From a virus (lineage: Duplodnaviria > Caudoviricetes): a stretch of 64,000 nucleotides of DNA. Numbering within the stretch: position 1 is the first letter of the stretch; each line of letters starts with the position of its first letter. Made by a program: the position numbers and the translations under genes. Positions 1-64,000 of the stretch are shown here, one piece after another. The notes below the pieces were generated by a model. The model was not told the origin of the DNA. It did no database searches and worked only from the letters and a program-made list of their open reading frames with translations. The stretch spans positions 64,001-128,000 of the IMG/VR virus record IMGVR_UViG_3300013121_000044; one strand, written 5' to 3'.

Positions 1-1367
1 GTACCCGCTTCGGACGTGGTCGTGAGGGTGAGATGCGTGGCGATGCGGGTGAGGGTGTCGCTCACGTCGTCTGCCGGAAGCGTCGGGACAGACGGGGGGA
101 TACCGTCCGCGCTCCAGGGAGCGCCCCCTTCGTAGCCCACCAGCGACGCACCATCCGCGAGGAGAGTGGTAGACCGCAGGGCTGCGTAGGTTGTTCGGCT
201 CTCGCCGAGCTGCAAGGTCTCCCCGGGCGCAACGCGCGTGCCGTCGATGAAGACAAACTCCCCACCGATCACCTTCCCGATCGGCACCGCGCCGGGGATC
301 TTCTCGGGCTCGCGGCCCGTGACGAAGAGCGCCCAACCGGCGGCGGGCGTCGTGTTCTGCGAGAAAGCACCTGCGCGGTCCGTGGGGTAGTCCCAGATCG
401 ACTGCCGCCGTCCTCCTTGTGGAGTCACCCCCGCGCGGTTCACAGGGCCTTGGGGGTAGCCCAAGGCGAGTCCCTCGCCTTCCGCGAGACGGTTGATCTG
501 TGCCCCACCTCCGTCAACCGCCGCGAAGAAGGCGTCGAACTGCGCCTTGGTGATCTCGTGCGCTTCCGCGTCGTATGCGCCTTGCACGACGCCGTTCGTA
601 AACGGAATGGGGGCGTTGGTCGTCACTCCGGTGGACGACGCCCGGAGGAAGTCGGCAACTCCGTATGCTCCTTGCGAAGTGCGGTCGTTGTTGATGTAGG
701 AGATCAGGTCTGCGAGCGTCGTCGGTGTGCCTGCCGTCCCGTACGTGATGCGGATCCGTACGCGAGGCTCGCCCTCGATCACAGCGGTGATGCCGGGAAC
801 GCCTCCGGCCACCGCCGGGTCTGCGATCAGCGTGACCACCGTGCGGTTCGCTCCGGTCGTGCGCCCGCCCGGGGTTGTCGTGAAGTTGTCCGCGTCCGCG
901 TAACCACGCTGGCCGGTGTATTGCCGGTGTGCGGTGAGGATGAGGTCGTCCACGGCGGGCGTGCCGGAGTAGGCCGTCCAGGCGCCGGCCGCCGAGGGGT
1001 TTGCGCAGAATACCCGCCCCCCTTGCCAGCGTCCGCCGCTCTGGCGGCCCGGGGAGAGGGCTGGGTAGACCCACAGGCTCCCGGCGCTCGCCAGCGTGAG
1101 CTCGTAGGCCCCGGCGGCGGGTTCCGAGAACGTCAGCGCCGCGTCGGCGCGAAGCAGGAGAGCCCGGTCGTAATCCGCGAAGTAGTTCGCCGTCTCCAGC
1201 CCTTGACGGAGGGTCTCCGTCCGAACCCGGAGGTTGTCGATGGGCCGATTGTCGTTGTCCGCCCAGACCGCCTCCGTGTTGGAGAGGGGCTGGACGGAAT
1301 TGGCGTCGTTGTCCCCCGTGTCGGAGCCGCGCCGGAAGGAAACCAGTTCGTCGTAGAGCTTCGCCAT
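1..1367 (-). CDS. Tail fibre / virion structural protein (truncated at window edge)
   Basis: My own translation from ATG at 1367 (MAKLYDELVSFRRGSDTGDND...NRPIDNLRVRTETLRQ...) stays open to base 1, so it is absent from the ORF track. The NRP..L..RT..L motif resembles tail-fibre N-termini, and it lies downstream of baseplate genes. Confidence 0.7.
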   Translation of the reverse strand, partial: MAKLYDELVSFRRGSDTGDNDANSVQPLSNTEAVWADNDNRPIDNLRVRTETLRQGLETANYFADYDRALLLRADAALTFSEPAAGAYELTLASAGSLWVYPALSPGRQSGGRWQGGRVFCANPSAAGAWTAYSGTPAVDDLILTAHRQYTGQRGYADADNFTTTPGGRTTGANRTVVTLIADPAVAGGVPGITAVIEGEPRVRIRITYGTAGTPTTLADLISYINNDRTSQGAYGVADFLRASSTGVTTNAPIPFTNGVVQGAYDAEAHEITKAQFDAFFAAVDGGGAQINRLAEGEGLALGYPQGPVNRAGVTPQGGRRQSIWDYPTDRAGAFSQNTTPAAGWALFVTGREPEKIPGAVPIGKVIGGEFVFIDGTRVAPGETLQLGESRTTYAALRSTTLLADGASLVGYEGGAPWSADGIPPSVPTLPADDVSDTLTRIATHLTLTTTSEAG

Positions 1368-1374
1368 GATGCCT

Positions 1375-1872
1375 TCACGAGGTAACCGCGACGCGCCACG
1401 TGTACGTGACCGTCAGGAGTGCGGTCTTCGCAACCGCCGGGTGAACCTGCCGCGCGAAGAGGTCCCCGTTCGCGAGAACGAGACCCACTTCGCGCAAGGT
1501 CGAGCTATTCCCCTGCGAGGTCGAGAGGGTGCCGGTGATGACGAGCTCCCGGGAGGGGGCGTTGACCGCGAGGTTCGGGGCCGTCAGGTCGATCTGGTCC
1601 GAGGGACCCAGCGCCGCCCCGAGAGCGATGTCTCCCACCGTGGGTGGGGTGCCGTTCGTGCCCGGGGCGAGCTTCCCCGGGGATCCGCCAATCGAGGCGG
1701 CGCCCCCAAGCGCTTGCGCCAGGAGCTGCAACATCGCAACGTGACCCACGTACGTGATCGTGTTCCGAATCGCGATACGGCGTACGATTTCGCCTTCCTG
1801 ACGGACCACGAGTTCGATGTCCCCGCGCAGCGGGAGGCGCGCGGTCATCGCGAGGGAGCGGCGCTTTGTCAC
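1375..1872 (-). CDS. Tail-collar / tail-fibre connector protein
   Basis: LREVGLVLANGDLFARQVHPAVAKT..LTVTYTWRV resembles the tail-collar fibre N-terminal fold; synteny with baseplate genes. Confidence 0.7.
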   Translation of the reverse strand: MTKRRSLAMTARLPLRGDIELVVRQEGEIVRRIAIRNTITYVGHVAMLQLLAQALGGAASIGGSPGKLAPGTNGTPPTVGDIALGAALGPSDQIDLTAPNLAVNAPSRELVITGTLSTSQGNSSTLREVGLVLANGDLFARQVHPAVAKTALLTVTYTWRVAVTS

Positions 1873-4800
1873 GGGCCAAGAGTAAGCTGGACGGCCCGAT
1901 CCACCAACCCCGTAACCTCCGGGTTCTGGTCCGCGCCGCGCACGAACGTGGGGTCCGTTCCGCCGTATACGATCGCGGTCTCCCCCGGATCGTGAGGGTC
2001 CGACGGCGCGAGCACGCGGCGGATACAGTCGACGTAGAAGAGATCCACCGGGTTCGGCGTGATCGTGACACCGCCGGTCACCTTGACGGTCCCCGCCGTG
2101 TAGTCCACCGTGTAGTCGGTACCCTCGATAGGCCGCCGACCCCCTACGCGCGCGGCGGGGTCGAAAGCTACTTTCACCAGAGTGCGGACCGCTGTAGGTC
2201 CCGCAGGCAGCACCGTGGGCAGCGCCTGTACGAGTCCGGGCGTAGGCGTGAAGGACGTGGAACGAGCTACGAATCGGTAGCAGTCCCCGTAGCGGAGGAG
2301 GCTCGTAGGGGCGTACGTCGCTTGGGCGTTCGGGAAACGGAGGAGGTCTTCGAGGTGGTGGTTCAGGTCAAGCTCCACCGACTCGTCTACGTCGAGGACA
2401 TCGCGAAAAGATGTGAGGGTCTCGAAGAAGACGAACACGTGCGAAGGCTTCGCGGTTTTGACGACACGGAGGGTGTCTTCCAGGAGTTCGGTGGAGAGAC
2501 CCCCCGACGGATCTACGCGTACCTGGACCGAGTGATATTTGAGGTGGCGGTCCATCAGAATGAACGCCACGGTGCGCCGGTAAACGATCGGGGGCAGCTC
2601 CGCAGACAGAGTCTGCGGCGGGACCACGCCGTCGGCCTCGGGCGGTGGGAACCGCTCCAGGCGCAACGTCACGCCGTCACTCTCAACGCCGCGCACCCGG
2701 AAGTGTCCCCTGAAACCCGGCGTCGAAACGACGAGGTGCTGGCCCACGTCACGGGCACGTGCACCTTGAACCCCCGGCGCGAACGACAAGACGACCCGGT
2801 CGCCGCCATACCAGATCACGTCTCCAGCCCTGCGGGCGCTGGACCTGCCCTCGTCGTCGCCCCCATAGAAGAGGCCCTCGTCCCCCACTTGGGCGCCGTC
2901 GAGTGACCCGTACACGTGTTCGACGAGTTCTGGCGTGACCGTGCGGCGTGACCCCGAACCCGGCATGAGTTCCTCGGGAATCGTGACGCGGTGCCACCAC
3001 GTGGGGTCCTCCAGGTAGTCCACGACCCGGAAGGCGCGCGTGAGCGCCTCGAAAGCTCCGAAGGTGAGGATCCCGCGAGACGCCGCGTCCATCACGTCCG
3101 TCCGCATCGGGACGCCGATCGGGATGTCGTAGAAGGCCCGCGTGGTTGTGACTCGTTGCACCCCGGTGCGAGAGAGCTTCCACGTCACGGACACTTCGTC
3201 CACGAAGCCGTACGCCGTATCGAGGACGACGGTCAGAGGGTCGTCCAGCGATGTGATGCGAAACACCCCCCGATTGTGCGCGTGCGTGCCGCTCGCCAGG
3301 AGAATGGAGGCGCCTACGTCGGCCTCCGTGAACCGGTAGCTCCCTCCGACGCGAAGACGGTCCGAAAGAACGGGGTGACGGAAGTCCCATTGGAGAGCGG
3401 CTCCGTCTTGAGGGACGGGGGACACCTCGACCGTCGACGCGTTCACGTACGCCGAGACCACGTAGGACTCGACACGACCCTCCCGGGTCACGCGCAAATT
3501 TGCGCCCACGTCCGTCGCCAGGAACGGAACAGACGCCGAGGTGAAACGGGAGGTGCTGTGGATCAAGACCCCGTCATGTCCGAGCGCCATCCCATACAGG
3601 GAGCCGTCGCCCCCGGAGGCTGTTACACCGTCGTCGTAACTCGCGAGGACCTCTCCGTCATCGCGGATGAGGGGCAGCTCAGCGACGGCGTTGAGCGCGC
3701 TCTCAAACCGATCGAAGGTGGGTCCGAGGAGGAACAGCCGCGACACGGCACGGAGGAATACGCGGTACGCCTCGGACGTGGCGCGCGGACGATCGAGGAG
3801 ACTCCCGAAGTTCCGGTAGAGGCGCTCCTCGTCGACGAGCGCGTCCGTGGCCCACGCGCCGATCTCGCGCACCGCATGAGGCACAGCGAAGGCAGCAGGT
3901 TCGCGGAAGGTCGCGTAACGGGTAGCGTCGACGGAACCGTCGGAGGTGTGGGAGCGCCGCACGACGCGTACTACGGTCCCGTCCAAGACCAGATCACCTT
4001 CGACGTACGCCCTCGGGGAGACGTATGCGCCGCGCCACGCGTGGGTTCGCCGCAACCGCGCGAGACGCCAGGAGTAGGAGGCCCGCGCGGGGCGCGCAGG
4101 GTCCCACGCGCTGAGTGCAGTCACGGCGCCATCGTCCGCGTCGAGCAGATAGTCGACTCCGGGCAACACCGCGCCGCCCGCCGGGTGCACGGTGGCGACG
4201 CCATCTGCGTCGACGGTGGTGCGCGCCACGGCGCGCCGTGCGGCGATCTCCACGGTCCCGGGCTGAACGTAGGTGTGTGGCAGCGTGAGACGGGGCGGCG
4301 ACCCCGACACCGAAGGCGTATAAGTGACGCGGTGGACGCGGGCGCGCGCGGCAGCGGTGAAGGGCGCGGGGCTCACGAGGGCTACGCGCCCGGCCCCGGT
4401 GGGCGTGGTGACGCCGTAGAGTCCGTCGTAACGTGGGTCCGAGGGCACGGTGAGGTACACGTAACCGACGCCCAGGTCGTCCCAGCGGGAGGCGTCGAAC
4501 CCGAGCCCGCTTGTGTGGGCTGCCTTGGCGCGACGAAGGGTGCCCCCCTGGTCGACCAAGGCGCCCTCGGCGTACGCCGTACTGGGAGCCCAAGGTCCGA
4601 CGTAGGCGGGCTCTGCTGAGAAGTTGAGCTCCCGCGTGGAAGCCACGGTCGACGCGTCTTCGGCTCCGGGGGTGATGCGGCGCACGTCCGTGGGGTGCGC
4701 GGGGAGGGGTCTTCCCACCACGTCCGGGTCGTAGGGTCGCCGCAAAACCGTCACCTCGGCGCCGCGTCGTGCCACGGTTTGCTGGAGGAGAGCGGGTGCT

Positions 4801-5405
4801 TCCCCGAGATGCAAGACCGCGCCGACGACGCCGGTTACGGGGGCTTCGGCCTCTCCGCCGCCTACGCGGAGACGCACGATGTCGCCTGGGAGCACACCGG
4901 TCCAGGCTCGCCCCAACGGGTCCTCCCACACCGAGGGGCTCGTCACCTGGACGACGCGAGTCGGGAAGAAGGGCAGCGGACCGCCTTGCCCGTCCGCATC
5001 GAAAGGGTTCGTGCGGAACGCGACGACTCCTCGTTCAACGCTGTAATCCCGCCCCTCCGTCAAGAACGCCGTAGGCACCAGCACCCGGTTGGTGAGGTAT
5101 TCGGCCGACGCGAGGCCGTCGCCGACCTCCACCAGGAACCGATCTTCGTCGGGCGTCTCGCCCTCCCGATAGGTGAGCCGGTCCTCGCGCAGAGGGCATC
5201 CTTTGAAGAACACGCGATCGTAGAGGGGCAGATCCCTCAGGCTTACACCGAGCGCGGCTTCGAGGAGGCTTTGATAGAGCTGCGCGGCGTCGAGCGCCAG
5301 CGCGTCCGCGTACGCGTCGAGGAACGCTCGGTCCTTGAAGAACGCGCTCCAGAAGTCCGACAGGGCGCGGAGAAACGTACGGGCTCCGGAGGGAGTCAGA
5401 GGCAC
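1869..5405 (-). CDS. Large baseplate wedge-like structural protein
   Basis: 1178 aa, directly after the baseplate J-like gene; C-terminal LRVVKTAKPSHV resembles the gpI/gp7-type 'KPAH' motif. Confidence 0.6.
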   Translation of the reverse strand: MPLTPSGARTFLRALSDFWSAFFKDRAFLDAYADALALDAAQLYQSLLEAALGVSLRDLPLYDRVFFKGCPLREDRLTYREGETPDEDRFLVEVGDGLASAEYLTNRVLVPTAFLTEGRDYSVERGVVAFRTNPFDADGQGGPLPFFPTRVVQVTSPSVWEDPLGRAWTGVLPGDIVRLRVGGGEAEAPVTGVVGAVLHLGEAPALLQQTVARRGAEVTVLRRPYDPDVVGRPLPAHPTDVRRITPGAEDASTVASTRELNFSAEPAYVGPWAPSTAYAEGALVDQGGTLRRAKAAHTSGLGFDASRWDDLGVGYVYLTVPSDPRYDGLYGVTTPTGAGRVALVSPAPFTAAARARVHRVTYTPSVSGSPPRLTLPHTYVQPGTVEIAARRAVARTTVDADGVATVHPAGGAVLPGVDYLLDADDGAVTALSAWDPARPARASYSWRLARLRRTHAWRGAYVSPRAYVEGDLVLDGTVVRVVRRSHTSDGSVDATRYATFREPAAFAVPHAVREIGAWATDALVDEERLYRNFGSLLDRPRATSEAYRVFLRAVSRLFLLGPTFDRFESALNAVAELPLIRDDGEVLASYDDGVTASGGDGSLYGMALGHDGVLIHSTSRFTSASVPFLATDVGANLRVTREGRVESYVVSAYVNASTVEVSPVPQDGAALQWDFRHPVLSDRLRVGGSYRFTEADVGASILLASGTHAHNRGVFRITSLDDPLTVVLDTAYGFVDEVSVTWKLSRTGVQRVTTTRAFYDIPIGVPMRTDVMDAASRGILTFGAFEALTRAFRVVDYLEDPTWWHRVTIPEELMPGSGSRRTVTPELVEHVYGSLDGAQVGDEGLFYGGDDEGRSSARRAGDVIWYGGDRVVLSFAPGVQGARARDVGQHLVVSTPGFRGHFRVRGVESDGVTLRLERFPPPEADGVVPPQTLSAELPPIVYRRTVAFILMDRHLKYHSVQVRVDPSGGLSTELLEDTLRVVKTAKPSHVFVFFETLTSFRDVLDVDESVELDLNHHLEDLLRFPNAQATYAPTSLLRYGDCYRFVARSTSFTPTPGLVQALPTVLPAGPTAVRTLVKVAFDPAARVGGRRPIEGTDYTVDYTAGTVKVTGGVTITPNPVDLFYVDCIRRVLAPSDPHDPGETAIVYGGTDPTFVRGADQNPEVTGLVDRAVQLTLGP

Positions 5406-5408
5406 GCG

Positions 5409-7418
5409 TCACCGCCTTTCCAGCGACACGTTCGCCACGGACGCGCGGTACCGTACCACGCGATCGGAGAGGCCCATGTCGGAGAGCAGTTTTCGGAGCG
5501 CGGGTTTGTAGTCGTTCGGCAGCCCGAGGTCTGCGTAGTTCTCCAACACCGCGTTCGAGGTGTCCGACGGTGCGAGCTCCACCGAGTCGGGCGTGCGGTA
5601 TCGTGCGACCCTCCCGTCCGGGAGGATGAGCTCGTAGAGGAGCTCGAAGGGGAAGACGAGCTTGATGGTGTCTTGCGCGGCGCGCGCTGCGACACTCCCC
5701 ACACTCCCCGCGTCGAGACCTTCCGGAGGCGCAGATTCGACGTACGCGCTGACGGCGGACGCCACCGCGTCTTCGTCCACGACGAACGTGGTCGAACCTG
5801 ACACCGTTCTTGTGGTCTGTGGACGATAGGGGATGGAGCAGGAGACGTACACGGGGTGATGCGCGCGGGCCAGTGCGTTCGAGGCCAGGGTGCGTTCGGA
5901 TCGGCTGGACACGAGCTCTGCGACGGCCCCGAAACCCACCGGGGTTTCGTACGTCACGAGGACCTCGGTCCCCGCGAGCGCCTCACCGGGCCAGCCGAGT
6001 TCCAACCGTGTCACGGCACGCGCGGACTGTGCTTCCATCGGGTTTTCAACGACGACACGATAGGAGAGAGGCTCCCCCGGACGCGGCGCCCGAGCCCAGG
6101 GGCCGTTCCGTCGCGTCGTGTAATACGTCGACCCGGTGACAGGATCGGCGAAAGGAGCAAGCGCCGCAGGAGGTGAGGGCACCTCGATTGCGCGGATGGC
6201 GTAGACCGGACCCCCCGGCAGAAAAGCGCACCCGTCCTGCCGGATGCTCCGGGACGTGGTCGCCGTTGCCCGCGTCCCCGCGCTCACGTGATTGTCGAAG
6301 AGCGGATAGTTATCTCCGATCGAGTACGTGAGGGCGGGAGGTGACGGGAGTTCGTCAGTCGCAGTGGAGAAGGGCACCGAGGGTACTACGTCGAACTCGT
6401 CGTCGCGTACCGCGTGAATGCGGTAGTGAACCGGCGCCTCCGGAAGGCCCGCCGCGAGAACCAGCACGTCCCCCACTCGCACCCCCGACGCCAGAAAGGA
6501 CCCCGAGGGGGGTGCGGTGTCCCGGAATGTGAGCACCTTGCCGTCCGCCCGAGGGCTTGCCGCGCCCACGACGACGCGAACCGTGACTTGATGAAGCGGG
6601 AGACGAACGTACACGTCGGAGTGCCCGAGGACATGAACCCCAGGACTACCTGCCGCGCGATCGCGTGCCATCTCGGGGTCGCCTGCCCCGACCGTAAGCA
6701 CCTCGCTTACCTCCGGGAACGCTTCTCGAAGTCTCGCGTCATTCGAGCGGTCGTTCACGAGCGCTCGGAGAGACAAGGCCGTCGGGGCACGCGCGATGGC
6801 CGACGCGGCGGTCTCTACGTCGAGTCCCCCAGCGAAGTCGACGGGGTTCTCTACGTAGACGAGGTAAGGACTGAACGGGTCGACTCCGTGGAAGCGCCCT
6901 TCCCCCGTGTTATAGGCGACTCCCGTGCGTGCTGCGATAAGCGGCACGTCACACGCCCACGTCGACACGGCGCCCTGCGCGTCGTACACCGGGCGGAGAT
7001 TGCTTGCGGGAACGAAAAGATCCGTCGCGGAGTTCAGGAAGAAGACCAACGCGCGTGTCTTGAAGAAGCGGGCGTTTCGCGGGACGAGCGTGTCGGCGCG
7101 CGTGGAGAAGTGCACCGTCGCGAAGCCCCGGGCGAAGGATCCGCGATCCCGCGCGATGACGAGATTCGAGAGGAGCGCATCCGTCGCGTCGTCCGTCTCG
7201 GCCCCCGGGGGCGCTCGTTGGAGATCACGAAGCGAGTGGCGTGTGCGAAGCGTCTCGATCTGAGCGTGGAGGTCCGCGAAGAGGATCGCGTGGGCGTCCA
7301 CGACGAGGTCGCCGAGCACCGTCTGCGCGTCGTAATCGCCGTCCGGAATCCTCGTCTGGAGGACGTTTCGGGCGCGCGCGGCAGCTTCGGCGGCTTGAAT
7401 AGGGGTGAGGGCGGCCAC
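5409..7418 (-). CDS. Baseplate J / gp6-like wedge protein
   Basis: RGSFARG.ATVHF, 'AARTGVAYN' and 'FAGGLDVET..SAIARA' motifs typical of baseplate J family. Confidence 0.8.
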   Translation of the reverse strand: MAALTPIQAAEAAARARNVLQTRIPDGDYDAQTVLGDLVVDAHAILFADLHAQIETLRTRHSLRDLQRAPPGAETDDATDALLSNLVIARDRGSFARGFATVHFSTRADTLVPRNARFFKTRALVFFLNSATDLFVPASNLRPVYDAQGAVSTWACDVPLIAARTGVAYNTGEGRFHGVDPFSPYLVYVENPVDFAGGLDVETAASAIARAPTALSLRALVNDRSNDARLREAFPEVSEVLTVGAGDPEMARDRAAGSPGVHVLGHSDVYVRLPLHQVTVRVVVGAASPRADGKVLTFRDTAPPSGSFLASGVRVGDVLVLAAGLPEAPVHYRIHAVRDDEFDVVPSVPFSTATDELPSPPALTYSIGDNYPLFDNHVSAGTRATATTSRSIRQDGCAFLPGGPVYAIRAIEVPSPPAALAPFADPVTGSTYYTTRRNGPWARAPRPGEPLSYRVVVENPMEAQSARAVTRLELGWPGEALAGTEVLVTYETPVGFGAVAELVSSRSERTLASNALARAHHPVYVSCSIPYRPQTTRTVSGSTTFVVDEDAVASAVSAYVESAPPEGLDAGSVGSVAARAAQDTIKLVFPFELLYELILPDGRVARYRTPDSVELAPSDTSNAVLENYADLGLPNDYKPALRKLLSDMGLSDRVVRYRASVANVSLERR

Positions 7419-7427
7419 GGAATGAGG

Positions 7428-7865
7428 TTAACCCGGGGCGTACGGCAGGAGGAGCGGAACACGCTCGCGGGCCACGTTCGTGAGCTCCACCCAGAACTCA
7501 ACCCCCGCCGGGGGGAGCTCGACGAACTGCGCCAGCACCACCGTCAACACCCGTTCGTTCGCAGGGCGCGTAGGGGAGCGGCGATCCGAGGCGCGGAGCT
7601 GTTCGGTGGCGTCGTCGATCGCTTCGAGCACGTCCCCTTCCACGGAAGCGAGGTCCGCCACATTTCCGCTGATCAGGGAAGGGAAGAGCGTCCCCTCCTC
7701 TTTGCGCGTGGGGTGCGACCCCTTCGGCGTCATGAACAGCTTGAGCCAACGACTCGCCAGTTTCTGGACGCCCTCCACGGCGACGGGGGCGTCGCCCAGC
7801 GTGAAGAGGGCGCGCGCAGTCTGCGCCGACGGGTCAATCAACCGAATGTGGAGGTCCTTACTCAT
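7428..7865 (-). CDS. gp25/GPW-like baseplate wedge subunit
   Basis: 145 aa with GVQKL..RW.K..MTPKGS.P....EGT motif, immediately upstream of baseplate J. Confidence 0.75.
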   Translation of the reverse strand: MSKDLHIRLIDPSAQTARALFTLGDAPVAVEGVQKLASRWLKLFMTPKGSHPTRKEEGTLFPSLISGNVADLASVEGDVLEAIDDATEQLRASDRRSPTRPANERVLTVVLAQFVELPPAGVEFWVELTNVARERVPLLLPYAPG

Positions 7866-9034
7866 CCCGGTGACTCATCCCCCCAGAGCCCCGTCCGATA
7901 GTCGTAGACGTGGGGGCCCGTACCCTCCACGACGGGCAGGACCGGAGCGAGGCGTTCGGCGTTCGCGGCCGTCCCCGCAGCCTCCGCGTCGGCCCCCGCC
8001 TCCTGGTGCGAGACGCGCGCGCGCTCTACGAAGACGCGGCGCCGTGACACCTCCTGCATCCCGTCGCTTCGGTCAGCCGCCGCCACGTCGGCGTACGCCC
8101 CGAGGAGGAGCGTCGTCGCACCGAGGGTGTCTTCCGTGCCGAGAGCGGTTTGAGCCTCGGCCCGGCTCGCCGCAGCGGGGGGGTCTCTGCGGAACACCTC
8201 GGAGGCCACGTCGTAAAGGCCCTCGGCTTCAACCCGACGCGCGAGGTCCACCGCGAGGGGGGAGCCCGCGAGGAGCGGGGACGGTTGAGCGACCGCCAGG
8301 GGTTCGTCGGCGCGCGGGACGTAACGGATCCCATTTCCGACCGTGAGGTCGAGCCCCAGGTACGCAGAACCGAGCTTGGCGAACAGCACCGCCAGGGAGA
8401 CGAGCTGCGCGTCGGGGAAGGGCGCGATCTCGGGGCGGTCTCCCGCTCCTCGGCCCTTCCGCGCTGCGCATTCCACCGCTACGCATACGGCCGAGTCGCT
8501 CTCGGGCACAGGAGCCACACGCTCATCGAGCGGCGCCGCGACGTAGATCGCGCCGGATCGAGTCACGACCACGTGGTAACCGGGGCTCCCCCCCGCCGTG
8601 CGCATTGCGGCGAGGAGGCCCGCCGTCTTCTCCGCCACCGAGGTGTCGTCCGCGAAATCGGCGGGGGCGAGGTAGGTCTCATCGCCCGGGTACGGCGCGA
8701 GGCCCGGCGCGCCGGCTCGCCTTGTCGTTCGCACGGCACGATCTGCCGGGGACGCCCCCTCCAGACGCAGGAGGTCGCGCTGAAGGCCGTACGGAACGAG
8801 CAGGATCCGGTCCACGGCGCGCCCTTCGTTGCCGTCGTCGGGGAGGGCGTTGGCGGGGTCCAATACGGCGTACGCGAAGGGGAGGTCCGCGAGGAACCCC
8901 ACCTCCGAGAGCCAGCGGCCCGAGCGGGCCCGGGAGCGTGGGCGCACGTTCAGGTACACCGCCGCCCGACGTTCGCGCGTGCGCGCCTGATCGGTCAGGG
9001 CCGTTCGGAGGACTTCGGAGGCGCGGCCGGTCAT
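7862..9034 (-). CDS. Amidase_2/PGRP-fold protein, probably non-catalytic, virion associated
   Basis: GYHVVVTRSGAIY...SAVCVAVE...FPDAQLVSLAVL matches the N-acetylmuramoyl-L-alanine amidase core, but the Zn-ligand His residues are not apparent. Confidence 0.55.
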   Translation of the reverse strand: MTGRASEVLRTALTDQARTRERRAAVYLNVRPRSRARSGRWLSEVGFLADLPFAYAVLDPANALPDDGNEGRAVDRILLVPYGLQRDLLRLEGASPADRAVRTTRRAGAPGLAPYPGDETYLAPADFADDTSVAEKTAGLLAAMRTAGGSPGYHVVVTRSGAIYVAAPLDERVAPVPESDSAVCVAVECAARKGRGAGDRPEIAPFPDAQLVSLAVLFAKLGSAYLGLDLTVGNGIRYVPRADEPLAVAQPSPLLAGSPLAVDLARRVEAEGLYDVASEVFRRDPPAAASRAEAQTALGTEDTLGATTLLLGAYADVAAADRSDGMQEVSRRRVFVERARVSHQEAGADAEAAGTAANAERLAPVLPVVEGTGPHVYDYRTGLWGDESPG

Positions 9035-9049
9035 GAGAGGAGGTTAGGA

Positions 9050-9757
9050 CTATTGCCGAAGGCCCTGCGCCTTCACGAGCACGTCCTTGATCTTCCCCAG
9101 TTGATGCGAGAGCTGCCCTTGGGTGAGGCCCGTAGCCTTCATGATCTGCGGCCCCCGCAGGACGGGTGCGCCGCCGTACCCTGTACGGTGCTCGAAGATC
9201 TGGCGCTGGACCGGCGTCATGTCGTGCCACGCGAGGTGAACGACCTCGGGGTCGTCGAGGTGCTGGACGAACGAAGGGCCTTCGCCGGACTCCATGTACT
9301 CGCGCTTGGCCACCTCCGCCGAGAGCGCCTGAATGCGCGTCGGAGGCAGACGCATGTGGTCTGCGAGCTCCTCCAAGGAGGGAGGACGACCCAGTTGGTC
9401 TTCGAGCCTTGTCCGCTCGCGGTTGATGTTGTTGAAATCCAGGCGCTTCGCCTCCGGTACGGTGAGGATGGACTGCCGCGCGTACGCCGTACGGGAGAGC
9501 TTCATGAGGTGGTTCGTGACGTGACTCGCCAGCGCCGTGGGCGGCACGTGCTTCGGGTCATAGTCGTGAAATGCCTTGATCGCGAGGCGCTTGGCTTCGT
9601 TCTCCAACAGGAAGACAGGCGCAACACGACTCCAGCGCCCGACCTCGCGCCGGAGGATGGGCTCCATCTGGCGGAGGAGCGCGTCGAGGTCCGCTGAGGA
9701 TCCGGTCCGCTTCCACTGCTCCCAGAGGAGGATGTCCTTGCTCTTGGTCTCGTTCAT
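9050..9757 (-). CDS. Phage RNA polymerase sigma factor (sigma-70 family, FliA/WhiG-like layout)
   Basis: Region 2 (AIKAFHDYDP), region 3 (LEDQLGRPPSLEELADHM) and region 4 HTH (MTPVQRQIF...QIMKATGLTQGQLSH). Confidence 0.85.
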   Translation of the reverse strand: MNETKSKDILLWEQWKRTGSSADLDALLRQMEPILRREVGRWSRVAPVFLLENEAKRLAIKAFHDYDPKHVPPTALASHVTNHLMKLSRTAYARQSILTVPEAKRLDFNNINRERTRLEDQLGRPPSLEELADHMRLPPTRIQALSAEVAKREYMESGEGPSFVQHLDDPEVVHLAWHDMTPVQRQIFEHRTGYGGAPVLRGPQIMKATGLTQGQLSHQLGKIKDVLVKAQGLRQ

Positions 9758-12700
9758 GGACTTGGCCTCACGCGTTGACGCACCTTTTCACGGTACTCGT
9801 CCAGGACACGGTCCCAGTCTGCTCGCGTCTCCGGGTAGTCGGACGGCACACCGCGCGTGACCGAGGAGGGTTGAACGGTGGGAGGTTCGGTGTACCCCCG
9901 CTCCTCCGCCGAAGGCGGCGTGAGGTGATCCTCGCCCGTACCGGGCCCCGGGCGCAGCTTGAAGATCCGGTCGTAGAAGCCCGCCGTAGGGCGCGTCGTC
10001 GTGCCCACGCGGACGCGCGCCTCCCCTTGCGTCCCGGCGCGCTCGGTGACCGTGTCGGTGACGTTCTCCGTGGTGTAGGCGAAGTCGTACCGAACCTGCC
10101 CGACCTGCCCCACTTGCTGGAGGGTGCCGACGGGTTTACCGCCATGCCAGAAGCGGATGTACTCGTCCAAGGTGCAACAGGGACGGGCGCAGAGTCGCAT
10201 CGCCACGTCGTAACTCGCGAACGCGTCCGCGTAAACGTTCTCTCGCGGCGCAAACTCGCGGTTAGGGTCCAGGTTGGTCGTGACCGTGGTCTGCCCTTGG
10301 GACGAGAGGCCCGAAGCGGAGGCGGACTGTGCCGTCGTCGCGGGGGTCGGCTGACCTTGCTCAGACCCCGGCGTATCCGCGTCGGCGGCCTCCGCGCGTG
10401 CGGTGTCCCAGTTCCTCCGGTCTGCGTCGGCACCCTCCCCCATGCCACCCGCGAGAGCTTCCACCCCTGCGAAGTCGCCGCGCTCCAGGAGCGCCGCGAG
10501 ACGGGCCCCGCCACGCTCGCGCCGGAGCCGGTGGAGCGCTTGCTCGGCCGCACGAAGGCGCGCTTCGACAACGGCGACGGAGTCCCCGACAATTTCAACC
10601 GGCGCAGAACGCGGTCCGTCCGCGTAGCCCATGGCCTCGGTCCAACGAAAAGCGGCGCCCGAGAGCGTGGGGCGGCCTCCGTGGAGGAGCTGGGAGTAGA
10701 AGGACTCCGCTTGATTTTCGTCCTGAACCACTTCCCGGATCTCGGAGATGAGCTCGGCGGGGGCCGCCGTCACTCGCCCCGCGAACCGCAAGGCGTCGGC
10801 GCGCACGTCGGCCACGAACTCCGCGAAGGTGCGGCAGTAGCTGAGCTGGACCTGGGTCGAGAGGGAGGCGCCCCCGCTCGACACGGACCCCCGGTGCGCG
10901 AAGGACTGCACGTAAGCCGCCACGTGCATTCGCACCGCCATGGAGTCGAAGAGCATCGCGGGGAAGCCCGCGACGAGGTACGGGTGGAAGAAGAGGTTCG
11001 CCCCGCCGGAGCGCTGCGCGTACCGCTGACGCAAGAACTCCTGTTGCACGTAGAGGCGGAAGAGGGGCGCGAACGCGTCGCCTTCGTTCGTCGCGGCGGG
11101 CGCGAGCGCGTCGCCGTGCGGAGGTGCGCTGGTGGTCGTGGGCGGCACCCCGGTTTGACTCCCCGGAAGGGCCGTCGCCCCGCGCGGCGCAATCCGCGCC
11201 ACCGGGCGACTTACCACGGTCACAGGGGCCGTGGATCCGAACTGGGCGGGGGCGCCGCGCGCGAGGATCCCGGTAAGGCCCGCCGCCGACTCCTTCGTGA
11301 GCGTGACGTGGATGTGATCGAAGTGATCCATCTGCTCGGAGTTGGGGGCCTCTCGAAAGTGACGGAGCTTCCGCGCGCTCGCGCGCGTGGGTCGTCCGTT
11401 TCGCCACCCCCCAAAGGCCCCGCCGCTCCACGTGGTGCGCGCGTACGTGATGAAGGCGATGCCGAACGCCTCCGCGTTCTCGATCAACCAATTCGCGATC
11501 GGGGCGCCCACCTCCAGGTTCGCGCGGACGACGCCGTCCCGGCGGACCTTCGGGATCGTGAGGTCGAGGGCGCGGCCGGCCTGATGATCGTCCACCTTCG
11601 CCTCGGGGTCCGTGTAGACCTTCACGCGACGCGTCGGTCGGCTGAGGCCGATCGTGTGGTTGATGACACGTCGTCCCTGAGAGTCCGGGAGGAACTGGCG
11701 GCTGAACGTGCCCGGGAATTGGCGGTAGAGGAAGTCGCGGAACGCGATCGTGCCGCGCTGCGGCGGGATCTGGTTCCTCCCTCCCATCTCGCGATACGCC
11801 GTACTCTCGTAGACGGTATTCTGGGTGTCCCCCCTCGCCAGGACCTCCGGCGGCGGGATCCACCGGTAGGGGTAGTCGGGTCGCGCTTCCGGGCGGACCG
11901 CGTCGAGCACGGGCGCCTGTCGGCCGCCGCGACGATCAGGGCGGGCGGGGACGGCCACCAGGGGGGCGTCACGGACGGACGTGAGGGCCGTGATCGGCGT
12001 GGAAGGTCCGGGCGTCGTCACGACCGGCGTCGGGAGCGGAGGTGCGCGGTCCGCCCTGTTCGCGGGAGTGAGGGCCCCCGCCTGCGCGTTCGAGAACTGG
12101 CGGAGGAACTGGAACCACGGCGGGACCGCTGCGCGCGCCGTCACCGGCCCCTTGAAGTACTCCTCCGGCCAGATGAGGAGGTTCTTGCCGGACTCGGTGG
12201 GCCCCGACGCCTCACCGCCGGTCGACGACCCCACCTTGTGGTGCATGAGCGCGTCGGCTTCCTCGGGATAGCCCACGGTCAGGGCGTGGAGCATGGACTC
12301 CCGGTTCGGTCCGTCGGCGCGGAGGAGCTGTGTCATCACCGAATCGTTGACGTAGATGCGCGTGGGCTGACCGATGTAGTTCTCGTCGTAGGTCCACCCT
12401 CCCGCCGTGATCATCGAGGGGAAGATCACGTTGCAATGCGGCGGCACCGCGAAGAGGAACTGGGGCTTGGCAAAGTACTGCGCGAGACGGATCGGGGTCG
12501 TCGGGGAGACTCCGAGCTCGTGGCCCGTGCCGGGGGCGGGGCTCGGCGCGATGGAGATGCCGCGTGCCGCGTCCTGGGTCGACCGCTGGTCCACCAGGGG
12601 CGTGTCGTAGCGGGGAGCCCCGATGATCCGTCCGTCCACCGGGTTGCCGCCCCCGGAGGTGTCGCCGAGCTGGACGAGGACCGAACACGGGTTCGGCACC

Positions 12701-13626
12701 ATGCCAACCTCCATGTACACCAGACCGAGGGTCTGTTGGACGAGGTTCCAGACTGGCCCCGCATTCCCCACCTGGGACGCGACGTGTCGCTGCATCGCGT
12801 TGAGCGCTTCCAGGTTCCGCGCCGCATTGAAGATCGGGAAGACGCCGACGCGTGCCGCGAGCCGTGAAGGGTCTTCCAGAATCGGCAGGCGTACGAAGCG
12901 GTTATGGAGCTTGGTCTTCTTCACGTGCCGCGCGAAGAAGTTCATCATCGGCACGGCCCGGCGCTCGTTCGGCACCGAGGCAGAGATCACCCCTTTGACG
13001 GGGTTATAGACAAACTCGTAAGGCGCCTGGATGGGCGTCGCGTTGGCGGGCGCCCCCTCGTCCGGATTGGCGTTGCCCCCCGTTGCGGCCTCCCCGCTCC
13101 GTGGGGTTGCCGCCTCGATCTGCGACGCTGTGGAGAGGAGTTCCTGATGGTAGAGGGCGTAGGGGTAGATCAAACCCGGCGTCGAGAAGCCTTGCGCGAC
13201 CGTGTCAGGGGAACGGGACGCGATGATATCGTCCACGTTCGTCATGTAGTGGAAGTAGAGCTGCTGGTAGAGGTGGATGTGGGCCGCGCACGTGAAGGAC
13301 ATCGTGCGCGCGCCCACGGCGTTCGAGTACGCCCAACCGATGATCTCCCCGTCGGCCAGGAGTCGAAACTCGGGCTTCTCCGGGTCGTACCATGCGTCGA
13401 GATAGAAGAGCTGCACCGGGACACGATCCTCGTGACCGAGACGCGAGATGAGCACGTCGGGCAAGAGGTGAATGCGGAACGTGGGGATCTGCCAGACGGC
13501 GGACTCGACCTCGAACCCCAGGATGGGCACTTCGATGCCGTTGATGTAGCAGACCCAAGCTCCCTGGTAGAACGGGTTGTCCGAAGGGACTCCAGGGCTA
13601 CGCGCGGCCGAGGGGTCAAAGGGCAT
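9754..13626 (-). CDS. Baseplate hub-like tail protein with inserted M15/LAS-type peptidase domain
   Basis: N-terminal YINGIEVP and PPHCNVIFP hub-like motifs; internal DDHQAGRALD...HFDHIHV Zn-peptidase signature at about 11290-11850. Confidence 0.65.
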   Translation of the reverse strand: MPFDPSAARSPGVPSDNPFYQGAWVCYINGIEVPILGFEVESAVWQIPTFRIHLLPDVLISRLGHEDRVPVQLFYLDAWYDPEKPEFRLLADGEIIGWAYSNAVGARTMSFTCAAHIHLYQQLYFHYMTNVDDIIASRSPDTVAQGFSTPGLIYPYALYHQELLSTASQIEAATPRSGEAATGGNANPDEGAPANATPIQAPYEFVYNPVKGVISASVPNERRAVPMMNFFARHVKKTKLHNRFVRLPILEDPSRLAARVGVFPIFNAARNLEALNAMQRHVASQVGNAGPVWNLVQQTLGLVYMEVGMVPNPCSVLVQLGDTSGGGNPVDGRIIGAPRYDTPLVDQRSTQDAARGISIAPSPAPGTGHELGVSPTTPIRLAQYFAKPQFLFAVPPHCNVIFPSMITAGGWTYDENYIGQPTRIYVNDSVMTQLLRADGPNRESMLHALTVGYPEEADALMHHKVGSSTGGEASGPTESGKNLLIWPEEYFKGPVTARAAVPPWFQFLRQFSNAQAGALTPANRADRAPPLPTPVVTTPGPSTPITALTSVRDAPLVAVPARPDRRGGRQAPVLDAVRPEARPDYPYRWIPPPEVLARGDTQNTVYESTAYREMGGRNQIPPQRGTIAFRDFLYRQFPGTFSRQFLPDSQGRRVINHTIGLSRPTRRVKVYTDPEAKVDDHQAGRALDLTIPKVRRDGVVRANLEVGAPIANWLIENAEAFGIAFITYARTTWSGGAFGGWRNGRPTRASARKLRHFREAPNSEQMDHFDHIHVTLTKESAAGLTGILARGAPAQFGSTAPVTVVSRPVARIAPRGATALPGSQTGVPPTTTSAPPHGDALAPAATNEGDAFAPLFRLYVQQEFLRQRYAQRSGGANLFFHPYLVAGFPAMLFDSMAVRMHVAAYVQSFAHRGSVSSGGASLSTQVQLSYCRTFAEFVADVRADALRFAGRVTAAPAELISEIREVVQDENQAESFYSQLLHGGRPTLSGAAFRWTEAMGYADGPRSAPVEIVGDSVAVVEARLRAAEQALHRLRRERGGARLAALLERGDFAGVEALAGGMGEGADADRRNWDTARAEAADADTPGSEQGQPTPATTAQSASASGLSSQGQTTVTTNLDPNREFAPRENVYADAFASYDVAMRLCARPCCTLDEYIRFWHGGKPVGTLQQVGQVGQVRYDFAYTTENVTDTVTERAGTQGEARVRVGTTTRPTAGFYDRIFKLRPGPGTGEDHLTPPSAEERGYTEPPTVQPSSVTRGVPSDYPETRADWDRVLDEYREKVRQRVRPSP
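10403..10537. repeat. 135-bp perfect direct repeat, copy 1 (in hub gene)
   Basis: Identical by eye to 16176-16310. Confidence 0.9.
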
Positions 13627-14680
13627 GGTGTCCCTCGATGGCGTAAAGGAGGAGCAGGCAAAGGGCGCCTGCGCGCTCTACGACGTGTCCCGAACGCCAT
13701 GCTTCGTCGAGGGTCTCCCGCTCTTCCGGCGACGCCCCCGTCGCGAGGAGCGCGCCCCACAAGGGGGCCGCCGCCGTGACGAAGGCACGCAGGGCCCCAT
13801 CTCCGGGGTCGTCCTCGGGGGAGAGCGCCACGGCTGTACGGCGTACAGACCCAGGCGCGAGCTGCCCGATCGTGGAGCGCAGGAGCACCCGCCGCAGCGC
13901 CGTGCCGAGGGGCGGGGAAGAGGCGCGCGGACGGAGGTGGTTCGCCGCCAGTTGCCGCGCGGCCTCCGCCACAGGATCGACGAGAGGCTCGTGGCCCGAA
14001 GACGCAACGGAGGGGCTCGGCGGTTTCTCGCCGACGGTCAGTACGTAGTCGTAAGCGCTCGCGTAGGTGTACCCGGCGAAGGTCACGCGCGGGCGCGCTC
14101 GTACCGTGACTTGCGCCCCCCAGCGAAAGCCCCGGCGCGGTTGTACTCCGGCGTAGGCCCGCGTTCCGGAACCGCCTGAGGTGCCCTCGAAATGAGGCCG
14201 CGTCACGACGCCCTCGACCACGGCGGACAGATCGTCAATCACGAGGTCCACACCGGCCGGCGTACCTGACGAGAAGTCGAAGGAGGCGTAGATTGTGGGG
14301 CGGCGTGAAACTCCGGATTGCCCGGCGCGGGGCGCGAAGACAGCGGGCGTTACGGAGACCACGGCGAAGCGGCCCGTCGCCGACACGCTTCCCTCGGTGT
14401 CTACGTATTCGATTTCCCAAACACGTGCACCCGTGGGCCAGCCCCCCGTACGTTCGAGCGTCGCAGCGACCCGCGACGACGTGTTCGAGAGGGTGACCAC
14501 GTAAGGCGGCGTCATCGTGAGAAGCCCTCCGGACCACGTCGCGATGGGCGCTCCGTCGACGCGCCACGTAAGTTCCCGCTTGGGTGTGCCCGGCGTGGTG
14601 TTGAACTCGGTGGTCACAACAGTGCCCGTGCTGACAATCGTCAAACTCGGCGGCGACGACGAACGAAGAGTGGCCGTCAC
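13616..14680 (-). CDS. Hypothetical structural protein (beta-rich, Ig-like)
   Basis: 354 aa, overlaps both neighbours in the tail operon. Confidence 0.5.
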   Translation of the reverse strand: MTATLRSSSPPSLTIVSTGTVVTTEFNTTPGTPKRELTWRVDGAPIATWSGGLLTMTPPYVVTLSNTSSRVAATLERTGGWPTGARVWEIEYVDTEGSVSATGRFAVVSVTPAVFAPRAGQSGVSRRPTIYASFDFSSGTPAGVDLVIDDLSAVVEGVVTRPHFEGTSGGSGTRAYAGVQPRRGFRWGAQVTVRARPRVTFAGYTYASAYDYVLTVGEKPPSPSVASSGHEPLVDPVAEAARQLAANHLRPRASSPPLGTALRRVLLRSTIGQLAPGSVRRTAVALSPEDDPGDGALRAFVTAAAPLWGALLATGASPEERETLDEAWRSGHVVERAGALCLLLLYAIEGHHAL

Positions 14681-15627
14681 CGGGACACCAGAACGTTGGG
14701 GGTGTAATTCAGCGTCTCGGGAGTCGGCATGCTCGCAGCGGCCGGTGCGGCGGGAGTCGGAGCACGGAATACAACAGGAGCGTCGTCCCCCTCGATCGTC
14801 GCGGGGACTTCTCGCACGCGTGCGTCTTCCTCGGGTCGAACTTCGTCGGCGTCGGGCGGGGCGTGGAAAACCACGGCGACGGCGGAGCGGTCGACCTGGA
14901 GTCGCACGTCAGCGGGCACCGCGTTCAGGTCCGTCGCGAAGGGCGTTCCGACGGAGGTGGGCCTCCAGCCGACGGTGTAGTTCGTGATCGCGATTTTTTT
15001 GATGAGGAAGCGAAACGAGAAAGGAACGATGACCTCCATCGCGCCGGAAAGCGAGAGCTCCAGGTCGAGCATGGCCCCGGTGAAGATGTAGCTGTCGATC
15101 TTGATGCTGGCGGCCTTCTGACGCGCGGCGAGTTTTGACGCGCGGAGGACTTCCAAATAGAGCCTCAGGAAGTTCGTCGCCTGATCGTCCTGTACCGTGT
15201 TGAGGAGGGCCCCCTGAAAGGTGGCAATCGGAGGGGACCCCCCGAACGTGTAGAGGACGTAGTTGTCCGCGAGGCTCTGCGCGATCTGTGTGTTCTCGGC
15301 GAAGCCGAGGCGCATCTGTTGAACGAGGTAGTCGACGTAGCCACGTGCGCCACGCGGATCTCCCGCGAGGCGCGGGAGGAGTTGCGTGCGCACGTGGGCG
15401 TCCGCGATGGAGGGTCCGAAGAGGTTCGTGAGCTCTTCGTCCGTCACGCGCACGAAGATCCGAGCGAGGGTGTCCCGGTAGAGGTCGGAGCGGAAGCCTC
15501 GATTCTTGGCGTACTTGGGAGTCGCGCCTTGGATCCACTCGGCGAAAGTTCCCCCGGCTCCCGCGCCCGGGGAGTAAAGGGGGGAAGGCCCCGGCCGGTC
15601 TCGTCCCGGTGCGTAGACCGAAGTCAC
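14677..15627 (-). CDS. Tail tube-initiator / baseplate-associated protein
   Basis: YTFGGSPPIATFQGALLNT motif; position just downstream of the tape measure gene. Confidence 0.5.
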   Translation of the reverse strand: MTSVYAPGRDRPGPSPLYSPGAGAGGTFAEWIQGATPKYAKNRGFRSDLYRDTLARIFVRVTDEELTNLFGPSIADAHVRTQLLPRLAGDPRGARGYVDYLVQQMRLGFAENTQIAQSLADNYVLYTFGGSPPIATFQGALLNTVQDDQATNFLRLYLEVLRASKLAARQKAASIKIDSYIFTGAMLDLELSLSGAMEVIVPFSFRFLIKKIAITNYTVGWRPTSVGTPFATDLNAVPADVRLQVDRSAVAVVFHAPPDADEVRPEEDARVREVPATIEGDDAPVVFRAPTPAAPAAASMPTPETLNYTPNVLVSR

Positions 15628-15821
15628 GGAACCCTCGCGCGTCGGTAGAGGTCAAGCGCACCTCGCCGAACTACCACCGCGAGCGCGAGGCGGTAGAGCG
15701 AGGGACCCTCGGCCACCGGCTCGACTCCCACCCGCAACGCAGAGACGTTCGCCTCGTGACGTTCCAAGGCGACGCGGAGGGCGGTAGCGGGGACACGCCT
15801 TCGGGGAGTTCCGTCGATCAT
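15624..15821 (-). CDS. Small hypothetical protein
   Basis: 65 aa, 4-bp overlaps with both neighbours. Confidence 0.5.
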   Translation of the reverse strand: MIDGTPRRRVPATALRVALERHEANVSALRVGVEPVAEGPSLYRLALAVVVRRGALDLYRRARVP

Positions 15822-18800
15822 TGACCTACTAGAGACGTTAGCGCCCCCGCCACGGTGGAGTTTCGGAGGTTTTCGCTGGTCTCCTTGAGATCGCGCGCGG
15901 CCTCCAGAAGCGCATCCGAGGCGCGGCCGATGCCCGCCCCTTCCATCTCACTCTGCGTCCCCGCGCTCTCCCTCGCGCCGAGGGCGGCTTCACGCTCGGC
16001 CCCGGATCGAGGCGTGAGGCCCGCCATGACGGCGCGCTCGCGCATCGAATCGACGAAGCTGTGGGCGGCGGAGCCTACGCGCTCCCGGAAGGAACGGCTC
16101 AGGTTCGCGAACGGGAGCTGGGCCGCGAGCAAGTTCGCACCCCCCTCGATCACGCGTCGCCGCGTGGAGTGCTCCGTGTCCCAGTTCCTCCGGTCTGCGT
16201 CGGCACCCTCCCCCATGCCACCCGCGAGAGCTTCCACCCCTGCGAAGTCGCCGCGCTCCAGGAGCGCCGCGAGACGGGCCCCGCCACGCTCGCGCCGGAG
16301 CCGGTGGAGCTGATCCGGGGAGAGGCCCTCCAGCGCCCGGCGCACGCCGTCGCGGTCGGACCCTTGCACGTCGCGCAGGGCGTCGCCGAGCACACCCCCC
16401 TGTCGGGCCATCATGGAGAAACCTGTCGCCGCCGCGCGACGCGCCTTCTCGTTGATGCGCGTCTCCTCCGCCCCGCCCATCCGATCGAGGAGCGTCGCGC
16501 TGTCGCCTTCGAGCATCCCGCGCGCGGCGGCGAGGACGCGCTCGTTCCCCTCGTAGCGCGCCCCGAGCGTTCCCGCGCGGCGTGCGATCTGCGCCTGCTC
16601 CGCGTCGCTGAACCCCGACAGGATTCGCGCGCGTGCCGCGTCCGCGCTCTCCCGCTCCGCCGAGGTGCCGCCTGGACGAAGAGCTCGGAGAGCCGCCAGG
16701 GCCCCCACCGCGCGGCGGCTCCGTTCGTAACCCGCCGTGCCTTCGCGCCCGAGGCCCCGCGCCTCGTCCATCACGGTGTCATAACCCTCGCGACCTTCAG
16801 CCCCCGCGTGCCCCAGGACACGACCGTACGCCGTACGGACGGCGGCCTGTCCCGCCTCGGTGTCCCCCGCCGAGTCTCGGAGGCTCCGCTGCGTGTGCTC
16901 CCAGGAACGACGCTCCTCCGCCGTCATGCCCCGCGATTCGAGATCCGCCCCCACGGCCGTGGCGATCGCGCCGCGCTGTGTGCGCCAGTTTGTGCGGATC
17001 TGCTCCTCGTCCATACCGCGCCGTCGCATGACGTTCCGATATCTCTCGTAGATCTCGCTACCTTCCATGCCTCGCGTACCAACGAGGAGGGGCGCCAGCG
17101 TGCCCCCGGCTCCGCCCGGAACGAAGAGGGACGCCCCTCCGATCATGTCGACCTTATTGCCGCGCGAGCCGAAATCGTTCGCCATTCGACTGAGACTCGT
17201 GGACACGTCCGAAAGCCCTGCACCACCTCCGAAGAGTTCTCCCACGCGGCCCATCGCCGCCCGCCGTTGCGCCTCCGTCGCCCCCACCACGTCTGACGCG
17301 AACCCGGCGCCCGACTGAATCGTGTAGCGCTGACGCTGACGCTCCGTCGCGTCGTCGGTGAGGAGTCGTCCGGCGGCGACGAAGCCCGCCCCGAGTCCGC
17401 TCGCACCGTGCAGTTGAGCATAGCGATAACCCGTACTCACCCGGTCGAATACATCTTCGGGCGCGTCCGTGTGGGGCTGTCGCGCGACGTAGTTTGCGTA
17501 GCTCGCGGTCCGGTACGCGCCGCGCACACGGCGACGCCCCTCCTCACTTTCATCCCCGCCGTAAAGGCCGTGCGCTTCCTCCCCGCCGAAAGCGCCGCTC
17601 AGGTTTACGCCGAGATGATGGATGCCTCCCCGCATGGCGCGACCGGCGCGGCCCGCCCATGTCTGCCGGTAGAGCGTCCCCAGCACGCTCGGGTCCCCCT
17701 CCTCGTAGTTTCGGTCGGCCACGGCGCGCGCCTCGCGCTGGTCGGTGGCGAGCTGGGCGCGCTGCGTAGACCAGTACGCGCCGCTGCCCATCTCCGTCGC
17801 GCGTGCGAGGGCCTGCGTCCGATCCATGCCGAGCGCCTGCGCCGCCGTCAGGAACCCCTGCGAGCCGCCCATGCCCATCTGCCGCGCCAGGGAGAGAACC
17901 TGTCGGTCTTCCATGTTCCGCTGCGCGAAGGGACCTTGGGCTTGGATCATCCGCCCCAAGGAGTCTTGCAGCATGGGTTGCATCGCCACCGCCATGCCGA
18001 GCCCTCCGACGCCGAGACGTTCCGTCATCCCCGTGAGTACGTTCGACCCGCGCCCCGTCATGCTGAAGAGGTCCGAACGGCCGGAGAGCATGTTCTGGAT
18101 CGCCCCGGCGTTGAGCCCGCCTCCCGTGCTCATCGCCCCGGGAGTAACCATCGGGAGCTGAAGGAGCGCCCCCGAGAACATGGTGTTCAGCGTGCCGAGC
18201 CCCTGCGCGCCGCCCGTGAGGGCCGCCATCTGGGGCGAGAGCGTCCCCCGGTTGATGGACGAAGCCGCCTGGGCGTAGTTGCCCATCCCGACCTGGAAAC
18301 CGAGCCCCTGGGTGAGGCCCATGGACTGGAAGGCCGAGGAGCCCATCGCCCCACCGATCTCCGCGAGGCCCTGGAAGGTCGTTCCCGCCATGCGCGCGAA
18401 GGAGCGCCCTGCTGACACGGCCGCCGTCGTCTCGTGGAGATTCAGGCCCGACGCGCGGAGAGATCCCATCGTCTGGATCGCACGCACCACGTCCGGCTCG
18501 CGCGCCAGCTCCATGAAGGCCGAGAGGCTCCGCGCCACGTCGCGGACGCGACTTGTCATCTGGTCCGGAGACCCGACGCCGGTCATGAGCCCGGCTTCGG
18601 AAGCTCCCTGGGTCACCTTGAAAAGGTCTTGCTGATTGAAGCGATCCCTCGTCTCTCGCCGGAAGGAAGAGGATCCGGCCAGGGCCGTGATGCCCCGTGA
18701 CGCCTCCAGCGATGCGTGGTGAGAGAACCCCTGGCCCCCGGCGTGGAGGTGCGGGCCACCGGAGACGAAGCCGCGCGACAGGTGTTCGAGGCCAGCCGCG

Positions 18801-19471
18801 CCCCCGTACTCCGCGAGACGCGGCGAGGTCACCCACGATCCGTAGAGATTTTGTGCGCCTTGCCCCATGCCCGAGAGCTCGGAGCCGAGGAGCCCGGCCA
18901 CGGCTCCCGCCGCCATGCCCCATGCCCCGAAGCGGCGCCCCATCATCGCGCCTGCGCCAGCCGCCGTGAGGCCCGCTGCGGCACGAGCGCCGACCCCTTG
19001 CGCGCCCTGGCCGATCACCCAGGCGCGATCCTGCGCGGCTTGCGCCTGCGCGAGCTGACCGCCGTACGGCGTATCGAAGGCAGAAGGAGGCGGCGCAGGC
19101 GCGAAGGGCACTGCGCCCGTTCCCTGGAATCCGGCGTAGGCCGGAGGAGGGTTGGGCGCGTATGGCGTGAAGGGCGAAGGGGTCCCACGGAACGCGCCGT
19201 AGGCCGAGAGGCCCGCGTAGGGGTTCTGCGCGGCGTAGGGGTTGTAGGGCGCGGAGGGGTTGATGGGCGCCATCACCCCCGTGGGCCCTTGGAAGATCGG
19301 GGGCGTACCTACGGCGGTCTGGTAGGTCTGGGACGGGAAGAAGGATCCGAACGCGCCGACCCCTCCCTGCGTGGCGATCGCCGCTGAGATCTGGCCCGGG
19401 AAGACGACCTGCGGAGCGGGGAGGAGGCCCGCTTGTGCCTGCATGGAGTTGTAGGAGAAGAGCGGGTCCAC
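15818..19471 (-). CDS. Tape measure protein
   Basis: 1217 aa, Ala/Gly-rich and helical, directly downstream of the frameshifting chaperone pair. Confidence 0.8.
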   Translation of the reverse strand: MDPLFSYNSMQAQAGLLPAPQVVFPGQISAAIATQGGVGAFGSFFPSQTYQTAVGTPPIFQGPTGVMAPINPSAPYNPYAAQNPYAGLSAYGAFRGTPSPFTPYAPNPPPAYAGFQGTGAVPFAPAPPPSAFDTPYGGQLAQAQAAQDRAWVIGQGAQGVGARAAAGLTAAGAGAMMGRRFGAWGMAAGAVAGLLGSELSGMGQGAQNLYGSWVTSPRLAEYGGAAGLEHLSRGFVSGGPHLHAGGQGFSHHASLEASRGITALAGSSSFRRETRDRFNQQDLFKVTQGASEAGLMTGVGSPDQMTSRVRDVARSLSAFMELAREPDVVRAIQTMGSLRASGLNLHETTAAVSAGRSFARMAGTTFQGLAEIGGAMGSSAFQSMGLTQGLGFQVGMGNYAQAASSINRGTLSPQMAALTGGAQGLGTLNTMFSGALLQLPMVTPGAMSTGGGLNAGAIQNMLSGRSDLFSMTGRGSNVLTGMTERLGVGGLGMAVAMQPMLQDSLGRMIQAQGPFAQRNMEDRQVLSLARQMGMGGSQGFLTAAQALGMDRTQALARATEMGSGAYWSTQRAQLATDQREARAVADRNYEEGDPSVLGTLYRQTWAGRAGRAMRGGIHHLGVNLSGAFGGEEAHGLYGGDESEEGRRRVRGAYRTASYANYVARQPHTDAPEDVFDRVSTGYRYAQLHGASGLGAGFVAAGRLLTDDATERQRQRYTIQSGAGFASDVVGATEAQRRAAMGRVGELFGGGAGLSDVSTSLSRMANDFGSRGNKVDMIGGASLFVPGGAGGTLAPLLVGTRGMEGSEIYERYRNVMRRRGMDEEQIRTNWRTQRGAIATAVGADLESRGMTAEERRSWEHTQRSLRDSAGDTEAGQAAVRTAYGRVLGHAGAEGREGYDTVMDEARGLGREGTAGYERSRRAVGALAALRALRPGGTSAERESADAARARILSGFSDAEQAQIARRAGTLGARYEGNERVLAAARGMLEGDSATLLDRMGGAEETRINEKARRAAATGFSMMARQGGVLGDALRDVQGSDRDGVRRALEGLSPDQLHRLRRERGGARLAALLERGDFAGVEALAGGMGEGADADRRNWDTEHSTRRRVIEGGANLLAAQLPFANLSRSFRERVGSAAHSFVDSMRERAVMAGLTPRSGAEREAALGARESAGTQSEMEGAGIGRASDALLEAARDLKETSENLRNSTVAGALTSLVGQ
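16176..16310. repeat. 135-bp perfect direct repeat, copy 2 (in tape measure gene)
   Basis: Identical by eye to 10403-10537. Confidence 0.9.
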
Positions 19472-19480
19472 GCGGAAAGG

Positions 19481-19921
19481 TTACCTCTTCGGGGCGTCAT
19501 CTTCAGAGAACGCGGCGACCTTCTTCCGCGCCTCCGCCTCGCGGCGTTCCCGTTCGATCGCCGCGAGCTTCGCCCGCCGCTCCTCCTCGGCTTCGGCCTG
19601 CTGGTAGGCGGGGAGGTACCGGTCCTCAAACACCTCCGCCTCATAGAGCTTGAGGAGGCGATCCACGTCAGCCCGGAGCGGGGCGTGTAGCGCCGCGTGC
19701 GCGTTCTTATCGGACAGGGGCCCGTAGGTGGCGTCGAGGAGGAGGTGCCCGATCTGTCCCAACAAGCTCACGAGGACGGTCATCTCCACGTGACGCAAGT
19801 TGCGTTGGCGGAAGAGAACCTCCTGCATCACGGCGTCGCGAAACGAGCCCGCCGGGGGGAGCGGAACGCCCGCCGCAAGCGCCCGCGCCCTGACCGCGCC
19901 CGAGGGGCGGCTCAGAAACCC
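19481..19921 (-). CDS. Tail assembly chaperone, -1 frame extension (gpT-like)
   Basis: The -1 frame from GGG TTT at 19921 (GFLSRPSGAVRARALAAGVPLPPAGSFRDAV) is open into ORF 19481..19831. Confidence 0.75.
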   Translation of the reverse strand, partial: GFLSRPSGAVRARALAAGVPLPPAGSFRDAVMQEVLFRQRNLRHVEMTVLVSLLGQIGHLLLDATYGPLSDKNAHAALHAPLRADVDRLLKLYEAEVFEDRYLPAYQQAEAEEERRAKLAAIERERREAEARKKVAAFSEDDAPKR

Positions 19922-20493
19922 GTGGGTGCGCCGTTCGAGAGAGCCGCGTAGGTCCAGCGGTCGAATTGCGAAAGCGTCGCGTAGATCGTGTCGAGGAAGG
20001 GGTCGCCGAGTCCGTCGACATAGCGAAGGCGCTCGTTGAAGGCGGCCTCCTGGGCGTCGAGGTCCGCGTCCGGGGGGGCGAAGGCCAGAGCCTTCTTCCC
20101 GAACTGGACGAGGGAGCCCGCGAGACAGATGCGCAGAGTGGCTTGAGAATGAACGCGCGGGTCGTTCGTCCGCAACGTGTCGAGCACGTTCGCGACCCGC
20201 TGGCGGCAGTAGGCGTCTCGGGTTCGGAGCACGAGCGTGCGGCGGCCTCCGTAGAGCGGGATCGTCTTCTCGTAGAAGCCCCGCTCGATCATCGCGTCGA
20301 GGATCTCCAACGCCTGCTCCGTGGTGAGGCCCGCCGCTTTGACACGGTCCTCCCAGGTCTCGGGCTTCGGGGCTTCCGGCGGGGGAGCCTTGGGTGCTGC
20401 CGGGGTCGCTGCTTCGTCCAGCATCGCCTGCGCGAGCTTCTCTTCGTCGGCCAGTTGCTTCTCGTCCGCGTACTCACCGGGTCTGCGCGTCAT
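19912..20493 (-). CDS. Tail assembly chaperone (gpG-like)
   Basis: 193 aa, two genes upstream of the tape measure gene, ending ACG GGT TTC TGA on a slippery heptamer. Confidence 0.8.
   Translation of the reverse strand: MTRRPGEYADEKQLADEEKLAQAMLDEAATPAAPKAPPPEAPKPETWEDRVKAAGLTTEQALEILDAMIERGFYEKTIPLYGGRRTLVLRTRDAYCRQRVANVLDTLRTNDPRVHSQATLRICLAGSLVQFGKKALAFAPPDADLDAQEAAFNERLRYVDGLGDPFLDTIYATLSQFDRWTYAALSNGAPTGF
19915..19921 (-). other. Programmed -1 frameshift slippery site G GGT TTC
   Basis: X XXY YYZ heptamer in the correct phase immediately before the stop codon; the -1 frame is open. Confidence 0.8.
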
Positions 20494-20543
20494 TCGGGGG
20501 TACCTCGTGGTATGAGCCTACACACCTGTAACAGGAGGCTCTC

Positions 20544-22583
20544 GTGATGGCAACTCTTCGTGAATGGCTCTCGAATCCCGCGCTCGGACTCGTTCGTTCG
20601 GTGCGCTCCTCCCAGATCGCCATGGCCGAGGCCGTGGACGACGTGATCGCAAACGGCGGTCTCGCCTTCCTGGAGGCGGGTACGGGAACAGGCAAATCCT
20701 TCGCCTACGGCCTGCCCGCCGTCCTCTCCGACAAGCGCGTGGTCATCTCGACGGGGAAGAAGGCGCTTCAAGAACAGCTCGTGGCGAAAGACCTCCCGCA
20801 CCTCACGCGCACCGTACGCGGCGCGGGGTACGCCCTCGTGAAGGGCAAGGGGAACTACGTGTGCGAACTCCGCGTGGAGGAGTTCCGCAACAGCTCTTTC
20901 TTTTTGTCGATCCCCAACGCGGAGACGGATAGGTTCTTCGCGTGGTTGGAGGACGACCAGTCCAAGGAGGGTCTCGGAGATCTCTCGGGCTGGACCCTCC
21001 CCTGGATCCACAACGTTCGGGTGACCGAGTGCGTGAAGAAGCACTGCCCCCACGCAGAAGACTGCGGCTACGTGCGAAGCCGCGAACGTGCGAAGGCGGC
21101 GCGACTCCTCGTCGTCAACCACGCGCTCCTCGCGCACGACCTCGCCATCGGGGGCGGCAAGATCCTCGGGGAATACGACGTACTGGTGATCGACGAGGCG
21201 CATCAGGCGCCGAAGTTCTTCCGCGACGCGTTCTCCCTCCACCTCCACCCCCGGCAGCCGGACGTGATCGCGCGTACGCTCAAAGACTCCGACTTCGAGC
21301 TCGGGGAGGACTTCGCCCGCGTCTACGTCTCGATCTTCTCCGCTCTCCCGAACCGCGCGCAGGAGCTCCACCTCGACGCGACCCTCGTGGCCCTCTTCGG
21401 CGAGCTCTACGCGAAAGTGTCGCGTGTGCACGAGGCGATGCTGTCGCGCGGCATCCTCGACGATGCGGAGGGTGGCGAGAGCGGCGGGCCGAGCGAGTCC
21501 GCGCGCGTCCGCGCGAAGCTGCGGGCCGGGGGCATGATGCTCGGCAAGGTCCGGCGGCTCTGCGAGATCGTCTTGGCCCTTCCGCCGGGGAACGCCCCCA
21601 CCGGGGACGCCGAGGACGCCACGCCCGTCGCGCCTCCGAGCGAGTGGGTGAAGTTCGTCGAGAAGCGAAACCGCGACGAGACGCAGGTCGTCGTGACTCC
21701 GCTGGAGGTGGGGCCCCTCGTGGCCCCCTCGCTCCTCAGCCTCGGCGGCGTGGTGGTCACGAGCGCCACGCTCGCGACCGCGAACGGGATGGAGTACGTC
21801 GCGCGCGAATACGGCCTGTCGACCAAGCAGATCCGCCTGAAGAGCGTGTACCCGTCGCCCTTCGACTACGCCAACCAGTCGGCCCTCTACGTGTCCGGCA
21901 CGTCCCCGGACCCTGCGTCGCGGAACGCCGATTACTACGCGCGCATGTGCGTCGAAGTTCACGAGCTCTGCGACGCCTCGCGGGGCGGGGCGTTCGTCCT
22001 CTGCGCCTCGACGGAAGACATGGAGGAGATTCACAACGGGATTTACAAACTGAACGTCCTGACGCGCGGCCCGACGACCTACCGCCTCGGGAAACAGACG
22101 GGGGCCTCCCCGGAGGTGCTCGTGAAGTGGTTCCTCGACGACCCCACCAGCGTCTTGGTGGGCCTCAAGACCTACTGGGAAGGCGTCGACATCCCTGGGG
22201 ACGCGCTGCGGCTGGTCGTGATCCCGCGCCTGCCTTTCCCGAACCGAGGCGACGTGATCCTCACGGCACGCAAGCGCGCCTTCATCGAACGGCTCCAGGA
22301 GGAGAACCCGGACCTCGACACGGACAAGGCGGGCATCCGGGCGTGGGAGGCGTTTGATTTTCAAGAGGCCATCATGGACTTGAAGCAAGGCGCGGGACGC
22401 CTGATCCGTACGGAGACGGATCGCGGCATCGTCGCGATCCTCGACAAACGCGCGTACCGGCGCGCGAAGAACTACTCGCACAAGGTCCGCGCCGCGCTGC
22501 CTCATCCGGAGACGTACGAGAAGGAGACGGTGCTCCAGATCCTGCGGGGCTTCGGCGCACAGGCGCTCGCGAGGACGCGATGA
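20544..22583 (+). CDS. dinG: DinG/YoaA-family ATP-dependent DNA helicase (Fe-S)
   Basis: EAGTGTGKS, 4-Cys cluster, VVNHALL, IDEAH, TSATL, WEGVDIPG, KQGAGRLIR. Confidence 0.95.
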   Translation: MMATLREWLSNPALGLVRSVRSSQIAMAEAVDDVIANGGLAFLEAGTGTGKSFAYGLPAVLSDKRVVISTGKKALQEQLVAKDLPHLTRTVRGAGYALVKGKGNYVCELRVEEFRNSSFFLSIPNAETDRFFAWLEDDQSKEGLGDLSGWTLPWIHNVRVTECVKKHCPHAEDCGYVRSRERAKAARLLVVNHALLAHDLAIGGGKILGEYDVLVIDEAHQAPKFFRDAFSLHLHPRQPDVIARTLKDSDFELGEDFARVYVSIFSALPNRAQELHLDATLVALFGELYAKVSRVHEAMLSRGILDDAEGGESGGPSESARVRAKLRAGGMMLGKVRRLCEIVLALPPGNAPTGDAEDATPVAPPSEWVKFVEKRNRDETQVVVTPLEVGPLVAPSLLSLGGVVVTSATLATANGMEYVAREYGLSTKQIRLKSVYPSPFDYANQSALYVSGTSPDPASRNADYYARMCVEVHELCDASRGGAFVLCASTEDMEEIHNGIYKLNVLTRGPTTYRLGKQTGASPEVLVKWFLDDPTSVLVGLKTYWEGVDIPGDALRLVVIPRLPFPNRGDVILTARKRAFIERLQEENPDLDTDKAGIRAWEAFDFQEAIMDLKQGAGRLIRTETDRGIVAILDKRAYRRAKNYSHKVRAALPHPETYEKETVLQILRGFGAQALARTR

Positions 22584-22837
22584 GTCGAAAGCGGAAGGAC
22601 AGGCCGCGCCTGACGTTCGTGGAAGACGATCACCTCTTTTTGGAGCCGTCACAGGACAAGGGCCCTCCGTCCTGGGCGCTCACGGAGGAGGAGATCAGGC
22701 GCGCGGAGAGAGTGATCCTTCAAGCGATGGGGATCCCCGCGAAATACTTCGACGCGGAGCAAGAGTCGTACGCCCGCCTCCGTGCGCTCTACGCACCCCT
22801 GCTCGAACGTGTCGAGCGCGCGAAACGGAAGATCTGA
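22580..22837 (+). CDS. Hypothetical protein
   Basis: 85 aa, ATGA overlap with DinG. Confidence 0.6.
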   Translation: MSRKRKDRPRLTFVEDDHLFLEPSQDKGPPSWALTEEEIRRAERVILQAMGIPAKYFDAEQESYARLRALYAPLLERVERAKRKI

Positions 22838-22876
22838 TTCGTTCCCTCCCCCGAAAGTCCGTGGTAAACCCTCCCC

Positions 22877-23317
22877 GTGAACACGCTCCCCCCCACGACG
22901 TGCGCCGTCTGTCGGGGCCCCGTCTTGCCCGGACACAAGGTGCAGCAGGTCTGGGTGGTCGCAGAGGTGTCGGAATACGGCGTACCGCTCGTCGCGCAAG
23001 AGCCTGAGGCGGCACACGTCGCGTGTGCGGACCCCCTTCACCCCTGGCGTCATCGGGACGTTCCGCGCACGTCCCTCCGAAAAGGTCTCGTCGAGATGCC
23101 CCAGAAACTCGCCCCCAGTCACCAGTGCGCCAAGTGCGGTAAGGTCTTCCGCGTGGGTGACCGCGTTCAAGAGCTCTATGTCGTAGATGCCGTGGCCGTC
23201 GACCCTCAGATCGGTGCGCCCGGGATCCGCTGCGCGGGGCAGGCGGAGTATGCGCACAAGGACTGTGACGACCCCGACCTGTCGAGGGGCCGCGAGGCCC
23301 TGGTGGTGCTCTCATGA
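22877..23317 (+). CDS. Double zinc-finger protein
   Basis: Two internal repeats CxxC...V.....H..C.DP. Confidence 0.65.
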   Translation: MNTLPPTTCAVCRGPVLPGHKVQQVWVVAEVSEYGVPLVAQEPEAAHVACADPLHPWRHRDVPRTSLRKGLVEMPQKLAPSHQCAKCGKVFRVGDRVQELYVVDAVAVDPQIGAPGIRCAGQAEYAHKDCDDPDLSRGREALVVLS

Positions 23318-23769
23318 AGGGCATCCGTTCCCCCTGGGCCAAGCCCCCGGCCGCGCCGGAGGATCCGTTGGAAGGGGCGCGCCCGGGGCGACAACCCGTG
23401 CAGATTCAGGGTCGCACGTACACGTTCGTCGTCAACCTCCCTCTCCGGTTGCCCGAGGACAAGGCGAAGGGGCTCGCGTTGAACGCGCTCGGCGAGGCTC
23501 TCGGGGAGCTCCAGGCGGAGCACCCGGAGTTTCAAACCGAACTCGCGACACAGCGCCTGTCCCTCGACGAACGCCCGCTCGGGGCGTGCGTTTCCCTCCC
23601 TCTCGGCTCCCGAATCCTGCACGCGCTCGCGAGCTCCACCAACGAAGCTCTCGCCCTGGCCATGGCCGTGGATCGCCTCGCGCTCGCGCTCACCCGACTC
23701 ATGGCGGATAAACCCGGGGCGCGTGCTATCCTCGACGCGCACTACATCAACCTCCTGAGGACGACATGA
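23314..23769 (+). CDS. Hypothetical protein
   Basis: Part of a chain of overlapping ORFs. Confidence 0.6.
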   Translation: MKGIRSPWAKPPAAPEDPLEGARPGRQPVQIQGRTYTFVVNLPLRLPEDKAKGLALNALGEALGELQAEHPEFQTELATQRLSLDERPLGACVSLPLGSRILHALASSTNEALALAMAVDRLALALTRLMADKPGARAILDAHYINLLRTT

Positions 23770-23999
23770 ATGAGATCAAGTGTGGCGACTGCGCCCACTT
23801 CCATGTTCAGAAACGTGGAAGCCCCAAGGGCCTGGAGGAGATCAAATCCTACGCCCTGTGTGGCGCCAAGTCGGTGTATCACGCGAACAACCCCGATCTG
23901 CCGGAGGGAGCTCAGACGACGACCGAGCCCGTCGCCAAGCCCGTCGTCGTGACGCGTGAAATGCTCGTCACCCACTGCGACGTTGCGCGGAGGGCGTGA
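23766..23999 (+). CDS. Small Cys-rich (zinc-binding) protein
   Basis: CGDCAHF...C...C. Confidence 0.6.
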   Translation: MNEIKCGDCAHFHVQKRGSPKGLEEIKSYALCGAKSVYHANNPDLPEGAQTTTEPVAKPVVVTREMLVTHCDVARRA

Positions 24000-24385
24000 T
24001 GCCACCGCCTGTGCGCGTGTACGTACCCGGCCAGGACACCGCGATCGACAAGCTCGTTCAGACCTACGACGCGCTCGACGGGAGCACGCTCGCGGTCCGC
24101 GACGAGGCGGAGGAGCGGACGATCGAGGATCCCCTGGGCTTCAAGACCGAAAGCCGTCCGAACGGACGTGAGGCCGCCAAGCGGATGGTCGAGAAGCTCC
24201 TCAAGCTCTCAAGCCTTCTCCTCGTCGAGAACAGGGTGACGGACCCTGCGGACCAGCTCTTCGCGTACGAGCTGTTCAGCCTGAACGTTCTCAACTCCGT
24301 GGACTGCCCGCTCAGTGCTCGGGAGGTGGACGCCGTACGGCGCGAAGCATTCGAGTACTACGACAAGGCCACCCGGACGACGTGA
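23996..24385 (+). CDS. Hypothetical protein
   Basis: Part of a chain of overlapping ORFs. Confidence 0.6.
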   Translation: MMPPPVRVYVPGQDTAIDKLVQTYDALDGSTLAVRDEAEERTIEDPLGFKTESRPNGREAAKRMVEKLLKLSSLLLVENRVTDPADQLFAYELFSLNVLNSVDCPLSAREVDAVRREAFEYYDKATRTT

Positions 24386-24714
24386 ACCACGCCGAATATC
24401 TCTACCTCCTCGGGCTCGTTGAACTGACACGTCGGGCTTCCGAACGTGCTCGGGCGGAAGGAGAGGCATTTCATCCCACGCGTCCCTATTCCCCGCTCGA
24501 CTCGGGTCTCTCTGCCACGGCGTGGTTCGCAGACGGCCAGCGAACGCTCCGCGTCCGTCACCGTCCGGACGGTGATCATCGGTGGGAGGCGCGCGTCGAG
24601 CTCGCATTCCATGCCTTCTTCCCCTCGGGTTGCACCCGCGCAGAACCCGTCAAGGAAGAGGGCTGGATCATTCACGAAGGAACGACACCATGTCCGCTTT
24701 CTACATCTTCCTGA
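24382..24714 (+). CDS. Hypothetical protein
   Basis: GTGA overlap with upstream gene. Confidence 0.45.
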   Translation: MNHAEYLYLLGLVELTRRASERARAEGEAFHPTRPYSPLDSGLSATAWFADGQRTLRVRHRPDGDHRWEARVELAFHAFFPSGCTRAEPVKEEGWIIHEGTTPCPLSTSS

Positions 24715-25247
24715 TGATGTTGGTGGGATACCGCGAACCGGACTCCCTCCGACGATTCCAACGCGCGATCGAGGCTGCCACCGAAGACCCCGAAGAGCGA
24801 CTCCTCCTCGGCACGATCGCACGCACCGAGAACTATTTCCACGGAGGGAGTCCCACGCCCCCCTTCGGCCTGACCTGGGAGACGGAGCAGCGAAGGCTCC
24901 GCTGCGAAGCGTACAGGCGCCGCATGCGAGCCGAGCTTCGCCGACACCCCGGCGCGCTCCCCGTGGAGGTCGAGTGTGAACCCGCCTTCACCATCGAAAC
25001 GGGAGCTGTCTTCGCCCTCCGGTCCATGCGCGCGCTGCGCAGGACCTGTCAACGGGAGGTGCCGCATGCCGAGACCTCCCTCGCAGGCCGCTGGGCCCTG
25101 GCGATGGGCCGCTATCACCACGGGACCACGGGCGCGCACCACGGCTGCTGGGCCGACCCCCTCGCTCGCCTCCAGCTCCGCTGGATGAGCACCCGGCCTC
25201 CTGCGACCCTGCCCCGCCACGCCAACGTGCTTCGCACGCACCCCTAG
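24690..25247 (+). CDS. Divergent lytic transglycosylase (SLT)-like protein with hydrophobic N-terminus
   Basis: LLLGTIARTENYF resembles LLxAIAxxES; TIETGAVFA...WALAMGRYHHG resembles NIxxGAxYL...ALAAYNAG. Confidence 0.5.
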   Translation: MSAFYIFLMMLVGYREPDSLRRFQRAIEAATEDPEERLLLGTIARTENYFHGGSPTPPFGLTWETEQRRLRCEAYRRRMRAELRRHPGALPVEVECEPAFTIETGAVFALRSMRALRRTCQREVPHAETSLAGRWALAMGRYHHGTTGAHHGCWADPLARLQLRWMSTRPPATLPRHANVLRTHP

Positions 25248-25311
25248 GACCTCCGCACAACCTGAAACCTCTGAATGTTCCTGCGCCACGCGCAGGAGGA
25301 AGGACCCTCTC

Positions 25312-26619
25312 ATGCCCAAGTTCCAGTATATGGTGACCGAGGACTACATCCGCGACTGGAGGCCCGCGCACGCGCTCCGCGAGATCCTCGCGAACGGAGT
25401 CGACGCCGAGAGCGAACGCAAGGCCCCGCTCCAGGTCCACCACAACCCGAAGACGAACACCCTCTCGGTCAAGAACGTCGGCACCCGCTTGGACGTGAGG
25501 GCCCTCTATTTCGGGGGTACGACCAAGGCGGGGAACGCCGACACGATCGGTCAGTACGGGGAGGGGCTCAAGCTCGCGCTTCTGGTCCTGGCGCGCAACA
25601 GCGTGCCCGTCAAGGTCCACAACGACGACGAGGACTGGAACGCGACCATCGAGCCCGACGCCAACGGGATGCGCGTCCTCACGGTCAAGACGCGAAAGGT
25701 CGCCACCCCGACGGGGTCGGTCGAAGTCGAGATCGGAAGCGTCGGCTTCGAGCTCTGGTGCGAGGTGCGCGACATGTTCCTGCGCCTCCTTCCCCCGGAG
25801 AAGGCCATCAAGCTGAACGACGGCACGATCCTCTTCGACGCGGACCGCGTCGGTCGCTACTACGTGCGGGGCGTCTTCGTCTCGCATCAGCCGAACGCGG
25901 CGTTCGGCTACGACTTCGCCAACCTGACCGTCGGGCGTGACCGCGCCGCCTTCAACATCACGGACGCGGAGATCTACATCTCGCGAATGTGGGACGAGGC
26001 GGTGACGCGCGCGGATGAGGTGGCGTTGCCGCTGTTCCAGGCAATGCGCTCCGACGCGCAAGATCTGGCGGGCTTCTCCTGGACCGCGCACCCCGCGCTC
26101 TCGGCGCGCCTCGTGAAGATCTTCAAGGACGAGTACGGGGACGACGCCTACCCGATCGTGGCGACGGGCGAGGGGCTGCCGCTGGAGCACCTGGGGCTGC
26201 GCGGGGTGGTACTGCCTCGGGCGCTCGTCGTCTGCCTCAAGCGAGCCCTTCCGCCCGTGGAAACCCTCCAACGGGAGATGGCCCGTGCGGTCAAGGAACG
26301 CTACGCGCTGGAGGATCTCACGGACGCGGAGCGGAAGAACTTCCTCGGCGCCCTCGATCTCCTGGCGGACGTGGGCGTAGACCTGCGGGGACGCGCCGTC
26401 GTCGTCCAATTCGGCGACGCGACGATCCTGGGGCTCCACCAGGGCGAGGAGATTCAGATCAGCCGCGCGATCCTGGGAGACTGGGGGGAGACCCTCATGG
26501 TGCTCATCCACGAGGCCGCCCACGACCTGGGGGTGGACGGCTCGATGAGCCACGTGAGCCGGGAAGAGGCCCTCGTGGTGAAGGTCTTCAACCGGCTTCG
26601 GGCGGGTCGTCCGGGGTGA
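25312..26619 (+). CDS. GHKL (HATPase) ATPase fused to C-terminal HExxH metallopeptidase-like domain
   Basis: LREILANGVDA (N box), IGQYGEGLKLA (G2 box), LIHEAAH. Confidence 0.75.
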   Translation: MPKFQYMVTEDYIRDWRPAHALREILANGVDAESERKAPLQVHHNPKTNTLSVKNVGTRLDVRALYFGGTTKAGNADTIGQYGEGLKLALLVLARNSVPVKVHNDDEDWNATIEPDANGMRVLTVKTRKVATPTGSVEVEIGSVGFELWCEVRDMFLRLLPPEKAIKLNDGTILFDADRVGRYYVRGVFVSHQPNAAFGYDFANLTVGRDRAAFNITDAEIYISRMWDEAVTRADEVALPLFQAMRSDAQDLAGFSWTAHPALSARLVKIFKDEYGDDAYPIVATGEGLPLEHLGLRGVVLPRALVVCLKRALPPVETLQREMARAVKERYALEDLTDAERKNFLGALDLLADVGVDLRGRAVVVQFGDATILGLHQGEEIQISRAILGDWGETLMVLIHEAAHDLGVDGSMSHVSREEALVVKVFNRLRAGRPG

Positions 26620-26986
26620 CGGGAGGGGCTTCGGGCGTCCGCGCGGTGACGAACGCCTCCAGGGCCCCCCGGAGATGGGGGTCCCGGAGGGCCGCGCGGA
26701 CGGCCGGGGACACCGGCAGGCGCTCCAACACGTCCTCGGGCACCTGACCGGAGCGACGGGCGGCGAACCGCTGCACGAGGCGGAGGTTCTTGGCGATGTC
26801 CCAGCCGTTGGCTCGTGAGAGCTCAACGAAAAAAGCCAAACCCGGCTTTCGGAGGGCCCACGCCTCCCACTCGGAGGGGGTCTTCTTGTGGAAGGCGAGG
26901 TTGATGAGCGCCGAGATGAGGGGCCACCCCACCAAAGGCATGAGGAGGGGGAGGTAGGGCAGCGCAGCGACGAGGAAGGGGTGCAT
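26588..26986 (-). CDS. Holin-like membrane protein
   Basis: N-terminal hydrophobic segment MHPFLVAALPYLPLLMPLVGWPLISALINLAF followed by basic residues; the holin role is inferred. Confidence 0.4.
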   Translation of the reverse strand: MHPFLVAALPYLPLLMPLVGWPLISALINLAFHKKTPSEWEAWALRKPGLAFFVELSRANGWDIAKNLRLVQRFAARRSGQVPEDVLERLPVSPAVRAALRDPHLRGALEAFVTARTPEAPPVTPDDPPEAG

Positions 26987-27031
26987 GGGGGAAGGGTAGG
27001 GGTGGGGGAGGGGGAATACGCCGTATGGGGG

Positions 27032-27071
27032 GTCTAAAACAGGGGGTCCCCCCGGGTAGAAGAACATGTAG
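27032..27071 (+). promoter_or_regulatory. Putative phage promoter GTCTAAA-N14-CGGGTAGAAGAACATGTAG
   Basis: Near-identical element at 48568-48606; both are intergenic and upstream of genes with a Shine-Dalgarno site. Confidence 0.6.
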
Positions 27072-27108
27072 GGGAAGACCGGCCCCTAAACCCCCAAGGA
27101 GGACTCCC

Positions 27109-27735
27109 ATGACGACGACCCAACCCACGACGACCCAACCCACGACGACCACCTTCGACCGCAGCATCTTCATCGCGGCCGTGGCTGCGATCCTCTCGAA
27201 GAGCTTCGAGCCGGGCGACGCCCAGGACGCGGCTGCGCTCGTGATGCCGGCGACCGTGTGCACCGCCGACGAGAGGCGGGTGTACTGCCTGCTCTCCGCC
27301 CAGCTCTACGCAGGGGACGGGAAGCCCGCCACGGCGCTCGCGTGGCGGGTGCGGCATGCGTTCGAGGCGGGCGTCATCGGCGCTCCCTCGAAGTACCGCT
27401 TCGCCGCCCGCGAGATCTCCGGGGACGCCATCGCCACGGCCGAGCGCGAAACGCGGCAGGTCCAGCGCCGCATGGCGTCGGACCGGATCGCCGAGCGTCA
27501 GGTCAAGGCCACCGAGCGCCTCGCGGACGCCGTGGAGATGGCTGTCAGGCTCTTCGCCATGCGCGAGGGCAACGGCCAGGACTTCACGGATATCCGGCTC
27601 GCGTACGACGCCCTCGCCAACAAGCGCGACGAGGCGCGCGCGGCGGAGGCGAAGGCGGCGGCCGAGAAGGCGGCGGCCGAGAAGGCGGCGGCCGAGAAGG
27701 CGGCGGCCGAGAAGGCGGCGGCGAAGGCCGCCTGA
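27109..27735 (+). CDS. Hypothetical protein with TTTQP and (AEKAA)n repeats
   Basis: SD AAGGAGG before ATG 27109. Confidence 0.7.
   Translation: MTTTQPTTTQPTTTTFDRSIFIAAVAAILSKSFEPGDAQDAAALVMPATVCTADERRVYCLLSAQLYAGDGKPATALAWRVRHAFEAGVIGAPSKYRFAAREISGDAIATAERETRQVQRRMASDRIAERQVKATERLADAVEMAVRLFAMREGNGQDFTDIRLAYDALANKRDEARAAEAKAAAEKAAAEKAAAEKAAAEKAAAKAA
27651..27720 (+). repeat. 15-bp tandem repeat GCCGAGAAGGCGGCG (about 4.7 copies)
   Basis: Seen directly; encodes AEKAA. Confidence 0.9.
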
Positions 27736-27758
27736 CCGACCACGAAGCTGGAGGTGAA

Positions 27759-27798
27759 GGAGGGACCCCGCGACGGGGTCCCTCCGTCCTCACCTTTT
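27759..27798 (+). terminator. Hairpin / probable terminator
   Basis: GGAGGGACCCCG-CGA-CGGGGTCCCTCC with a short T run further downstream. Confidence 0.5.
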
Positions 27799-27890
27799 GG
27801 CGCTGAGGCGCCGAGCACCACAAGCACCACAAGCACTATGCAGACTCCCGCGCCGGCCGCACACGACCCACCCTTCACCGCAGGAGCTCC

Positions 27891-28175
27891 ATGTCCAACA
27901 TCCTCAAATTCCCCACCCCCGCCCGCGTCGAGCCGACCACCCCTGACGGGTGGAAGAAGGCACTCACGGATGCGGGTGAAGCCGTCGTCCTCGCGCAGAT
28001 GCAAGGGGGCGACGTTCGGAAAGCCAAGATGGAATACGATGCCATCGAAGCGCGTCTCCCCACCGAGGTGCGCGAAGCCCTCGCTTCGCGGGTCTCGCGT
28101 GGAGACCTGATCCACCTCCTCGACCGGGGGTGGGACTTCGTCGAAGCCGTGCTGAAGATCAAGACACGGTTCTGA
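27891..28175 (+). CDS. Hypothetical protein
   Basis: SD AGGAG, 94 aa. Confidence 0.65.
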   Translation: MSNILKFPTPARVEPTTPDGWKKALTDAGEAVVLAQMQGGDVRKAKMEYDAIEARLPTEVREALASRVSRGDLIHLLDRGWDFVEAVLKIKTRF

Positions 28176-28258
28176 GCGAAACCGAGGAGAAGGGTGAGCG
28201 CGGGGCCGGGAAGAAGGGCCCGACTCCGCGCGGCCGGAAGGCGCACCTCTCTCTTTGG

Positions 28259-28894
28259 TCAGCGATAGTCCGCGACCTGGATCGCCTCGGGTGCGTTCGT
28301 ACGGAGCCACAGAAGCATCGCCTGCGCCATCGAGAAAGGTGGAACGCCTCCGCCGTCGATGACGCCGAGAACACTCTCCACGACGGCGCGCGCGAACTCC
28401 TTGTCGGGCGGGTCGAGATGGTAGAGCGAAGATCGAAGCACGGAGGCGTCCTCCGGCGACGGGCGCTCCCCTGTCGTCACGAAATCCGCCCACAGCCCCA
28501 CGGCCGACGCTTCGGCCTCCCGCTTGGCGCGAAGCTCCCCGGAGCCGAGGTAGTCGACGGCGGCCTGGACTCCTCCGACCTGCGCGATCTGTCGGACGTG
28601 CACGAGCTCGTGCATGCCCGTGTTGAAGTAGCGCCGTCCGTCGGTGACCGCCGTCTTCGACAGAATGATCAGCGTGCCGCCGGGCGCAGGCAGGGTGACG
28701 GAGACGTTCTCCGCCGCCTGCTCGACGAGCTTCTGGAAGCCGCCAAGCACGTCGCCGCCGCCGGGCACGAGAGAGGCGAGACCGCGCGCGATGGCGACCC
28801 CCAGCGCGACCCGGGGGTCCCCCGGCTCGATCACACGCACCCCCTGACCCTCGGCGAGGGCGCGGACGCAGGCGCGAGCCGTCGTGAGGTCCAT
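28259..28894 (-). CDS. Zincin-like (HELVH) metallopeptidase-family protein
   Basis: HELVH...E motif; start at 28894 with TGATG overlap. Confidence 0.6.
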   Translation of the reverse strand: MDLTTARACVRALAEGQGVRVIEPGDPRVALGVAIARGLASLVPGGGDVLGGFQKLVEQAAENVSVTLPAPGGTLIILSKTAVTDGRRYFNTGMHELVHVRQIAQVGGVQAAVDYLGSGELRAKREAEASAVGLWADFVTTGERPSPEDASVLRSSLYHLDPPDKEFARAVVESVLGVIDGGGVPPFSMAQAMLLWLRTNAPEAIQVADYR

Positions 28895-29184
28895 CACGGC
28901 GCACCTCCATCCGTGGGACAGCCCGAAGGATCGGCACACGCGGCGGCGGGGGCGCGAACGCAGGAGGCGACGCCCCCGTCCGAGACGCGGCAGGTCTGGC
29001 CCGGCACGGCGGAGCAAGGCTGATCGCCCACGACGTGCCAGCGCTGGGTCTGCGAGCAGACCTCCGGCTGGTCGTTCTGGCACCGCTGCGCGAGCGGTCG
29101 ACACCCCGCCACGGGAGGCAGTTTCGGACAGGCCGCCAAGCCCAGGGCCAGAGTGAGGAGGAGACGAGGAACGGATTGACGCAT
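28894..29184 (-). CDS. Cys-rich lipoprotein
   Basis: MRQSVPRLLLTLALGLAA|C lipobox, followed by eight more Cys and DGG motifs in the style of myxobacterial lipoproteins. Confidence 0.7.
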   Translation of the reverse strand: MRQSVPRLLLTLALGLAACPKLPPVAGCRPLAQRCQNDQPEVCSQTQRWHVVGDQPCSAVPGQTCRVSDGGVASCVRAPAAACADPSGCPTDGGAP

Positions 29185-29214
29185 ACGACAAGAATACGCC
29201 GTACGGTCGGACCG

Positions 29215-29244
29215 TTGACAGACGGTTAGCCGAACGGGTAAGAC
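29215..29244 (+). promoter_or_regulatory. Putative sigma-70-type promoter (TTGACA -35)
   Basis: TTGACA at 29215 in a divergent intergenic region, 11 bp after TACGCCGTA; the -10 element is imperfect. Confidence 0.45.
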
Positions 29245-29293
29245 GGTTCCCGCCCTGATGGTTGGGCGGTGACGAACGAGAGAGAGGACACCC

Positions 29294-29512
29294 ATGATCG
29301 AGAGCAAGAGGCCGGTGGAGGAACGTGCGGCGGAGGCGGTGGCGAACCTTCAGAAGAAGAAGGACGCCCTCACCAAGGCGGAGAACGCCGCCAAGCTCGC
29401 AGAAGTGAAGTGCACCCTCGCCCGCATGGACTTCGACAACTCCGTGCGTGCGGCGTCGTCGAAGTTCCCCGAGCAGGTCGCGGCGGCCGGCTTCACGCCC
29501 CCGCAGGACTGA
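29294..29512 (+). CDS. Small coiled-coil protein
   Basis: SD GAGGA, 72 aa. Confidence 0.6.
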   Translation: MIESKRPVEERAAEAVANLQKKKDALTKAENAAKLAEVKCTLARMDFDNSVRAASSKFPEQVAAAGFTPPQD

Positions 29513-29542
29513 CGGGGACCGGCGACAGACGAGTCAGAGAAA

Positions 29543-29581
29543 GGGCGCCGAGGCGGCACGGCCTCGGCGCCCGTTTCTTTT
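29543..29581 (+). terminator. Rho-independent terminator
   Basis: GGGCGCCGAGGC / GCCTCGGCGCCC stem followed by GTTTCTTTT. Confidence 0.8.
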
Positions 29582-29593
29582 GGAGGTGAACGA

Positions 29594-30076
29594 ATGAGAC
29601 CGATCGAAAAACTGATCGCACTCGGGGTCACGTGGCTCGACGCCGTCCACACGGCGCAGCTCGTGGCGAACGAGACGCAAGACCTGTACGACACGTGCGT
29701 GGACGCGGACCCGGACGATCCTGAGACGGCGAAAGTCTTCTTCCACGTCCTGGTGACGATGCGAACGCTTCAGGCGAAGATGAACCAGCGCTTCGAGGGG
29801 TTCGGGCGAGAGCTGATCCAGTACTACCGCGCGTACCTCGTCGCGCGTGACGAGGCATATCCGGGTTCCGTCTACGAGGACGCCCTGTACATCGTCCGCA
29901 GGTGGCACGCGAGAAAGGACACCGAGCTCCCGCCGCATCCCCCGACGGTGCGAGGCATCCTGGTGATCCTCGACGCGCTGGCCCTGCCTTCGACCGATGA
30001 GGTGCAGATCCTCGGGGAGATCCATCGAGCGCTCCACGAAGCGGAGACGCGGGCAGCGGACCCCACCGCACGATGA
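29594..30076 (+). CDS. Hypothetical protein
   Basis: SD GGAGG. Confidence 0.65.
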   Translation: MRPIEKLIALGVTWLDAVHTAQLVANETQDLYDTCVDADPDDPETAKVFFHVLVTMRTLQAKMNQRFEGFGRELIQYYRAYLVARDEAYPGSVYEDALYIVRRWHARKDTELPPHPPTVRGILVILDALALPSTDEVQILGEIHRALHEAETRAADPTAR

Positions 30077-30483
30077 CCTTCGAGCCCACTCCCTGTTCCA
30101 TCTGTGCGGAGGCGTACGGGGACACCTGGGTGTATCGCAAGAAGCCCGGGTGGGTTCGACACCTGGGTTCGTATGCGCACACAGTGGCTCGTTTTATCTG
30201 CGAACATCGGTTTCACTTTATCGCGGTGACTCCTGCGGTCCTGGTTCATTTGGAGCACCACGGCGTCTCCCTTACGCCGATCTACGGACCTCCCGTCGTA
30301 TGTGTGCAGGGTTTTTACGGGCGCAAGGAACGCAAGCGTGAAAACCCGTGGCTTCGGCGTAGCGACGTGATCGACGCGCTCGAATCCTTCGCCATCGAAA
30401 ACGAACTCACTCAAACCATGACCGCGCTTCTACGCACGGCCCAAGACAAGAACAGCAAGAGAACTGTTTCCAACGGAGGATGA
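30073..30483 (+). CDS. Hypothetical protein
   Basis: ATGA overlaps on both sides. Confidence 0.55.
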   Translation: MTFEPTPCSICAEAYGDTWVYRKKPGWVRHLGSYAHTVARFICEHRFHFIAVTPAVLVHLEHHGVSLTPIYGPPVVCVQGFYGRKERKRENPWLRRSDVIDALESFAIENELTQTMTALLRTAQDKNSKRTVSNGG

Positions 30484-32900
30484 ACAAGGTGACCCCCACC
30501 CCCCAACAAATCGCCGCGTGTGAACACGTCCGCGACTCCAACCGGAACCTCGCCGTACGCGCCCGTGCGGGCACCGGCAAGACCACGCTCCTCGTGAAGC
30601 TGACGGAGCAGATCTCGCGGCGCGAGAAGGCTCTGGCCGTGGCCTTCAACAAGTCGATCGCGGAAGAGCTGCGTGCCCGCGTCCCGCGCCACATCGACGT
30701 GAAAACCCTTCACGGTCTCGGCTTCGCCGCGATCCAGCGCGCCTGGGGCCGGAGACTCGAAACCGACTCGCAACGGCAGCGCTCGTACGCGCGCGAGGTC
30801 GTGCCGGAATCGCCGAGCTGGTCGCATCGCACGGTCGTGGGGACGGTGTGCAAGCTCGTGTCGATGGCGATGGGGCAGCTCGCGACGACGCCTGACCACG
30901 TCGCCGAGGTCATGTACGAGTACGGCATCCTGGCGGATCGGGGCGTCAAGCCGGAGCAGTACGTCGACTGGGCCGTCCAGGTGATCGCGCGAAGCCGCGC
31001 CGAGACCTCCGCGATCTCCTTCGACGACATGGTGTTCCTTCCCGCCATCGAACACGTCATGACAGGCGCGTACGATGTGGTGTTCTTCGACGAGGCGCAG
31101 GACGCGAACCCGGCGCAGAAAGCGCTCCTCCTCGCGGCGGTGCGGCGCGGGGGGAAGGTTGTCATCGTCGGGGACGACCGGCAGTGCCACCCGGCGGGGG
31201 TACTGGTTCGCGTCGCAAGCAATCGCGACGTGCCGATCGAACAGCTCGCCGGCAGAAGCTCGGTGATGGGGTGGAATCGCCCCAGCCAGAAGCTCATCGG
31301 CGGAAGACCCTTCCAGATCTCGGAGCGCCCCTACCAGGGGCCGATCCTCACGATCGACGTGGAGGGACACTCGAAGTCTCTTCCCGTGACTCCCAACCAC
31401 AAGTTCCTGGCCCGCTGGTCGGATCGCACCAGTAACGTGTGCGTGACCTACCTGATGCGTCGGGACGGATTCGGATACCGCGTGGGATGGTGCAAGCTCT
31501 TCAACACGGGGAGAGTGAAGAGTCTGCACCTCGCACATCGGGCTCTGCTCGAAAAGGCGGACGCCGTGTGGATTCTGAAGATTCACGACGGGCGAACGGA
31601 CGCTAGCGTGTATGAGAGCATCGTCGCAGCAAAGTACGGTCTCCCTACGGTGACTTTCGAGCCGGTCGAAGGTGCGAACCATCTGACGGAGACAGCGATC
31701 GGCAGCATCTTCGTGGCTCTGCGCGAAGATAACGAGGTTCGGGGGGCGCGGGCGCTTCAGGAACACGGCCTGGACGCGACACTCCCTCTCCTCCCCTATC
31801 CGACACATGCCAGCGACGGTCCGGGTCTGTACCGACGTGGTACGTACTTCGTCTGCTACGCGACGAATCTGATTCCCAGGATGATGGCCCTCCCCCTCGG
31901 AGAGGGCGTCAACAACTGGGCTCCGGTCTCGGACGTGAGGCGTACGCCGTACGCAGGCCCTGTGTACTCCCTCGATGTCTCGAAGGACCACAGCTACTGC
32001 GCCAACGGCATCGTCACGCTGAACTCGATCTATCACTGGCGTGGGGCCGGTATTGACGCGTTCGACGCCCTGATCGACGAGCTCAAAGCGGAGGTGTTGC
32101 CCCTCACCTGGACCTTCCGGTGCCCCACGCGGGTGGTCACGCTGGCGCGGTGCATCGTGGACGACTTGGAGGCGGCGCCCGGCGCCCCCCGGGGGAAGAT
32201 CAGGTGGGACGCGGAGCAGACCTTCTACGACGAGGTCCGACCCGGCGAGGCAGTCATCGCACGCTCGAACGCGGCGCTGACCAAGGCGTGCATGCAGATC
32301 CTCCGGCGTGGCGTTCGCGCGAAAGTAGCGGGCCGTGACTTTGGCGACACCCTCGCAGGGATCGTCGAGCGCTCACAGACCGCGTCCACGGTGAAGTTCC
32401 TGGAGTGGCTCACACCCTGGGTGACAGAAGAATCTGAACGGCTCGTCGCAGCGGGGAAAGACGACAAGGCCGAAGAGCTCGCGGACTCGGCCGAGGCGCT
32501 GCGCGTGCTTTCCGAGGGGCTCAACTCCACCACGGCGCTCCGAAACAAGCTCGATGAGCTCTTCGTCGAGTCCCCGGGGACGGACGCTGTGCGTCTCTCG
32601 ACGGTTCACCGTGCCAAGGGCCTCCAATGGGGTCGCGTCTGGCTCCTGGAATCGTCGTTTCGACTGAACTCCGTCGAGGGCGAGAACCTCTACTACGTCG
32701 CGGTGACGCGCGTGTTGGGGAAGGACGCCCCCGGCGAGCTCCGGCTCGTTCAGAACGCGCTCAGGGGTGGGAAGATCCCGCCCTCGATCGCCAAGGGCCT
32801 TCTCGGGGGGGAAACCCTCTTGGCGTGGGACGACGAAGACCGTGGCGTTCTCTCGCCGGAGACGCTCGACGGGCCCGAAGACGACTGGGGAGACCGGTAG
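30480..32900 (+). CDS. UvrD/Rep-family (SF1) helicase, intein-containing
   Basis: ARAGTGKT, DEAQD, VGDDRQ|SIYHWRGA split by an intein, TFRCP, STVHRAKGL, YVAVTR. Confidence 0.93.
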   Translation: MNKVTPTPQQIAACEHVRDSNRNLAVRARAGTGKTTLLVKLTEQISRREKALAVAFNKSIAEELRARVPRHIDVKTLHGLGFAAIQRAWGRRLETDSQRQRSYAREVVPESPSWSHRTVVGTVCKLVSMAMGQLATTPDHVAEVMYEYGILADRGVKPEQYVDWAVQVIARSRAETSAISFDDMVFLPAIEHVMTGAYDVVFFDEAQDANPAQKALLLAAVRRGGKVVIVGDDRQCHPAGVLVRVASNRDVPIEQLAGRSSVMGWNRPSQKLIGGRPFQISERPYQGPILTIDVEGHSKSLPVTPNHKFLARWSDRTSNVCVTYLMRRDGFGYRVGWCKLFNTGRVKSLHLAHRALLEKADAVWILKIHDGRTDASVYESIVAAKYGLPTVTFEPVEGANHLTETAIGSIFVALREDNEVRGARALQEHGLDATLPLLPYPTHASDGPGLYRRGTYFVCYATNLIPRMMALPLGEGVNNWAPVSDVRRTPYAGPVYSLDVSKDHSYCANGIVTLNSIYHWRGAGIDAFDALIDELKAEVLPLTWTFRCPTRVVTLARCIVDDLEAAPGAPRGKIRWDAEQTFYDEVRPGEAVIARSNAALTKACMQILRRGVRAKVAGRDFGDTLAGIVERSQTASTVKFLEWLTPWVTEESERLVAAGKDDKAEELADSAEALRVLSEGLNSTTALRNKLDELFVESPGTDAVRLSTVHRAKGLQWGRVWLLESSFRLNSVEGENLYYVAVTRVLGKDAPGELRLVQNALRGGKIPPSIAKGLLGGETLLAWDDEDRGVLSPETLDGPEDDWGDR
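31185..32024 (+). mobile_element. Intein (280 aa) with internal GIY-YIG-like domain
   Basis: Starts CHPAG, block B TPNHKF, block F VYSLDV, ends ANGIVTLN followed by Ser+1. Confidence 0.9.
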
Positions 32901-32938
32901 AAGGCTGTGCACTCCGCTTCGGGGTGTAGGAGGTCTTC

Positions 32939-33412
32939 ATGAGCGAACGACACGTACGCGTGGTCTTCACGGTGCCTGCTGACGAAGAGGTTGACGGTGC
33001 TACCAAGCGCCGTCTCCTGGACTGGATCGACGCGACTCTTCCGTGCGGGACCTACGAAGTACTGGGGGACGGGCTCTACGTGGAGCCCCTGCCCACCGCC
33101 AAGTACAAAAGCACGGCCGAGCTGAACATCCTGGTCCGTTCTCTCGCGCAACGGACGCTCCACACGCTCGACGGCCTGGGCCTCGGCCACAGGGGTACCC
33201 TCTGGGAGGCGTGGCAAGAGCTTGCCCGGAGGGACCCCCTCAACGACCGGATCGACGACGAGCTTCGACGCAAGCTGGAGCGCCTCCAGACGCTCTCTGA
33301 GGTGATCGGGAAGGCTCTCGGCGCGATCGACTCGTTCGACGGTGCCAAGCGCGAGCTCGACCGTGTCTGGGAAGGTGTCGACCGCGAACTCGACATCGAC
33401 CGGGCCCGCTAG
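32939..33412 (+). CDS. Hypothetical protein
   Basis: SD AGGAGG. Confidence 0.65.
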   Translation: MSERHVRVVFTVPADEEVDGATKRRLLDWIDATLPCGTYEVLGDGLYVEPLPTAKYKSTAELNILVRSLAQRTLHTLDGLGLGHRGTLWEAWQELARRDPLNDRIDDELRRKLERLQTLSEVIGKALGAIDSFDGAKRELDRVWEGVDRELDIDRAR

Positions 33413-33530
33413 GAAAGGTAGACATGCGAAGGCCCCACCGGGTAGGCGACTCGCGCCTTCTCGGTGGGGCCTCGCGCACCCACCAGCTACAGCAGTCCCT
33501 CTTCTTTACGCCGTACGGCGGGAGGTGTCA

Positions 33531-34211
33531 ATGGACCCGAATCAATGCCTGAAGGAGCTCCTGGAACTCCTGGAGAAGTACCGGGAGCAGAAGGATCGCC
33601 TCAGTCGCGAGGACGTGCAGGACCTCGTGACGCACATCGAAGCGCTCGACGGCTGGATCACGCGGGGCGGTTTTTTGCCCGCGCGGTGGTCTCCTCGCAC
33701 CGAAGGGGGGAGCCGCATGAGCGACGAACCTGAGAAGCCCGAACTTCATCGGGTCGATGCCGAGAACGCAGCCCAGATCTGGGACTGGTTCCAGACGCGC
33801 GGGGGTCTCGCGCTCTGGCGCTCGATCGACCTCTCCGACCCCGGCAAGAGCTGGATGTGCCCGCTTCTCGACGCGAACGGGGTCAAGAAGTCCAAGCCCT
33901 CCTGGAAGGCGGACGAGGACCCCTACCGCATCATCAAAGACCCCGCCGAGGTGCTCGTCGAGACCTACAAGGAGGTGCGGCGTTTCCGCGTCGCCGTCCG
34001 CATGGGGGGTCAGGGCCTGAGCCTCAAGCTCACGGACCACGCGAGCCGTAAGGTGCGCGAAGCCGTGGAGAAGGCGGGTCCGAACGCGACGTACGCGTTC
34101 GACTACATGACGCAGGAAGCGGTCATCTTCGTGCCGGACACGGAGGTGCCGCTCGTCGAATGGGCTGCGAAGAACGGACTCGTGAAGAAGCCTGAGGAGG
34201 GGAAGACGTGA
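33531..34211 (+). CDS. Hypothetical protein (possible fusion of two small genes; second start at 33717)
   Basis: SD GGAGG at 33521; internal GGGGGAG-ATG. Confidence 0.6.
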   Translation: MDPNQCLKELLELLEKYREQKDRLSREDVQDLVTHIEALDGWITRGGFLPARWSPRTEGGSRMSDEPEKPELHRVDAENAAQIWDWFQTRGGLALWRSIDLSDPGKSWMCPLLDANGVKKSKPSWKADEDPYRIIKDPAEVLVETYKEVRRFRVAVRMGGQGLSLKLTDHASRKVREAVEKAGPNATYAFDYMTQEAVIFVPDTEVPLVEWAAKNGLVKKPEEGKT

Positions 34212-34795
34212 AGAGCCCCGTCCACCTCCTGCGGATCGTGTACACCGTGCACACCGACTTCCACTCCCGGGGGACGACCTGCGACGCCTTCGACCAGGAA
34301 GACGACGCCTACCGCCACGCCGCGACGATCGCGTACGCAAACTACGCGACGCAGCGGAACTTCTCGGCAAGCCACAAGCGACGCCTCCGCCACCTCTGGC
34401 AGAAGGAGGACTACCGAGGCGTTGTCGAGCACTGGGGCGAGGTGATGGCGGACGCTTCCGACCACTTCGACTACATCTATGTCGAAGCAACCGAGTTCCG
34501 TGTGCGTGTCCACTCCGGTCGCCGACCCTGGAAACACCAAGCGGGCGCTCAAAATCCCAGCAAGGAGTACCTCGCAGGGGTCCCCACGCTCCGCCGCTCT
34601 GCGCTCCTCGGAGAAGAATCCTTGCGCCTCTACGCGCGCAGGACGGGGCTCACCTTCGAGGCCGACACGGAGGCTGCGCTCACGGATCTCCTCGCGGACC
34701 TCCGTCACTTCTGCGACCGTGAAGGACTCGATTTCGATGAGTACATGCTCCGCGCACTCAAGAACTACCTCCAGGAGATCGACGGCAAGTCCTGA
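34208..34795 (+). CDS. Hypothetical protein
   Basis: C-terminal LTDLLADLRHFCD motif common in small phage proteins. Confidence 0.6.
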   Translation: MKSPVHLLRIVYTVHTDFHSRGTTCDAFDQEDDAYRHAATIAYANYATQRNFSASHKRRLRHLWQKEDYRGVVEHWGEVMADASDHFDYIYVEATEFRVRVHSGRRPWKHQAGAQNPSKEYLAGVPTLRRSALLGEESLRLYARRTGLTFEADTEAALTDLLADLRHFCDREGLDFDEYMLRALKNYLQEIDGKS

Positions 34796-34801
34796 GGCTC
34801 C

Positions 34802-34843
34802 GACAAGCAATACAAGCAACACAAGCAACACAGGCAACAACAG
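34802..34843 (+). repeat. CA-rich 9-bp tandem repeat (ACAAGCAAC-like, about 4 copies)
   Basis: Seen directly, intergenic; related repeat at about 27812-27837. Confidence 0.75.
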
Positions 34844-34851
34844 GAGTCCAC

Positions 34852-35025
34852 ATGCGTAAGACGGATCGTCTCTTCAAGGTCACGGTTCGCGAGATCCGTG
34901 ACACGGTCTACACGGTGATCGCCAAGGACGCGCGTACAGCGAGGGAAAAGTACAAAGAGGGCCGCAGGGTGGGGACGCGCGAGACCTCCGTGGCGCGCGC
35001 GACGGGCTACACAAAGCGCAGTTAA
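34852..35025 (+). CDS. Small hypothetical protein (57 aa)
   Basis: SD AGGAG; MRKTDRLFKVTVREIRDTVYTVIAKDA; below the ORF-track size cutoff. Confidence 0.55.
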   Translation: MRKTDRLFKVTVREIRDTVYTVIAKDARTAREKYKEGRRVGTRETSVARATGYTKRS

Positions 35026-35070
35026 GCGCGCGCTCGACATCTGCGGCTCACTCCACTACCTTCATCCTCG

Positions 35071-35412
35071 GTGTACGAATACCTCTCCCCCGATCAACTC
35101 CGAACGCTCGCGGCGCACGACGACCCCGACGTGCGTCACCTCGTCGAGGACGCTCGACAATACGCGGCGGAGCTCCTTCGTACGCGCTTCCGCGCCTACG
35201 GCGAGACGTTCTTCGGCGACCCCGAACCGCCTGAACTCCCGCGACTCCTCTGGCAAGCGATCCAGGAAGGGCCGAAGACCCTGAGCGAGGACGCCGTGAT
35301 GGAGCTCGATCGCCTCGCGCGCGTCGCCGACGGATGGTGGCGCGGGGGCGATCAGGGGGGTTTGGAGTTCGTCTCCCTCGAAGAGTGGAGAGCCGACTAC
35401 GAGGAGGAGTGA
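35071..35412 (+). CDS. Hypothetical protein
   Basis: Ends LEFVSLEEW, a common small phage protein ending. Confidence 0.55.
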   Translation: MYEYLSPDQLRTLAAHDDPDVRHLVEDARQYAAELLRTRFRAYGETFFGDPEPPELPRLLWQAIQEGPKTLSEDAVMELDRLARVADGWWRGGDQGGLEFVSLEEWRADYEEE

Positions 35413-35413
35413 G

Positions 35414-35707
35414 GTGTACGCGCGTAAGGCCCTCGGCAAGCTCCTCCGCGCCCATCGCGAGGCGCGCGAGTTGCGCCTCCTCGACGTGGCCGAGCACCTC
35501 GGCAAGTCCGTGCCGTACGTCTCCGGCGTAGAACGCGGGGGAAGGACCATCTGCCCGAGCCTCCTCGACCAACTGGCGCACCACCTCGGGCTCTCGGACG
35601 AGGAGTACGCCCGCGCCTTTCTTTTGCGAAAGCGACTCCCCCCGCACGTCGAATCGCACTTCCTTAGGCACCCCGATCAGTGGCCCGTACGCCGTACGGC
35701 GGCCTGA
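35414..35707 (+). CDS. XRE-family HTH DNA-binding protein
   Basis: LGKLLRAHREARELRLLDVAEHLGKSVPYVSGVERG. Confidence 0.85.
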   Translation: MYARKALGKLLRAHREARELRLLDVAEHLGKSVPYVSGVERGGRTICPSLLDQLAHHLGLSDEEYARAFLLRKRLPPHVESHFLRHPDQWPVRRTAA

Positions 35708-35728
35708 AACTCAACCCCTAGGAGAGAC

Positions 35729-36274
35729 ATGAAGATCCCCGAAGACGAAGACTTCGAGGCGATGCGGCGCATCGCCGAAACGTGTGGCGAGATCGCCAAA
35801 TCGCGCGGCTGGCACGAGGAGGAGGTGCGCGCGCACCGGACGCTCCACTACCTGGAAGAGTTCCTCCTCACGTTCCCCGAGGAGGCACGCGGACAGGAGC
35901 CCTACATGGAGGTCGCCGCGCACGTCGATCGCGTTCGCGCCGAGATCAAGCGCACGAACGGGGTGCCCGTCCTGGGGCTCCTGGCGCTCGTCGCGTCGGA
36001 AATCGGCGAGGCGGTCGAGGTGGTGCGCGACCCGAAGATCGACCCCCTCAAGCGCTACGTGAACACCTCCAGCGGCAGCCGCGACCTCTCGGACGAGGAG
36101 TGCGCGGCGGTCCTGGCGGGCCTGCGCATGCTCCAGATGAGCGTCGAAGGGAAGCGTCTCGACGACGCCTTCGAGGCGGTGGCGGACATCTACACCGACG
36201 ACGGCCGGTTCGAGGGTCTGAACTCCGACGCGATCGACGCCCTCTGCGACAAGATCAACCTCAGCGCGGACTGA
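35729..36274 (+). CDS. Protein with partial MazG-like segment fused to an unrelated C-terminal domain
   Basis: GW...LLALVASEIGEAVEVVR is present, but no downstream EELAD motif. Confidence 0.45.
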   Translation: MKIPEDEDFEAMRRIAETCGEIAKSRGWHEEEVRAHRTLHYLEEFLLTFPEEARGQEPYMEVAAHVDRVRAEIKRTNGVPVLGLLALVASEIGEAVEVVRDPKIDPLKRYVNTSSGSRDLSDEECAAVLAGLRMLQMSVEGKRLDDAFEAVADIYTDDGRFEGLNSDAIDALCDKINLSAD

Positions 36275-36362
36275 GACTCTGACGCCCCGCGTCATCGGAA
36301 ACTCCTGGAACCCCGTTTACCCAAACAGGTAAACGTGGTATCCCCAAGATCCAGGAGGACTC

Positions 36363-36848
36363 ATGCTCGCGTTTCCATTCCGCCCCCTCACCGCGCCCGT
36401 CACCGTCCAGACCCAGGACCACCGCGACTGGTGGGTGAAGAAGGGGCGCTACCCCATCGCCGTCGAGCTCAACCGGGACACTGCCCAGGTGAGCGGTTCG
36501 CTTTACCAGCTCACGCCGAAGGGCGTCGGCTACACGTGCCTCCGGCCGCGAGGGGCCGTCCCGCTGGGGGAGATCTACGAATACGGCGTACGGAACGCAC
36601 TCACGAACACGCTCTTCCAGGAGCTTTCCGCGATTCGCGCGGTCGTGTGGGGCTCCCTGGGCGAGGATGGCTCGTTCGTCCCCAAGTCCTGCCCCGCGCC
36701 TCTCTGCTACGAGATGCCGAACGGTGACCTCGTACATCCCGGCCCCTGCTTCGCCGCGCACGAGAGCGCGGTCATTCGTAAGACTCGCTACAACCTCACC
36801 GAGAACAGCGCCACGGTGTGCTCGGTCTGCCACGAAAGGTTCGTCTGA
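36363..36848 (+). CDS. Hypothetical protein
   Basis: SD AGGAGG; C-terminal CxxC. Confidence 0.6.
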   Translation: MLAFPFRPLTAPVTVQTQDHRDWWVKKGRYPIAVELNRDTAQVSGSLYQLTPKGVGYTCLRPRGAVPLGEIYEYGVRNALTNTLFQELSAIRAVVWGSLGEDGSFVPKSCPAPLCYEMPNGDLVHPGPCFAAHESAVIRKTRYNLTENSATVCSVCHERFV

Positions 36849-36849
36849 C

Positions 36850-37728
36850 ATGAATTCAAACCCGCCTGTTTTCTTCACCCCGGGCGGTACCGCCTACCTC
36901 AAGGACCCGGGGGTCGTGCTCCTCGCAGCCCCGATGTTCTGCGTGAACGCCGGACTGCGCACCTTCCTGATCGGGCTCGACCCCGAGTTCGAGACCGGTT
37001 ACAACGACTTCTTCGACGCACGCGCAGGGGTGTCGGAGCAGGGTGCGACTCACAGCTTCGCGGGCGAGCACCTCGTGCAGCTCGCCGGACAGCTGTGCTA
37101 CCTGTCCCTCGGGGCTCGAAGGACGACCGTCGGGGAGAACGCAACCTACCTCCGCAAGATCCTCTCCTCGGGGCACGGTTCGGTCCTGGAGCACGCCAAC
37201 TACACGCTCCTCTTCTACGGCATCGACCGCGCGTGCACCCATGAACTCGTGCGGCACCGCGCCGGGATGGCGTACTCCCAGGTGAGCCAGCGCTACGTCG
37301 ACGGCAGGCACCTCCGGTTCTGCATGCCCTTCGAGTACCAGCAGCGCGAGGAACTGACGACCTCCTTCGAGAAGTTCATCGACTACGCGGCGGACACCTA
37401 CGCGAACCGCACGGAGGAGCTCAAGCTCGTCTTTCCACAACAACCTGGGGAAGTCGCGACCGACTGGCGCAAGCGCATCCAGTCCTGCGCCCGCGAGTGC
37501 CTTCCGAACGCCACGGAGGCTCCGATCATCGTCACCGGGAATGCGCGCTCCTGGCGGCACGTCCTCTCCATGCGAACCGCCAAGGCCGCCGACGTGCGCA
37601 TCCGTCGGCCCATGATCCGCGCCCTCCAGGTGCTCCAGGCCGCCGCCCCCGACCTGTTCGGGGACTTCCGCACGTTCAACCTTCCGGACGGGTCGATCGG
37701 CGCAGAGGCGGAGTTCCCGAAGCCGTGA
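36850..37728 (+). CDS. thyX: Flavin-dependent thymidylate synthase
   Basis: GHGSVLEH, THELVRHR...SQVSQRY, LPNATE, TGNARSWRH. Confidence 0.95.
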   Translation: MNSNPPVFFTPGGTAYLKDPGVVLLAAPMFCVNAGLRTFLIGLDPEFETGYNDFFDARAGVSEQGATHSFAGEHLVQLAGQLCYLSLGARRTTVGENATYLRKILSSGHGSVLEHANYTLLFYGIDRACTHELVRHRAGMAYSQVSQRYVDGRHLRFCMPFEYQQREELTTSFEKFIDYAADTYANRTEELKLVFPQQPGEVATDWRKRIQSCARECLPNATEAPIIVTGNARSWRHVLSMRTAKAADVRIRRPMIRALQVLQAAAPDLFGDFRTFNLPDGSIGAEAEFPKP

Positions 37729-38078
37729 AAACCATCGACGCCTTTCCCTCCCGCCAACGAGAGGTCCTTCTCACGATGCTCGGCCTGCCCGATACCGTGG
37801 TGATCATCCACGGCCCTATCAAGAGCGGCAAGACGGAGCTCGTCGACACGATCTGCCGCGAGGATCGAGGGATCCGCGTGATCGACGACGGCGGGCCGGT
37901 CGAGGAGCTCAGGGCCAAGCTCCAGCGCCACAAACTCCGTCTGGGGGCCACGCAGCCCACGCGCGGGTTGATCCTCGTCTCCCAGGAGCGGATCCCGCCG
38001 AAGCCTTTCGGGGCTCACGTCATCATCGAAACGCGTCGCGACGAGGCTCCTCTCGTCACGTACACGTCCGAGGAGTGA
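37725..38078 (+). CDS. Small P-loop-like protein
   Basis: IIHGPIKSGKT. Confidence 0.5.
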   Translation: MKTIDAFPSRQREVLLTMLGLPDTVVIIHGPIKSGKTELVDTICREDRGIRVIDDGGPVEELRAKLQRHKLRLGATQPTRGLILVSQERIPPKPFGAHVIIETRRDEAPLVTYTSEE

Positions 38079-38115
38079 CAACCTCACGGCCTGACTTCTC
38101 GGACAGAAGGAACTC

Positions 38116-38589
38116 ATGGACGAAGAAGCCTGCCCGACGTGCGGCACCCCGTACGTCGTATTCCGCGACATCGAGAACAAGCGCTGGCGGTACCTCTGCG
38201 CCTGCGAAGCGAACGCGGGGTGCGCCAAAGGCAGGCACCCTGCGACGCACGCGAAGCTCCACGCCGACGACAGCGTCGAGCGGTACGTGTGCGACGCGCA
38301 CGGCGTCCCGCCCGATGAGAGGCCGCCTCCCCCGCCACGAACCCCGCCCCCCGCAAGGGAGGCGCCGAAGCGCCGAACGGAGGTACCCAAGTCCTCCCGC
38401 GTTCGGCGCAACCTCCTCACCCTCGAAGGTTTCAAGGCCGAGCTTCGCGAGAGCCAGCTTCGAGGCCGTTGCAAGAAATGCAGGCGGGAACGTGCGATGA
38501 TTGACAGTCAATTCAAGGCCCTGGAGGGTACTCCCCTCTTCGACCTCCTCTGCCCCTTCTGCGGGCATCACGAACACGACTTCCTCTGA
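38116..38589 (+). CDS. Zinc-ribbon protein
   Basis: Multiple CxxC pairs. Confidence 0.6.
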   Translation: MDEEACPTCGTPYVVFRDIENKRWRYLCACEANAGCAKGRHPATHAKLHADDSVERYVCDAHGVPPDERPPPPPRTPPPAREAPKRRTEVPKSSRVRRNLLTLEGFKAELRESQLRGRCKKCRRERAMIDSQFKALEGTPLFDLLCPFCGHHEHDFL

Positions 38590-38600
38590 AAGGAAGACTT

Positions 38601-39599
38601 ATGTCACGGGACTACGAACAGGCGTCCGATTCCTTCTGGCGCGCGGCGGAAGCGGCGCTCGCCGTCGAGTACAACGACGCCGTGCTCGCAACGAAGGAAC
38701 ATCCGGACCGCGAATCGGACGAACGCTGGGAGGCCACGGTGCGGCGGGCGCGCGGCACCGAGGGCTGGAAGGCGGGCGACGAATTGGAGGCGTGGTTCTT
38801 CACCGCGTACTCCACGTCGAAGGAAGATGCGATCGCGAAGCTCGAACGCAAGGTGCAGGACCACGCGCTGCGCCGGAGCTTCCGCAGCATGCTCGACGCC
38901 CTTCCTTATGAAGAACGGGAACGGAAGGAGCGGGAGGCGCGACTCCTTCTGGAGGTGAATCACACCGTCGTCCTGGGCTCGAAAGGGCAGACGGTCGACG
39001 ACATCGCCGACGGGATCAAACGGAGGGAGTATTTCGACAACGTCCGAAGTCTCGCCAAGGAGATCACGGATGACGTGAAGAGCGGCGCGATCACGAGCGA
39101 CGAAGGCGTGTGGGAACGCATCCACGAGATCGAAGTGGTCTACAACGCCGAGGCCCTGGACACCCTCCGTTACAGCCAGAACGATCAAGCGTACTGGGAC
39201 CAGATGGGTGGGGAGCCTCCGTCCTGGAGCGCGCTGGCAGCGTACGCGCTGCAAGAGGACGTGCGCGAACACCTCGACTTCGACCCCGGGAACATCCACG
39301 AGGTGGACTGCCTGCGCTGCGGGACGGTCGTCTCCACCGAGGACGAAAGCGACGAGACGGACTGCCCGAAGTGCGGTCTCAGCCTCGACACGGAGGAGCG
39401 CGGGGGGTTCGAGATCACGGCCGAGAGCGCAGGACAGATCGCGCACGTCTGCGCGGACTGCCTCAAGGACGAAGTTCGAGAACTCGACACCACCCACGCT
39501 CTCCCGGCAAAGGCCGTGTTCGTGTGCGGCGAGTGCGGGGAAACCTTCATCACTCCTGACGAAGACTCTGACGAGAAGAACGAGGAGAACAAAGCATGA
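38601..39599 (+). CDS. Hypothetical protein with C-terminal zinc ribbons
   Basis: CLRC, CPKC, CADC, CGEC. Confidence 0.65.
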   Translation: MSRDYEQASDSFWRAAEAALAVEYNDAVLATKEHPDRESDERWEATVRRARGTEGWKAGDELEAWFFTAYSTSKEDAIAKLERKVQDHALRRSFRSMLDALPYEERERKEREARLLLEVNHTVVLGSKGQTVDDIADGIKRREYFDNVRSLAKEITDDVKSGAITSDEGVWERIHEIEVVYNAEALDTLRYSQNDQAYWDQMGGEPPSWSALAAYALQEDVREHLDFDPGNIHEVDCLRCGTVVSTEDESDETDCPKCGLSLDTEERGGFEITAESAGQIAHVCADCLKDEVRELDTTHALPAKAVFVCGECGETFITPDEDSDEKNEENKA

Positions 39600-40726
39600 C
39601 CAGCATGGTTCACCACGGACCCGGGGATCGCGCCTCGGCCGAATCGGACGCCGCCAAGAAGATGCGCGTGCGCCTTCACGACAACATCACGGCGGCGCGC
39701 GCCAAGTCCACGCTCGCCCTGGAGAGGATCGAACAGGAGATCCCGAACGATCTCGTCATCCACACGTCGGCGGTCGAGTTCTCGCACCGGTCGGACGAGC
39801 TGCGCGTGAGCTACAAGGAGGCTGGGCACCTCCCCGACCAGCGCATTCACCCCTGGGCCCTCGGGCAGATGTGCGAGGCCATGGGCCTCCCGAGGGCGTA
39901 CCTCAACGGCATCCTCAAGCGGGACGACCCGGAAGATCGCTACTGGGGCGCCGAGCTCGCGGCGAAGAACCTGGAGGAGCTCTTCAAGCACGCGGACGGG
40001 CGCAACCTCGTGCGGAGCTACAACAACCAGACGCGAGGGTTCCTCTCCCCGCGTTACCAGCGGCGACACCCCGGAAAGCTCATCGACATGCTCATTCAGA
40101 GCTTCCGGAAGCACGGCCTGATCGCGTACGACGCGTGGTGCTCGGATACCAAGCACGGGGTACGCGCGGTCCTCGACAGGATCGTCGAGCCCGTCCCGAA
40201 CGAGTGCCTCGGCGTCGGCGTCTATTACGCCGAGTCCCCGTTCGGTAACGGTGCGACGGAGCTCTCCATCTTCATCGAGCGCATGTGGTGCACGAACCTC
40301 GCCGTCATGGAGCAGACGCTCCGCACGGTGCACCTCGGGGGGCATCTTCAGGAGGACATCACCTGGAGCGAGGAGACCTATCGCAAGGACACGGATCTCG
40401 TCTGCGCGAAGCTCGCGGACATGCTGGAGGCCACCATCTCCGACGGCGCGATCAAGAAGCTCGAAGACGGGGTGCGTCGAGCCCACGAGCAGAAGCTCAT
40501 GGGAAACGCCTTCGAGGCGTTCCTCAAGCGGCACCTCACCAAGGAGGACGCGAACGGCGTCCTGGCGGTCTACCGGGGGGCCGACGTGGAGATGCTCCCG
40601 CCGGGCAACACGGTGTGGCGCGCCTCCAACGCCATCTCGTTCTTCGGCGGCAAGGTGGAGGACGACGAGAAGAAGTTCGAGATCCAGAAGCTCGCCGGCA
40701 AGGCGCTCAAGGACCTCGCGGCGTAG
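39596..40726 (+). CDS. DUF932/DUF945-like phage protein
   Basis: RGFLSPRY, G......S..G.GA, ERMWCTN..V...H.G motifs. Confidence 0.7.
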   Translation: MTSMVHHGPGDRASAESDAAKKMRVRLHDNITAARAKSTLALERIEQEIPNDLVIHTSAVEFSHRSDELRVSYKEAGHLPDQRIHPWALGQMCEAMGLPRAYLNGILKRDDPEDRYWGAELAAKNLEELFKHADGRNLVRSYNNQTRGFLSPRYQRRHPGKLIDMLIQSFRKHGLIAYDAWCSDTKHGVRAVLDRIVEPVPNECLGVGVYYAESPFGNGATELSIFIERMWCTNLAVMEQTLRTVHLGGHLQEDITWSEETYRKDTDLVCAKLADMLEATISDGAIKKLEDGVRRAHEQKLMGNAFEAFLKRHLTKEDANGVLAVYRGADVEMLPPGNTVWRASNAISFFGGKVEDDEKKFEIQKLAGKALKDLAA

Positions 40727-40728
40727 TC

Positions 40729-40974
40729 GTGGGAGGACCAGAAGACGACCTCATCGCGGCCCTGGACGCTCTCCATAAGAACGACCAGCTCCGCGACGAG
40801 GAGAAATCCCGCGCCACCGAAGTCCGCGATCGGCTCATCCTGGGAGAGGTGCGCGAGGAAGACGCCGCGTGGATCGCTGAGGTAGCCGAGAGGGCCTACG
40901 AACAAGCCCTCGCGGACGAGATGTGGCGGAGGCAGCTCGACTTCGAGGACTACCCGGACGGCTGGCCCTCCTGA
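40729..40974 (+). CDS. Small hypothetical protein
   Basis: Fills the gap in the gene chain; acidic. Confidence 0.45.
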   Translation: MGGPEDDLIAALDALHKNDQLRDEEKSRATEVRDRLILGEVREEDAAWIAEVAERAYEQALADEMWRRQLDFEDYPDGWPS

Positions 40975-40985
40975 CGACCCAAGAA

Positions 40986-41028
40986 GAGGGCGCCGTACGT
41001 CGTACGCCGTACGCCGTACGGCGCCCTC
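40986..41028. repeat. Inverted repeat built from tandem TACGNCG units
   Basis: GAGGGCGCCGTACG / CGTACGGCGCCCTC arms enclosing three overlapping TACGNCGTA sites. Confidence 0.85.
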
Positions 41029-41033
41029 CGGAG

Positions 41034-41315
41034 ATGACCATGGACAAGTCCATTCGACTGCGACGGGTGCTCGACGCTGCGTTCGAGGCCCTGTGCGAGA
41101 CCCACGAAGACGAGCTCCCGAGGGCGCTCGTTGAAGCGCTGACCGAACTGCGCGCGACCTATGACGATCACGCAGGCCCTCTGACCGAGGACCTCTCGGC
41201 CGCCTGTAAGGCCCTCTTCGAGGAGGCGTCCGAAGCCATGGGCGACCACGCGCTCTGGAACCAGGAAGGAGCAGGCTACGTGGCCGTGGACCTGCTCAGG
41301 GAAGGGGTGCGTTAA
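41034..41315 (+). CDS. Hypothetical protein
   Basis: SD GGAG. Confidence 0.55.
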   Translation: MTMDKSIRLRRVLDAAFEALCETHEDELPRALVEALTELRATYDDHAGPLTEDLSAACKALFEEASEAMGDHALWNQEGAGYVAVDLLREGVR

Positions 41316-41318
41316 GTC

Positions 41319-42326
41319 GTGAGTCGATACGACCCGCGCGAAGCCCCGTGGCTCCGCGCCGAGACGGTGGCGCTCTGGAAGAAGTACCGTGAGGAGCATA
41401 CCAGGGACTGGAATCACCGTCGAGAGACGATCAAGGACGGCGTGCGGGCACCGGACGGGCACGTGGTGCGGAGCTCCTACACGCCCGAATCCCTCCACTT
41501 CGACACTCGGGGGTTCGCGCAATACAAGACGCGCCCAGAGCTCCTTCGCTGGCAGGAGGAGCAGGCAGACACCCCGCACGGATACACGTACGTGCCGACC
41601 GTACGGTGGACGGAGTCGCCTTTCGTCGTCGTCGTGCGTCAGATCCCGTACGACATGGACGACTGGGACACCTACGGCACGTTCACGGACGACGAAGCGA
41701 CCGCGTACTACGGGAAGACATGGGGCACGATGCTCTTCGTCGAACCGATGCTCAAGAAACACCTCCTCGGAGCTCTCAAGACGACGTTCGGGTATCGGGA
41801 GGCACCGCCCGGCTTCGACGACGCCTGGAAAGCCCTCCGCGAGGACCTGCGCCAACGCGTAGGGCCCGACTTTCCCAAGAACCTTCACGAGCGCACGCTC
41901 CAAGGACCGGACTCCCGGCACGCGTGGAGGGTCGGGTGTTACGACACCTTCCAGGGCAACAACGATCACCGCGATCGGTACCGCAAGCGGCGGTACATCC
42001 AGCTCGCCGACTACAACTACGACGAGCTGCGAGCACACTTCTGGTTCCAGGGGCGCTCCAAACGGGAGGCGGACGAGCTCGCGCGTCAGGAATTTCGTTC
42101 CCGGATCGCGTTTATGAAGCGCATCGAAGAAGGCGACGTGTACGAGCTCTTCATCGAAGCGAAGGTCTACCGGGAAGACGACGAAGACGAGGTCGATGAA
42201 CTGGCCTCTGCGGGTTCGTCCACCGTCGTCGACCTCGACTACGTAAGCGAACGACGCTACCTCGACGAGATGGCCCGGGAAAGCGCCGCCGAGGCCCTCG
42301 CGGAGGCGCGGAAAGAGGATCCATGA
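41319..42326 (+). CDS. Hypothetical protein
   Basis: 335 aa with genome-typical codon bias. Confidence 0.65.
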   Translation: MSRYDPREAPWLRAETVALWKKYREEHTRDWNHRRETIKDGVRAPDGHVVRSSYTPESLHFDTRGFAQYKTRPELLRWQEEQADTPHGYTYVPTVRWTESPFVVVVRQIPYDMDDWDTYGTFTDDEATAYYGKTWGTMLFVEPMLKKHLLGALKTTFGYREAPPGFDDAWKALREDLRQRVGPDFPKNLHERTLQGPDSRHAWRVGCYDTFQGNNDHRDRYRKRRYIQLADYNYDELRAHFWFQGRSKREADELARQEFRSRIAFMKRIEEGDVYELFIEAKVYREDDEDEVDELASAGSSTVVDLDYVSERRYLDEMARESAAEALAEARKEDP

Positions 42327-42655
42327 GCGACGAACACTGGTGGGGGATGTCCCTCCCCGAGGGCGCGACCAAGGCGTACGGCGCCCGCGCCATCTACACG
42401 CCGCACAGAAAGCGCCTGCTCGACTTCCCGCCGGACCGGATCTCCTGGCGGGACAAGATCGCCAAGCGTGACCTCGCGGTGGTTCTGAACGAGATCCGCC
42501 GGAAGTTGCGGGATCGTGCGATCGACGTGGGAGACGCACAGATCGTTTCGGGGCGCGCGGCACTGCGGCCTGACTACGTGTACACGTTCAGCCCCCGATC
42601 GAGCCACGGTTACCTGTACATCTCCATCTGGTACGACCCGAAGGAGACCCGATGA
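42323..42655 (+). CDS. Hypothetical protein
   Basis: ATGA overlap; C-terminal SHGYLY motif. Confidence 0.6.
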   Translation: MSDEHWWGMSLPEGATKAYGARAIYTPHRKRLLDFPPDRISWRDKIAKRDLAVVLNEIRRKLRDRAIDVGDAQIVSGRAALRPDYVYTFSPRSSHGYLYISIWYDPKETR

Positions 42656-42890
42656 AGAAGCTCAACTACCTCGTCAAATCCCACTTCCCTCAGGAACGGT
42701 TCACCGTGAGGAAACCGTGACTCTCAGCCCGTCCGCGCGGTGTCGCGCGGACGGGCACTCCCCCTTCTTTTTGGCTCTGGACAGGGGGCACACCCTGGGT
42801 ATCCTCTCCAAGCCGCTGGCGTTCGAGGCGAAGGACAACGGGCTGTCAACCTGTAGAACAGAGGCTCGCTACCTCTGCGGCGGCGCAGAC

Positions 42891-43625
42891 TCAAGGCGTG
42901 AAAAGCGCACGCCGCGTGGCCTCGTCGAGCTCTCCGGTCTCGGCGAGGCCATGTTCTTTCTGCCACTCCCGACAGCGCGCTTGCGTTTTCTTCCCCCAGG
43001 CCCCGTCTACGACGAGACCCCCGAGGAGGTGCTGGGCCCAGTACTCACTCACTTCCCGGACGAGGGCGCGGTGAGCCGTCAGGGAGTTGGTCGGATTCGC
43101 CTTCGTGACCTCGCCCTTGTAGCCCGCCTCCACCATCGCGGGGAACCACTCCAGCCCGGCCCAGAAACGCGCGCCCGTTGCGCCGTAGCGCCCTTTGGCC
43201 GGAGGCTTCGGGACGAAAACGCGAATCCACTCCGCGAAGTACGCCTCCAGCGAATCGTACGCACGATAGAAACACGTGTGCGGGTCGCCCGACTTCTTGT
43301 GGCCGAGCGCGCGCCACCAACGTCGCGGGGATCCGTCCGGGTTCTTGCACGTGTTCTTGTTGATCTTGACGCCACCGAGGTTCCAGGCGCGGAACTTGAA
43401 CTTCCATCCGATCTCACTGATCGTGTTGGCTTGAACCCCGAGGGCCTGTTCCGTGGTCAGGCCGAGGGCGAGGAGCGCCTGGATACACGCCACGATGAAC
43501 GGGCCCCGTTCCAGCGGGGGTCGGTGCTCCGTGACCTCCAGCTCCGGTCGGAGCCAGAAGGGGGGCGGCTGAAGCGGGCCGTCCCATGCATCACCCACAG
43601 GGGCTGTGTTCTCAGGTTCGGTCAT
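42891..43625 (-). CDS. Endolysin: GH73/glucosaminidase-like domain plus C-terminal PG_binding_1 domain
   Basis: SEIGW, WNLGGVK, YRAYDSLEA; VDGAWGKKT...WQKEHGL.ETG.LD..T. Confidence 0.85.
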   Translation of the reverse strand: MTEPENTAPVGDAWDGPLQPPPFWLRPELEVTEHRPPLERGPFIVACIQALLALGLTTEQALGVQANTISEIGWKFKFRAWNLGGVKINKNTCKNPDGSPRRWWRALGHKKSGDPHTCFYRAYDSLEAYFAEWIRVFVPKPPAKGRYGATGARFWAGLEWFPAMVEAGYKGEVTKANPTNSLTAHRALVREVSEYWAQHLLGGLVVDGAWGKKTQARCREWQKEHGLAETGELDEATRRALFTP

Positions 43626-43639
43626 GGTACGGTTAGCGT

Positions 43640-43828
43640 ATGCGCCCCGAAATCTCGCTGCTCACCGATCCCGCTCACGAGCAGGCTCTCGCCACGATGA
43701 AGAAGGCTCTCCGTCGTGCGGGCCTCCAAGGAGAGCCGACGAACCGTCAAGAACGGCGACGCCTCAACGCGATCTTGAGGAGCCTCGGGGCGCCTGAGCT
43801 CCAGGTCAACGGGACCCGACGCAGCTAA
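43640..43828 (+). CDS. Small hypothetical protein
   Basis: NRQERRR motif; TACGGT-N6-ATG start. Confidence 0.45.
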   Translation: MRPEISLLTDPAHEQALATMKKALRRAGLQGEPTNRQERRRLNAILRSLGAPELQVNGTRRS

Positions 43829-43856
43829 GACCCGCCGTACGACGTATTCTTCACAC

Positions 43857-46800
43857 GTGGAGTCTCTCTACGAAAAGATTGCCAGGGTTCTAACCGAGCT
43901 CCAACCGCATCAGGAGCGTCTCGTCGAAAAACTCCGCGCCTCGGGCGGCGTCGTCGCCGACTGGGGACTCGGGACGGGCAAGACCCTCGGGTCGATCGCC
44001 GCCAAGGACCGCCTGGGCGTTCCTGCCGACGTGATCGTACCGGCGCCCCTTCAAGCCAACTACCGGAAGGAGCTCCAGAAACACCTCGGCGAAGAACCGG
44101 ACGATGTGCGGATCCGATCCTACGAGGGCGCAGCCAAGGACAACCACGTCGACCCTTCCGGACTCGTGGTCTTCGACGAAGCGCATCGCGGGAGAAACGC
44201 GGGAACCGGCGCGGCGAAGCTCATGGATCAGGCGCGCGCCGCCAAGTACCGCCTCTTCCTCACCGGCACCCCGGTCTATAACTCCCCCGCTGACCTCGCA
44301 CCCCTGATCAACGCGGCGGCGGGACGCAAGGTTCTCCCGGACGATCCGAACCTCTTCAAGCAAACGTTTGTCGGACAGACCGTCGAAGAGGCACCTCTCT
44401 GGGACCGCCTCAAAGGCAAGGTCCTCGGGCATCCCATCCACACCGAGCCGCGACCGACGCTGATCAACCGAGACCGGCTGGTCCAGGCCACGCGAGGTTA
44501 CGTGGACTTCCATCGCGGCGGAGGCGCGGGGTTCCCGGACCGGATTGACGAAGAACATCTCGTCGACATGAGCCCGAAGCAGCGGGAGCTCTACACGTTC
44601 GCCGAGGGGAAAATGCCGTGGTACCTGCGCGCCAAGATTCGCGCCGGGCTCCCCATGTCGAAGCAGGAGTCCAAGGAGCTCAACGCTTTTCAGGGCGCCC
44701 TGCGCCAGATCGCCAACACGCCGCGCGGATTCGCGCAGGACATCAACGACGAGAACGAGGTGGAGCACTCCCCGAAGATCCAACGCGTGGTAGACCATCT
44801 CCTGGACGCGCGGAAGAAAGACCCAAACCATCGAGGCGTCATCTACTCGAACTACCTGGAGTCGGGAGTGCATCCTCTGTCGAGGGCGCTTGCCAAGGCG
44901 GGAGTGCCTCACTCCGTCTTCACCGGGGACGTGAGCGGACCGCGCAGGGCCCAGATGGTGGCCGATTACAACGCTGGCAAGACCCCCGTTCTTCTCGTGT
45001 CAGGCGCCGGGTCGGAAGGGCTTGATCTCAAGGGGACGCGGACGATTCAGCTCTTGGAACCTCACTGGCACGACCAGCGTCCCGCCCAGGTCATCGGCCG
45101 TGGGATCCGCTACAAGAGTCACGAGCACCTTCCCGAGAAAGATCGAAACGTGCGCGTGATGCGCTATTACTCGACGCTGCCCAAGGACGTAGAAGACCGC
45201 CTGGGAACGTTCATCGGCATGAAGCCCAAGCAGTCGATCGAGCAGTACCTCAAGCACATGTCGGGGGAGAAGACGCACATCACCGACCAGATCGCGGACG
45301 CCCTCCAGGAGGCGAGCGATTACGGGCCGCTTCAGAAGCGCGCGATTGAAGAGGTGTCACAGCGTTACGCCCTCCCGTACGCCGTATTGAGCAAAGTCGC
45401 AGGGTCCCGGTTCCTCGATATGGCGCGAAAAGGGGCGCTCGGCGTCCGGGACCTCGCGCGCGTAGGTCTCCACGGCGCGTCCGAACTCCACGGCCCCAAC
45501 GTTCGTGACGTGAGATCTCGGCTTTCCCAAGGCGTTTCGGATCTCACGGGGGCAGCAGCGCAACGCCACGACATGTTGAACGGGCGCTTGGCGGACAATA
45601 TCGTCCGCCGACACGGTGCATTCGTTCACGCGACTCCAACCGGGCCCGCCATGAATCTGGCAGGACACACGCTGCTGACGCACAACGCGATCCCCGAGGC
45701 GGCCGAACTGGTGGGAGGTGATTCCTCGCAGTGGATGCGCAACGCCGGGTCGTTGCGTAGGGCCCTCACCGAACATGAGATCGCGGAAGGGACAATGGCG
45801 GCGGGCACGGCGCGTCACCTGCGCGCTCTCGGACATCACACGTTCGCCGACAGCCTCCACCCGTCAACACCTGAAGCCGTCAAAGGTCTCGCCTCGACGC
45901 TCCGCCATGGGGGATTTGACGACGTAGCCGACGCTCTACACAAAGTCCCCACGCCTGCGACGCAGAGTTACGAACCCAAACCTTTTGGGTCGCACCTCGG
46001 TCCCTCCGCCGTGCTCTCGGAGCAACAAGCCCTGTGGCGAAACCCTGAGGCGCAGCGTATGCAAGCCTCCCTCCGCATAACCCCCGAAGAGCAAGAGATC
46101 GCCCGGCGTATCAAACAATACGGGGGGACCGAATCCCGACCTCTTCCGCTGGGCGGGAAGGCGCATCGAAAGCTGGAACAGGACGCGATTACTTTCAAGG
46201 AACTGTCCCCGGACGCGCAAAGGCTCCGCGCGCAGATCCCGAGCGCGTACATTAGCCCGGATCAGGCGGCGGCCACCCGGCAAGGCATCGAAAGCAGTCT
46301 TGCGGAGATGCGAGCTTACGTCCCGCCGGAGCAACACGCGGAGCTGGAGCATCAATTCGGAACTATGGCGGAAGCTGTAGAGAATCGCGCTGGAATCCGA
46401 CATCCAGTGCCCGATGAGGGGCGCCAACTTATGGCTCTCCTCTCTGCTCCTCGAAACGACGCCAACCCATGGCAAAAAGAGGGTGCCGTTCGAGACTCTC
46501 CCGACGATTTGCTCGCCCGCGTGGTCGAACACATGGGGGACTCCCAGCTCGGGAAGCAAAAGCGGGAGCGGTACATCGAGTTCTCCCACCCGGCGGGGAT
46601 CACCCTCCGTTCACCGTACGATGAGTCCTTCCTCGCAGATCAAGTGCGCGAGAAGTACAAGGGGGACCCTCATGCTTTCGCGGATCAGATCCGCGACGAC
46701 CTCCTCAACATGGGGTATGCGACCCTCGGCAGCATCACGAAGAAGAATCAGCAGCTCCAACGAAATCGAGCGGTCCAGGGAGCCGCGTACGGATCCCTCG

Positions 46801-47084
46801 CTGGCTCGGTCCTCGGATCGGCCGCAGGCGCTTTCGCGGCAGAAGGTTTGGACAGGGCCCTTGCGCGAAGGGGATGGAGGTCTTCCTACGGTCTCCCGAT
46901 GCTGGCGTACTTCGCCACGGGGCTGGGGGTCCCTCTCGCCCTCGGCACGGCGGGCTTCCACATCGGCAAGAACACCTACAAACCCCTCGGGAACGAAGAC
47001 GTGATCGCCAAGAACACGCACCCTCTGCTCATGCCTCCGAAGCCGGTGAAGCAGAAGGTCAAGCTGGTGATCGACGAGAAGTGA
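43857..47084 (+). CDS. SNF2-like helicase fused to an unknown module and a C-terminal membrane/glycine-zipper module
   Basis: WGLGTGKT, DEAH, LTGTP, SPKI, GSEGLDL, QVIGRGIR; two hydrophobic helices at the C-terminus. Confidence 0.85.
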   Translation: MESLYEKIARVLTELQPHQERLVEKLRASGGVVADWGLGTGKTLGSIAAKDRLGVPADVIVPAPLQANYRKELQKHLGEEPDDVRIRSYEGAAKDNHVDPSGLVVFDEAHRGRNAGTGAAKLMDQARAAKYRLFLTGTPVYNSPADLAPLINAAAGRKVLPDDPNLFKQTFVGQTVEEAPLWDRLKGKVLGHPIHTEPRPTLINRDRLVQATRGYVDFHRGGGAGFPDRIDEEHLVDMSPKQRELYTFAEGKMPWYLRAKIRAGLPMSKQESKELNAFQGALRQIANTPRGFAQDINDENEVEHSPKIQRVVDHLLDARKKDPNHRGVIYSNYLESGVHPLSRALAKAGVPHSVFTGDVSGPRRAQMVADYNAGKTPVLLVSGAGSEGLDLKGTRTIQLLEPHWHDQRPAQVIGRGIRYKSHEHLPEKDRNVRVMRYYSTLPKDVEDRLGTFIGMKPKQSIEQYLKHMSGEKTHITDQIADALQEASDYGPLQKRAIEEVSQRYALPYAVLSKVAGSRFLDMARKGALGVRDLARVGLHGASELHGPNVRDVRSRLSQGVSDLTGAAAQRHDMLNGRLADNIVRRHGAFVHATPTGPAMNLAGHTLLTHNAIPEAAELVGGDSSQWMRNAGSLRRALTEHEIAEGTMAAGTARHLRALGHHTFADSLHPSTPEAVKGLASTLRHGGFDDVADALHKVPTPATQSYEPKPFGSHLGPSAVLSEQQALWRNPEAQRMQASLRITPEEQEIARRIKQYGGTESRPLPLGGKAHRKLEQDAITFKELSPDAQRLRAQIPSAYISPDQAAATRQGIESSLAEMRAYVPPEQHAELEHQFGTMAEAVENRAGIRHPVPDEGRQLMALLSAPRNDANPWQKEGAVRDSPDDLLARVVEHMGDSQLGKQKRERYIEFSHPAGITLRSPYDESFLADQVREKYKGDPHAFADQIRDDLLNMGYATLGSITKKNQQLQRNRAVQGAAYGSLAGSVLGSAAGAFAAEGLDRALARRGWRSSYGLPMLAYFATGLGVPLALGTAGFHIGKNTYKPLGNEDVIAKNTHPLLMPPKPVKQKVKLVIDEK

Positions 47085-47090
47085 TCGGGG

Positions 47091-47801
47091 TCAGAGCGTG
47101 AACCGCGTGGGGAGCGCGGCGAAGAGCGCGTCCGGGCTCTTCTCGTTCGAGATCTCCCCCGCGCAGAATCCGATCAAGGTCGCCCGCGTAGGCTCCGAGG
47201 CGTGCGGGTCCTTGGGCCTGTCCGCGAGCCGCGCGCCCGCCTCGATCCAGTACACGTCCGCGCCCAGGCGCTCCTTGAGGTATTGGGCCTCGTTGGGGAA
47301 GCGACAGTCAGGAATCACGTAACGGGAGCCCGGGTCGGCGCTCACGGTACGCCGTACGGCGTCGAGCCACACCTCGTCCCAGACCCGCCGTCCCCACTCG
47401 GTGCCGAGCCTTTGGAGCACGGTGCGCGGACTCGTGAACGCCTCCTCGTACGGATCGAAGGCGCGCGTGAGGGAGTGCGCCGCCTCCTTGTCGGGGTCCC
47501 TGTCTCCGAAGAGCTCGGTGAGAGCCGTCCTGCCGTCGGGATCGAGCCGCAGCCACGTGATGGCAGCCTGGAGCTCGACGACGGCTCGACGCTTCTCGAC
47601 GGGAGAGAAACGGCGCTCACGAACGTGAGACGGGCCGTAGAGATCCTCCATGGTCAGCGTGGTCGGGAAGAACCGTTTGGCGAGGCCCTTCAGCTTGTCG
47701 GCCAGCGACAAACTCTTGTATCCCCTCTCCTGGACGAGCCAGTCGGCGACGGTAGACTTGCCCGAGCCCTTGGGGCCTGCGAGGGCGATGACGTTCTTCA
47801 T
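47091..47801 (-). CDS. Deoxynucleoside monophosphate kinase
   Basis: GPKGSGKST, LADKLK, PRTVLQRLGTEWGR, IPDCRFPNE. Confidence 0.9.
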   Translation of the reverse strand: MKNVIALAGPKGSGKSTVADWLVQERGYKSLSLADKLKGLAKRFFPTTLTMEDLYGPSHVRERRFSPVEKRRAVVELQAAITWLRLDPDGRTALTELFGDRDPDKEAAHSLTRAFDPYEEAFTSPRTVLQRLGTEWGRRVWDEVWLDAVRRTVSADPGSRYVIPDCRFPNEAQYLKERLGADVYWIEAGARLADRPKDPHASEPTRATLIGFCAGEISNEKSPDALFAALPTRFTL

Positions 47802-48070
47802 GAAACTCCTTCGGGGCGTCGCGGCGGGACGCCGTACGCAGGGTGGGGTGGAGGCTTCCGGGAGGGACCCATCCACCCTCCCGGCCCTGTATAGGACATG
47901 TGTACTCGCTCCCCGGAGGGCAGCCGCTTCACCACGATGACCCTTCGGTTGAGGGTCTTGGCCTGGGCGTTGGCGGTGGCGAGCTCCTCGTGTGGCGCTT
48001 CACCAGGGATCTCGACTTCGTGCTCGTCGAGGAGGAGGAAAGGGCGAACGGTGGGGTCGGTGGGGTCCAC
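47798..48070 (-). CDS. Hypothetical protein
   Basis: ATGA overlap with the kinase. Confidence 0.55.
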   Translation of the reverse strand: MDPTDPTVRPFLLLDEHEVEIPGEAPHEELATANAQAKTLNRRVIVVKRLPSGERVHMSYTGPGGWMGPSRKPPPHPAYGVPPRRPEGVS

Positions 48071-48079
48071 GCCCGGAGA

Positions 48080-48559
48080 CTACTGGGGTCCGGGCGCGCC
48101 GTCCATGACGGGCGGGGGGTCCCACGGGGCGCACTTCCTGCTCTTGAAGGAAACACTTTCCGTGCAGAGGATCTGCTCCGTCGCGATGTCCAGACCCTCC
48201 GTGAGCTCCGGCTCGCAGTCCAGGAAGTAAACCGCCCGACCGACCGAAAGGTCGCGCGTACGGAGGATGAGCCCCACCCCGAACTTCGACTCCGCGCCAC
48301 ACCCGATACGCTCGCGCGCAGCGCGGAGACGTTGAATCAGAGGAGAGAGCTCCTTGATGATCGGAGCGAAGATCGTCACTTCCGAAGGAGCGGAGGGTCG
48401 TGATTGTGTCGCCACACGCTGAAGCATGCCGAGCAACGTGAGGTGCCCGTGCGTGGTAGGGAGGTAGTGCGGAGGACCGATGACGACCAGAAGGTCGTCC
48501 GGGTGCAGCGCCGTCAGAAGCGGGGGAGGAGGCCCCGACAGGGTGGTGTTGTTCTCCAT
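48080..48559 (-). CDS. Hypothetical protein
   Basis: Start MENNTT at 48559. Confidence 0.5.
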   Translation of the reverse strand: MENNTTLSGPPPPLLTALHPDDLLVVIGPPHYLPTTHGHLTLLGMLQRVATQSRPSAPSEVTIFAPIIKELSPLIQRLRAARERIGCGAESKFGVGLILRTRDLSVGRAVYFLDCEPELTEGLDIATEQILCTESVSFKSRKCAPWDPPPVMDGAPGPQ

Positions 48560-48567
48560 ACCCCCGA

Positions 48568-48606
48568 GTCTAAACCCGGGGCCTCGACGGGTACAAGAAC
48601 ATGTAG
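48568..48606 (+). promoter_or_regulatory. Putative phage promoter GTCTAAA-N13-CGGGTACAAGAACATGTAG
   Basis: Second copy of the 27032 element. Confidence 0.6.
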
Positions 48607-48635
48607 CCCCACTCCTTGGGGCTCGGGAGGACCCT

Positions 48636-48941
48636 ATGCCGACCATCAAAAAGAACGACATCATCATCCGGACTTCGACGACAGGCCACCTCCGGGTGCC
48701 TGTCGGCGAACGCCTCCTGGCACGCGCCAGGATCGAAGTCGTCGAGATCCCTGTATCGTACCGGAACCGCCGCGTCGGAGTGGCGCTGTTCGTGGGGCGG
48801 CGACCCCTGCCGCCGATGGTGAACAACCGGCTGCTCGCGACAGCCTACGACGTATTCGTCCACACGAACGGCGCGGCGTCGATCCCCTACGAGGCGGCAC
48901 GGAATCACATCAGCTACAAGGAGATCCAGAAGGCCCTGTAG
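48636..48941 (+). CDS. Hypothetical protein
   Basis: SD GGAGG. Confidence 0.6.
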   Translation: MPTIKKNDIIIRTSTTGHLRVPVGERLLARARIEVVEIPVSYRNRRVGVALFVGRRPLPPMVNNRLLATAYDVFVHTNGAASIPYEAARNHISYKEIQKAL

Positions 48942-48966
48942 GCCCTCCGTACGCCGTACGCCGTAC

Positions 48967-48997
48967 GCGCCCCGTCTCCCTCTCGGAGGCGGGGCGC
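48967..48997. terminator. Hairpin between convergent genes
   Basis: GCGCCCCGTCTCC / GGAGGCGGGGCGC. Confidence 0.55.
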
Positions 48998-49018
48998 CCC
49001 CGGGTCTTCGTGTGGCCG

Positions 49019-49321
49019 TCAGCGTCGCCTCTTGGCCTTCTTCACCCCGTCCGTTCCGAGCTTCCCCCGCTCCTCCAGCAGGTGAAGGCAGTAGGCGACC
49101 TTCGCCCGTTGCGCGCTGATCGCGTCACGGTACCCCGAGGAGAGGTCCTTGAGCTGCTCGCGGACGGCGGCGAGCGATTCGTCAGAGTCACGCGCCATCT
49201 CCGTCTCTCGAACGGACGCGTCGGCGTCCACGATCGCGGCCCGAAGCGCCGTTTCGTCCATCCCGGCCGCCTCGTCGGCAAAGCCGGTGGGGAGTTTCTT
49301 GATCACTTTCTCGATCTTCAC
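49019..49321 (-). CDS. Hypothetical coiled-coil protein
   Basis: GTG start with SD GGAGG. Confidence 0.6.
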   Translation of the reverse strand: MKIEKVIKKLPTGFADEAAGMDETALRAAIVDADASVRETEMARDSDESLAAVREQLKDLSSGYRDAISAQRAKVAYCLHLLEERGKLGTDGVKKAKRRR

Positions 49322-49593
49322 GGGTCCTCCATCTGTCGAATGAGTTTGGCCTCCGTCACGTCGGTCATGCGCGCGACTGCGCTCAAGGCAGAGGTGAAGT
49401 CCTGCCACGCAGGCAAGGTCTCGACCCCCGCACGTTGGGAGGCAAGGCGCAGTGTATCCCAAAGCAGCGCGTTCGGGTGTTTGTGGAGACGAAGGAGCTC
49501 TCGTTCGAGACGTTGCGTATGATGGCGATCTCCTTTCCGCACGGAGACCGTGACGTACGTCACGTCCACGGTCCCCACCACGAAAAGAGTCAC
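49318..49593 (-). CDS. Hypothetical protein
   Basis: Part of a chain of overlapping ORFs. Confidence 0.5.
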   Translation of the reverse strand: MTLFVVGTVDVTYVTVSVRKGDRHHTQRLERELLRLHKHPNALLWDTLRLASQRAGVETLPAWQDFTSALSAVARMTDVTEAKLIRQMEDP

Positions 49594-49961
49594 CCTGCCC
49601 CCGTCGGGAGATCCACCCGAACACGCTTCGCTTCGTGGATCTGCGCCCAGAGTTTTCGTGTGGGGCGTCCGCGCAAGAGCTTGGCGTAGGCGACGGCCAC
49701 CGCGAGGGACACCTGACGCGTCTCATCGAGATCAAAGCGAGCGTGAACCGTCGTTCGATAAAGGTCCCGAAGACCCAACCAACAAGCGAGATCATGAAGG
49801 GCCTGCCGTTCCTGTACGCCGTCACGCTGTCCTTTCAGGCGTGCCTTCGCCGCGCGAATCTTTTTGTCGATCTCGACTCCGGTCACGACCATCGCCCGAG
49901 GAGCGTAACGGAGAGCGGCACGTGGTACAAGCGTTCGGGTAAAGACGTGCGCCTCGCGCAC
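49590..49961 (-). CDS. Hypothetical protein (start uncertain)
   Basis: Part of a chain of overlapping ORFs. Confidence 0.45.
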   Translation of the reverse strand: MREAHVFTRTLVPRAALRYAPRAMVVTGVEIDKKIRAAKARLKGQRDGVQERQALHDLACWLGLRDLYRTTVHARFDLDETRQVSLAVAVAYAKLLRGRPTRKLWAQIHEAKRVRVDLPTGAG

Positions 49962-49975
49962 TCAAGGAGACTCCC

Positions 49976-51340
49976 ATGAAGCTCACTGGTGTTCAGATCG
50001 AAAGTTTCTCGAAGGCTCTCATGTCCGCGTTCCCGAATCGCGGCGAGCTGGAGCGCATGGTGCTGTACCACTTCGGGGAGAACCTCAACACGATCGTGGA
50101 GGCTAGCCCCCTGACGTACACGGTCCACAAGCTCATCGAATGGGCGATGGCGCGAGGTTCCGTGGCTCAGCTCCTCAAGGCCGCCCGCACGGCCAACCCC
50201 GGCAACGAGCAGCTCGCCCGGCTGAATTTCGACGGCCCCGCCACGGCCTCGGTCCCCGCCACGCAACCTGCGCTTCAACGACACCTCTCCACGGAGAAGA
50301 CCATGGACTTCCGTGATCGACAGATTCACCTCTCGCACAAGAGGGGGCTCATCCTCCTCGTACAGGATGCTCTCAACACGAACAACGAGACGGCGCAGAA
50401 AGTCTTCGACGGCCTCTTCGAGGATGACGTGACGTACCAGGAGCTCCCCAACCTGAAGGATCGGGCGCTCGCGCGCGCAATCGACCGGCACCTCGGTGCC
50501 GGCCACAACATCAAGGAGACGCGCATCGACAACCTGCTCGACGCCATCCAGGGCGCCACGCCCGACCGCCGTTATTGCGAGACGTGCGGGCGATTCGATC
50601 TCGACCAAAAGGGCGGGAGCTGGTTCGTCCTCGACCGAGACACGTGCCCGAAGGACGACGGGATCTTCCAGCGGGTCGCGTTCCCGACGCCCTTCAGGGC
50701 ATGGACCGACCACCGGATGTACGAGCCCGAAACGGAGAAGGACGCCCAGAGGCTCCCCATCAAGGACGGACCGCTCCGTCGGTACATCAGCGACCAGGGT
50801 GGCGCCGTGGGCAAGTGGCTCGACACGGCACTGACCGCGACCAAGGGCGCGCTCTCCCTCGTCGACTTCGCGGACTACCTGCTCTGGCAGTCTCGGAACT
50901 TCGGTGACCCCACCTCGATGGCCGCCAAGGTGGCCGTCATCAAGGCCCTCACGGACCCTCGGTCCTTCGCCTTGGACGAGACGGGCGTCCGTATCGAGGT
51001 CAACCGGGCCCTCCAGTTCCGGGGGACCCAGATGGCGGATGTCCAGGAAGGAACGCGTGTCGAGCAGCAGCCCGTCGGGCCGGCTCACACGGGCGTCGTC
51101 ACGTCGAAGATCCTGCGCGAGACCCTTGCGCGGCTCTACCCGAGCAGTGGGGATGCGCGGCGTCTCGCGAACGACGTGGGGTTGCCTCAGGGGCGCGTCG
51201 ACTTCAACGGAAAGGCGCTCTCCTTCTGGTTCGAGGTCCTGGAAGAGGCCGAAAAGCTGCATCTGCTTCAGCGTCTCGTGGAGCTCGCCTACGAGCAGTA
51301 CCCCCTGGATCCCGTGTTGCGGGCGTACCTGAAGAAGTAG
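49976..51340 (+). CDS. EAD1 - unknown - EAD1 protein (two effector-associated domain 1 modules)
   Basis: N-terminus LTG.Q...F..AL.SAFP....LERM......NL..I.....L...V.KLI.WA.A.G....LL.AAR.ANPGN..L; C-terminus LR..LA.LYP...DARR.A.D.GL.......G.A..FW..VL.EAEK...L..L...A...YP. Confidence 0.8.
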   Translation: MKLTGVQIESFSKALMSAFPNRGELERMVLYHFGENLNTIVEASPLTYTVHKLIEWAMARGSVAQLLKAARTANPGNEQLARLNFDGPATASVPATQPALQRHLSTEKTMDFRDRQIHLSHKRGLILLVQDALNTNNETAQKVFDGLFEDDVTYQELPNLKDRALARAIDRHLGAGHNIKETRIDNLLDAIQGATPDRRYCETCGRFDLDQKGGSWFVLDRDTCPKDDGIFQRVAFPTPFRAWTDHRMYEPETEKDAQRLPIKDGPLRRYISDQGGAVGKWLDTALTATKGALSLVDFADYLLWQSRNFGDPTSMAAKVAVIKALTDPRSFALDETGVRIEVNRALQFRGTQMADVQEGTRVEQQPVGPAHTGVVTSKILRETLARLYPSSGDARRLANDVGLPQGRVDFNGKALSFWFEVLEEAEKLHLLQRLVELAYEQYPLDPVLRAYLKK

Positions 51341-51343
51341 AAC

Positions 51344-51769
51344 ATGCTCGTCTACATCGGCGTTCCCGCGAAGAGCTATACCGCACGCGGAGAACCGCAG
51401 AAGAGCGTCACCCTTTCGGACTTCTTCGGCGGCGATGCCGAGTTCCCGGACGTGACGGACTCCTTGGAGCGGCTGTGGTTGCTCGCTCCGTGGTTTCTCG
51501 TCCCTTCCAGCCAAGGCCCTTCAAGCCGGGGACTTCGACGAGACGTGTGCGTGGCGGGACACTACTTGCGAATCGTCCTTCGGGAAGACCGCAAGAACCG
51601 ATGCTTCTCCCTCTGGGTGGCGCCCATGGACCGACGGGAAGGCGGGAGCACCCCGCATAGCTGGGGTGCCCTTCACCGAGGCCCTTTCATCCCTTTCCTC
51701 CATCGCGAGACGCCCGACGCAGCGGCGCTCGCCTTCTTCCGGCTCTTCCAGCCGGGACCCCCCACCTGA
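51344..51769 (+). CDS. Hypothetical protein
   Basis: Starts 3 bp after the EAD1 gene. Confidence 0.55.
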   Translation: MLVYIGVPAKSYTARGEPQKSVTLSDFFGGDAEFPDVTDSLERLWLLAPWFLVPSSQGPSSRGLRRDVCVAGHYLRIVLREDRKNRCFSLWVAPMDRREGGSTPHSWGALHRGPFIPFLHRETPDAAALAFFRLFQPGPPT

Positions 51770-51790
51770 GTACGCCGTACGCCCGAGGGC

Positions 51791-51818
51791 TTGACAGCCA
51801 AGCGAGCCCGAGGAGAAT
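51791..51818 (+). promoter_or_regulatory. Putative sigma-70-type promoter TTGACA-N16-GAGAAT
   Basis: Intergenic, 11 bp after TACGCCGTA. Confidence 0.45.
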
Positions 51819-51844
51819 ACGTCTCCGGAGCCCTCCCCCTCGGG

Positions 51845-51893
51845 GAACGCCCCGCCGCCGCCGGACTCAGGACCCGGCGGCGGCGGGGCGTTC
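51845..51893. other. 20-bp perfect hairpin in putative 5' leader
   Basis: GAACGCCCCGCCGCCGCCGG / CCGGCGGCGGCGGGGCGTTC with a 9-nt loop. Confidence 0.8.
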
Positions 51894-51946
51894 GACTTTG
51901 GGAGGTGCACGGCGCTCGCGTCTCACTCCCACCGAAAGAAAGACCC

Positions 51947-52135
51947 ATGCCGAAAGTCTTCAAGTACACCGCCGAGTTCTTCTGTGGTGTGGAGCTTGAC
52001 TCCAAAGCCCTCGACGCGATCGAGGCTGCGATCGAAGGTGCTACGAACTACCGAATCCAGGCCGGCGTCGATCCGCGTAAGACGGAGGAGGTGGACGCCG
52101 CTGAGTACGAGCTCGAACACCTCGTTCCGAGATAG
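51947..52135 (+). CDS. Small hypothetical protein
   Basis: MPKVFKYTAEF. Confidence 0.5.
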   Translation: MPKVFKYTAEFFCGVELDSKALDAIEAAIEGATNYRIQAGVDPRKTEEVDAAEYELEHLVPR

Positions 52136-52144
52136 GATGCACCC

Positions 52145-52783
52145 ATGATGAACCTCGCCCGTAAACCGCGCGTCGGCGTCGACGTGGACGGCGTGCTCGC
52201 CGACCTCCTGACGCCTCTCTTCCAACACCTGAACACGCTGCTCGGTACGACGTACGCCCCTGACCACATGAAGGACTGGGACATCGCCGAGCTCGTTCCT
52301 CCCGAACGTCGCGACGAGTTCTGGAACACCTTCGGCCGGGAAGTGCGCGTGCACGACGCCCTCCAGCCCCTGCCGGGAGCGGTGGAGGGGATGAAGCTCC
52401 TCCAGGAGGTGGCGGACGTTTACATCGTCACCGCCTACCTTCGCTCCGCCCCGACCTGGGTGCACGACCGCGACCGGTGGCTCTCCGCGCACTTCGGGGT
52501 GGGCGACAGGAAGATCGTCCACACGCACGCCAAGTACGTGTTCTCCGGGGAGATGCTGATCGACGACAAGCCCGAGACCGTGGAGCGATGGTGCCGAGAA
52601 CACCCGAACGGGCGCGGAGTCCTCTGGGATCAGCCCTACAACCGCGCCGCCGCAACGCGACAGATCCTCTGGTCTTCGGAGACGTTTTATCACGTGACCG
52701 GCGGGAACAGCCACGCGATGATCCCTTTCAGGACCTCGGACTGGTCCTGTGTCTGCGCGATTCTCCACGAATGGCGACCGTGA
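52145..52783 (+). CDS. 5'(3')-deoxyribonucleotidase (HAD, NT5C family)
   Basis: VDVDGVLAD, IVTA, LIDDKP, QPYN. Confidence 0.9.
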   Translation: MMNLARKPRVGVDVDGVLADLLTPLFQHLNTLLGTTYAPDHMKDWDIAELVPPERRDEFWNTFGREVRVHDALQPLPGAVEGMKLLQEVADVYIVTAYLRSAPTWVHDRDRWLSAHFGVGDRKIVHTHAKYVFSGEMLIDDKPETVERWCREHPNGRGVLWDQPYNRAAATRQILWSSETFYHVTGGNSHAMIPFRTSDWSCVCAILHEWRP

Positions 52784-53193
52784 AGTTCCTTCACTTCGAC
52801 GCCTTCGGGATCTACGTACCCGGAGGCCCGGTCGACCAGATCATCGACGCCTTCGACGAAGCCAAGGTCGTCTACCGGCACCACCATCTGACGGGCGGGG
52901 TTTTCGAGATCGGCTATCTCACCACCCCGCGCGCCGCCAAGATCGTCGACCGCGTCGCCAAGCGCTACTACGCCGAACGCGTGTGGCGCTTCCGCGAGGC
53001 CCAGCTCAAACTCCTCAACAAGCACTTCCCGGAGGAAGCGTTCGAGCAACTCCCCGAAGTGCTCGATAGCAGCCATGCGGGGCTTTGCGCACACTTCGAT
53101 CTTCCCACGCAAAACTGCACCCACTGCGGCGAACCCTGCCCGACCCCGCTGGTCGACAATGGTCGCTGCCCCCACTGCAAGGAGCTGACATGA
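52780..53193 (+). CDS. Zinc-ribbon hypothetical protein
   Basis: CTHC...CPHC. Confidence 0.55.
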   Translation: MKFLHFDAFGIYVPGGPVDQIIDAFDEAKVVYRHHHLTGGVFEIGYLTTPRAAKIVDRVAKRYYAERVWRFREAQLKLLNKHFPEEAFEQLPEVLDSSHAGLCAHFDLPTQNCTHCGEPCPTPLVDNGRCPHCKELT

Positions 53194-53615
53194 CTCTCAA
53201 ACGATACGCCGCGATCATCCGCGTCGAGCACGACCCCCTCTTCGAGGGCGAAGAGATCGCCGAAACCCTCCTGGGGCTGGATCACATCCGCGCTCTGAAC
53301 TTCCACGCCAGTACGGACGAAGGTCCGAGCGAGTACGCCATCGTGTACGCGACGAGCCTCGATCCCGTTCTCGGGCTGGAGGAGATTCTCGACAACGCGG
53401 GGGGCGAGATCGAAGACTGGGACACGCGCCCCGAAACGCTCATCCTGTCGATCTCCGAGAAGGAATCCGACGAAGAAGCTCTCGCCCGGGTCGAAGCGCT
53501 CATCAAGGTTGCGGACAAGGACATCCTGATCGGTGGGCCCGATCCGGAGCCTACCGAGGAACATCGGACGACACACCCCGACATCCTCGGGGGCGACAGC
53601 CCGGAGGACGCGTGA
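53190..53615 (+). CDS. Acidic hypothetical protein
   Basis: Part of a chain of overlapping ORFs. Confidence 0.55.
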   Translation: MTLKRYAAIIRVEHDPLFEGEEIAETLLGLDHIRALNFHASTDEGPSEYAIVYATSLDPVLGLEEILDNAGGEIEDWDTRPETLILSISEKESDEEALARVEALIKVADKDILIGGPDPEPTEEHRTTHPDILGGDSPEDA

Positions 53616-54151
53616 TGGGCGCCCCGACTCCCGAAGCCGCCTGGAGCGGCTGGACCCCCAAGGACGTGAAGAAGCACCGCGTCGCCGTCTACGCCCTCGG
53701 GGACGGGACGTACGAGGCGTTCGCGCGGAACGCGAAGATCCCCTCGGACGCGACGCGCCTCGAACCGCAGCCCGCGCTCCCGAGCTCCGGCGACCCTCAC
53801 GAGGGGACGCGCGTCGCGATGAAGAAGCTGGAGTCGCAACACCCGATCCACATCCAGTGGGGCTGCTTCCTCGCCGTCTCGATCGCGAAGCGCCGCATGA
53901 CGGTCCACTCGCGCGACGTGTGGGAGGAGATGCTGCGCCGGGGCCTCGTCGAGCCCAACAGCCCCTCGCCCCACTGGATGGGCGCGGTGTTCCACCGGCT
54001 CAAGAACGAGAAGGTGCTCACCTCCACGGGCCAGTACTTCAAGTACTCGGATACCGCACGCGACAACCACGAGCGCAAGATCACCATCTGGGCCCTCGTC
54101 GAAGGCGCGGACACGGCGGCGTACGACGCCGAGCCCGCGCAGAAACCGTGA
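53612..54151 (+). CDS. Hypothetical protein
   Basis: GAVF...H.R.I.IW motif seen in small phage proteins. Confidence 0.6.
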   Translation: MMGAPTPEAAWSGWTPKDVKKHRVAVYALGDGTYEAFARNAKIPSDATRLEPQPALPSSGDPHEGTRVAMKKLESQHPIHIQWGCFLAVSIAKRRMTVHSRDVWEEMLRRGLVEPNSPSPHWMGAVFHRLKNEKVLTSTGQYFKYSDTARDNHERKITIWALVEGADTAAYDAEPAQKP

Positions 54152-54597
54152 ACGACGAGGCGGAGCGCTTCCGGTACTGGTGGCCCTACGTATTGGCCGC
54201 CGCCCACCACCAAGCGGGCCACTACGACTACCGCACCCACATCCTCCGCGTCGTCCTCCGTGAGGATGCGAAGAAGGAGAACATCGTCGACCCTCACAGT
54301 CTGGACGCCGCCGTGGAACATACGGCGTCGCTCTCCTATGCGGACGCGGTGCAGGTCCTCGCCCCGATCGCCAAGGACCTCCCGCCGAGTCATAGCATCC
54401 AGGCGCCTCTTCAGGCTCTTCAAGAGCCCGCTCTGCGAGAGGAGAAGCACGTGGTGCTCATCTCGCAGACAGGGCACTTGGAAGTCGACGCGTTCGTCTT
54501 TCCCACTCCCATGCTCCGCAACCGGAAGTCCACCGCGTCGGTTTCCGTCGTGGCGGCCCTGGCCCTGGCCGAGCCCGGGGCAGGGAAGTCCGGCTGA
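54148..54597 (+). CDS. Hypothetical protein
   Basis: GTGA overlap. Confidence 0.5.
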   Translation: MNDEAERFRYWWPYVLAAAHHQAGHYDYRTHILRVVLREDAKKENIVDPHSLDAAVEHTASLSYADAVQVLAPIAKDLPPSHSIQAPLQALQEPALREEKHVVLISQTGHLEVDAFVFPTPMLRNRKSTASVSVVAALALAEPGAGKSG

Positions 54598-55289
54598 TGG
54601 ACGCGAGACCCCAGAACCTGAGGCGCAGTCTCGTACGGGAGGCGCTCACCGAGCGCGTGACGGCGGAGGCGCTCCTCCTCGACCGTACGGCGTATGCCGA
54701 GCTCCACGCGGCGCTCGCCAAGCTCTCCCCCCATGAGGCCGAGGTGGTGTCTCGCCACTTCGGCCTCATGGGGGAGCCCGAGACCTACGAAGCCATCGGA
54801 GCATCCTTCGGGAAAACCAAGTCCGCCGTGGGGGCCACCCTGCGGCGCGCTCTTTGGCATCTCCACCTCCTCCTCCGTGACGGGCCCGAACCCCTCGCCC
54901 CGGGACTCGACGCCGAGGAACGAGCCGACCTGCGTCAGATCGCGAACGGGTGCCCCCCGTTCGCGTTTCGTGACGAGGTGAGGCGTCGCCTCGTTCGACG
55001 TGGCCTCATTCGACAGAGGGAGCGAAACCCGGACCGTCTTCCCGAGCGCCTGAACTGGGAGGTCACGGAGAAAGGAGCGATCGTCGCACGCCTCGTCGAA
55101 CCCAACCCCTTCCGCCCCTACCGGTGCCTCTGCGCGGGGAAGTGGACGGCATGCCCGCTCTGCGGGGAGACCTATCACACGCACACGATGTCCGGGTTCT
55201 GGTTGCCGCCACGATGTAAGGTGTGTCGAGGCGAACTCGACCCGGCGAATGATCAAGGGCCCCACTTCACGCGAAGGCGGACTCGGTGA
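54597..55289 (+). CDS. Sigma-70 region-4-like HTH protein with C-terminal zinc ribbon
   Basis: LAKLSPHEAEVVSRHFGL..EPETYEAIGASFG...V....RRAL.HL. Confidence 0.7.
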   Translation: MDARPQNLRRSLVREALTERVTAEALLLDRTAYAELHAALAKLSPHEAEVVSRHFGLMGEPETYEAIGASFGKTKSAVGATLRRALWHLHLLLRDGPEPLAPGLDAEERADLRQIANGCPPFAFRDEVRRRLVRRGLIRQRERNPDRLPERLNWEVTEKGAIVARLVEPNPFRPYRCLCAGKWTACPLCGETYHTHTMSGFWLPPRCKVCRGELDPANDQGPHFTRRRTR

Positions 55290-55600
55290 CCCAACAAAAG
55301 AAAAGACTCCCTCACGTGGTTCGGAACGAGCATGGGGCCTTTTGTGTCCGGTGCGAAGGGGTGTTTCTCGGTGTACACACGGAGCGAGAGTCGAGCTCCG
55401 CGCTTCGCGACGCCCTCACAAAGGATCCCGAAGTCCCGCTGTACGCCGCCTGCCTGCCAGAGGGAACAAAGGTCTGGGAAGGAGCCGTAGCTGCCGTTAT
55501 CAACGACGCCTACATGCGCGAGAGCTCGGACTACGCGAACATCTGCCAGATCCTCTGGAACAAAGTGCAGGCTGCCCGGCGCAAGTTGAACCTCATCTGA
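55286..55600 (+). CDS. Hypothetical protein
   Basis: Part of a chain of overlapping ORFs. Confidence 0.5.
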   Translation: MTQQKKRLPHVVRNEHGAFCVRCEGVFLGVHTERESSSALRDALTKDPEVPLYAACLPEGTKVWEGAVAAVINDAYMRESSDYANICQILWNKVQAARRKLNLI

Positions 55601-55612
55601 CCCAGGAGACCC

Positions 55613-55801
55613 ATGAACCTCACGAAAAACGAAATCAACCTCATGCGCAAACCCCCGGCCAAGTTCGTCGGCCGGGACAAGCGCACCGCCGAAGAGCTCG
55701 TCCACAAGGGCATGTTCCACCAGACGAGCAAGGACCAGTTCGAGCTCACGGAGGCGGGGCAGAAGGAGCTCGACGCTCGCGCCCCGAAGAAGACGGGATG
55801 A
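55613..55801 (+). CDS. Small winged-helix-like protein
   Basis: LVHKGM...FELTEAG. Confidence 0.5.
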   Translation: MNLTKNEINLMRKPPAKFVGRDKRTAEELVHKGMFHQTSKDQFELTEAGQKELDARAPKKTG

Positions 55802-56106
55802 GCCGCAGGAAATCTCAACCCGAGGAATCCCCTGCGCCCACCCAGGAAGACATCGACGAAGGCATCTGTCTGGACGAGCGCGAAGGCGAGATCTCCCGAG
55901 GGTTTCGGGGCTCCGTTTGCGAGGATGGAGTGGCAGCGCTTTACCAGCGTCGCGTCCTCGCCCAGAGCACGTCTCGCTCTCACCTCTTTCAGCTCCTTCG
56001 CGCGAAGGCTGAGGAGCTCTGCTTTCCTCGAATCTTCGAGGTGAACGATCACGGGAACGTAACCGAGTTCTCCTACACCGGCAAAGTGCTGGGGGAGTGG
56101 GTATGA
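55798..56106 (+). CDS. Hypothetical protein
   Basis: FP.IF.VNDHGNV motif common in phages. Confidence 0.55.
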   Translation: MSRRKSQPEESPAPTQEDIDEGICLDEREGEISRGFRGSVCEDGVAALYQRRVLAQSTSRSHLFQLLRAKAEELCFPRIFEVNDHGNVTEFSYTGKVLGEWV

Positions 56107-56735
56107 AACAATTCGCCGGACCGTTCGACAACCTGGAGACTGACATCCTCGCGGGGATGGCGAACCTCTTCTGGTGGGAGGCGTGGGCCCATCACCAAGA
56201 CGAGCTTCACGAAGAGGGTCTTCCGCACGCAAACCTCGCAGGCGCGGAGATCGCGCACGTCGCCGACGATCCGTCGGAAATCCAGCGAATCGACATCGAG
56301 AATCACGTCAAGGCAGTCCGAAAGAAGATCGAGGCCGCGAACCACGCCAAGCTCCCGACGCTCTACAAGCGCGCCATCGAGGCGAATCGGAAGGCGGCCG
56401 AGAAGGAAGGTACGCCGTACATCCCCGGAGCGCGAGCGAGCGAAGATCAATTCGGCTCCTGTCTCGCGCACATGTCCATGGGCACGGGCGTGTCGTGGTT
56501 CGACGACAACGAGAAGTTCGACCTGGAGGTGCCCTACAGCGAATACGGGTCGTGCTATCTGACGTGGGAAGGACCTGACGCGGACACCGCGATCAAGGCG
56601 TATCTCGCACGCACGAAGAAAAGCTCCCAGGATCCAGAGGAACTCCTCCAGCTCCTCACCGAGTTCCTCGACGACAAGAAGCTCGGCGGCGACCTCCACG
56701 AGTTTCTCCTCACCAAGACGGGAGGTCGTCGGTGA
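56097..56735 (+). CDS. Hypothetical protein
   Basis: FG..LA..SMG.GV.WFD motif. Confidence 0.6.
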   Translation: MGMKQFAGPFDNLETDILAGMANLFWWEAWAHHQDELHEEGLPHANLAGAEIAHVADDPSEIQRIDIENHVKAVRKKIEAANHAKLPTLYKRAIEANRKAAEKEGTPYIPGARASEDQFGSCLAHMSMGTGVSWFDDNEKFDLEVPYSEYGSCYLTWEGPDADTAIKAYLARTKKSSQDPEELLQLLTEFLDDKKLGGDLHEFLLTKTGGRR

Positions 56736-57031
56736 TCGTTCACTCCCTCCGATTCGAGGGGAGCGCGGAGGCGTTCCGGGCTCTCGCACGCGTCTCGGTT
56801 CACTTCCACTGGACTGAACGACTCACGGCCAAGCTCGATCGCGAAGAGATGACGATCCGCGTGTGCGCGACCTGCCGAGACCCCAAGACGAGGCGCTGTA
56901 CGCGCGTCTACCGAACGGGCCTCCTTCGCGTCACGGACTGGTCGGAGACCTGTTCGGGGTGCTGCTGCACCTCGTACGAGGTCGCCTTCAAAGGCCCGGA
57001 CGGTCGCTATCCCCCTCTGCCACCTCGCTAA
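56732..57031 (+). CDS. Cys-rich hypothetical protein
   Basis: Part of a chain of overlapping ORFs. Confidence 0.5.
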   Translation: MIVHSLRFEGSAEAFRALARVSVHFHWTERLTAKLDREEMTIRVCATCRDPKTRRCTRVYRTGLLRVTDWSETCSGCCCTSYEVAFKGPDGRYPPLPPR

Positions 57032-57042
57032 TCCCCATTCTG

Positions 57043-57087
57043 ACGAAAGACGCGCGGCGCCGGGTGCGTCGCGCTCGCTTTCGTTTA
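57043..57087 (+). terminator. Probable terminator
   Basis: Imperfect GC stem followed by TTTCGTTT. Confidence 0.5.
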
Positions 57088-57109
57088 GCTAAGAAGGTAA
57101 ACTGTCGTC

Positions 57110-57709
57110 ATGAGTCTTCCGGAAAAAGGACGTGTGTATGAACTGCCCGCACGTGGGCGCCTTCTCGTCACAGGCTTCAGTCACGTCATGGTCGATTTCG
57201 TGTCCGAGGACGGCACCGTGGCAGGCGAGCTGCCGCTCGATGAGTGGGAGAAGGTGGTAGCCCCCACAGGGCGCCCCTCCTGGGACGACTACTTCATCCA
57301 GCTCTGTCACCTCGTGGCGACGCGGGCGACCTGCGACCGCAAGCACGTCGGAGCCGTGATCGTTCGAGACCGCAGGATCCTCGCCACCGGGTACAACGGT
57401 TCCCCACCCGGCACTCCCCACTGCGACGACGTGGGGCACGACCTCGTGAAGCTCGCAGACGGGTCCGTCAACTGCGTCCGAACGATCCACGCCGAGGCGA
57501 ACGCCATCCTCCAGGCCGCCCGATACGGCGTATCCCTCCAAGGGACGGACCTCTACACGAACACCTACCCCTGCTGGGCGTGCGCGAAGATGATCCTGGG
57601 CGCGGGGATTACACGCGTCGTCTTCGACGCGGACTACCGGATGGACGCGCGCGTCAACGAAGCGTTCGTGGCGAAGAGCGTCAAGCTGGAGCGGTACAAG
57701 ATCGCGTGA
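57110..57709 (+). CDS. dCMP deaminase (ComEB-like) with N-terminal extension
   Basis: RPSWDDYF, ATGYNG, HAEANA, PCWAC. Confidence 0.93.
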   Translation: MSLPEKGRVYELPARGRLLVTGFSHVMVDFVSEDGTVAGELPLDEWEKVVAPTGRPSWDDYFIQLCHLVATRATCDRKHVGAVIVRDRRILATGYNGSPPGTPHCDDVGHDLVKLADGSVNCVRTIHAEANAILQAARYGVSLQGTDLYTNTYPCWACAKMILGAGITRVVFDADYRMDARVNEAFVAKSVKLERYKIA

Positions 57710-57718
57710 AGGAGGTTC

Positions 57719-57940
57719 GTGATGATTCAAGTCGGGGATGAGTGGACGCGCGGCGTCTTCAAGAACGACGGACGGATCGACGGCGAAAGGCGGGTGAAGG
57801 TCCTCGCCATCGAGGGGACCAACGTGCTCATCGAGGAGATCGAGCAGCCCGCGCACAAGGAGTACGGGCACCCGCGACGGTGGGTGCCGAGCGCCGCGTT
57901 CATCGACGATAGCGCGGAGTTCTTCGGGAGGGAGACGTGA
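57719..57940 (+). CDS. Small hypothetical protein
   Basis: SD AAGGAGG. Confidence 0.6.
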   Translation: MMIQVGDEWTRGVFKNDGRIDGERRVKVLAIEGTNVLIEEIEQPAHKEYGHPRRWVPSAAFIDDSAEFFGRET

Positions 57941-59142
57941 CGACGCGCACCTGGACGATCCAGATGGACTGGCGCTGCAAGCACTGCGGCACCCGATGCC
58001 CCGGCATGTCCGGGGAGGAGCGCGAGAGCCTCCGGTGCACGCACTGCGGCGCCGAGAAGACGGACGAGGAGTGGCTCATGCCCGACTCGCCCGAGACGGC
58101 CCCCGCGCTCACCGGGGAGCTCGACCAGAAGGCGCGCGCGGGCGCCAACTGGACCTGCACGTACTGCAAGGCCGAGAGCCGCGCGGGGGCGAAGAGGTGC
58201 GAGGTGTGCGGCGCCGAGAGGTCCGTGGAAGTCGCATCGGCATCCGTCATCGTACGCCGTACGCCCGTCCCCGAAGAGGCGGTTCGCTCCGACGGACCCT
58301 ACCGAGCCCCGCCCACGCCCGCCCCCTGGCCGCGCCTCGTCGTCGACGAAGAGAGGGCGCTTCCGGTGACCCCCTGGTGGAAGGCCGTTTTCCCGGTCGT
58401 GGGAGCGGTCCTCGCAATCGTCCTCGTCACCGTCTTCTTCGGTTGGCTCTTCACGCCGAACGAAGCGGTGGCCGTGGTCGCCAAGATGACGTGGTCGAGG
58501 GAGCGTCGCTTGGAGGAACGACACGCCTACGAGGGGGAGGGGTGGCGGAAGAACGCCCCCTCGGGCGTCTTCTCCTGGGACCACTGCGAGACGCGGCAGT
58601 CGGGGATGGAGAACTGCCACCCCCACCGTTGCCGGTGTCACGATGTGTCCTACTCGTGCCGTTGCACGGGAGGCACGAGCTACTCCTGCAACTGTCGTCG
58701 GTCGTGCTCGACGCGATGCTCGTCGAACCGGAACGGTGCGGCGACGTGCTCGGAGTCGTGTTCGACGAGCTGCGCGACGTGCACGACGCCACGTGTCTGC
58801 TCGACGTGTTCCCGCACGGAATGCGACACGTGCTACGACCAGTGCCCCGTCTACGAGGACTGGTGCCGGTACCGCTATCACCAGTGGGACGAGCTTCGGC
58901 GACTTCGGACAGCAGGCGAGGGGACGGTGTGCGTCTGGCCTGCGCTCGACGCGACGACGCCCCTTCAGCGACTCCACTCCGAGGAGCACTACACCGTGCG
59001 CTTCGACGACACGAGGTCCGACCGGCGGTGGGTCCGCACCTACGACGACTACGCGCGCTACGCGCGCTTCGAGACAGGCCAGCGCTGGCGCATCGAATGG
59101 ACGCGCGCGGGGGGGTTCAACCTCAAAGGGCGCGCTCCGTGA
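57937..59142 (+). CDS. RanBP2-type zinc-finger membrane protein with Cys-rich extracytoplasmic domain
   Basis: WRCKHC...CTHC and WTCTYC...CEVC, one transmembrane helix, Cys-rich repeats. Confidence 0.75.
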   Translation: MTTRTWTIQMDWRCKHCGTRCPGMSGEERESLRCTHCGAEKTDEEWLMPDSPETAPALTGELDQKARAGANWTCTYCKAESRAGAKRCEVCGAERSVEVASASVIVRRTPVPEEAVRSDGPYRAPPTPAPWPRLVVDEERALPVTPWWKAVFPVVGAVLAIVLVTVFFGWLFTPNEAVAVVAKMTWSRERRLEERHAYEGEGWRKNAPSGVFSWDHCETRQSGMENCHPHRCRCHDVSYSCRCTGGTSYSCNCRRSCSTRCSSNRNGAATCSESCSTSCATCTTPRVCSTCSRTECDTCYDQCPVYEDWCRYRYHQWDELRRLRTAGEGTVCVWPALDATTPLQRLHSEEHYTVRFDDTRSDRRWVRTYDDYARYARFETGQRWRIEWTRAGGFNLKGRAP

Positions 59143-59843
59143 GTGCTGTGTCGTGCGTGTGCGGCCGTCTCCAACAGAGTCTGGAACGGCTCCAGAAGGA
59201 CACCCAACGAACGCTCGATCAGGCAGAGCAAGCAAGACGCGACGCACAAAGCCTCGCCTCTGTCCGAGGCATCACGATCAAAGGTCTCCAACAGAGTCTG
59301 GAACGGCTCCAGAAGGAAGTCACGACCATGAACGACAAGAACACGCAGCCCCCCGCCACCCCGTCTCTCCTCCAGAAGATGGCGGCCTCTCCGGCCGTCC
59401 AGACGCTCGCCTCCGATGCCGACGCCGCCGCGTGGCGGATCGCAGGGAATCAGCTCGTCAAGCTGGTCAAGGAGCCGGCGATCGCGCTCCTCCAGCGCGG
59501 CCTCGGGGGAGAAGGGGATGACACGCTGCGCGAACGCATCGCCCGCTTCCTCGACACCGAGATCGGAGTGGCTCTCTTCTCGGCACTGATCTCGGCGGGC
59601 CTCCTCGTGCTTCCCACGAACGATCCGGTCGTCAAGCGGCTCGCGCAAGAGCTGCGGATCAAGTTCATGGCCGGCGCAGGCGACGTGGTCGCCGACGTGT
59701 TCATGGGGCCTCTCCGTCAGGTGGCCGCCATGTACCTCCAGGGCGTGCCGACGGAGACCTCCCCCGCGCCGCTGCCCAACGGCGAGGGTGTGCCCGGCGC
59801 GGACTTCAGCCAGACGGCGCGGCACGGGCACGAGGTCGGCTGA
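59139..59843 (+). CDS. Hypothetical protein (alternative start 59328)
   Basis: GTGA overlap; contains LQQSLERLQK twice. Confidence 0.55.
   Translation: MSAVSCVCGRLQQSLERLQKDTQRTLDQAEQARRDAQSLASVRGITIKGLQQSLERLQKEVTTMNDKNTQPPATPSLLQKMAASPAVQTLASDADAAAWRIAGNQLVKLVKEPAIALLQRGLGGEGDDTLRERIARFLDTEIGVALFSALISAGLLVLPTNDPVVKRLAQELRIKFMAGAGDVVADVFMGPLRQVAAMYLQGVPTETSPAPLPNGEGVPGADFSQTARHGHEVG
59167..59317 (+). repeat. 34-bp perfect direct repeat, two copies (59167-59200, 59284-59317)
   Basis: GTCTCCAACAGAGTCTGGAACGGCTCCAGAAGGA. Confidence 0.9.
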
Positions 59844-61088
59844 ATGCTGTTCGCGTCTGAGGACCTCCCCCTCCACCACACGTACTTCAAGGACGTGTTG
59901 ACCTCGGACGGGGGGGTCCTGGGACACTACCGGCGCGTGGCGCGCGGACTCGTGCGTTACTACCGCGAGTCCGTGCGTCCCGCGTTTCCGGGACTCCCCG
60001 CAGAAATCCCTCAAGACATGCTGGGGGAGCTGCTGGGGTTGAACTTCGTAAACCCCGTGCTGAGAAAGCTCCCAGAGCCTCGGCTTACGGAGACGAGCGA
60101 GATGGTCCACTGGTTGCTCTCGTGGCGCCAAGTGGGCGCACCCACGTTTCAACTTTCGCACTCGCTCGCCAGCGCACTCCTCCTCACGGACCCCTCGAAC
60201 GTCGTATTCGAGGACCTGCCCTGGCCCTACGACAGTTTTGTCCTGACGCTCCCGCATCCCAAGGGCCCTGTGCTTTTTACGGATGTCGAAGGAAGGGAGA
60301 TGGAGGGGCGCTACGTCGTGGTCCATCGCTACCGCGCCCCCATCGGACAAGACCTGCACCGTTACGGGCAGGAATTCATCGACCGCGTGAACACGATGGT
60401 CGGGCGCCTCCGCACGCAAGGTACAGATCAACCGGTACCGGTCAACGTCGCGGGACTCGATCCGCGTCTCCCAGTATGGGGTCCCTACCACTACCGCACA
60501 CACGTGCGGATCGTGTCTGAAACAGGCGTCAGTCTGTACAACCGATCCTTCTGGCCCGCGCAGGAGCCGGATAGTCGAGAGGCCGTTCGGCCGTGGGTCG
60601 CAGCCGAAGAGGGCAGTGAGTACGCCGTGCTCACACGCACCGACCGTGACGCCGTCAAGGCGGTGAATCGCATCGTCGCCAATCTCTCCCTCTATCTCGC
60701 AACCTTGTCGCAGAACAAACGTCCTGCGGAGAAGAAGCGACGCGGAGTGAACCCCGAGACGCGCGATGAGGGGTACGACCTCTACGAGGTCCCCCTGGTG
60801 GACCCCGAGAAGGGCACCGTGATCAAACTCGACCCCGCCTTGCGCGAAGCAGCGGCGAGCTGGTGTCGAGAAGGACATGATCCAAAACGTTGGTCCCTGT
60901 CCTCGCGGGTCGCCGTCATCGGGCACTGGAAACAAGTGCCCTACGGGCCGATGAAACCCCCCGAGGGGGTCTCCGACTGGAAGCGCCCGACGCGACGTAA
61001 GTGGATCGCGCCTTACAAACGTGGGCCCGACGCGGCGGAGACCGTCACCAAGACCTACCGGGCCGAGGGGCCCCCGGGGAAGACATGA
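59844..61088 (+). CDS. Hypothetical phage protein
   Basis: C-terminal V.GHW.....GP...R.WI.PY..G motif. Confidence 0.7.
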   Translation: MLFASEDLPLHHTYFKDVLTSDGGVLGHYRRVARGLVRYYRESVRPAFPGLPAEIPQDMLGELLGLNFVNPVLRKLPEPRLTETSEMVHWLLSWRQVGAPTFQLSHSLASALLLTDPSNVVFEDLPWPYDSFVLTLPHPKGPVLFTDVEGREMEGRYVVVHRYRAPIGQDLHRYGQEFIDRVNTMVGRLRTQGTDQPVPVNVAGLDPRLPVWGPYHYRTHVRIVSETGVSLYNRSFWPAQEPDSREAVRPWVAAEEGSEYAVLTRTDRDAVKAVNRIVANLSLYLATLSQNKRPAEKKRRGVNPETRDEGYDLYEVPLVDPEKGTVIKLDPALREAAASWCREGHDPKRWSLSSRVAVIGHWKQVPYGPMKPPEGVSDWKRPTRRKWIAPYKRGPDAAETVTKTYRAEGPPGKT

Positions 61089-61885
61089 CGCCTGAAGAAA
61101 GACTCGCTACGTGCACGACAACGTGCGCCGCGTGCGGCAAGGACCTCGTCAAACCCTACAAGAAGAGCGAGGTGGCGTCCGCACTCGAACACGCAGACCG
61201 GGAGACGCGGGCGCGCGTCGCGCAGTTCCGCGAGGGCGTCGCAGTTCGTGTCTCCACGCTCGATCTCACAGGCACGGACTTCGCGCTCGTGGTCTGCCCA
61301 GGACGCTATGAGCGAATCGCCTCCGAGGTGTGTCGCGTCAAGGCGCTCCAGAAGCACGCGGCGTGCCCTGTGTGTGGGGGCGAAAAGGACTACCGCCATC
61401 CCTGGCCGCTCCCCTGTGCGACCTGTACGACGTACGCCGCAGACGGCTACGCCCGGGACAAGCTCAACCAGGAGCGCGGCGAGAAGCACGCGGTCTTCCT
61501 CTACACCCACATCGACGGTCTCTGGGCGAACTCTCACGACGACCGGCGTCTCTCCGAGGTCATGCGGAACTTCTTCACCGTCTTCGGTGTCGAGGAGCCG
61601 CAAAAGCCCGTCGAGAAGACGGTCGGGTGGTACGACAGCGGCTGGAACGAGCCGGAAGGCGTGAAGGTTCTCCTCGACGACAAGCAAATCGCAGCCGTGA
61701 CCCGCCTCTTTCGATGGTTGAACCTCACGGTCGCCAAAGCCCGAGAGGATGCCCTGCGGGACGGGTCGAGCCTCCTCCACAAGCTCGTCCATGGGCAGAT
61801 CACCATGGACGCGCTCACCGACGAAATCACCGAGCGCGTCAAGCGTTACCGTACGACGGCCGACAAGATCGAGAAGGAGAAGTGA
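61085..61885 (+). CDS. Zinc-finger hypothetical protein
   Basis: Several CxxC pairs. Confidence 0.6.
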   Translation: MTPEERLATCTTTCAACGKDLVKPYKKSEVASALEHADRETRARVAQFREGVAVRVSTLDLTGTDFALVVCPGRYERIASEVCRVKALQKHAACPVCGGEKDYRHPWPLPCATCTTYAADGYARDKLNQERGEKHAVFLYTHIDGLWANSHDDRRLSEVMRNFFTVFGVEEPQKPVEKTVGWYDSGWNEPEGVKVLLDDKQIAAVTRLFRWLNLTVAKAREDALRDGSSLLHKLVHGQITMDALTDEITERVKRYRTTADKIEKEK

Positions 61886-61886
61886 C

Positions 61887-62192
61887 ATGCCCTGTGGGGG
61901 AATTTATCCCATCGCCGGATCCTGGGTCGCGCCCTACGCGGACAGGAGGATGCGATGCTTCCACTGTAACAAAGAGGACACCGACCTCTGGTGCGAAGAA
62001 TGGGACGCACCTCTCCACCGCGCCTGCGTCGAGGCGTTCCTCCGGACTCCCGATGGTGAGATCGTCGTTCAACACGGCCACTCGATCGTGCTCGAACCGA
62101 ACGGCCCCGAAGTGTTCTGGGACGACGCGAACCACGAGCTCCGTGACGCCTCGGGCGTGCGTATCTTCCCGGATATCTCCCGCCTCAACTGA
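61887..62192 (+). CDS. Small Cys-rich protein
   Basis: MPCGG, CFHC; SD AAGGAG. Confidence 0.55.
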   Translation: MPCGGIYPIAGSWVAPYADRRMRCFHCNKEDTDLWCEEWDAPLHRACVEAFLRTPDGEIVVQHGHSIVLEPNGPEVFWDDANHELRDASGVRIFPDISRLN

Positions 62193-62290
62193 CCCGGGCG
62201 GCGTGCGGCCGTTGTCGCACGCCGCCGCCCCTCCCCTCGCTTTGGCCCGGAATACGGCGTATCGGGTAGAAGCACGTGGAGGTAACCCCT

Positions 62291-63058
62291 GTGACCACGA
62301 AAGACGCGCGTACCCACCATCGCCAACTCCGGGATCTCTGGGAGGACGAAGATCCGCCGTCGAACTGGCGCCCCCGCATCAGCTCTACGGAGCTTCAGCA
62401 CCTCGTGTCGGAACTCTTCGTCTTCCACCGGGCGGCGGCGGTCACCCTCCACAGGCGCGACGGGGACCCCGTGCACCTCGACATCGAGCACCCGTATGGC
62501 GTCAACGCCTACGGCGGCCTCTACCGGAGGCTTCAGCAACGAATGAGCGAACGAAGCGGCTTCACGTACGCCGTGAGGCCCAGTCACACAAAAAGGGAAT
62601 CGGTCATGCGCGATCTCACCCACCGCACGTGTCCTGTGACACCTGCCCCCTACACCCTCCCTTCCTCCTATCAAGGGGGAATCGCCCGGACGGGCCTCCT
62701 CTGGACCTATCTCGACGCGACCGAAGATCGCGTGGTCCAGGCGCGCACCTACGACCCCGAGGCTCTGGCCGTGATCGGTCCCTACGCCGGGGACATGGTG
62801 GTCATGAACTGGGGCGGGGGTCGCCTCACGACGGGGGCGTTCCCGCAGTGCGCCGACTGCATGCTCGCCGGGAAGTTCGTCGTCCCGAGGTTCTACGAAC
62901 GATCCGTGCCGAACTGGTGGCTCCACGTCGGAGCCTACTGCGCCGCGCACGCGCGCGAGCAGGGCTACCCCCCGGAGGTGTTCCGCGAGCTGCGTTGGTC
63001 GGGGGCTGACCTCGTTTGTTCTGCGTGGGACAATCACGCATCCCCCCTCAAGAGGTGA
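62291..63058 (+). CDS. Hypothetical protein
   Basis: SD GGAGG before GTG 62291. Confidence 0.55.
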   Translation: MTTKDARTHHRQLRDLWEDEDPPSNWRPRISSTELQHLVSELFVFHRAAAVTLHRRDGDPVHLDIEHPYGVNAYGGLYRRLQQRMSERSGFTYAVRPSHTKRESVMRDLTHRTCPVTPAPYTLPSSYQGGIARTGLLWTYLDATEDRVVQARTYDPEALAVIGPYAGDMVVMNWGGGRLTTGAFPQCADCMLAGKFVVPRFYERSVPNWWLHVGAYCAAHAREQGYPPEVFRELRWSGADLVCSAWDNHASPLKR

Positions 63059-63061
63059 CGC

Positions 63062-63370
63062 ATGGGCACGCTTCAAAAGCCCGAGACCGGGGACGAGTTC
63101 CCCATGAGCTACGAAGAGTTCCACTGCATGCTCGAAGGGACTAACTCCTGGGACCCGCACGTCGACGCGGACCCCTGTGAGGCTCTCTTCGGCTACGGCG
63201 CGCCCACCCTCACGTGGCCCGCGCTCTCCTATCTCCCCGCCGGAGATATGTACACCGACACTTGGATGTATGACCATCTTCAAGGGGTGGCCATTTGGGG
63301 TGCGGTGGGCGCGTGGATCGAGGACCCCGAAGACGCGGAGGAGACGGACGAAGAGGAGTGCCTCTCGTGA
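63062..63370 (+). CDS. Hypothetical protein
   Basis: YL.AGD.YT.T motif common in phages. Confidence 0.6.
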   Translation: MGTLQKPETGDEFPMSYEEFHCMLEGTNSWDPHVDADPCEALFGYGAPTLTWPALSYLPAGDMYTDTWMYDHLQGVAIWGAVGAWIEDPEDAEETDEEECLS

Positions 63371-63780
63371 GCGCCCTCCTCCGTCGCAGGCTCGGGGACG
63401 CACTCGAACGCCTCCATCCCTGCACCAGCAACACCTGTCCGCTCGCGGCGGCCCTCCGCGCGAAACTCTACCTCCACGCGGCCTACCTCGCCACGCGCGC
63501 GAGCGAGGGGCTCCTCGCCGAGGGCGACCCGGAAGGGATTCTCGACAAGTTCCAGGCGCTCTGCCCCACCCTGGGCGAGGACCCCGAAGCCCTCGCCGAG
63601 TCGGACCGCTTCTGTGAGATCCCGACCGTGGAATGCCCCGCGTGCGGGGCCGACGTGTTCCTCGACTTGGGAGACCCCAAGAAGTGCGACAACTGCGGGG
63701 TGGGGGAAACCGAAACCGTTCTCGGGAAGATCATCGAGATGATCGCCCGAGACATCCTTCGACAGGGAGAACAGTCATGA
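63367..63780 (+). CDS. Zinc-ribbon hypothetical protein
   Basis: CPAC...CDNC. Confidence 0.55.
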   Translation: MSALLRRRLGDALERLHPCTSNTCPLAAALRAKLYLHAAYLATRASEGLLAEGDPEGILDKFQALCPTLGEDPEALAESDRFCEIPTVECPACGADVFLDLGDPKKCDNCGVGETETVLGKIIEMIARDILRQGEQS

Positions 63781-64000
63781 AGTGTGAGATCCGGATCACC
63801 TCGATCACGGGGGATCCTCGCGAGGTGAGCGTTCGCGCGCTGCGCGCGTTCGCCGACGCGATCGAGTTCCACGGGCGCGATCCTACCACGCCCTTCGAGA
63901 TCACGATCGACGAGACGCCGCCGAGGCCCCCGCTCACGGAGGCTCAGAAGAGGGTGTACGGGGCCCTCGTCAAACACTACCAGGAGACCGGCCGCACCCC
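63777..64000 (+). CDS. Hypothetical protein (truncated; possible LexA-like HTH at window edge)
   Basis: LTEAQKRVY...YQETGRTP. Confidence 0.45.
   Translation, partial: MKCEIRITSITGDPREVSVRALRAFADAIEFHGRDPTTPFEITIDETPPRPPLTEAQKRVYGALVKHYQETGRT

Follow-up and report, generated by a model that had tools for sequence, protein, structure and literature searches.

What reads a short palindrome that recurs along a phage chromosome, inside genes as well as between them? The question is raised by TACGNCGTA, which occurs 35 times in the window (the whole stretch of 64,000 nt that was analysed, positions 64,001 to 128,000 of the Caudoviricetes record IMGVR_UViG_3300013121_000044), as compared with 0.2 expected (0.21 ± 0.46 in dinucleotide shuffles). 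The whole genome of this uncultured phage (186,803 bp) contains 90 copies and no copy of the reversed control word, and TACGNCGTA is its top-enriched 9-mer. Markov models of orders 1–5 predict 0.75–7.8 copies in the genome, and the 63 genic copies compare with 4.9 ± 2.1 after synonymous-codon shuffling. We found no excess in five unrelated bacterial genomes (22–49 copies per 2.6–7.9 Mb, about as many as of the reversed control). A preliminary description of the window had reported at least 33 copies; all 33 coordinates are correct, and two copies had been missed (TACGACGTA at 21174 and TACGCCGTA at 56411). The enrichment is real and stronger than was stated there. The core inference of that description, a selected DNA-level signal with a dimeric phage protein as its reader, is upheld under the dinucleotide-shuffle, Markov and synonymous-codon nulls and in the comparison with unrelated genomes.

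The flanks of the copies define a full word of RTACGNCGTAY, with R at position −1 in 98% of the copies. The 1-bp spacer is specific: the genome contains four copies with no spacer, 90 with one base, two with two bases and one with three. One-mismatch variants of TACGNCGTA are not enriched (75 versus 77 expected).

All sites of this lattice were located by word search and carry no strand assignment. Nine lie within minus-strand genes of the window: 1776–1784 (ATACGGCGTACG; gene 1375–1872), 3211–3219 and 4573–4581 (both in gene 1869–5405), 8864–8872 (gene 7862–9034), 9483–9491 (gene 9050–9757), 11795–11803 (gene 9754–13626), 13837–13845 (gene 13616–14617), and 16827–16835 and 19065–19073 (both in gene 15818–19471); a tenth, at 47348–47356, is within the dNMP-kinase gene (47091–47801, minus strand). 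Plus-strand genes contain sites at 21174–21182 (one of the two new copies; DinG-like helicase gene, 20547–22583), 22976–22984 (gene 22877–23317), 36582–36590 (gene 36363–36848), 38152–38160 (gene 38116–38589), 45378–45386 (SNF2-family gene, 43857–47084), 48846–48854 (gene 48636–48941; this copy has atypical C..T flanks), 52246–52254 (5'-nucleotidase gene, 52145–52783), 54686–54694 (sigma-region-4 gene, 54597–55289), 56411–56419 (the other new copy; gene 56103–56735), 57524–57532 (dCMP-deaminase gene, 57188–57709), 58253–58261 (gene 57937–59142) and 61426–61434 (gene 61085–61885). The copy said to lie inside an intein is indeed present, at 31943–31951 in the UvrD-like helicase gene (30480–32900, plus strand), but the intein itself is a weak, intein-like stretch with a sub-threshold Intein_splicing match around the site.

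The remaining sites of the window are at the ends of genes or between them. The site at 35688–35696 covers the last codons of an XRE-type helix–turn–helix (HTH) gene (35414–35707, plus strand), with the next start codon (35729) 32 nt downstream. Two sites lie between divergent genes, one (27017–27025) with a promoter-like GGTAGAAG box (27055) 29 nt downstream and the other at 29195–29203. Three further intergenic sites precede genes: 33507–33515 is 15 nt upstream of gene 33531–34211 (plus strand), 43838–43846 lies 10 nt ahead of the SNF2-family gene (start codon at 43857), and 62253–62261 is followed by a GGTAGAAG box (62265) after 3 nt and by a start codon after 29 nt. An intergenic site at 51771–51779 has a stop codon 1 nt before it. 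Overlapping tandems in a 7-bp register, as previously described, are present as a triple site at 40996–41018 (between genes 40729–40974 and 41040–41315), around which a longer inverted repeat is centred, and as a double site at 48950–48965 with convergent genes on either side.

Over the whole genome the sites form 85 clusters with a mean spacing of 2206 bp, which agrees with the interval of about 2 kb proposed before; the spacing is even (CV 0.46, largest gap 5994 bp), and none of 5000 random placements matched this evenness. Likewise borne out is the placement of sites in different frames and their frequency between genes: 63 sites are genic (all three frames) and 26 are intergenic, i.e. 29% of the sites are found in 12% of the DNA. 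There are 15 sites located 10–50 nt upstream of start codons, as compared with 4.1 expected. Read in the sense orientation, the central base is G in 24 copies and C in 23, with no preference that follows the direction of transcription.

Relatives with a ParB-like gene in the same synteny (ParB identity 36–91%) all carry the word, at about one copy per 1.5–2.6 kb. It is the density that is kept among them, while individual sites are gained and lost via synonymous codon changes, and spacing is even in four relatives too (CV 0.38–0.55, P ≤ 0.02 each). A deeper sister clade (ParB 28–30% identical) has zero or few copies of TACGNCGTA; its genomes contain 5–23 copies of TTCACGNCGTGAA (about 0.01 expected), spaced as evenly as the TACGNCGTA lattice. 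TTCACGNCGTGAA is an odd palindrome of 13 bp, TTCACG-N-CGTGAA, with parS-like half-sites (TTCAC/GTGAA are the letters of canonical parS). Its layout is that of the operator of KorB, TTTAGC-S-GCTAAA (PMC11790492).

The most likely reader of the word is an orphan protein of the ParB/KorB/Noc type, a candidate binder of 373 aa encoded at genome positions 39887–41008, 23 kb upstream of the window. It matches the Pfam family HTH_ParB (PF17762; E 2.5e-10, residues 177–269) and aligns with Spo0J, Noc, ParB and KorB over two boxes (GRRR and EN..R) as well as over the HTH; its GRRRVRAA and ENDAR segments align to the arginine box (GxRRxRA) and the EN..R box of Spo0J and Noc. Across 14–40 homologues these residues are invariant or nearly so: in the full set of 40, G130, R133 and N166 never vary, and conservation is at least 90% for R131, E165 and R169. 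The score of the phage protein against Pfam ParB_N is below the cut-off (15.4 versus 26.3 bits). In a structure model (pLDDT 85.5), the fold match to ParB, Noc and KorB (E 1e-9) takes in both the N-terminal and the DNA-binding domain, and the modelled DNA-binding domain gives TM scores of 0.68–0.80, depending on the target, with the Noc–NBS, ParB–parS and KorB–operator structures. By domain, boxes and modelled fold the protein belongs to the ParB/KorB/Noc family; the CTP clamp is a prediction. At 11 bp, the core site is shorter than the known sites of the ParB family (13–16 bp). We rejected a canonical ParABS system: the phage genome has no match to ParA (PF13614), the ParA-binding motif [LFI]G[KR]G[LFI] (as defined in PMC12704722) is absent from all 40 members of the ParB-like family, and the 90 sites recur at even intervals along the genome and are not clustered at an origin.

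Genomic context also points to this protein. In most lineages a lattice site precedes the operon that encodes it: the site begins 34 nt before the operon's first start codon in the phage's own clade and in L037, L040 and L042 (28 nt in L032), and it carries the word of the local clade (a hybrid word in L042); the site at −34 is degenerate or missing in L029, L030, L035 and L043. The operon also contains a small gene just upstream of parB, ORF-X, which is conserved across the whole lineage. The recognition helix of the ParB-like protein (VSQYL.VF) is almost identical whichever of the two words a genome carries, and no residue was found to change with the word; the switch of word occurred once on the tree, accompanied by divergence of all core genes, so covariation does not single out ParB. 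Nor is the word diagnostic by itself, as unrelated viral contigs contain GTACGCC heptamer arrays with the same word and have no ParB_N gene.

The reader could instead be another dimeric DNA-binding protein of the phage, acting as a global repressor or architectural factor: the XRE protein, ORF-X or an unrecognised one (the majority of phage genes have no known family). We regard this as improbable, though it is the strongest of the alternatives. The XRE gene had been proposed as the binder, and part of that proposal holds: its product (97 aa) is a genuine HTH protein (Pfam HTH_31, E 9e-12) with homologues in two relatives (51% identity in G002, weak in G003), and a site lies at the 3' end of the gene here (35688) and 51 nt past it in G003. 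However, the ParB/KorB-type protein outside the window, with a site fronting its own operon, is a better candidate. The half-site centres are merely 6 bp apart, which is unusual for XRE dimers, the half-site letters of the sister-clade word are of the ParB type, and a non-spreading repressor gives no reason for even, kilobase-scale spacing within genes. ORF-X shares its operon with the conserved operator, but it is a four-helix protein that matched no Pfam family and no fold, including DNA-binding folds.

There are two other readings. That the word is the target of a modification, nicking or restriction-like enzyme of phage or host, the lattice chemically marking self, is improbable to a greater degree. 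A short interrupted palindrome resembles a type II recognition site, the absence of excess one-mismatch variants indicates all-or-none specificity, and the phage encodes several nucleases and helicases as well as, in the window, enzymes of nucleotide metabolism (ThyX, dCMP deaminase, dNMP kinase and 5'-nucleotidase). A target of host restriction would, however, be avoided rather than enriched, and a modification motif would predict neither even spacing nor a conserved copy fronting the parB operon. Searches of the genome for N6/N4 and C5 DNA methyltransferases and for Tet/JBP dioxygenases with PF01555, PF00145 and PF12851 gave no match at E ≤ 1; the negative result for these families speaks against the earlier idea of a HIP1-like methylation mark, and nicking or packaging sites, also suggested there, found no support. 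Least probable of all is a role in replication or recombination, with the sites serving as preferred priming sites for the phage's primase-helicase-like protein or as orientation-free Chi-like signals for a helicase-nuclease of phage or host. The even spacing of about 2 kb is near the length of Okazaki fragments, the palindrome reads identically on both strands, and the phage encodes PD-(D/E)XK nucleases, helicases of the UvrD, DinG and SNF2 types and a large, primase-helicase-like protein (Zn-finger, TOPRIM-like and P-loop motifs, from motif reading). But the primase and Chi signals known so far are short words that lack symmetry and are recognised in single-stranded form, whereas strict two-fold symmetry with a free central base suggests a dimer on duplex DNA, and this role does not explain why sites are over-represented shortly before start codons or why the operator is conserved. 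A Chi-like signal in particular was rejected: it needs an asymmetric word with strand bias, and a symmetric word holds no strand information.

Among the closest known systems, KorB of the IncP-1 plasmid RK2, like the candidate reader, has a ParB-CTPase fold with an HTH (PMC11790492; PMC13584720). Its operator OB is an odd-length palindrome with a free central S/N base (13 bp, as is the sister-clade site), is present in many copies over the replicon, at promoters and far from them, and fronts the regulator's own operon, as the site 34 nt upstream does here. The systems differ in that RK2 has 12 sites in 60 kb and the phage 90 in 187 kb, evenly spread and mostly within coding DNA; in the shorter core with other letters; in the replicon, here a large phage that encodes an RNA polymerase of its own; in the partners, since the phage yielded no IncC/ParA and, as far as the Pfam and fold comparisons of the co-operonic ORF-X go, no HTH protein like KorA or TrbA; and in the status of binding and CTP dependence, which are predictions for the phage protein. 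Noc of Firmicutes is likewise an orphan ParB paralogue without ParA, with palindromic sites dispersed chromosome-wide and not clustered at the origin (PMC7333895). The density of sites here is far higher, and the cell-division role of Noc has no obvious phage counterpart. Noc-type nucleoid occlusion was rejected: Noc has an N-terminal amphipathic helix that targets the membrane, whereas residues 1–35 of the phage protein are of low complexity (rich in Lys, Thr and Ser) and are modelled as disordered (pLDDT < 50), with no helix.

Among phages, the nearest published case is the dyad repeat of Cluster O mycobacteriophages, a strict palindrome of 17 bp (TGTTCGGNNNCCGAACA) with more than 30 copies genome-wide, in and between genes, for which a dimeric binder and a role other than promoter control were predicted (PMC4351075). 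Those phages also encode a protein with a ParB-like domain and no ParA, but it was not linked to the repeat and no reader was assigned; the phage lineage, the word and its length differ, and that paper reports no even spacing, no turnover of sites at the codon level and no switch of word between clades (PMC4351075). Like the lattice, the stoperators of Cluster A mycobacteriophages repeat a short word tens of times across a phage genome, at roughly one copy per 2 kb, and are recognised by a protein that the phage encodes (here a candidate), but they are asymmetric and oriented with transcription (PMC4351075). The comparison with stoperators made in the preliminary description therefore fails on symmetry and orientation, the word here being palindromic and unbiased. 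We identified no integrase or immunity repressor in the phage.

We conclude, with a probability of roughly 0.55, that the RTACGNCGTAY copies are loading or operator sites for a ParB-type clamp of the phage. By analogy with KorB and ParB, dimers of the ParB-like protein would recognise the palindrome via the HTH_ParB domain, close into a nucleotide-dependent clamp via the N-terminal domain with its GRRR and EN..R boxes, and then spread or slide across the adjoining 1–2 kb. KorB slides at least 1.5 kb (PMC11790492), a range of the same order as the site spacing. As sites recur every ~2.2 kb and are never more than 6 kb apart, a single protein could have access to all of the phage chromosome. The ~15 sites 10–50 nt upstream of start codons would be operators, the site fronting the ParB-like protein's own operon would serve autoregulation, and the remaining, in-gene sites would be loading sites. 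Coating may serve to control transcription globally, to compact the phage DNA or to mark it as self.

More tentatively, large phages with their own RNA polymerase may have written loading sites for a partner-less ParB clamp through their genes, at a spacing that suits its sliding range, such that one protein coats or condenses the chromosome, with word and reader re-specified together at least once. If this is true, coating would mark phage DNA as self, so as to time transcription globally, to set up a replication compartment made of protein or to protect the DNA from nucleases of the host.

The window contains 35 copies of the 9-bp palindrome TACGNCGTA (0.21 expected) and the whole genome 90, with no genomic copy of the reversed control word. 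Every site coordinate in the preliminary description is correct, and two copies had been overlooked (at 21174 and 56411). Flanking bases lengthen the word to RTACGNCGTAY, and the spacer is strictly 1 bp: spacers of 0, 1, 2 and 3 bp are found 4, 90, 2 and 1 times. The word tops the enrichment among the 9-mers of the genome; Markov models of orders 1–5 predict only 0.75–7.8 copies, and synonymous shuffling within genes gives 4.9 ± 2.1 genic copies versus 63 observed. In five unrelated bacterial genomes, obtained through ribonucleotide reductase matches, we counted 22–49 copies per 2.6–7.9 Mb, which is not above the reversed control. The preliminary description had named two objections to a selected signal, namely that the enrichment might vanish under such null models or be shared by unrelated genomes; since the nulls leave the enrichment in place and the unrelated bacterial genomes are not enriched, neither objection applies. 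One-mismatch variants are not enriched (75 copies versus 77 expected), so selection acts on the exact word. Two other readings were ruled out: an RNA-level hairpin, as a 1-nt loop on a 4-bp stem cannot form, and a sigma-70 style promoter, as the sites are symmetric and mostly lie within genes. A second class of 9-mers is enriched genome-wide (GGTCGTGGTC- and GGTCGGGGTC-type words, 16–24 copies versus 2–4 expected), and is probably a coding repeat.

The copies (lattice sites) are evenly spaced. After overlapping copies were merged into 85 clusters, the gaps have a mean of 2206 bp, a CV of 0.46 and a maximum of 5994 bp; such evenness was not reached in any of 5000 random placements, and the largest gap under random placement is about 11 kb. 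The 63 genic copies represent all three frames, and those in frame 0 need the rare GTA codon (247 GTA versus 1877 GTC). Sites are common in intergenic regions, as had been noted by eye: 26 copies, i.e. 29% of the sites, fall in 12% of the DNA. For 15 copies (4.1 expected) the site centre precedes a start codon by 10–50 nt, and the central base has no orientation bias relative to the direction of transcription. One site had been placed inside an intein: site 31943 does lie within an Intein_splicing match (window 31329–32018, E 3.6e-4), but this match is below the cut-off (20.8 versus 35.8 bits). It is located in a UvrD-like helicase gene (30480–32900), between the helicase N- and C-terminal domains. 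In about 4 kb of the genome (156519–160602; L018:14519–18602) we found neither a convincing standard-code ORF nor an Rfam match, and this stretch coincides with the largest lattice gap.

The window covers bases 64001–128000 of a 186,803-bp IMG/VR virus record with 66% G+C; the ends of this record overlap by 141 bp, probably because the assembly is circular. Among the phage gene products are a multisubunit RNA polymerase, a terminase, a class II ribonucleotide reductase, a family A DNA polymerase and several helicases. A conserved 1169-aa protein (L015:12149–15658; genome 44149–47658) has no Pfam hit; its invariant motifs (Cys/His zinc-finger-like, TOPRIM-like VEGE.DA and P-loop GPTGSGKS) suggest that it is probably a primase-helicase. 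The window also encodes a ThyX-type thymidylate synthase, a dNMP kinase, a 5'-nucleotidase and a dCMP deaminase (36850–37728, 47091–47801, 52145–52783 and 57188–57709), a set compatible with dTTP supply or a modified pyrimidine pathway, and a 454-aa protein (49976–51340) with two matches to Effector-associated domain 1 (EAD1; E 1.6e-33). The sole tRNA (L019:9089–9163; genome 167089–167163) has the anticodon CTA, matching TAG; if this tRNA is a suppressor, as it may be, stop-codon reassignment or read-through would be suggested for some genes. No close cultured relative emerged when 25 kb were compared by megablast with cultured-phage records. The DinG-like helicase found relatives only at <35% identity by tblastn and none in the viral-contig scan. 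Host assignment through the ribonucleotide reductase was dropped, as its matches (≤51% identity) are scattered over assorted phyla.

A parB-like gene with a Pfam HTH_ParB match is located at genome positions 39887–41008, 23 kb upstream of the window. Its product can be aligned to Spo0J, Noc, ParB and KorB over the GRRR box, the EN..R box and the HTH, whose residues are conserved among 40 homologues; Pfam ParB_N is under the cut-off. The structural model (pLDDT 85.5) resembles ParB, Noc and KorB in both the N-terminal and the DNA-binding domain (E 1e-9). We found no ParA in the genome and no ParA-binding motif in the family; the protein is an orphan ParB of the type surveyed in PMC12704722. A ParB-activated thymine dioxygenase system (PMC13229309), whose ParBs have no DNA-binding domain, was ruled out, as the genome has no Tet_JBP gene.

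The synteny around parB is conserved: RNA polymerase, an unknown gene, SNF2 helicase, a small gene, ORF-X and ParB, followed by a sigma-like gene (opposite strand), an unknown gene, a PD-(D/E)XK nuclease, the primase-helicase-like protein and DNA polymerase A. Every relative with a ParB 36–91% identical carries TACGNCGTA at about one copy per 1.5–2.6 kb (e.g. 44 copies in a whole record of 99.9 kb and 19 in one of 35 kb), and even spacing is repeated in four relatives (CV 0.38–0.55, P ≤ 0.02). The sites themselves turn over: an AYAV peptide gives a site when encoded with GTA and none with GTC, GTG or GTT, and in a QVRRM stretch a site was gained solely by synonymous codons. The conserved property is site density, not position. 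Scans with divergent ParB alignments gave no matches; L033 (33% GC; ParB P0022) has no clear lattice within 11 kb and a weak GCAC-N5-GTGC signal.

Phages with the same synteny but a ParB only 28–30% identical have few or zero copies of TACGNCGTA, and carry instead TTCACGNCGTGAA, an odd palindrome of 13 bp: 5 and 8 copies in two 21-kb loci, 23 in 130.7 kb and 14 in 51.7 kb (about 0.01 expected). The two words are mutually exclusive between records. The TTCAC/GTGAA letters of TTCACGNCGTGAA are those of canonical parS. In geometry the word is like the operator of KorB, TTTAGC-S-GCTAAA (as an oligo in PMC11790492). The word switch is a single event on the tree and all core genes diverged alongside, so covariation of word and ParB alone cannot identify the reader.

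A conserved non-coding block precedes ORF-X and parB: a GGTAGAAG box, 16–17 nt on TTTACGSCGTAC, then GTGGCA and the start codon of ORF-X. The first base of the site lies exactly 34 nt ahead of this start codon in the phage's own clade, in L037 and in L040 (GC 49%); L042 has the hybrid TTTACGGCGTGAA at the equivalent position, L032 has TTCACGGCGTGAA 28 nt ahead of the start codon, and in L029, L030, L035 and L043 the site at this position is degenerate or absent. A copy of the local word conserved before the operon is the pattern that an autoregulated DNA-binding protein would show, and the putative operator narrows the candidate reader to ParB or ORF-X. The latter (L015:7529–7990; genome 39529–39990, outside the window) is a conserved protein of ~115 aa directly upstream of parB, overlooked by simple ORF calling; in the phage's own clade its frame extends about 100 nt past the parB start. 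ORF-X is a four-helix protein with neither a Pfam family nor a fold match, which gives no support for a KorA-like HTH protein. The GGTAGAAG box has nine genome copies, all on the + strand and intergenic (in the window at 27055–27062, 32896–32903 and 62265–62272), eight of them 22–74 nt upstream of a start codon; distant relatives keep the copy upstream of ORF-X/parB. The box is thus a promoter candidate for the phage's own transcription machinery.

We favour, at slightly better than even odds (roughly 0.55), the reading that the lattice provides genome-wide loading and operator sites for the ParB/KorB-type protein as its putative reader. A KorB clamp moves 1.5 kb or more away from its operator by sliding, and represses promoters at a distance (PMC11790492); with a site every 2.2 kb a KorB-like clamp could reach all phage DNA, and since this spacing would give such reach, evenness rather than position would be selected. 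Coating might serve transcription timing, compaction or self-marking of phage DNA.

Another HTH protein could read the lattice instead, e.g. the XRE protein of the window (35414–35707) proposed in the preliminary description: it is conserved in two relatives, and a lattice site lies at the 3' end of its gene in two lineages. No ParB residues track the word class (the recognition helix is alike in both). Unrelated contigs carry the same letters without any ParB, which calls for caution: eight viral contigs found by scanning for the 16-nt tandem form were rejected as relatives, as their word comes from local GTACGCC heptamer arrays with no lattice; they have no ParB homologue. GTACGCC/GGCGTAC heptamers form dense non-coding arrays in both orientations in unrelated IMG/VR contigs (L008:100–320, L012:3530–3730 and L005), whose records lack a ParB_N gene; these arrays look like iterons or operators. 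Against the lattice being an enzymatic mark, including the methylation mark proposed earlier, the methyltransferase and dioxygenase families searched gave no match in the genome. A replication or recombination signal is a further alternative.

ParB-family clamps are familiar as segregation proteins of chromosomes and plasmids, as Noc, and as KorB with its long-range silencing on a plasmid. Mechanistically, the clamp reading comes closest to KorB/OB and Noc/NBS; among published phage cases the nearest is the 17-bp dyad repeat of Cluster O mycobacteriophages. Many orphan phage ParBs have no known function (PMC12704722). One protein with two clade-specific words a few bases apart is a natural specificity-swap experiment. 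About 90 exact sites, mostly within genes at the cost of rare GTA codons, and even spacing despite drifting positions point to genome-wide use of a ParB-type clamp, which, if true, would account for the unassigned dyad repeats of other phages (PMC4351075).

Follow-up and report, generated by a model that had tools for sequence, protein, structure and literature searches.

A large wastewater phage encodes a protein with two EAD1 subtypes flanking a conserved middle domain, a candidate mimic of host EAD1 adaptors

A large wastewater phage (IMG/VR virus record of 186,803 bp) encodes a 454-residue protein, P0001, with two EAD1 domains of different subtypes (A and B) at its ends and a conserved domain, here called X, in the middle. 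Its gene, EAD1(A)-X-EAD1(B), lies at 49976..51340 on the plus strand (ATG start, stop codon included; from the open reading frame list and its translation) of the window, the 64,000-nucleotide stretch of DNA that was analyzed, which corresponds to bases 64001-128000 of the record. EAD domains have been defined by comparative genomics only and are proposed to link sensors to effectors much as Death domains do. In the searchable literature we found neither an experimental test of EAD1 nor a phage-side counterpart of EAD coupling. Judged by its sequence, P0001 most likely plugs into the EAD1-wired immune machinery of the host. It may well be, though we stop short of calling it probable, a phage adaptor mimic that docks on EAD1 proteins of the host to block or divert signaling.

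The two EAD1 domains

The codon-position GC of P0001 (0.66/0.42/0.86) fits a coding frame in this genome, and full-length homologues share 42-99% identity. A Shine-Dalgarno-like AAGGAG, read from the sequence at 49964..49969 (plus strand), stands 6 nt before the ATG; an earlier note on this DNA had given the gene an SD of its own. The same note had also seen an upstream promoter-like motif, which we could not find: a sigma-70 scan of the 83-bp divergent intergenic region (49893-49975) returned nothing. This region, in which the P0001 transcription unit must start, is bounded on its other side by the divergent gene P0011 (49590..49892, minus strand; 100 aa), which is syntenic and 96% identical in a sister phage (L003).

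The Pfam EAD1 model (PF19955) matches the whole of P0001 at an E value of 1.6e-33, in two stretches. In a six-frame search of the genome with this model, which has a cutoff of 24.2 bits and matched 0 of 14 control genomes, the N-terminal stretch scored 71.7 bits over model positions 1-85 of 90 and the C-terminal stretch scored 50.0 bits over model positions 10-86 of 90. The N-terminal domain (subtype A, clade A) covers aa 1-83 (49976..50224, plus strand) and the C-terminal domain (subtype B, clade B) covers aa ~379-452 (51110..51331, plus strand). The earlier note had claimed an EAD1 domain at each end, and these placements differ from its domain coordinates by a few codons only. Both ends are modeled as helical bundles of 5 to 6 helices with block pLDDT values of about 77-92 (about 77-91 for the subtype A end and 88-92 across most of the subtype B domain). 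Structural superposition on bacterial EAD1 domains was run with the N-terminal end only, which superposed at a TM score of 0.87-0.92 (by query) on the EAD1 of EAD1-trypsin and EAD1-NACHT clusters; the range was 0.79-0.92 (by query) when EAD1-SIR2 clusters were added. Scores over the gathering threshold and a small (about 85-90 aa), all-alpha, noncatalytic fold place the two ends in the EAD1 family. When the full-length model was compared with the death fold in Foldseek, the only match was a weak one, to 2yqf, the death domain of ankyrin-1 (E value of 2.1, probability 0.35, TM score of 0.37 by target).

The two ends are distinct from each other, as the earlier note had recognized in calling them divergent variants. 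BLASTP of the N-terminal against the C-terminal EAD1 gave no alignment, and a tree built from 53 EAD1 domains separates the A end from the B end by a split with 100/99 support. The EAD1 domains of cellular adaptor and effector proteins are 41-45% identical to the subtype A end. A word-based homologue search with the N-terminal EAD1 by itself returned only P0001's own family.

The presence of two subtypes in one polypeptide raises the possibility of a self-contained scaffold, in which a basic A end and an acidic B end pair in cis or head-to-tail, so that the protein polymerizes or closes for a purpose internal to the phage that has nothing to do with host EAD1 proteins. The pI calculated for A (9.3) complements that for B (5.7), both subtypes recur in single polypeptides across the family, and polymerization is known for death-fold-like adaptors (PMC7159879). 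We nonetheless consider this improbable. Many family members have one EAD1 subtype alone (X-A or X-B), which makes A-B pairing within one protein species impossible for them, and the resemblance of the A end to cellular EAD1 would be difficult to account for if it had no partner in the cell. Cofolding of A with B from subtype-A and subtype-B EAD1 alignments returned "no answer," with a score of 0.00, and weighs on neither side.

The middle domain X and its family

Between the subtype A domain and X lies a disordered linker (aa 84-111; 50225..50308, plus strand; pLDDT of <50 for aa 87-111), which is poorly conserved, with a pairwise identity of about 20% among close homologues. Domain X itself comprises 245 residues (aa 112-356; 50309..51043, plus strand), supported by the family of sequences matching its profile and by the AlphaFold2 model, in which it has a pLDDT of 94.8 and a pTM of 0.78. 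The model consists of a five-helix bundle, a zinc-ribbon-like beta unit, a loop with the pattern AWTD..PGT..D..PI, and a five-helix C-terminal part. The zinc-ribbon-like motif, C201-x2-C204 ... C224-x2-D227 (aa 199-227; 50570..50656, plus strand; from the X alignment), accounts for the CxxC that the earlier note had seen in the middle of the protein, which corresponds to C201 and C204. In an alignment of 32 diverse X domains, C201, C204, and C224 are nearly invariant, and the fourth position of the motif (D227 in P0001) is Cys in many relatives. Among five full-length close homologues, X has a mean pairwise identity of 60%, versus 38% and 41% for the EAD1 ends. That X is more conserved than the variable EAD1 ends fits an arrangement of host-specific adaptors around a constant cargo.

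No match to X was found among Pfam, PADLOC, NCBIfam, and PHROG models. Fold searches gave no clear relative either: the best Foldseek match in the PDB had an E value of 0.5, the wide VIA-align search reached a Z score of 5.7 over 70 residues at best (GIPC GH2 domain), which is background, with the helical domains of HhH glycosylases at a Z score of about 5, also background level, and TM scores in the ESM Atlas were at most 0.29. An Atlas feature search yielded no usable match, and a PDB sequence search with the X profile produced Axin matches only, at chance level (E value of about 1). Two specific assignments were considered and rejected. HEWD (PF20576), the sole Pfam signal at the zinc-ribbon knuckle (aa 194-222), scored below threshold (17.8 bits versus a cutoff of 27). 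For hidden copies of EAD1 in the two helical halves of X, profile-profile comparison by hhalign gave a probability of at most 5%.

Could X be an enzyme? P0001 might be a captured, dispersed EAD1-effector gene, a moron taken from a host in which X is an unrecognized enzyme or toxin and which has no specific anti-defense role. Dispersed, stand-alone EAD1-effector genes are typical of genomes with EAD1 (PMC7159879), and at least one X-EAD1 member (P0014, locus L005) lies on an apparently cellular contig, adjoining Ser/Thr kinase and TPR genes, which also counts against the adaptor-mimic reading. The AWTD..PGT..D..R.PI loop, which is highly conserved and confidently modeled, could also form an unrecognized active site together with the mostly conserved His121. 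However, the near-invariant residues in the 32-sequence alignment are Cys, Trp, Tyr, Pro, Leu, and one Asp; no polar constellation of catalytic appearance is conserved there, and no hydrolase, nuclease, or NTPase-type residue set is invariant. The lack of any match to a Pfam, PADLOC, or NCBIfam domain or to a known enzyme fold also speaks against a captured effector, as do genomic contexts that are mostly phage-like rather than cellular (8 of the 9 contexts of X-family members, with dense, codirectional small open reading frames and PHROG matches that include an RNA ligase, a DNA polymerase exonuclease subunit, and a PAPS reductase) and the retention of the A-X-B form, with its two different adaptors, in phage-like contigs at identities as low as about 25-30%. 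We therefore regard this origin as quite unlikely and infer that X is a binding module and not an enzyme. X is a new, presumably noncatalytic, family-defining zinc-ribbon domain and not a spacer.

The earlier note had called for a survey of related phages for EAD-only or EAD-X-EAD genes. The X profile retrieves 51 representative clusters, a rare family (about 50 clusters), and EAD1 is present in 37 of the 49 representatives scanned. EAD1 also occurs on another cargo than X, in P0076 of the phage-like contig L018. The architectures are A-X-B, which recurs, X-A, X-B, and tandem forms; in a few members, EAD7, a Ser/Thr kinase, or an M48 peptidase takes the place of EAD1. X is a newly defined, confidently modeled domain connecting proteins of phages to kinase and peptidase fusions of cellular origin. 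The closest PADLOC model to the X-fused Ser/Thr kinase is the PD-T4-6 defense kinase (E value of 7e-10); one short metagenome contig found for the X-kinase form (L020) was uninformative. The P0001 family recurs across many wastewater samples, and the gene is present in 13 studies, with many near-identical and divergent alleles in wastewater metagenomes. Contigs from metatranscriptomic libraries, which may contain DNA, cover the P0001 gene. Among INPHARED phages, neither megablast with positions 45000-56000 nor tblastn with P0001 and two family proteins (P0048 and P0031) gave a match, and searches for related loci with alignment A2 or with P0014, P0048, P0031, and P0058 found none in IMG/VR and none in the GTDB species genomes.

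These fusions bear on a different reading, that of a phage-borne sensor-adaptor that exploits host immunity instead of blocking it. Here X would respond to a signal, for instance a competing phage or the stage of infection, and the EAD1 ends would recruit host EAD1-tagged effectors, leading to superinfection exclusion or timed killing of the host. By the "EAD principle" (PMC8195603), fusions of this kind identify X as the input or constant part of a conflict protein. A constant input module would be joined to variable effector or adaptor outputs (EAD1, EAD7, the M48 peptidase, and the PD-T4-6-like Ser/Thr kinase), which is the pattern described in that paper, and the conservation of X beyond that of the EAD1 ends agrees with it. 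The kinase and M48 fusions of X fit a prodeath or sensor role as well as they fit inhibition. On the other hand, no ligand or cue is known for X, the triggering of host death effectors during the phage's own lytic cycle would be costly, and the genomic setting and divergence of P0001 described below also argue against a sensor. Overall, we judge a sensor-adaptor to be unlikely.

Genomic setting, divergence, and proposed role

The phage setting claimed for P0001 is secure: the 186.8-kb genome is 100% complete by CheckV and carries direct terminal repeats. Throughout this complete genome, EAD1 matches are confined to P0001, with no second EAD1 gene, and models for EAD2, EAD7, Trypsin_2, Peptidase_C14, and MoxR-type AAA_5 have no match; the sole AAA_16 signal is below threshold (20.3 bits) and lies inside a DNA helicase. 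The earlier note's statement that cognate system genes are missing nearby thus extends to the whole genome, and any EAD1 partner of P0001 must be encoded by the host. An intact phage-borne EAD1-coupled conflict system (a MoxR-vWA ternary, GAP1, or STAND system) was rejected on the same grounds, as the genome lacks core NTPase and effector genes. The phage likewise lacks a core component (VMAP, iSTAND, GAP1, or STAND) bearing a cognate EAD1, but such a component characterizes the systems and not the domain, so the EAD1 assignment stands.

P0001 is surrounded by replication and nucleotide-metabolism genes. Searches of the phage genome for tyrosine integrase and large serine recombinase domains found none, indicating that the setting is not a prophage defense island; the absence of an integrase or recombinase and the nature of the neighboring genes both tell against the sensor-adaptor. 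Three nucleotides after the P0001 stop codon begins P0010 (51344..51769, plus strand; 141 aa), which is possibly cotranscribed and is 92% identical in L003. P0010 has no family match in profile searches that included PADLOC and NCBIfam, and it was rejected as a conserved partner because it is conserved in L003 only and not beside more distant family members. A TTGACA-type promoter-like site occurs at 51791, beyond P0010. No tRNA genes in the window pointed to a host.

We compared P0001 with its counterpart in L003. The two proteins are 78% identical, compared with 85-100% for 24 neighboring genes, making P0001 the most divergent of the 25 genes common to both phages. Among the 24 comparisons that could be scored, P0001 also has the top dN (0.145), followed by a value of 0.077; the dN/dS of an SNF2 gene was discarded as an artifact of codon mapping across a gapped alignment. 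The fastest divergence in the neighborhood is as would be expected of an arms-race gene, and it is more typical of counterdefense genes than of a sensor-adaptor. With dS raised as well (0.338), dN/dS comes to 0.43 overall, and so the divergence may reflect allele exchange rather than positive selection.

As the phage has neither a second EAD1 protein nor the core genes of a conflict system, the EAD1 ends most likely dock on host proteins. They would do so through the EAD-EAD pairing proposed for such adaptors, a homotypic coupling that is itself a computational proposal (PMC7159879). Candidate host partners are the STAND/NACHT, VMAP, iSTAND, and GAP1 cores and the trypsin, caspase, SIR2, and TIR effectors. 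An adaptor mimic of this type could occupy two EAD1 subtypes at once and bring X into the complex, and the sensor would then be uncoupled from the effector, or miswired, blunting an EAD1-coupled abortive-infection response. Both the binding of these ends to EAD1 proteins of the host and an inhibitory net effect are inferred. In a more specific and more tentative version, the A-X-B, X-A, and X-B proteins could form a phage-specific family of bivalent EAD1 mimics and thus the first counterdefense against EAD-wired NTPase conflict systems, with the subtypes capping or cross-linking the sensor and effector sides and X, a new zinc-ribbon fold, binding a conserved component of the complexes.

If such bivalent mimicry does operate, it would provide the first experimental handle on homotypic EAD coupling. 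A fast-diverging phage family with two EAD1 subtypes that recurs in wastewater is evidence from nature that infection involves the EAD1 interface in a way that counts, and the A and B domains are ready reagents for fishing out host partners.

Comparison with known systems

P0001 carries the same Pfam domain as the EAD1 proteins of bacterial VMAP, iSTAND, GAP1, STAND, and TRADD-N systems (PMC7159879 and PMC8195603) and shares with them the general layout of EAD1 joined to another module. It differs from them in being encoded by a phage without core NTPase, vWA, VMAP, or effector genes, in having EAD1 at both ends and in two subtypes, and in containing a domain, X, that lies outside the domains of Pfam, PADLOC, and NCBIfam. 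Two small bacterial proteins, P0078 (EAD1 plus EAD2; 196 aa) and P0068 (EAD1 plus EAD7; 174 aa), resemble P0001 in having two adaptors and no enzymatic domain. Their EAD1 domains are 33% (P0078) and 45% (P0068) identical to the phage subtype A, both lack X, and P0078 is found on a cellular contig, where it adjoins a Trypsin_2 gene. Both resemble bridging adaptors of the host, and P0001 may imitate a component of this sort.

The earlier note had interpreted P0001 as a decoy by analogy with vFLIP, which has tandem DEDs, and the poxvirus PYD-only proteins. These, too, are viral copies of host immune adaptors, and vFLIP also has two of them. Parts of this interpretation hold up, namely, the two EAD1 subtypes, the phage location, the absence of partners in the phage, and the fast divergence, and P0001, like the viral decoys, is a virus-encoded adaptor without a cognate system. 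The analogy itself fails, however: vFLIP and the PYD-only proteins are adaptor-only, whereas P0001 has between its adaptors a large domain that is confidently folded and more conserved than they are. P0001 is not an adaptor-only decoy.

The closest conceptual precedent comes from a phage. A CARD-only protein (pCARD) of Acinetobacter phage 133 inhibits the CARD-dependent gasdermin system of Lysobacter (PMC10312443), so that the earlier note's statement that no phage anti-defense protein of this kind had been described is, as a concept, out of date. Both P0001 and pCARD are phage copies of a small helical immune adaptor in the absence of its cognate system, and the logic of interference would be the same, that of adaptor mimicry. 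pCARD is a single domain of 141 aa whose inhibitory activity has been proven by experiment, whereas P0001, at 454 aa, combines two EAD1 subtypes with the 245-aa X, belongs to another adaptor family, and has a predicted role. If P0001 does inhibit EAD1-coupled systems, the principle of the viral adaptor mimic, represented by vFLIP, the PYD-only proteins, and pCARD, would reach a second bacterial adaptor family.

EAD1 domains of P0001 and their cellular relatives

The gene encoding P0001, the protein under study, spans 49976-51340 on the plus strand (454 aa), with an ATG start and an AAGGAG motif placed 6 nt before it. Its codon-position GC (0.66/0.42/0.86) is as expected for a real gene in this sequence, which has 65% GC overall. 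The promoter-like motif that the earlier note had described upstream was not reproduced. The whole protein matched the Pfam EAD1 model (PF19955) in two stretches with an E value of 1.6e-33. When the whole genome was searched in six frames, the N-terminal (49976-50224) and C-terminal (51110-51331) EAD1 domains scored 71.7 and 50.0 bits, respectively, where the curated cut-off is 24.2 bits, and EAD1 matched nowhere else. The earlier note's recognition of EAD1 at both ends is thus confirmed, with its coordinates right to within a few codons. AlphaFold2 modeled both termini as helical bundles (block pLDDT of ~77 to 92), with linkers to the middle that were predicted at low confidence, and an Atlas model of the N-terminal end superposed on bacterial EAD1 domains from EAD1-Trypsin_2, EAD1-NACHT, EAD1-NACHT-FGE-sulfatase, and EAD1-SIR2 clusters with TM scores of 0.79 to 0.92 by query.

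The two ends had been read as divergent EAD1 variants, and BLASTP indeed found no alignment between them. To place them, EAD1 domains were located across the proteins sharing the middle domain (X) using an HMM from close homologues. The resulting tree of 53 domains contained two clades, each with 100/99 support, and the ends of P0001 fell on opposite sides. Clade A comprises all N-terminal EAD1 domains and the C-terminal EAD1 of some X-EAD1 proteins, while clade B contains C-terminal domains only. In P0001, the A end has a calculated pI of 9.3 and the B end one of 5.7. Within the family, the subtypes are arranged as A-X-B, X-A, or X-B, or in tandem, for example as X-A-B or X-B-A. We regard it as improbable that P0001 is a self-contained A-B scaffold.

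A subtype-A profile also retrieved proteins lacking X that are 33 to 45% identical to the phage EAD1 over ~87 to 90% of the domain, which places the phage domain close to functional adaptors of cells. These include two small dual-adaptor proteins, P0068 (EAD1+EAD7) and P0078 (EAD1+EAD2, adjoining a Trypsin_2 gene on a cellular contig), as well as P0075, which joins EAD1 to a weak SLATT-like match on a cellular contig, and, marginally (E value of 2.3e-4), the EAD1-nSTAND1 NTPase P0079. P0078 is adaptor-only (196 aa), and its gene lies directly upstream of the Trypsin_2 protease gene on contig L017 (3920-5815); its EAD1 is 33% identical to phage subtype A, and it is likely a host-side bridging adaptor. 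In P0076 (476 aa; contig L018, 1730-3160), two EAD1 domains at the C terminus follow an unrelated N-terminal region of ~300 aa that is not X, so X is not the sole phage cargo on EAD1, and the cargo types that phages join to EAD1 seem to be several. L018 is itself phage-like: its small ORFs are co-directional, and it has a PG_binding_1 gene.

The middle domain X and its family

The middle of P0001 (X, aa 112-356) is a new domain and not a spacer. When five close homologues of full length are compared, X averages 60% pairwise identity, compared to 38% and 41% for the N- and C-terminal EAD1 domains and 20 to 30% for the linkers. AlphaFold2, given a 32-sequence alignment, predicted X with a mean pLDDT of 94.8 and a pTM of 0.78. 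In this model, five helices lead into a zinc-ribbon-like unit of four strands, which is followed by a long ordered loop and another five helices. Tyr154, Cys201, Cys204, Trp216, Cys224, Trp243, Asp256, Pro261, and Leu302 are near-invariant across the 32 sequences, and the fourth zinc position is Asp227 in P0001 and Cys in many relatives. The same alignment contained no conserved catalytic-looking residue set; that X is an effector with an unrecognized activity appears rather improbable. X matched no Pfam, PHROG, PADLOC, or NCBIfam model, and fold matches stayed at background level (Foldseek/PDB; VIA-align, 48,161 chains; ESM Atlas). It has no recognizable known fold or family. A HEWD match was sub-threshold and confined to the zinc knuckle, and the helical halves of X were not detectable as EAD1 copies.

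X defines a mostly phage-borne family with A-X-B among its forms: scored against 1.84 billion representative proteins, the X profile found 51 proteins at E values up to 1e-3, 19 of them up to 1e-30. Eight of nine members with context lie among dense, co-directional, overlapping small ORFs, with PHROG matches in several. These phage-like contexts are the window with its sister contigs L003 and L004; L007-L009 (DNA polymerase exonuclease subunit); L010 (a single HTH, terminase-small-like protein); L011, which is short; L012 (PAPS reductase, E value of 2e-124); the 65-kb L014; the 96-kb L015 (RNA ligase, E value of 8e-101; tRNA synthetase; nucleoside deoxyribosyltransferase); and the 58-kb L016. 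P0014, on the NCBI assembly contig L005, has a cellular-looking context of mixed strands with Ser/Thr kinase, TPR, and CAP-domain genes. No family member was detected in 50,697 deposited phage genomes or, in pattern-based scans, in IMG/VR and GTDB genomes; it is rare and known from metagenomes only.

Among 49 representatives scanned, X is fused to EAD1 in 37, EAD7 in 2, a protein kinase in 2, and an M48 peptidase in 1. A broader X HMM bore out the kinase fusions (P0064, P0065, and P0067; E values of ~1e-33), and the closest PADLOC model to the kinase domain of another, P0058, is the defence kinase PD-T4-6 (E value of 7e-10). In these four proteins (553 to 649 aa; one fusion locus is L020, 56-1714), an N-terminal X is followed by a C-terminal Ser/Thr kinase; most ESM Atlas clusters matching them in length come from Acidobacteriota. 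The fusions may be defence kinases with X as sensor. Constant input modules with such a fusion spectrum have been described in conflict proteins (PMC8195603), and the range of X partners (EAD1, EAD7, kinase, peptidase) fits that pattern. Exploitation of host effectors by the phage through P0001 therefore stays credible, if unlikely; the effector and scaffold explanations are less likely than this one.

Genomic setting and divergence of the EAD1 gene

The source record is a 186,803-bp IMG/VR virus with direct terminal repeats (100% complete by CheckV), of which the window spans bases 64001-128000. Elsewhere in the window, ORFs match families of phage helicases, thymidylate synthase, and nucleotide metabolism, among them an SNF2 helicase and an NT5C-type nucleotidase. 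Thirteen studies (2018-2025) of activated sludge, sludge, and wastewater yielded metagenomes with near-identical copies of the EAD1 gene, and it is nearly unchanged in a metagenome from an estuary and another from algae. Wastewater treatment plants thus harbor this phage widely. Metatranscriptomic-library contigs from at least two studies cover the gene, which is not proof of transcription.

An 83-bp divergent intergenic region precedes the EAD1 gene, the first of a plus-strand unit. By synteny with L003, a 29-kb ENA contig of a sister phage, 47094-49892 holds mostly minus-strand genes, namely, a dNMP kinase (47094-47801) and then five small genes, with 48636-48938 as the sole plus-strand gene; long plus-strand ORFs listed there, such as 48404-49522, are probably not genes. 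Further upstream, the sister phage's SNF2-helicase fusion gene (1,122 aa) aligns to the window from 43716 (region 43716-47081). The listed ORF starts with GTG at 43857 (1,075 aa), so the true start probably lies upstream. Downstream, the gap between a 141-aa gene and NT5C (51770-52144) is 375 bp, versus 169 bp in the sister phage. Within it lie a promoter-like site, TTGACA/GAGAAT (51791-51818), and a mechanically called 114-aa ORF (51791-52135) that is doubtful as a gene. Just past NT5C, ~530 bases (52582-53113) are swapped for ~445 other letters in otherwise almost exactly matching contigs from two DNA runs (X1 and X3). This looks like a swappable cassette; it overlaps a 140-aa gene (52771-53190).

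The earlier note had seen no cognate system genes nearby, and this holds for the complete genome, where Trypsin_2, caspase, EAD2, EAD7, and MoxR-type AAA_5 had no match. The only AAA_16 signal was sub-threshold and within a helicase, and searches for tyrosine integrase and large serine recombinase domains found none. Given these absences, the EAD1 gene stands alone; it belongs to neither a phage-borne conflict system nor a prophage defence island, and the phage looks virulent.

Compared to L003, 24 flanking genes show 85 to 100% protein identity, and dN, scored for 23 of them, never exceeds 0.077. Identity falls to 78% in the EAD1 gene (dN, 0.145; dS, 0.338; dN/dS, 0.43), between neighbors that are 96% (upstream) and 92% (downstream) identical, making it the divergence hot-spot of the 19-kb block. 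Because its dS is also raised, this could equally stem from recombination that replaced the allele or from accelerated substitution.

Predicted role and comparison with known systems

If the proposal of homotypic EAD coupling is right (PMC7159879), a genuine EAD1 protein with no phage-borne partner would act on host EAD1 proteins. We tentatively predict that P0001 is a counter-defence protein, a reading favored by the phage setting, by the lack of genes for lysogeny, by the rapid divergence of the gene, and by the pattern of variable adaptors around a constant cargo. The A and B subtypes would dock onto two classes of host EAD1 proteins and carry X into the host complex, and sensor and effector would thereby be uncoupled or mis-wired.

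That viruses copy host immune adaptors is an established principle: eukaryotic viruses encode vFLIP and PYD-only proteins, and Acinetobacter phage 133 encodes a CARD-only protein that inhibits a gasdermin system dependent on CARD (PMC10312443). The earlier note's statement that no phage anti-defence protein of this kind had been described is therefore outdated in concept. No mention of phage EAD1 was found in the searchable literature. New here are EAD1 as the adaptor family, the bivalent A/B design, the X domain, and an entire, mostly phage-borne family with this common plan. In contrast to viral adaptor-only decoys, P0001 is not composed of adaptors only, and we therefore do not count it as a member of that group; its sequence suggests a putative variant of the viral adaptor mimic.
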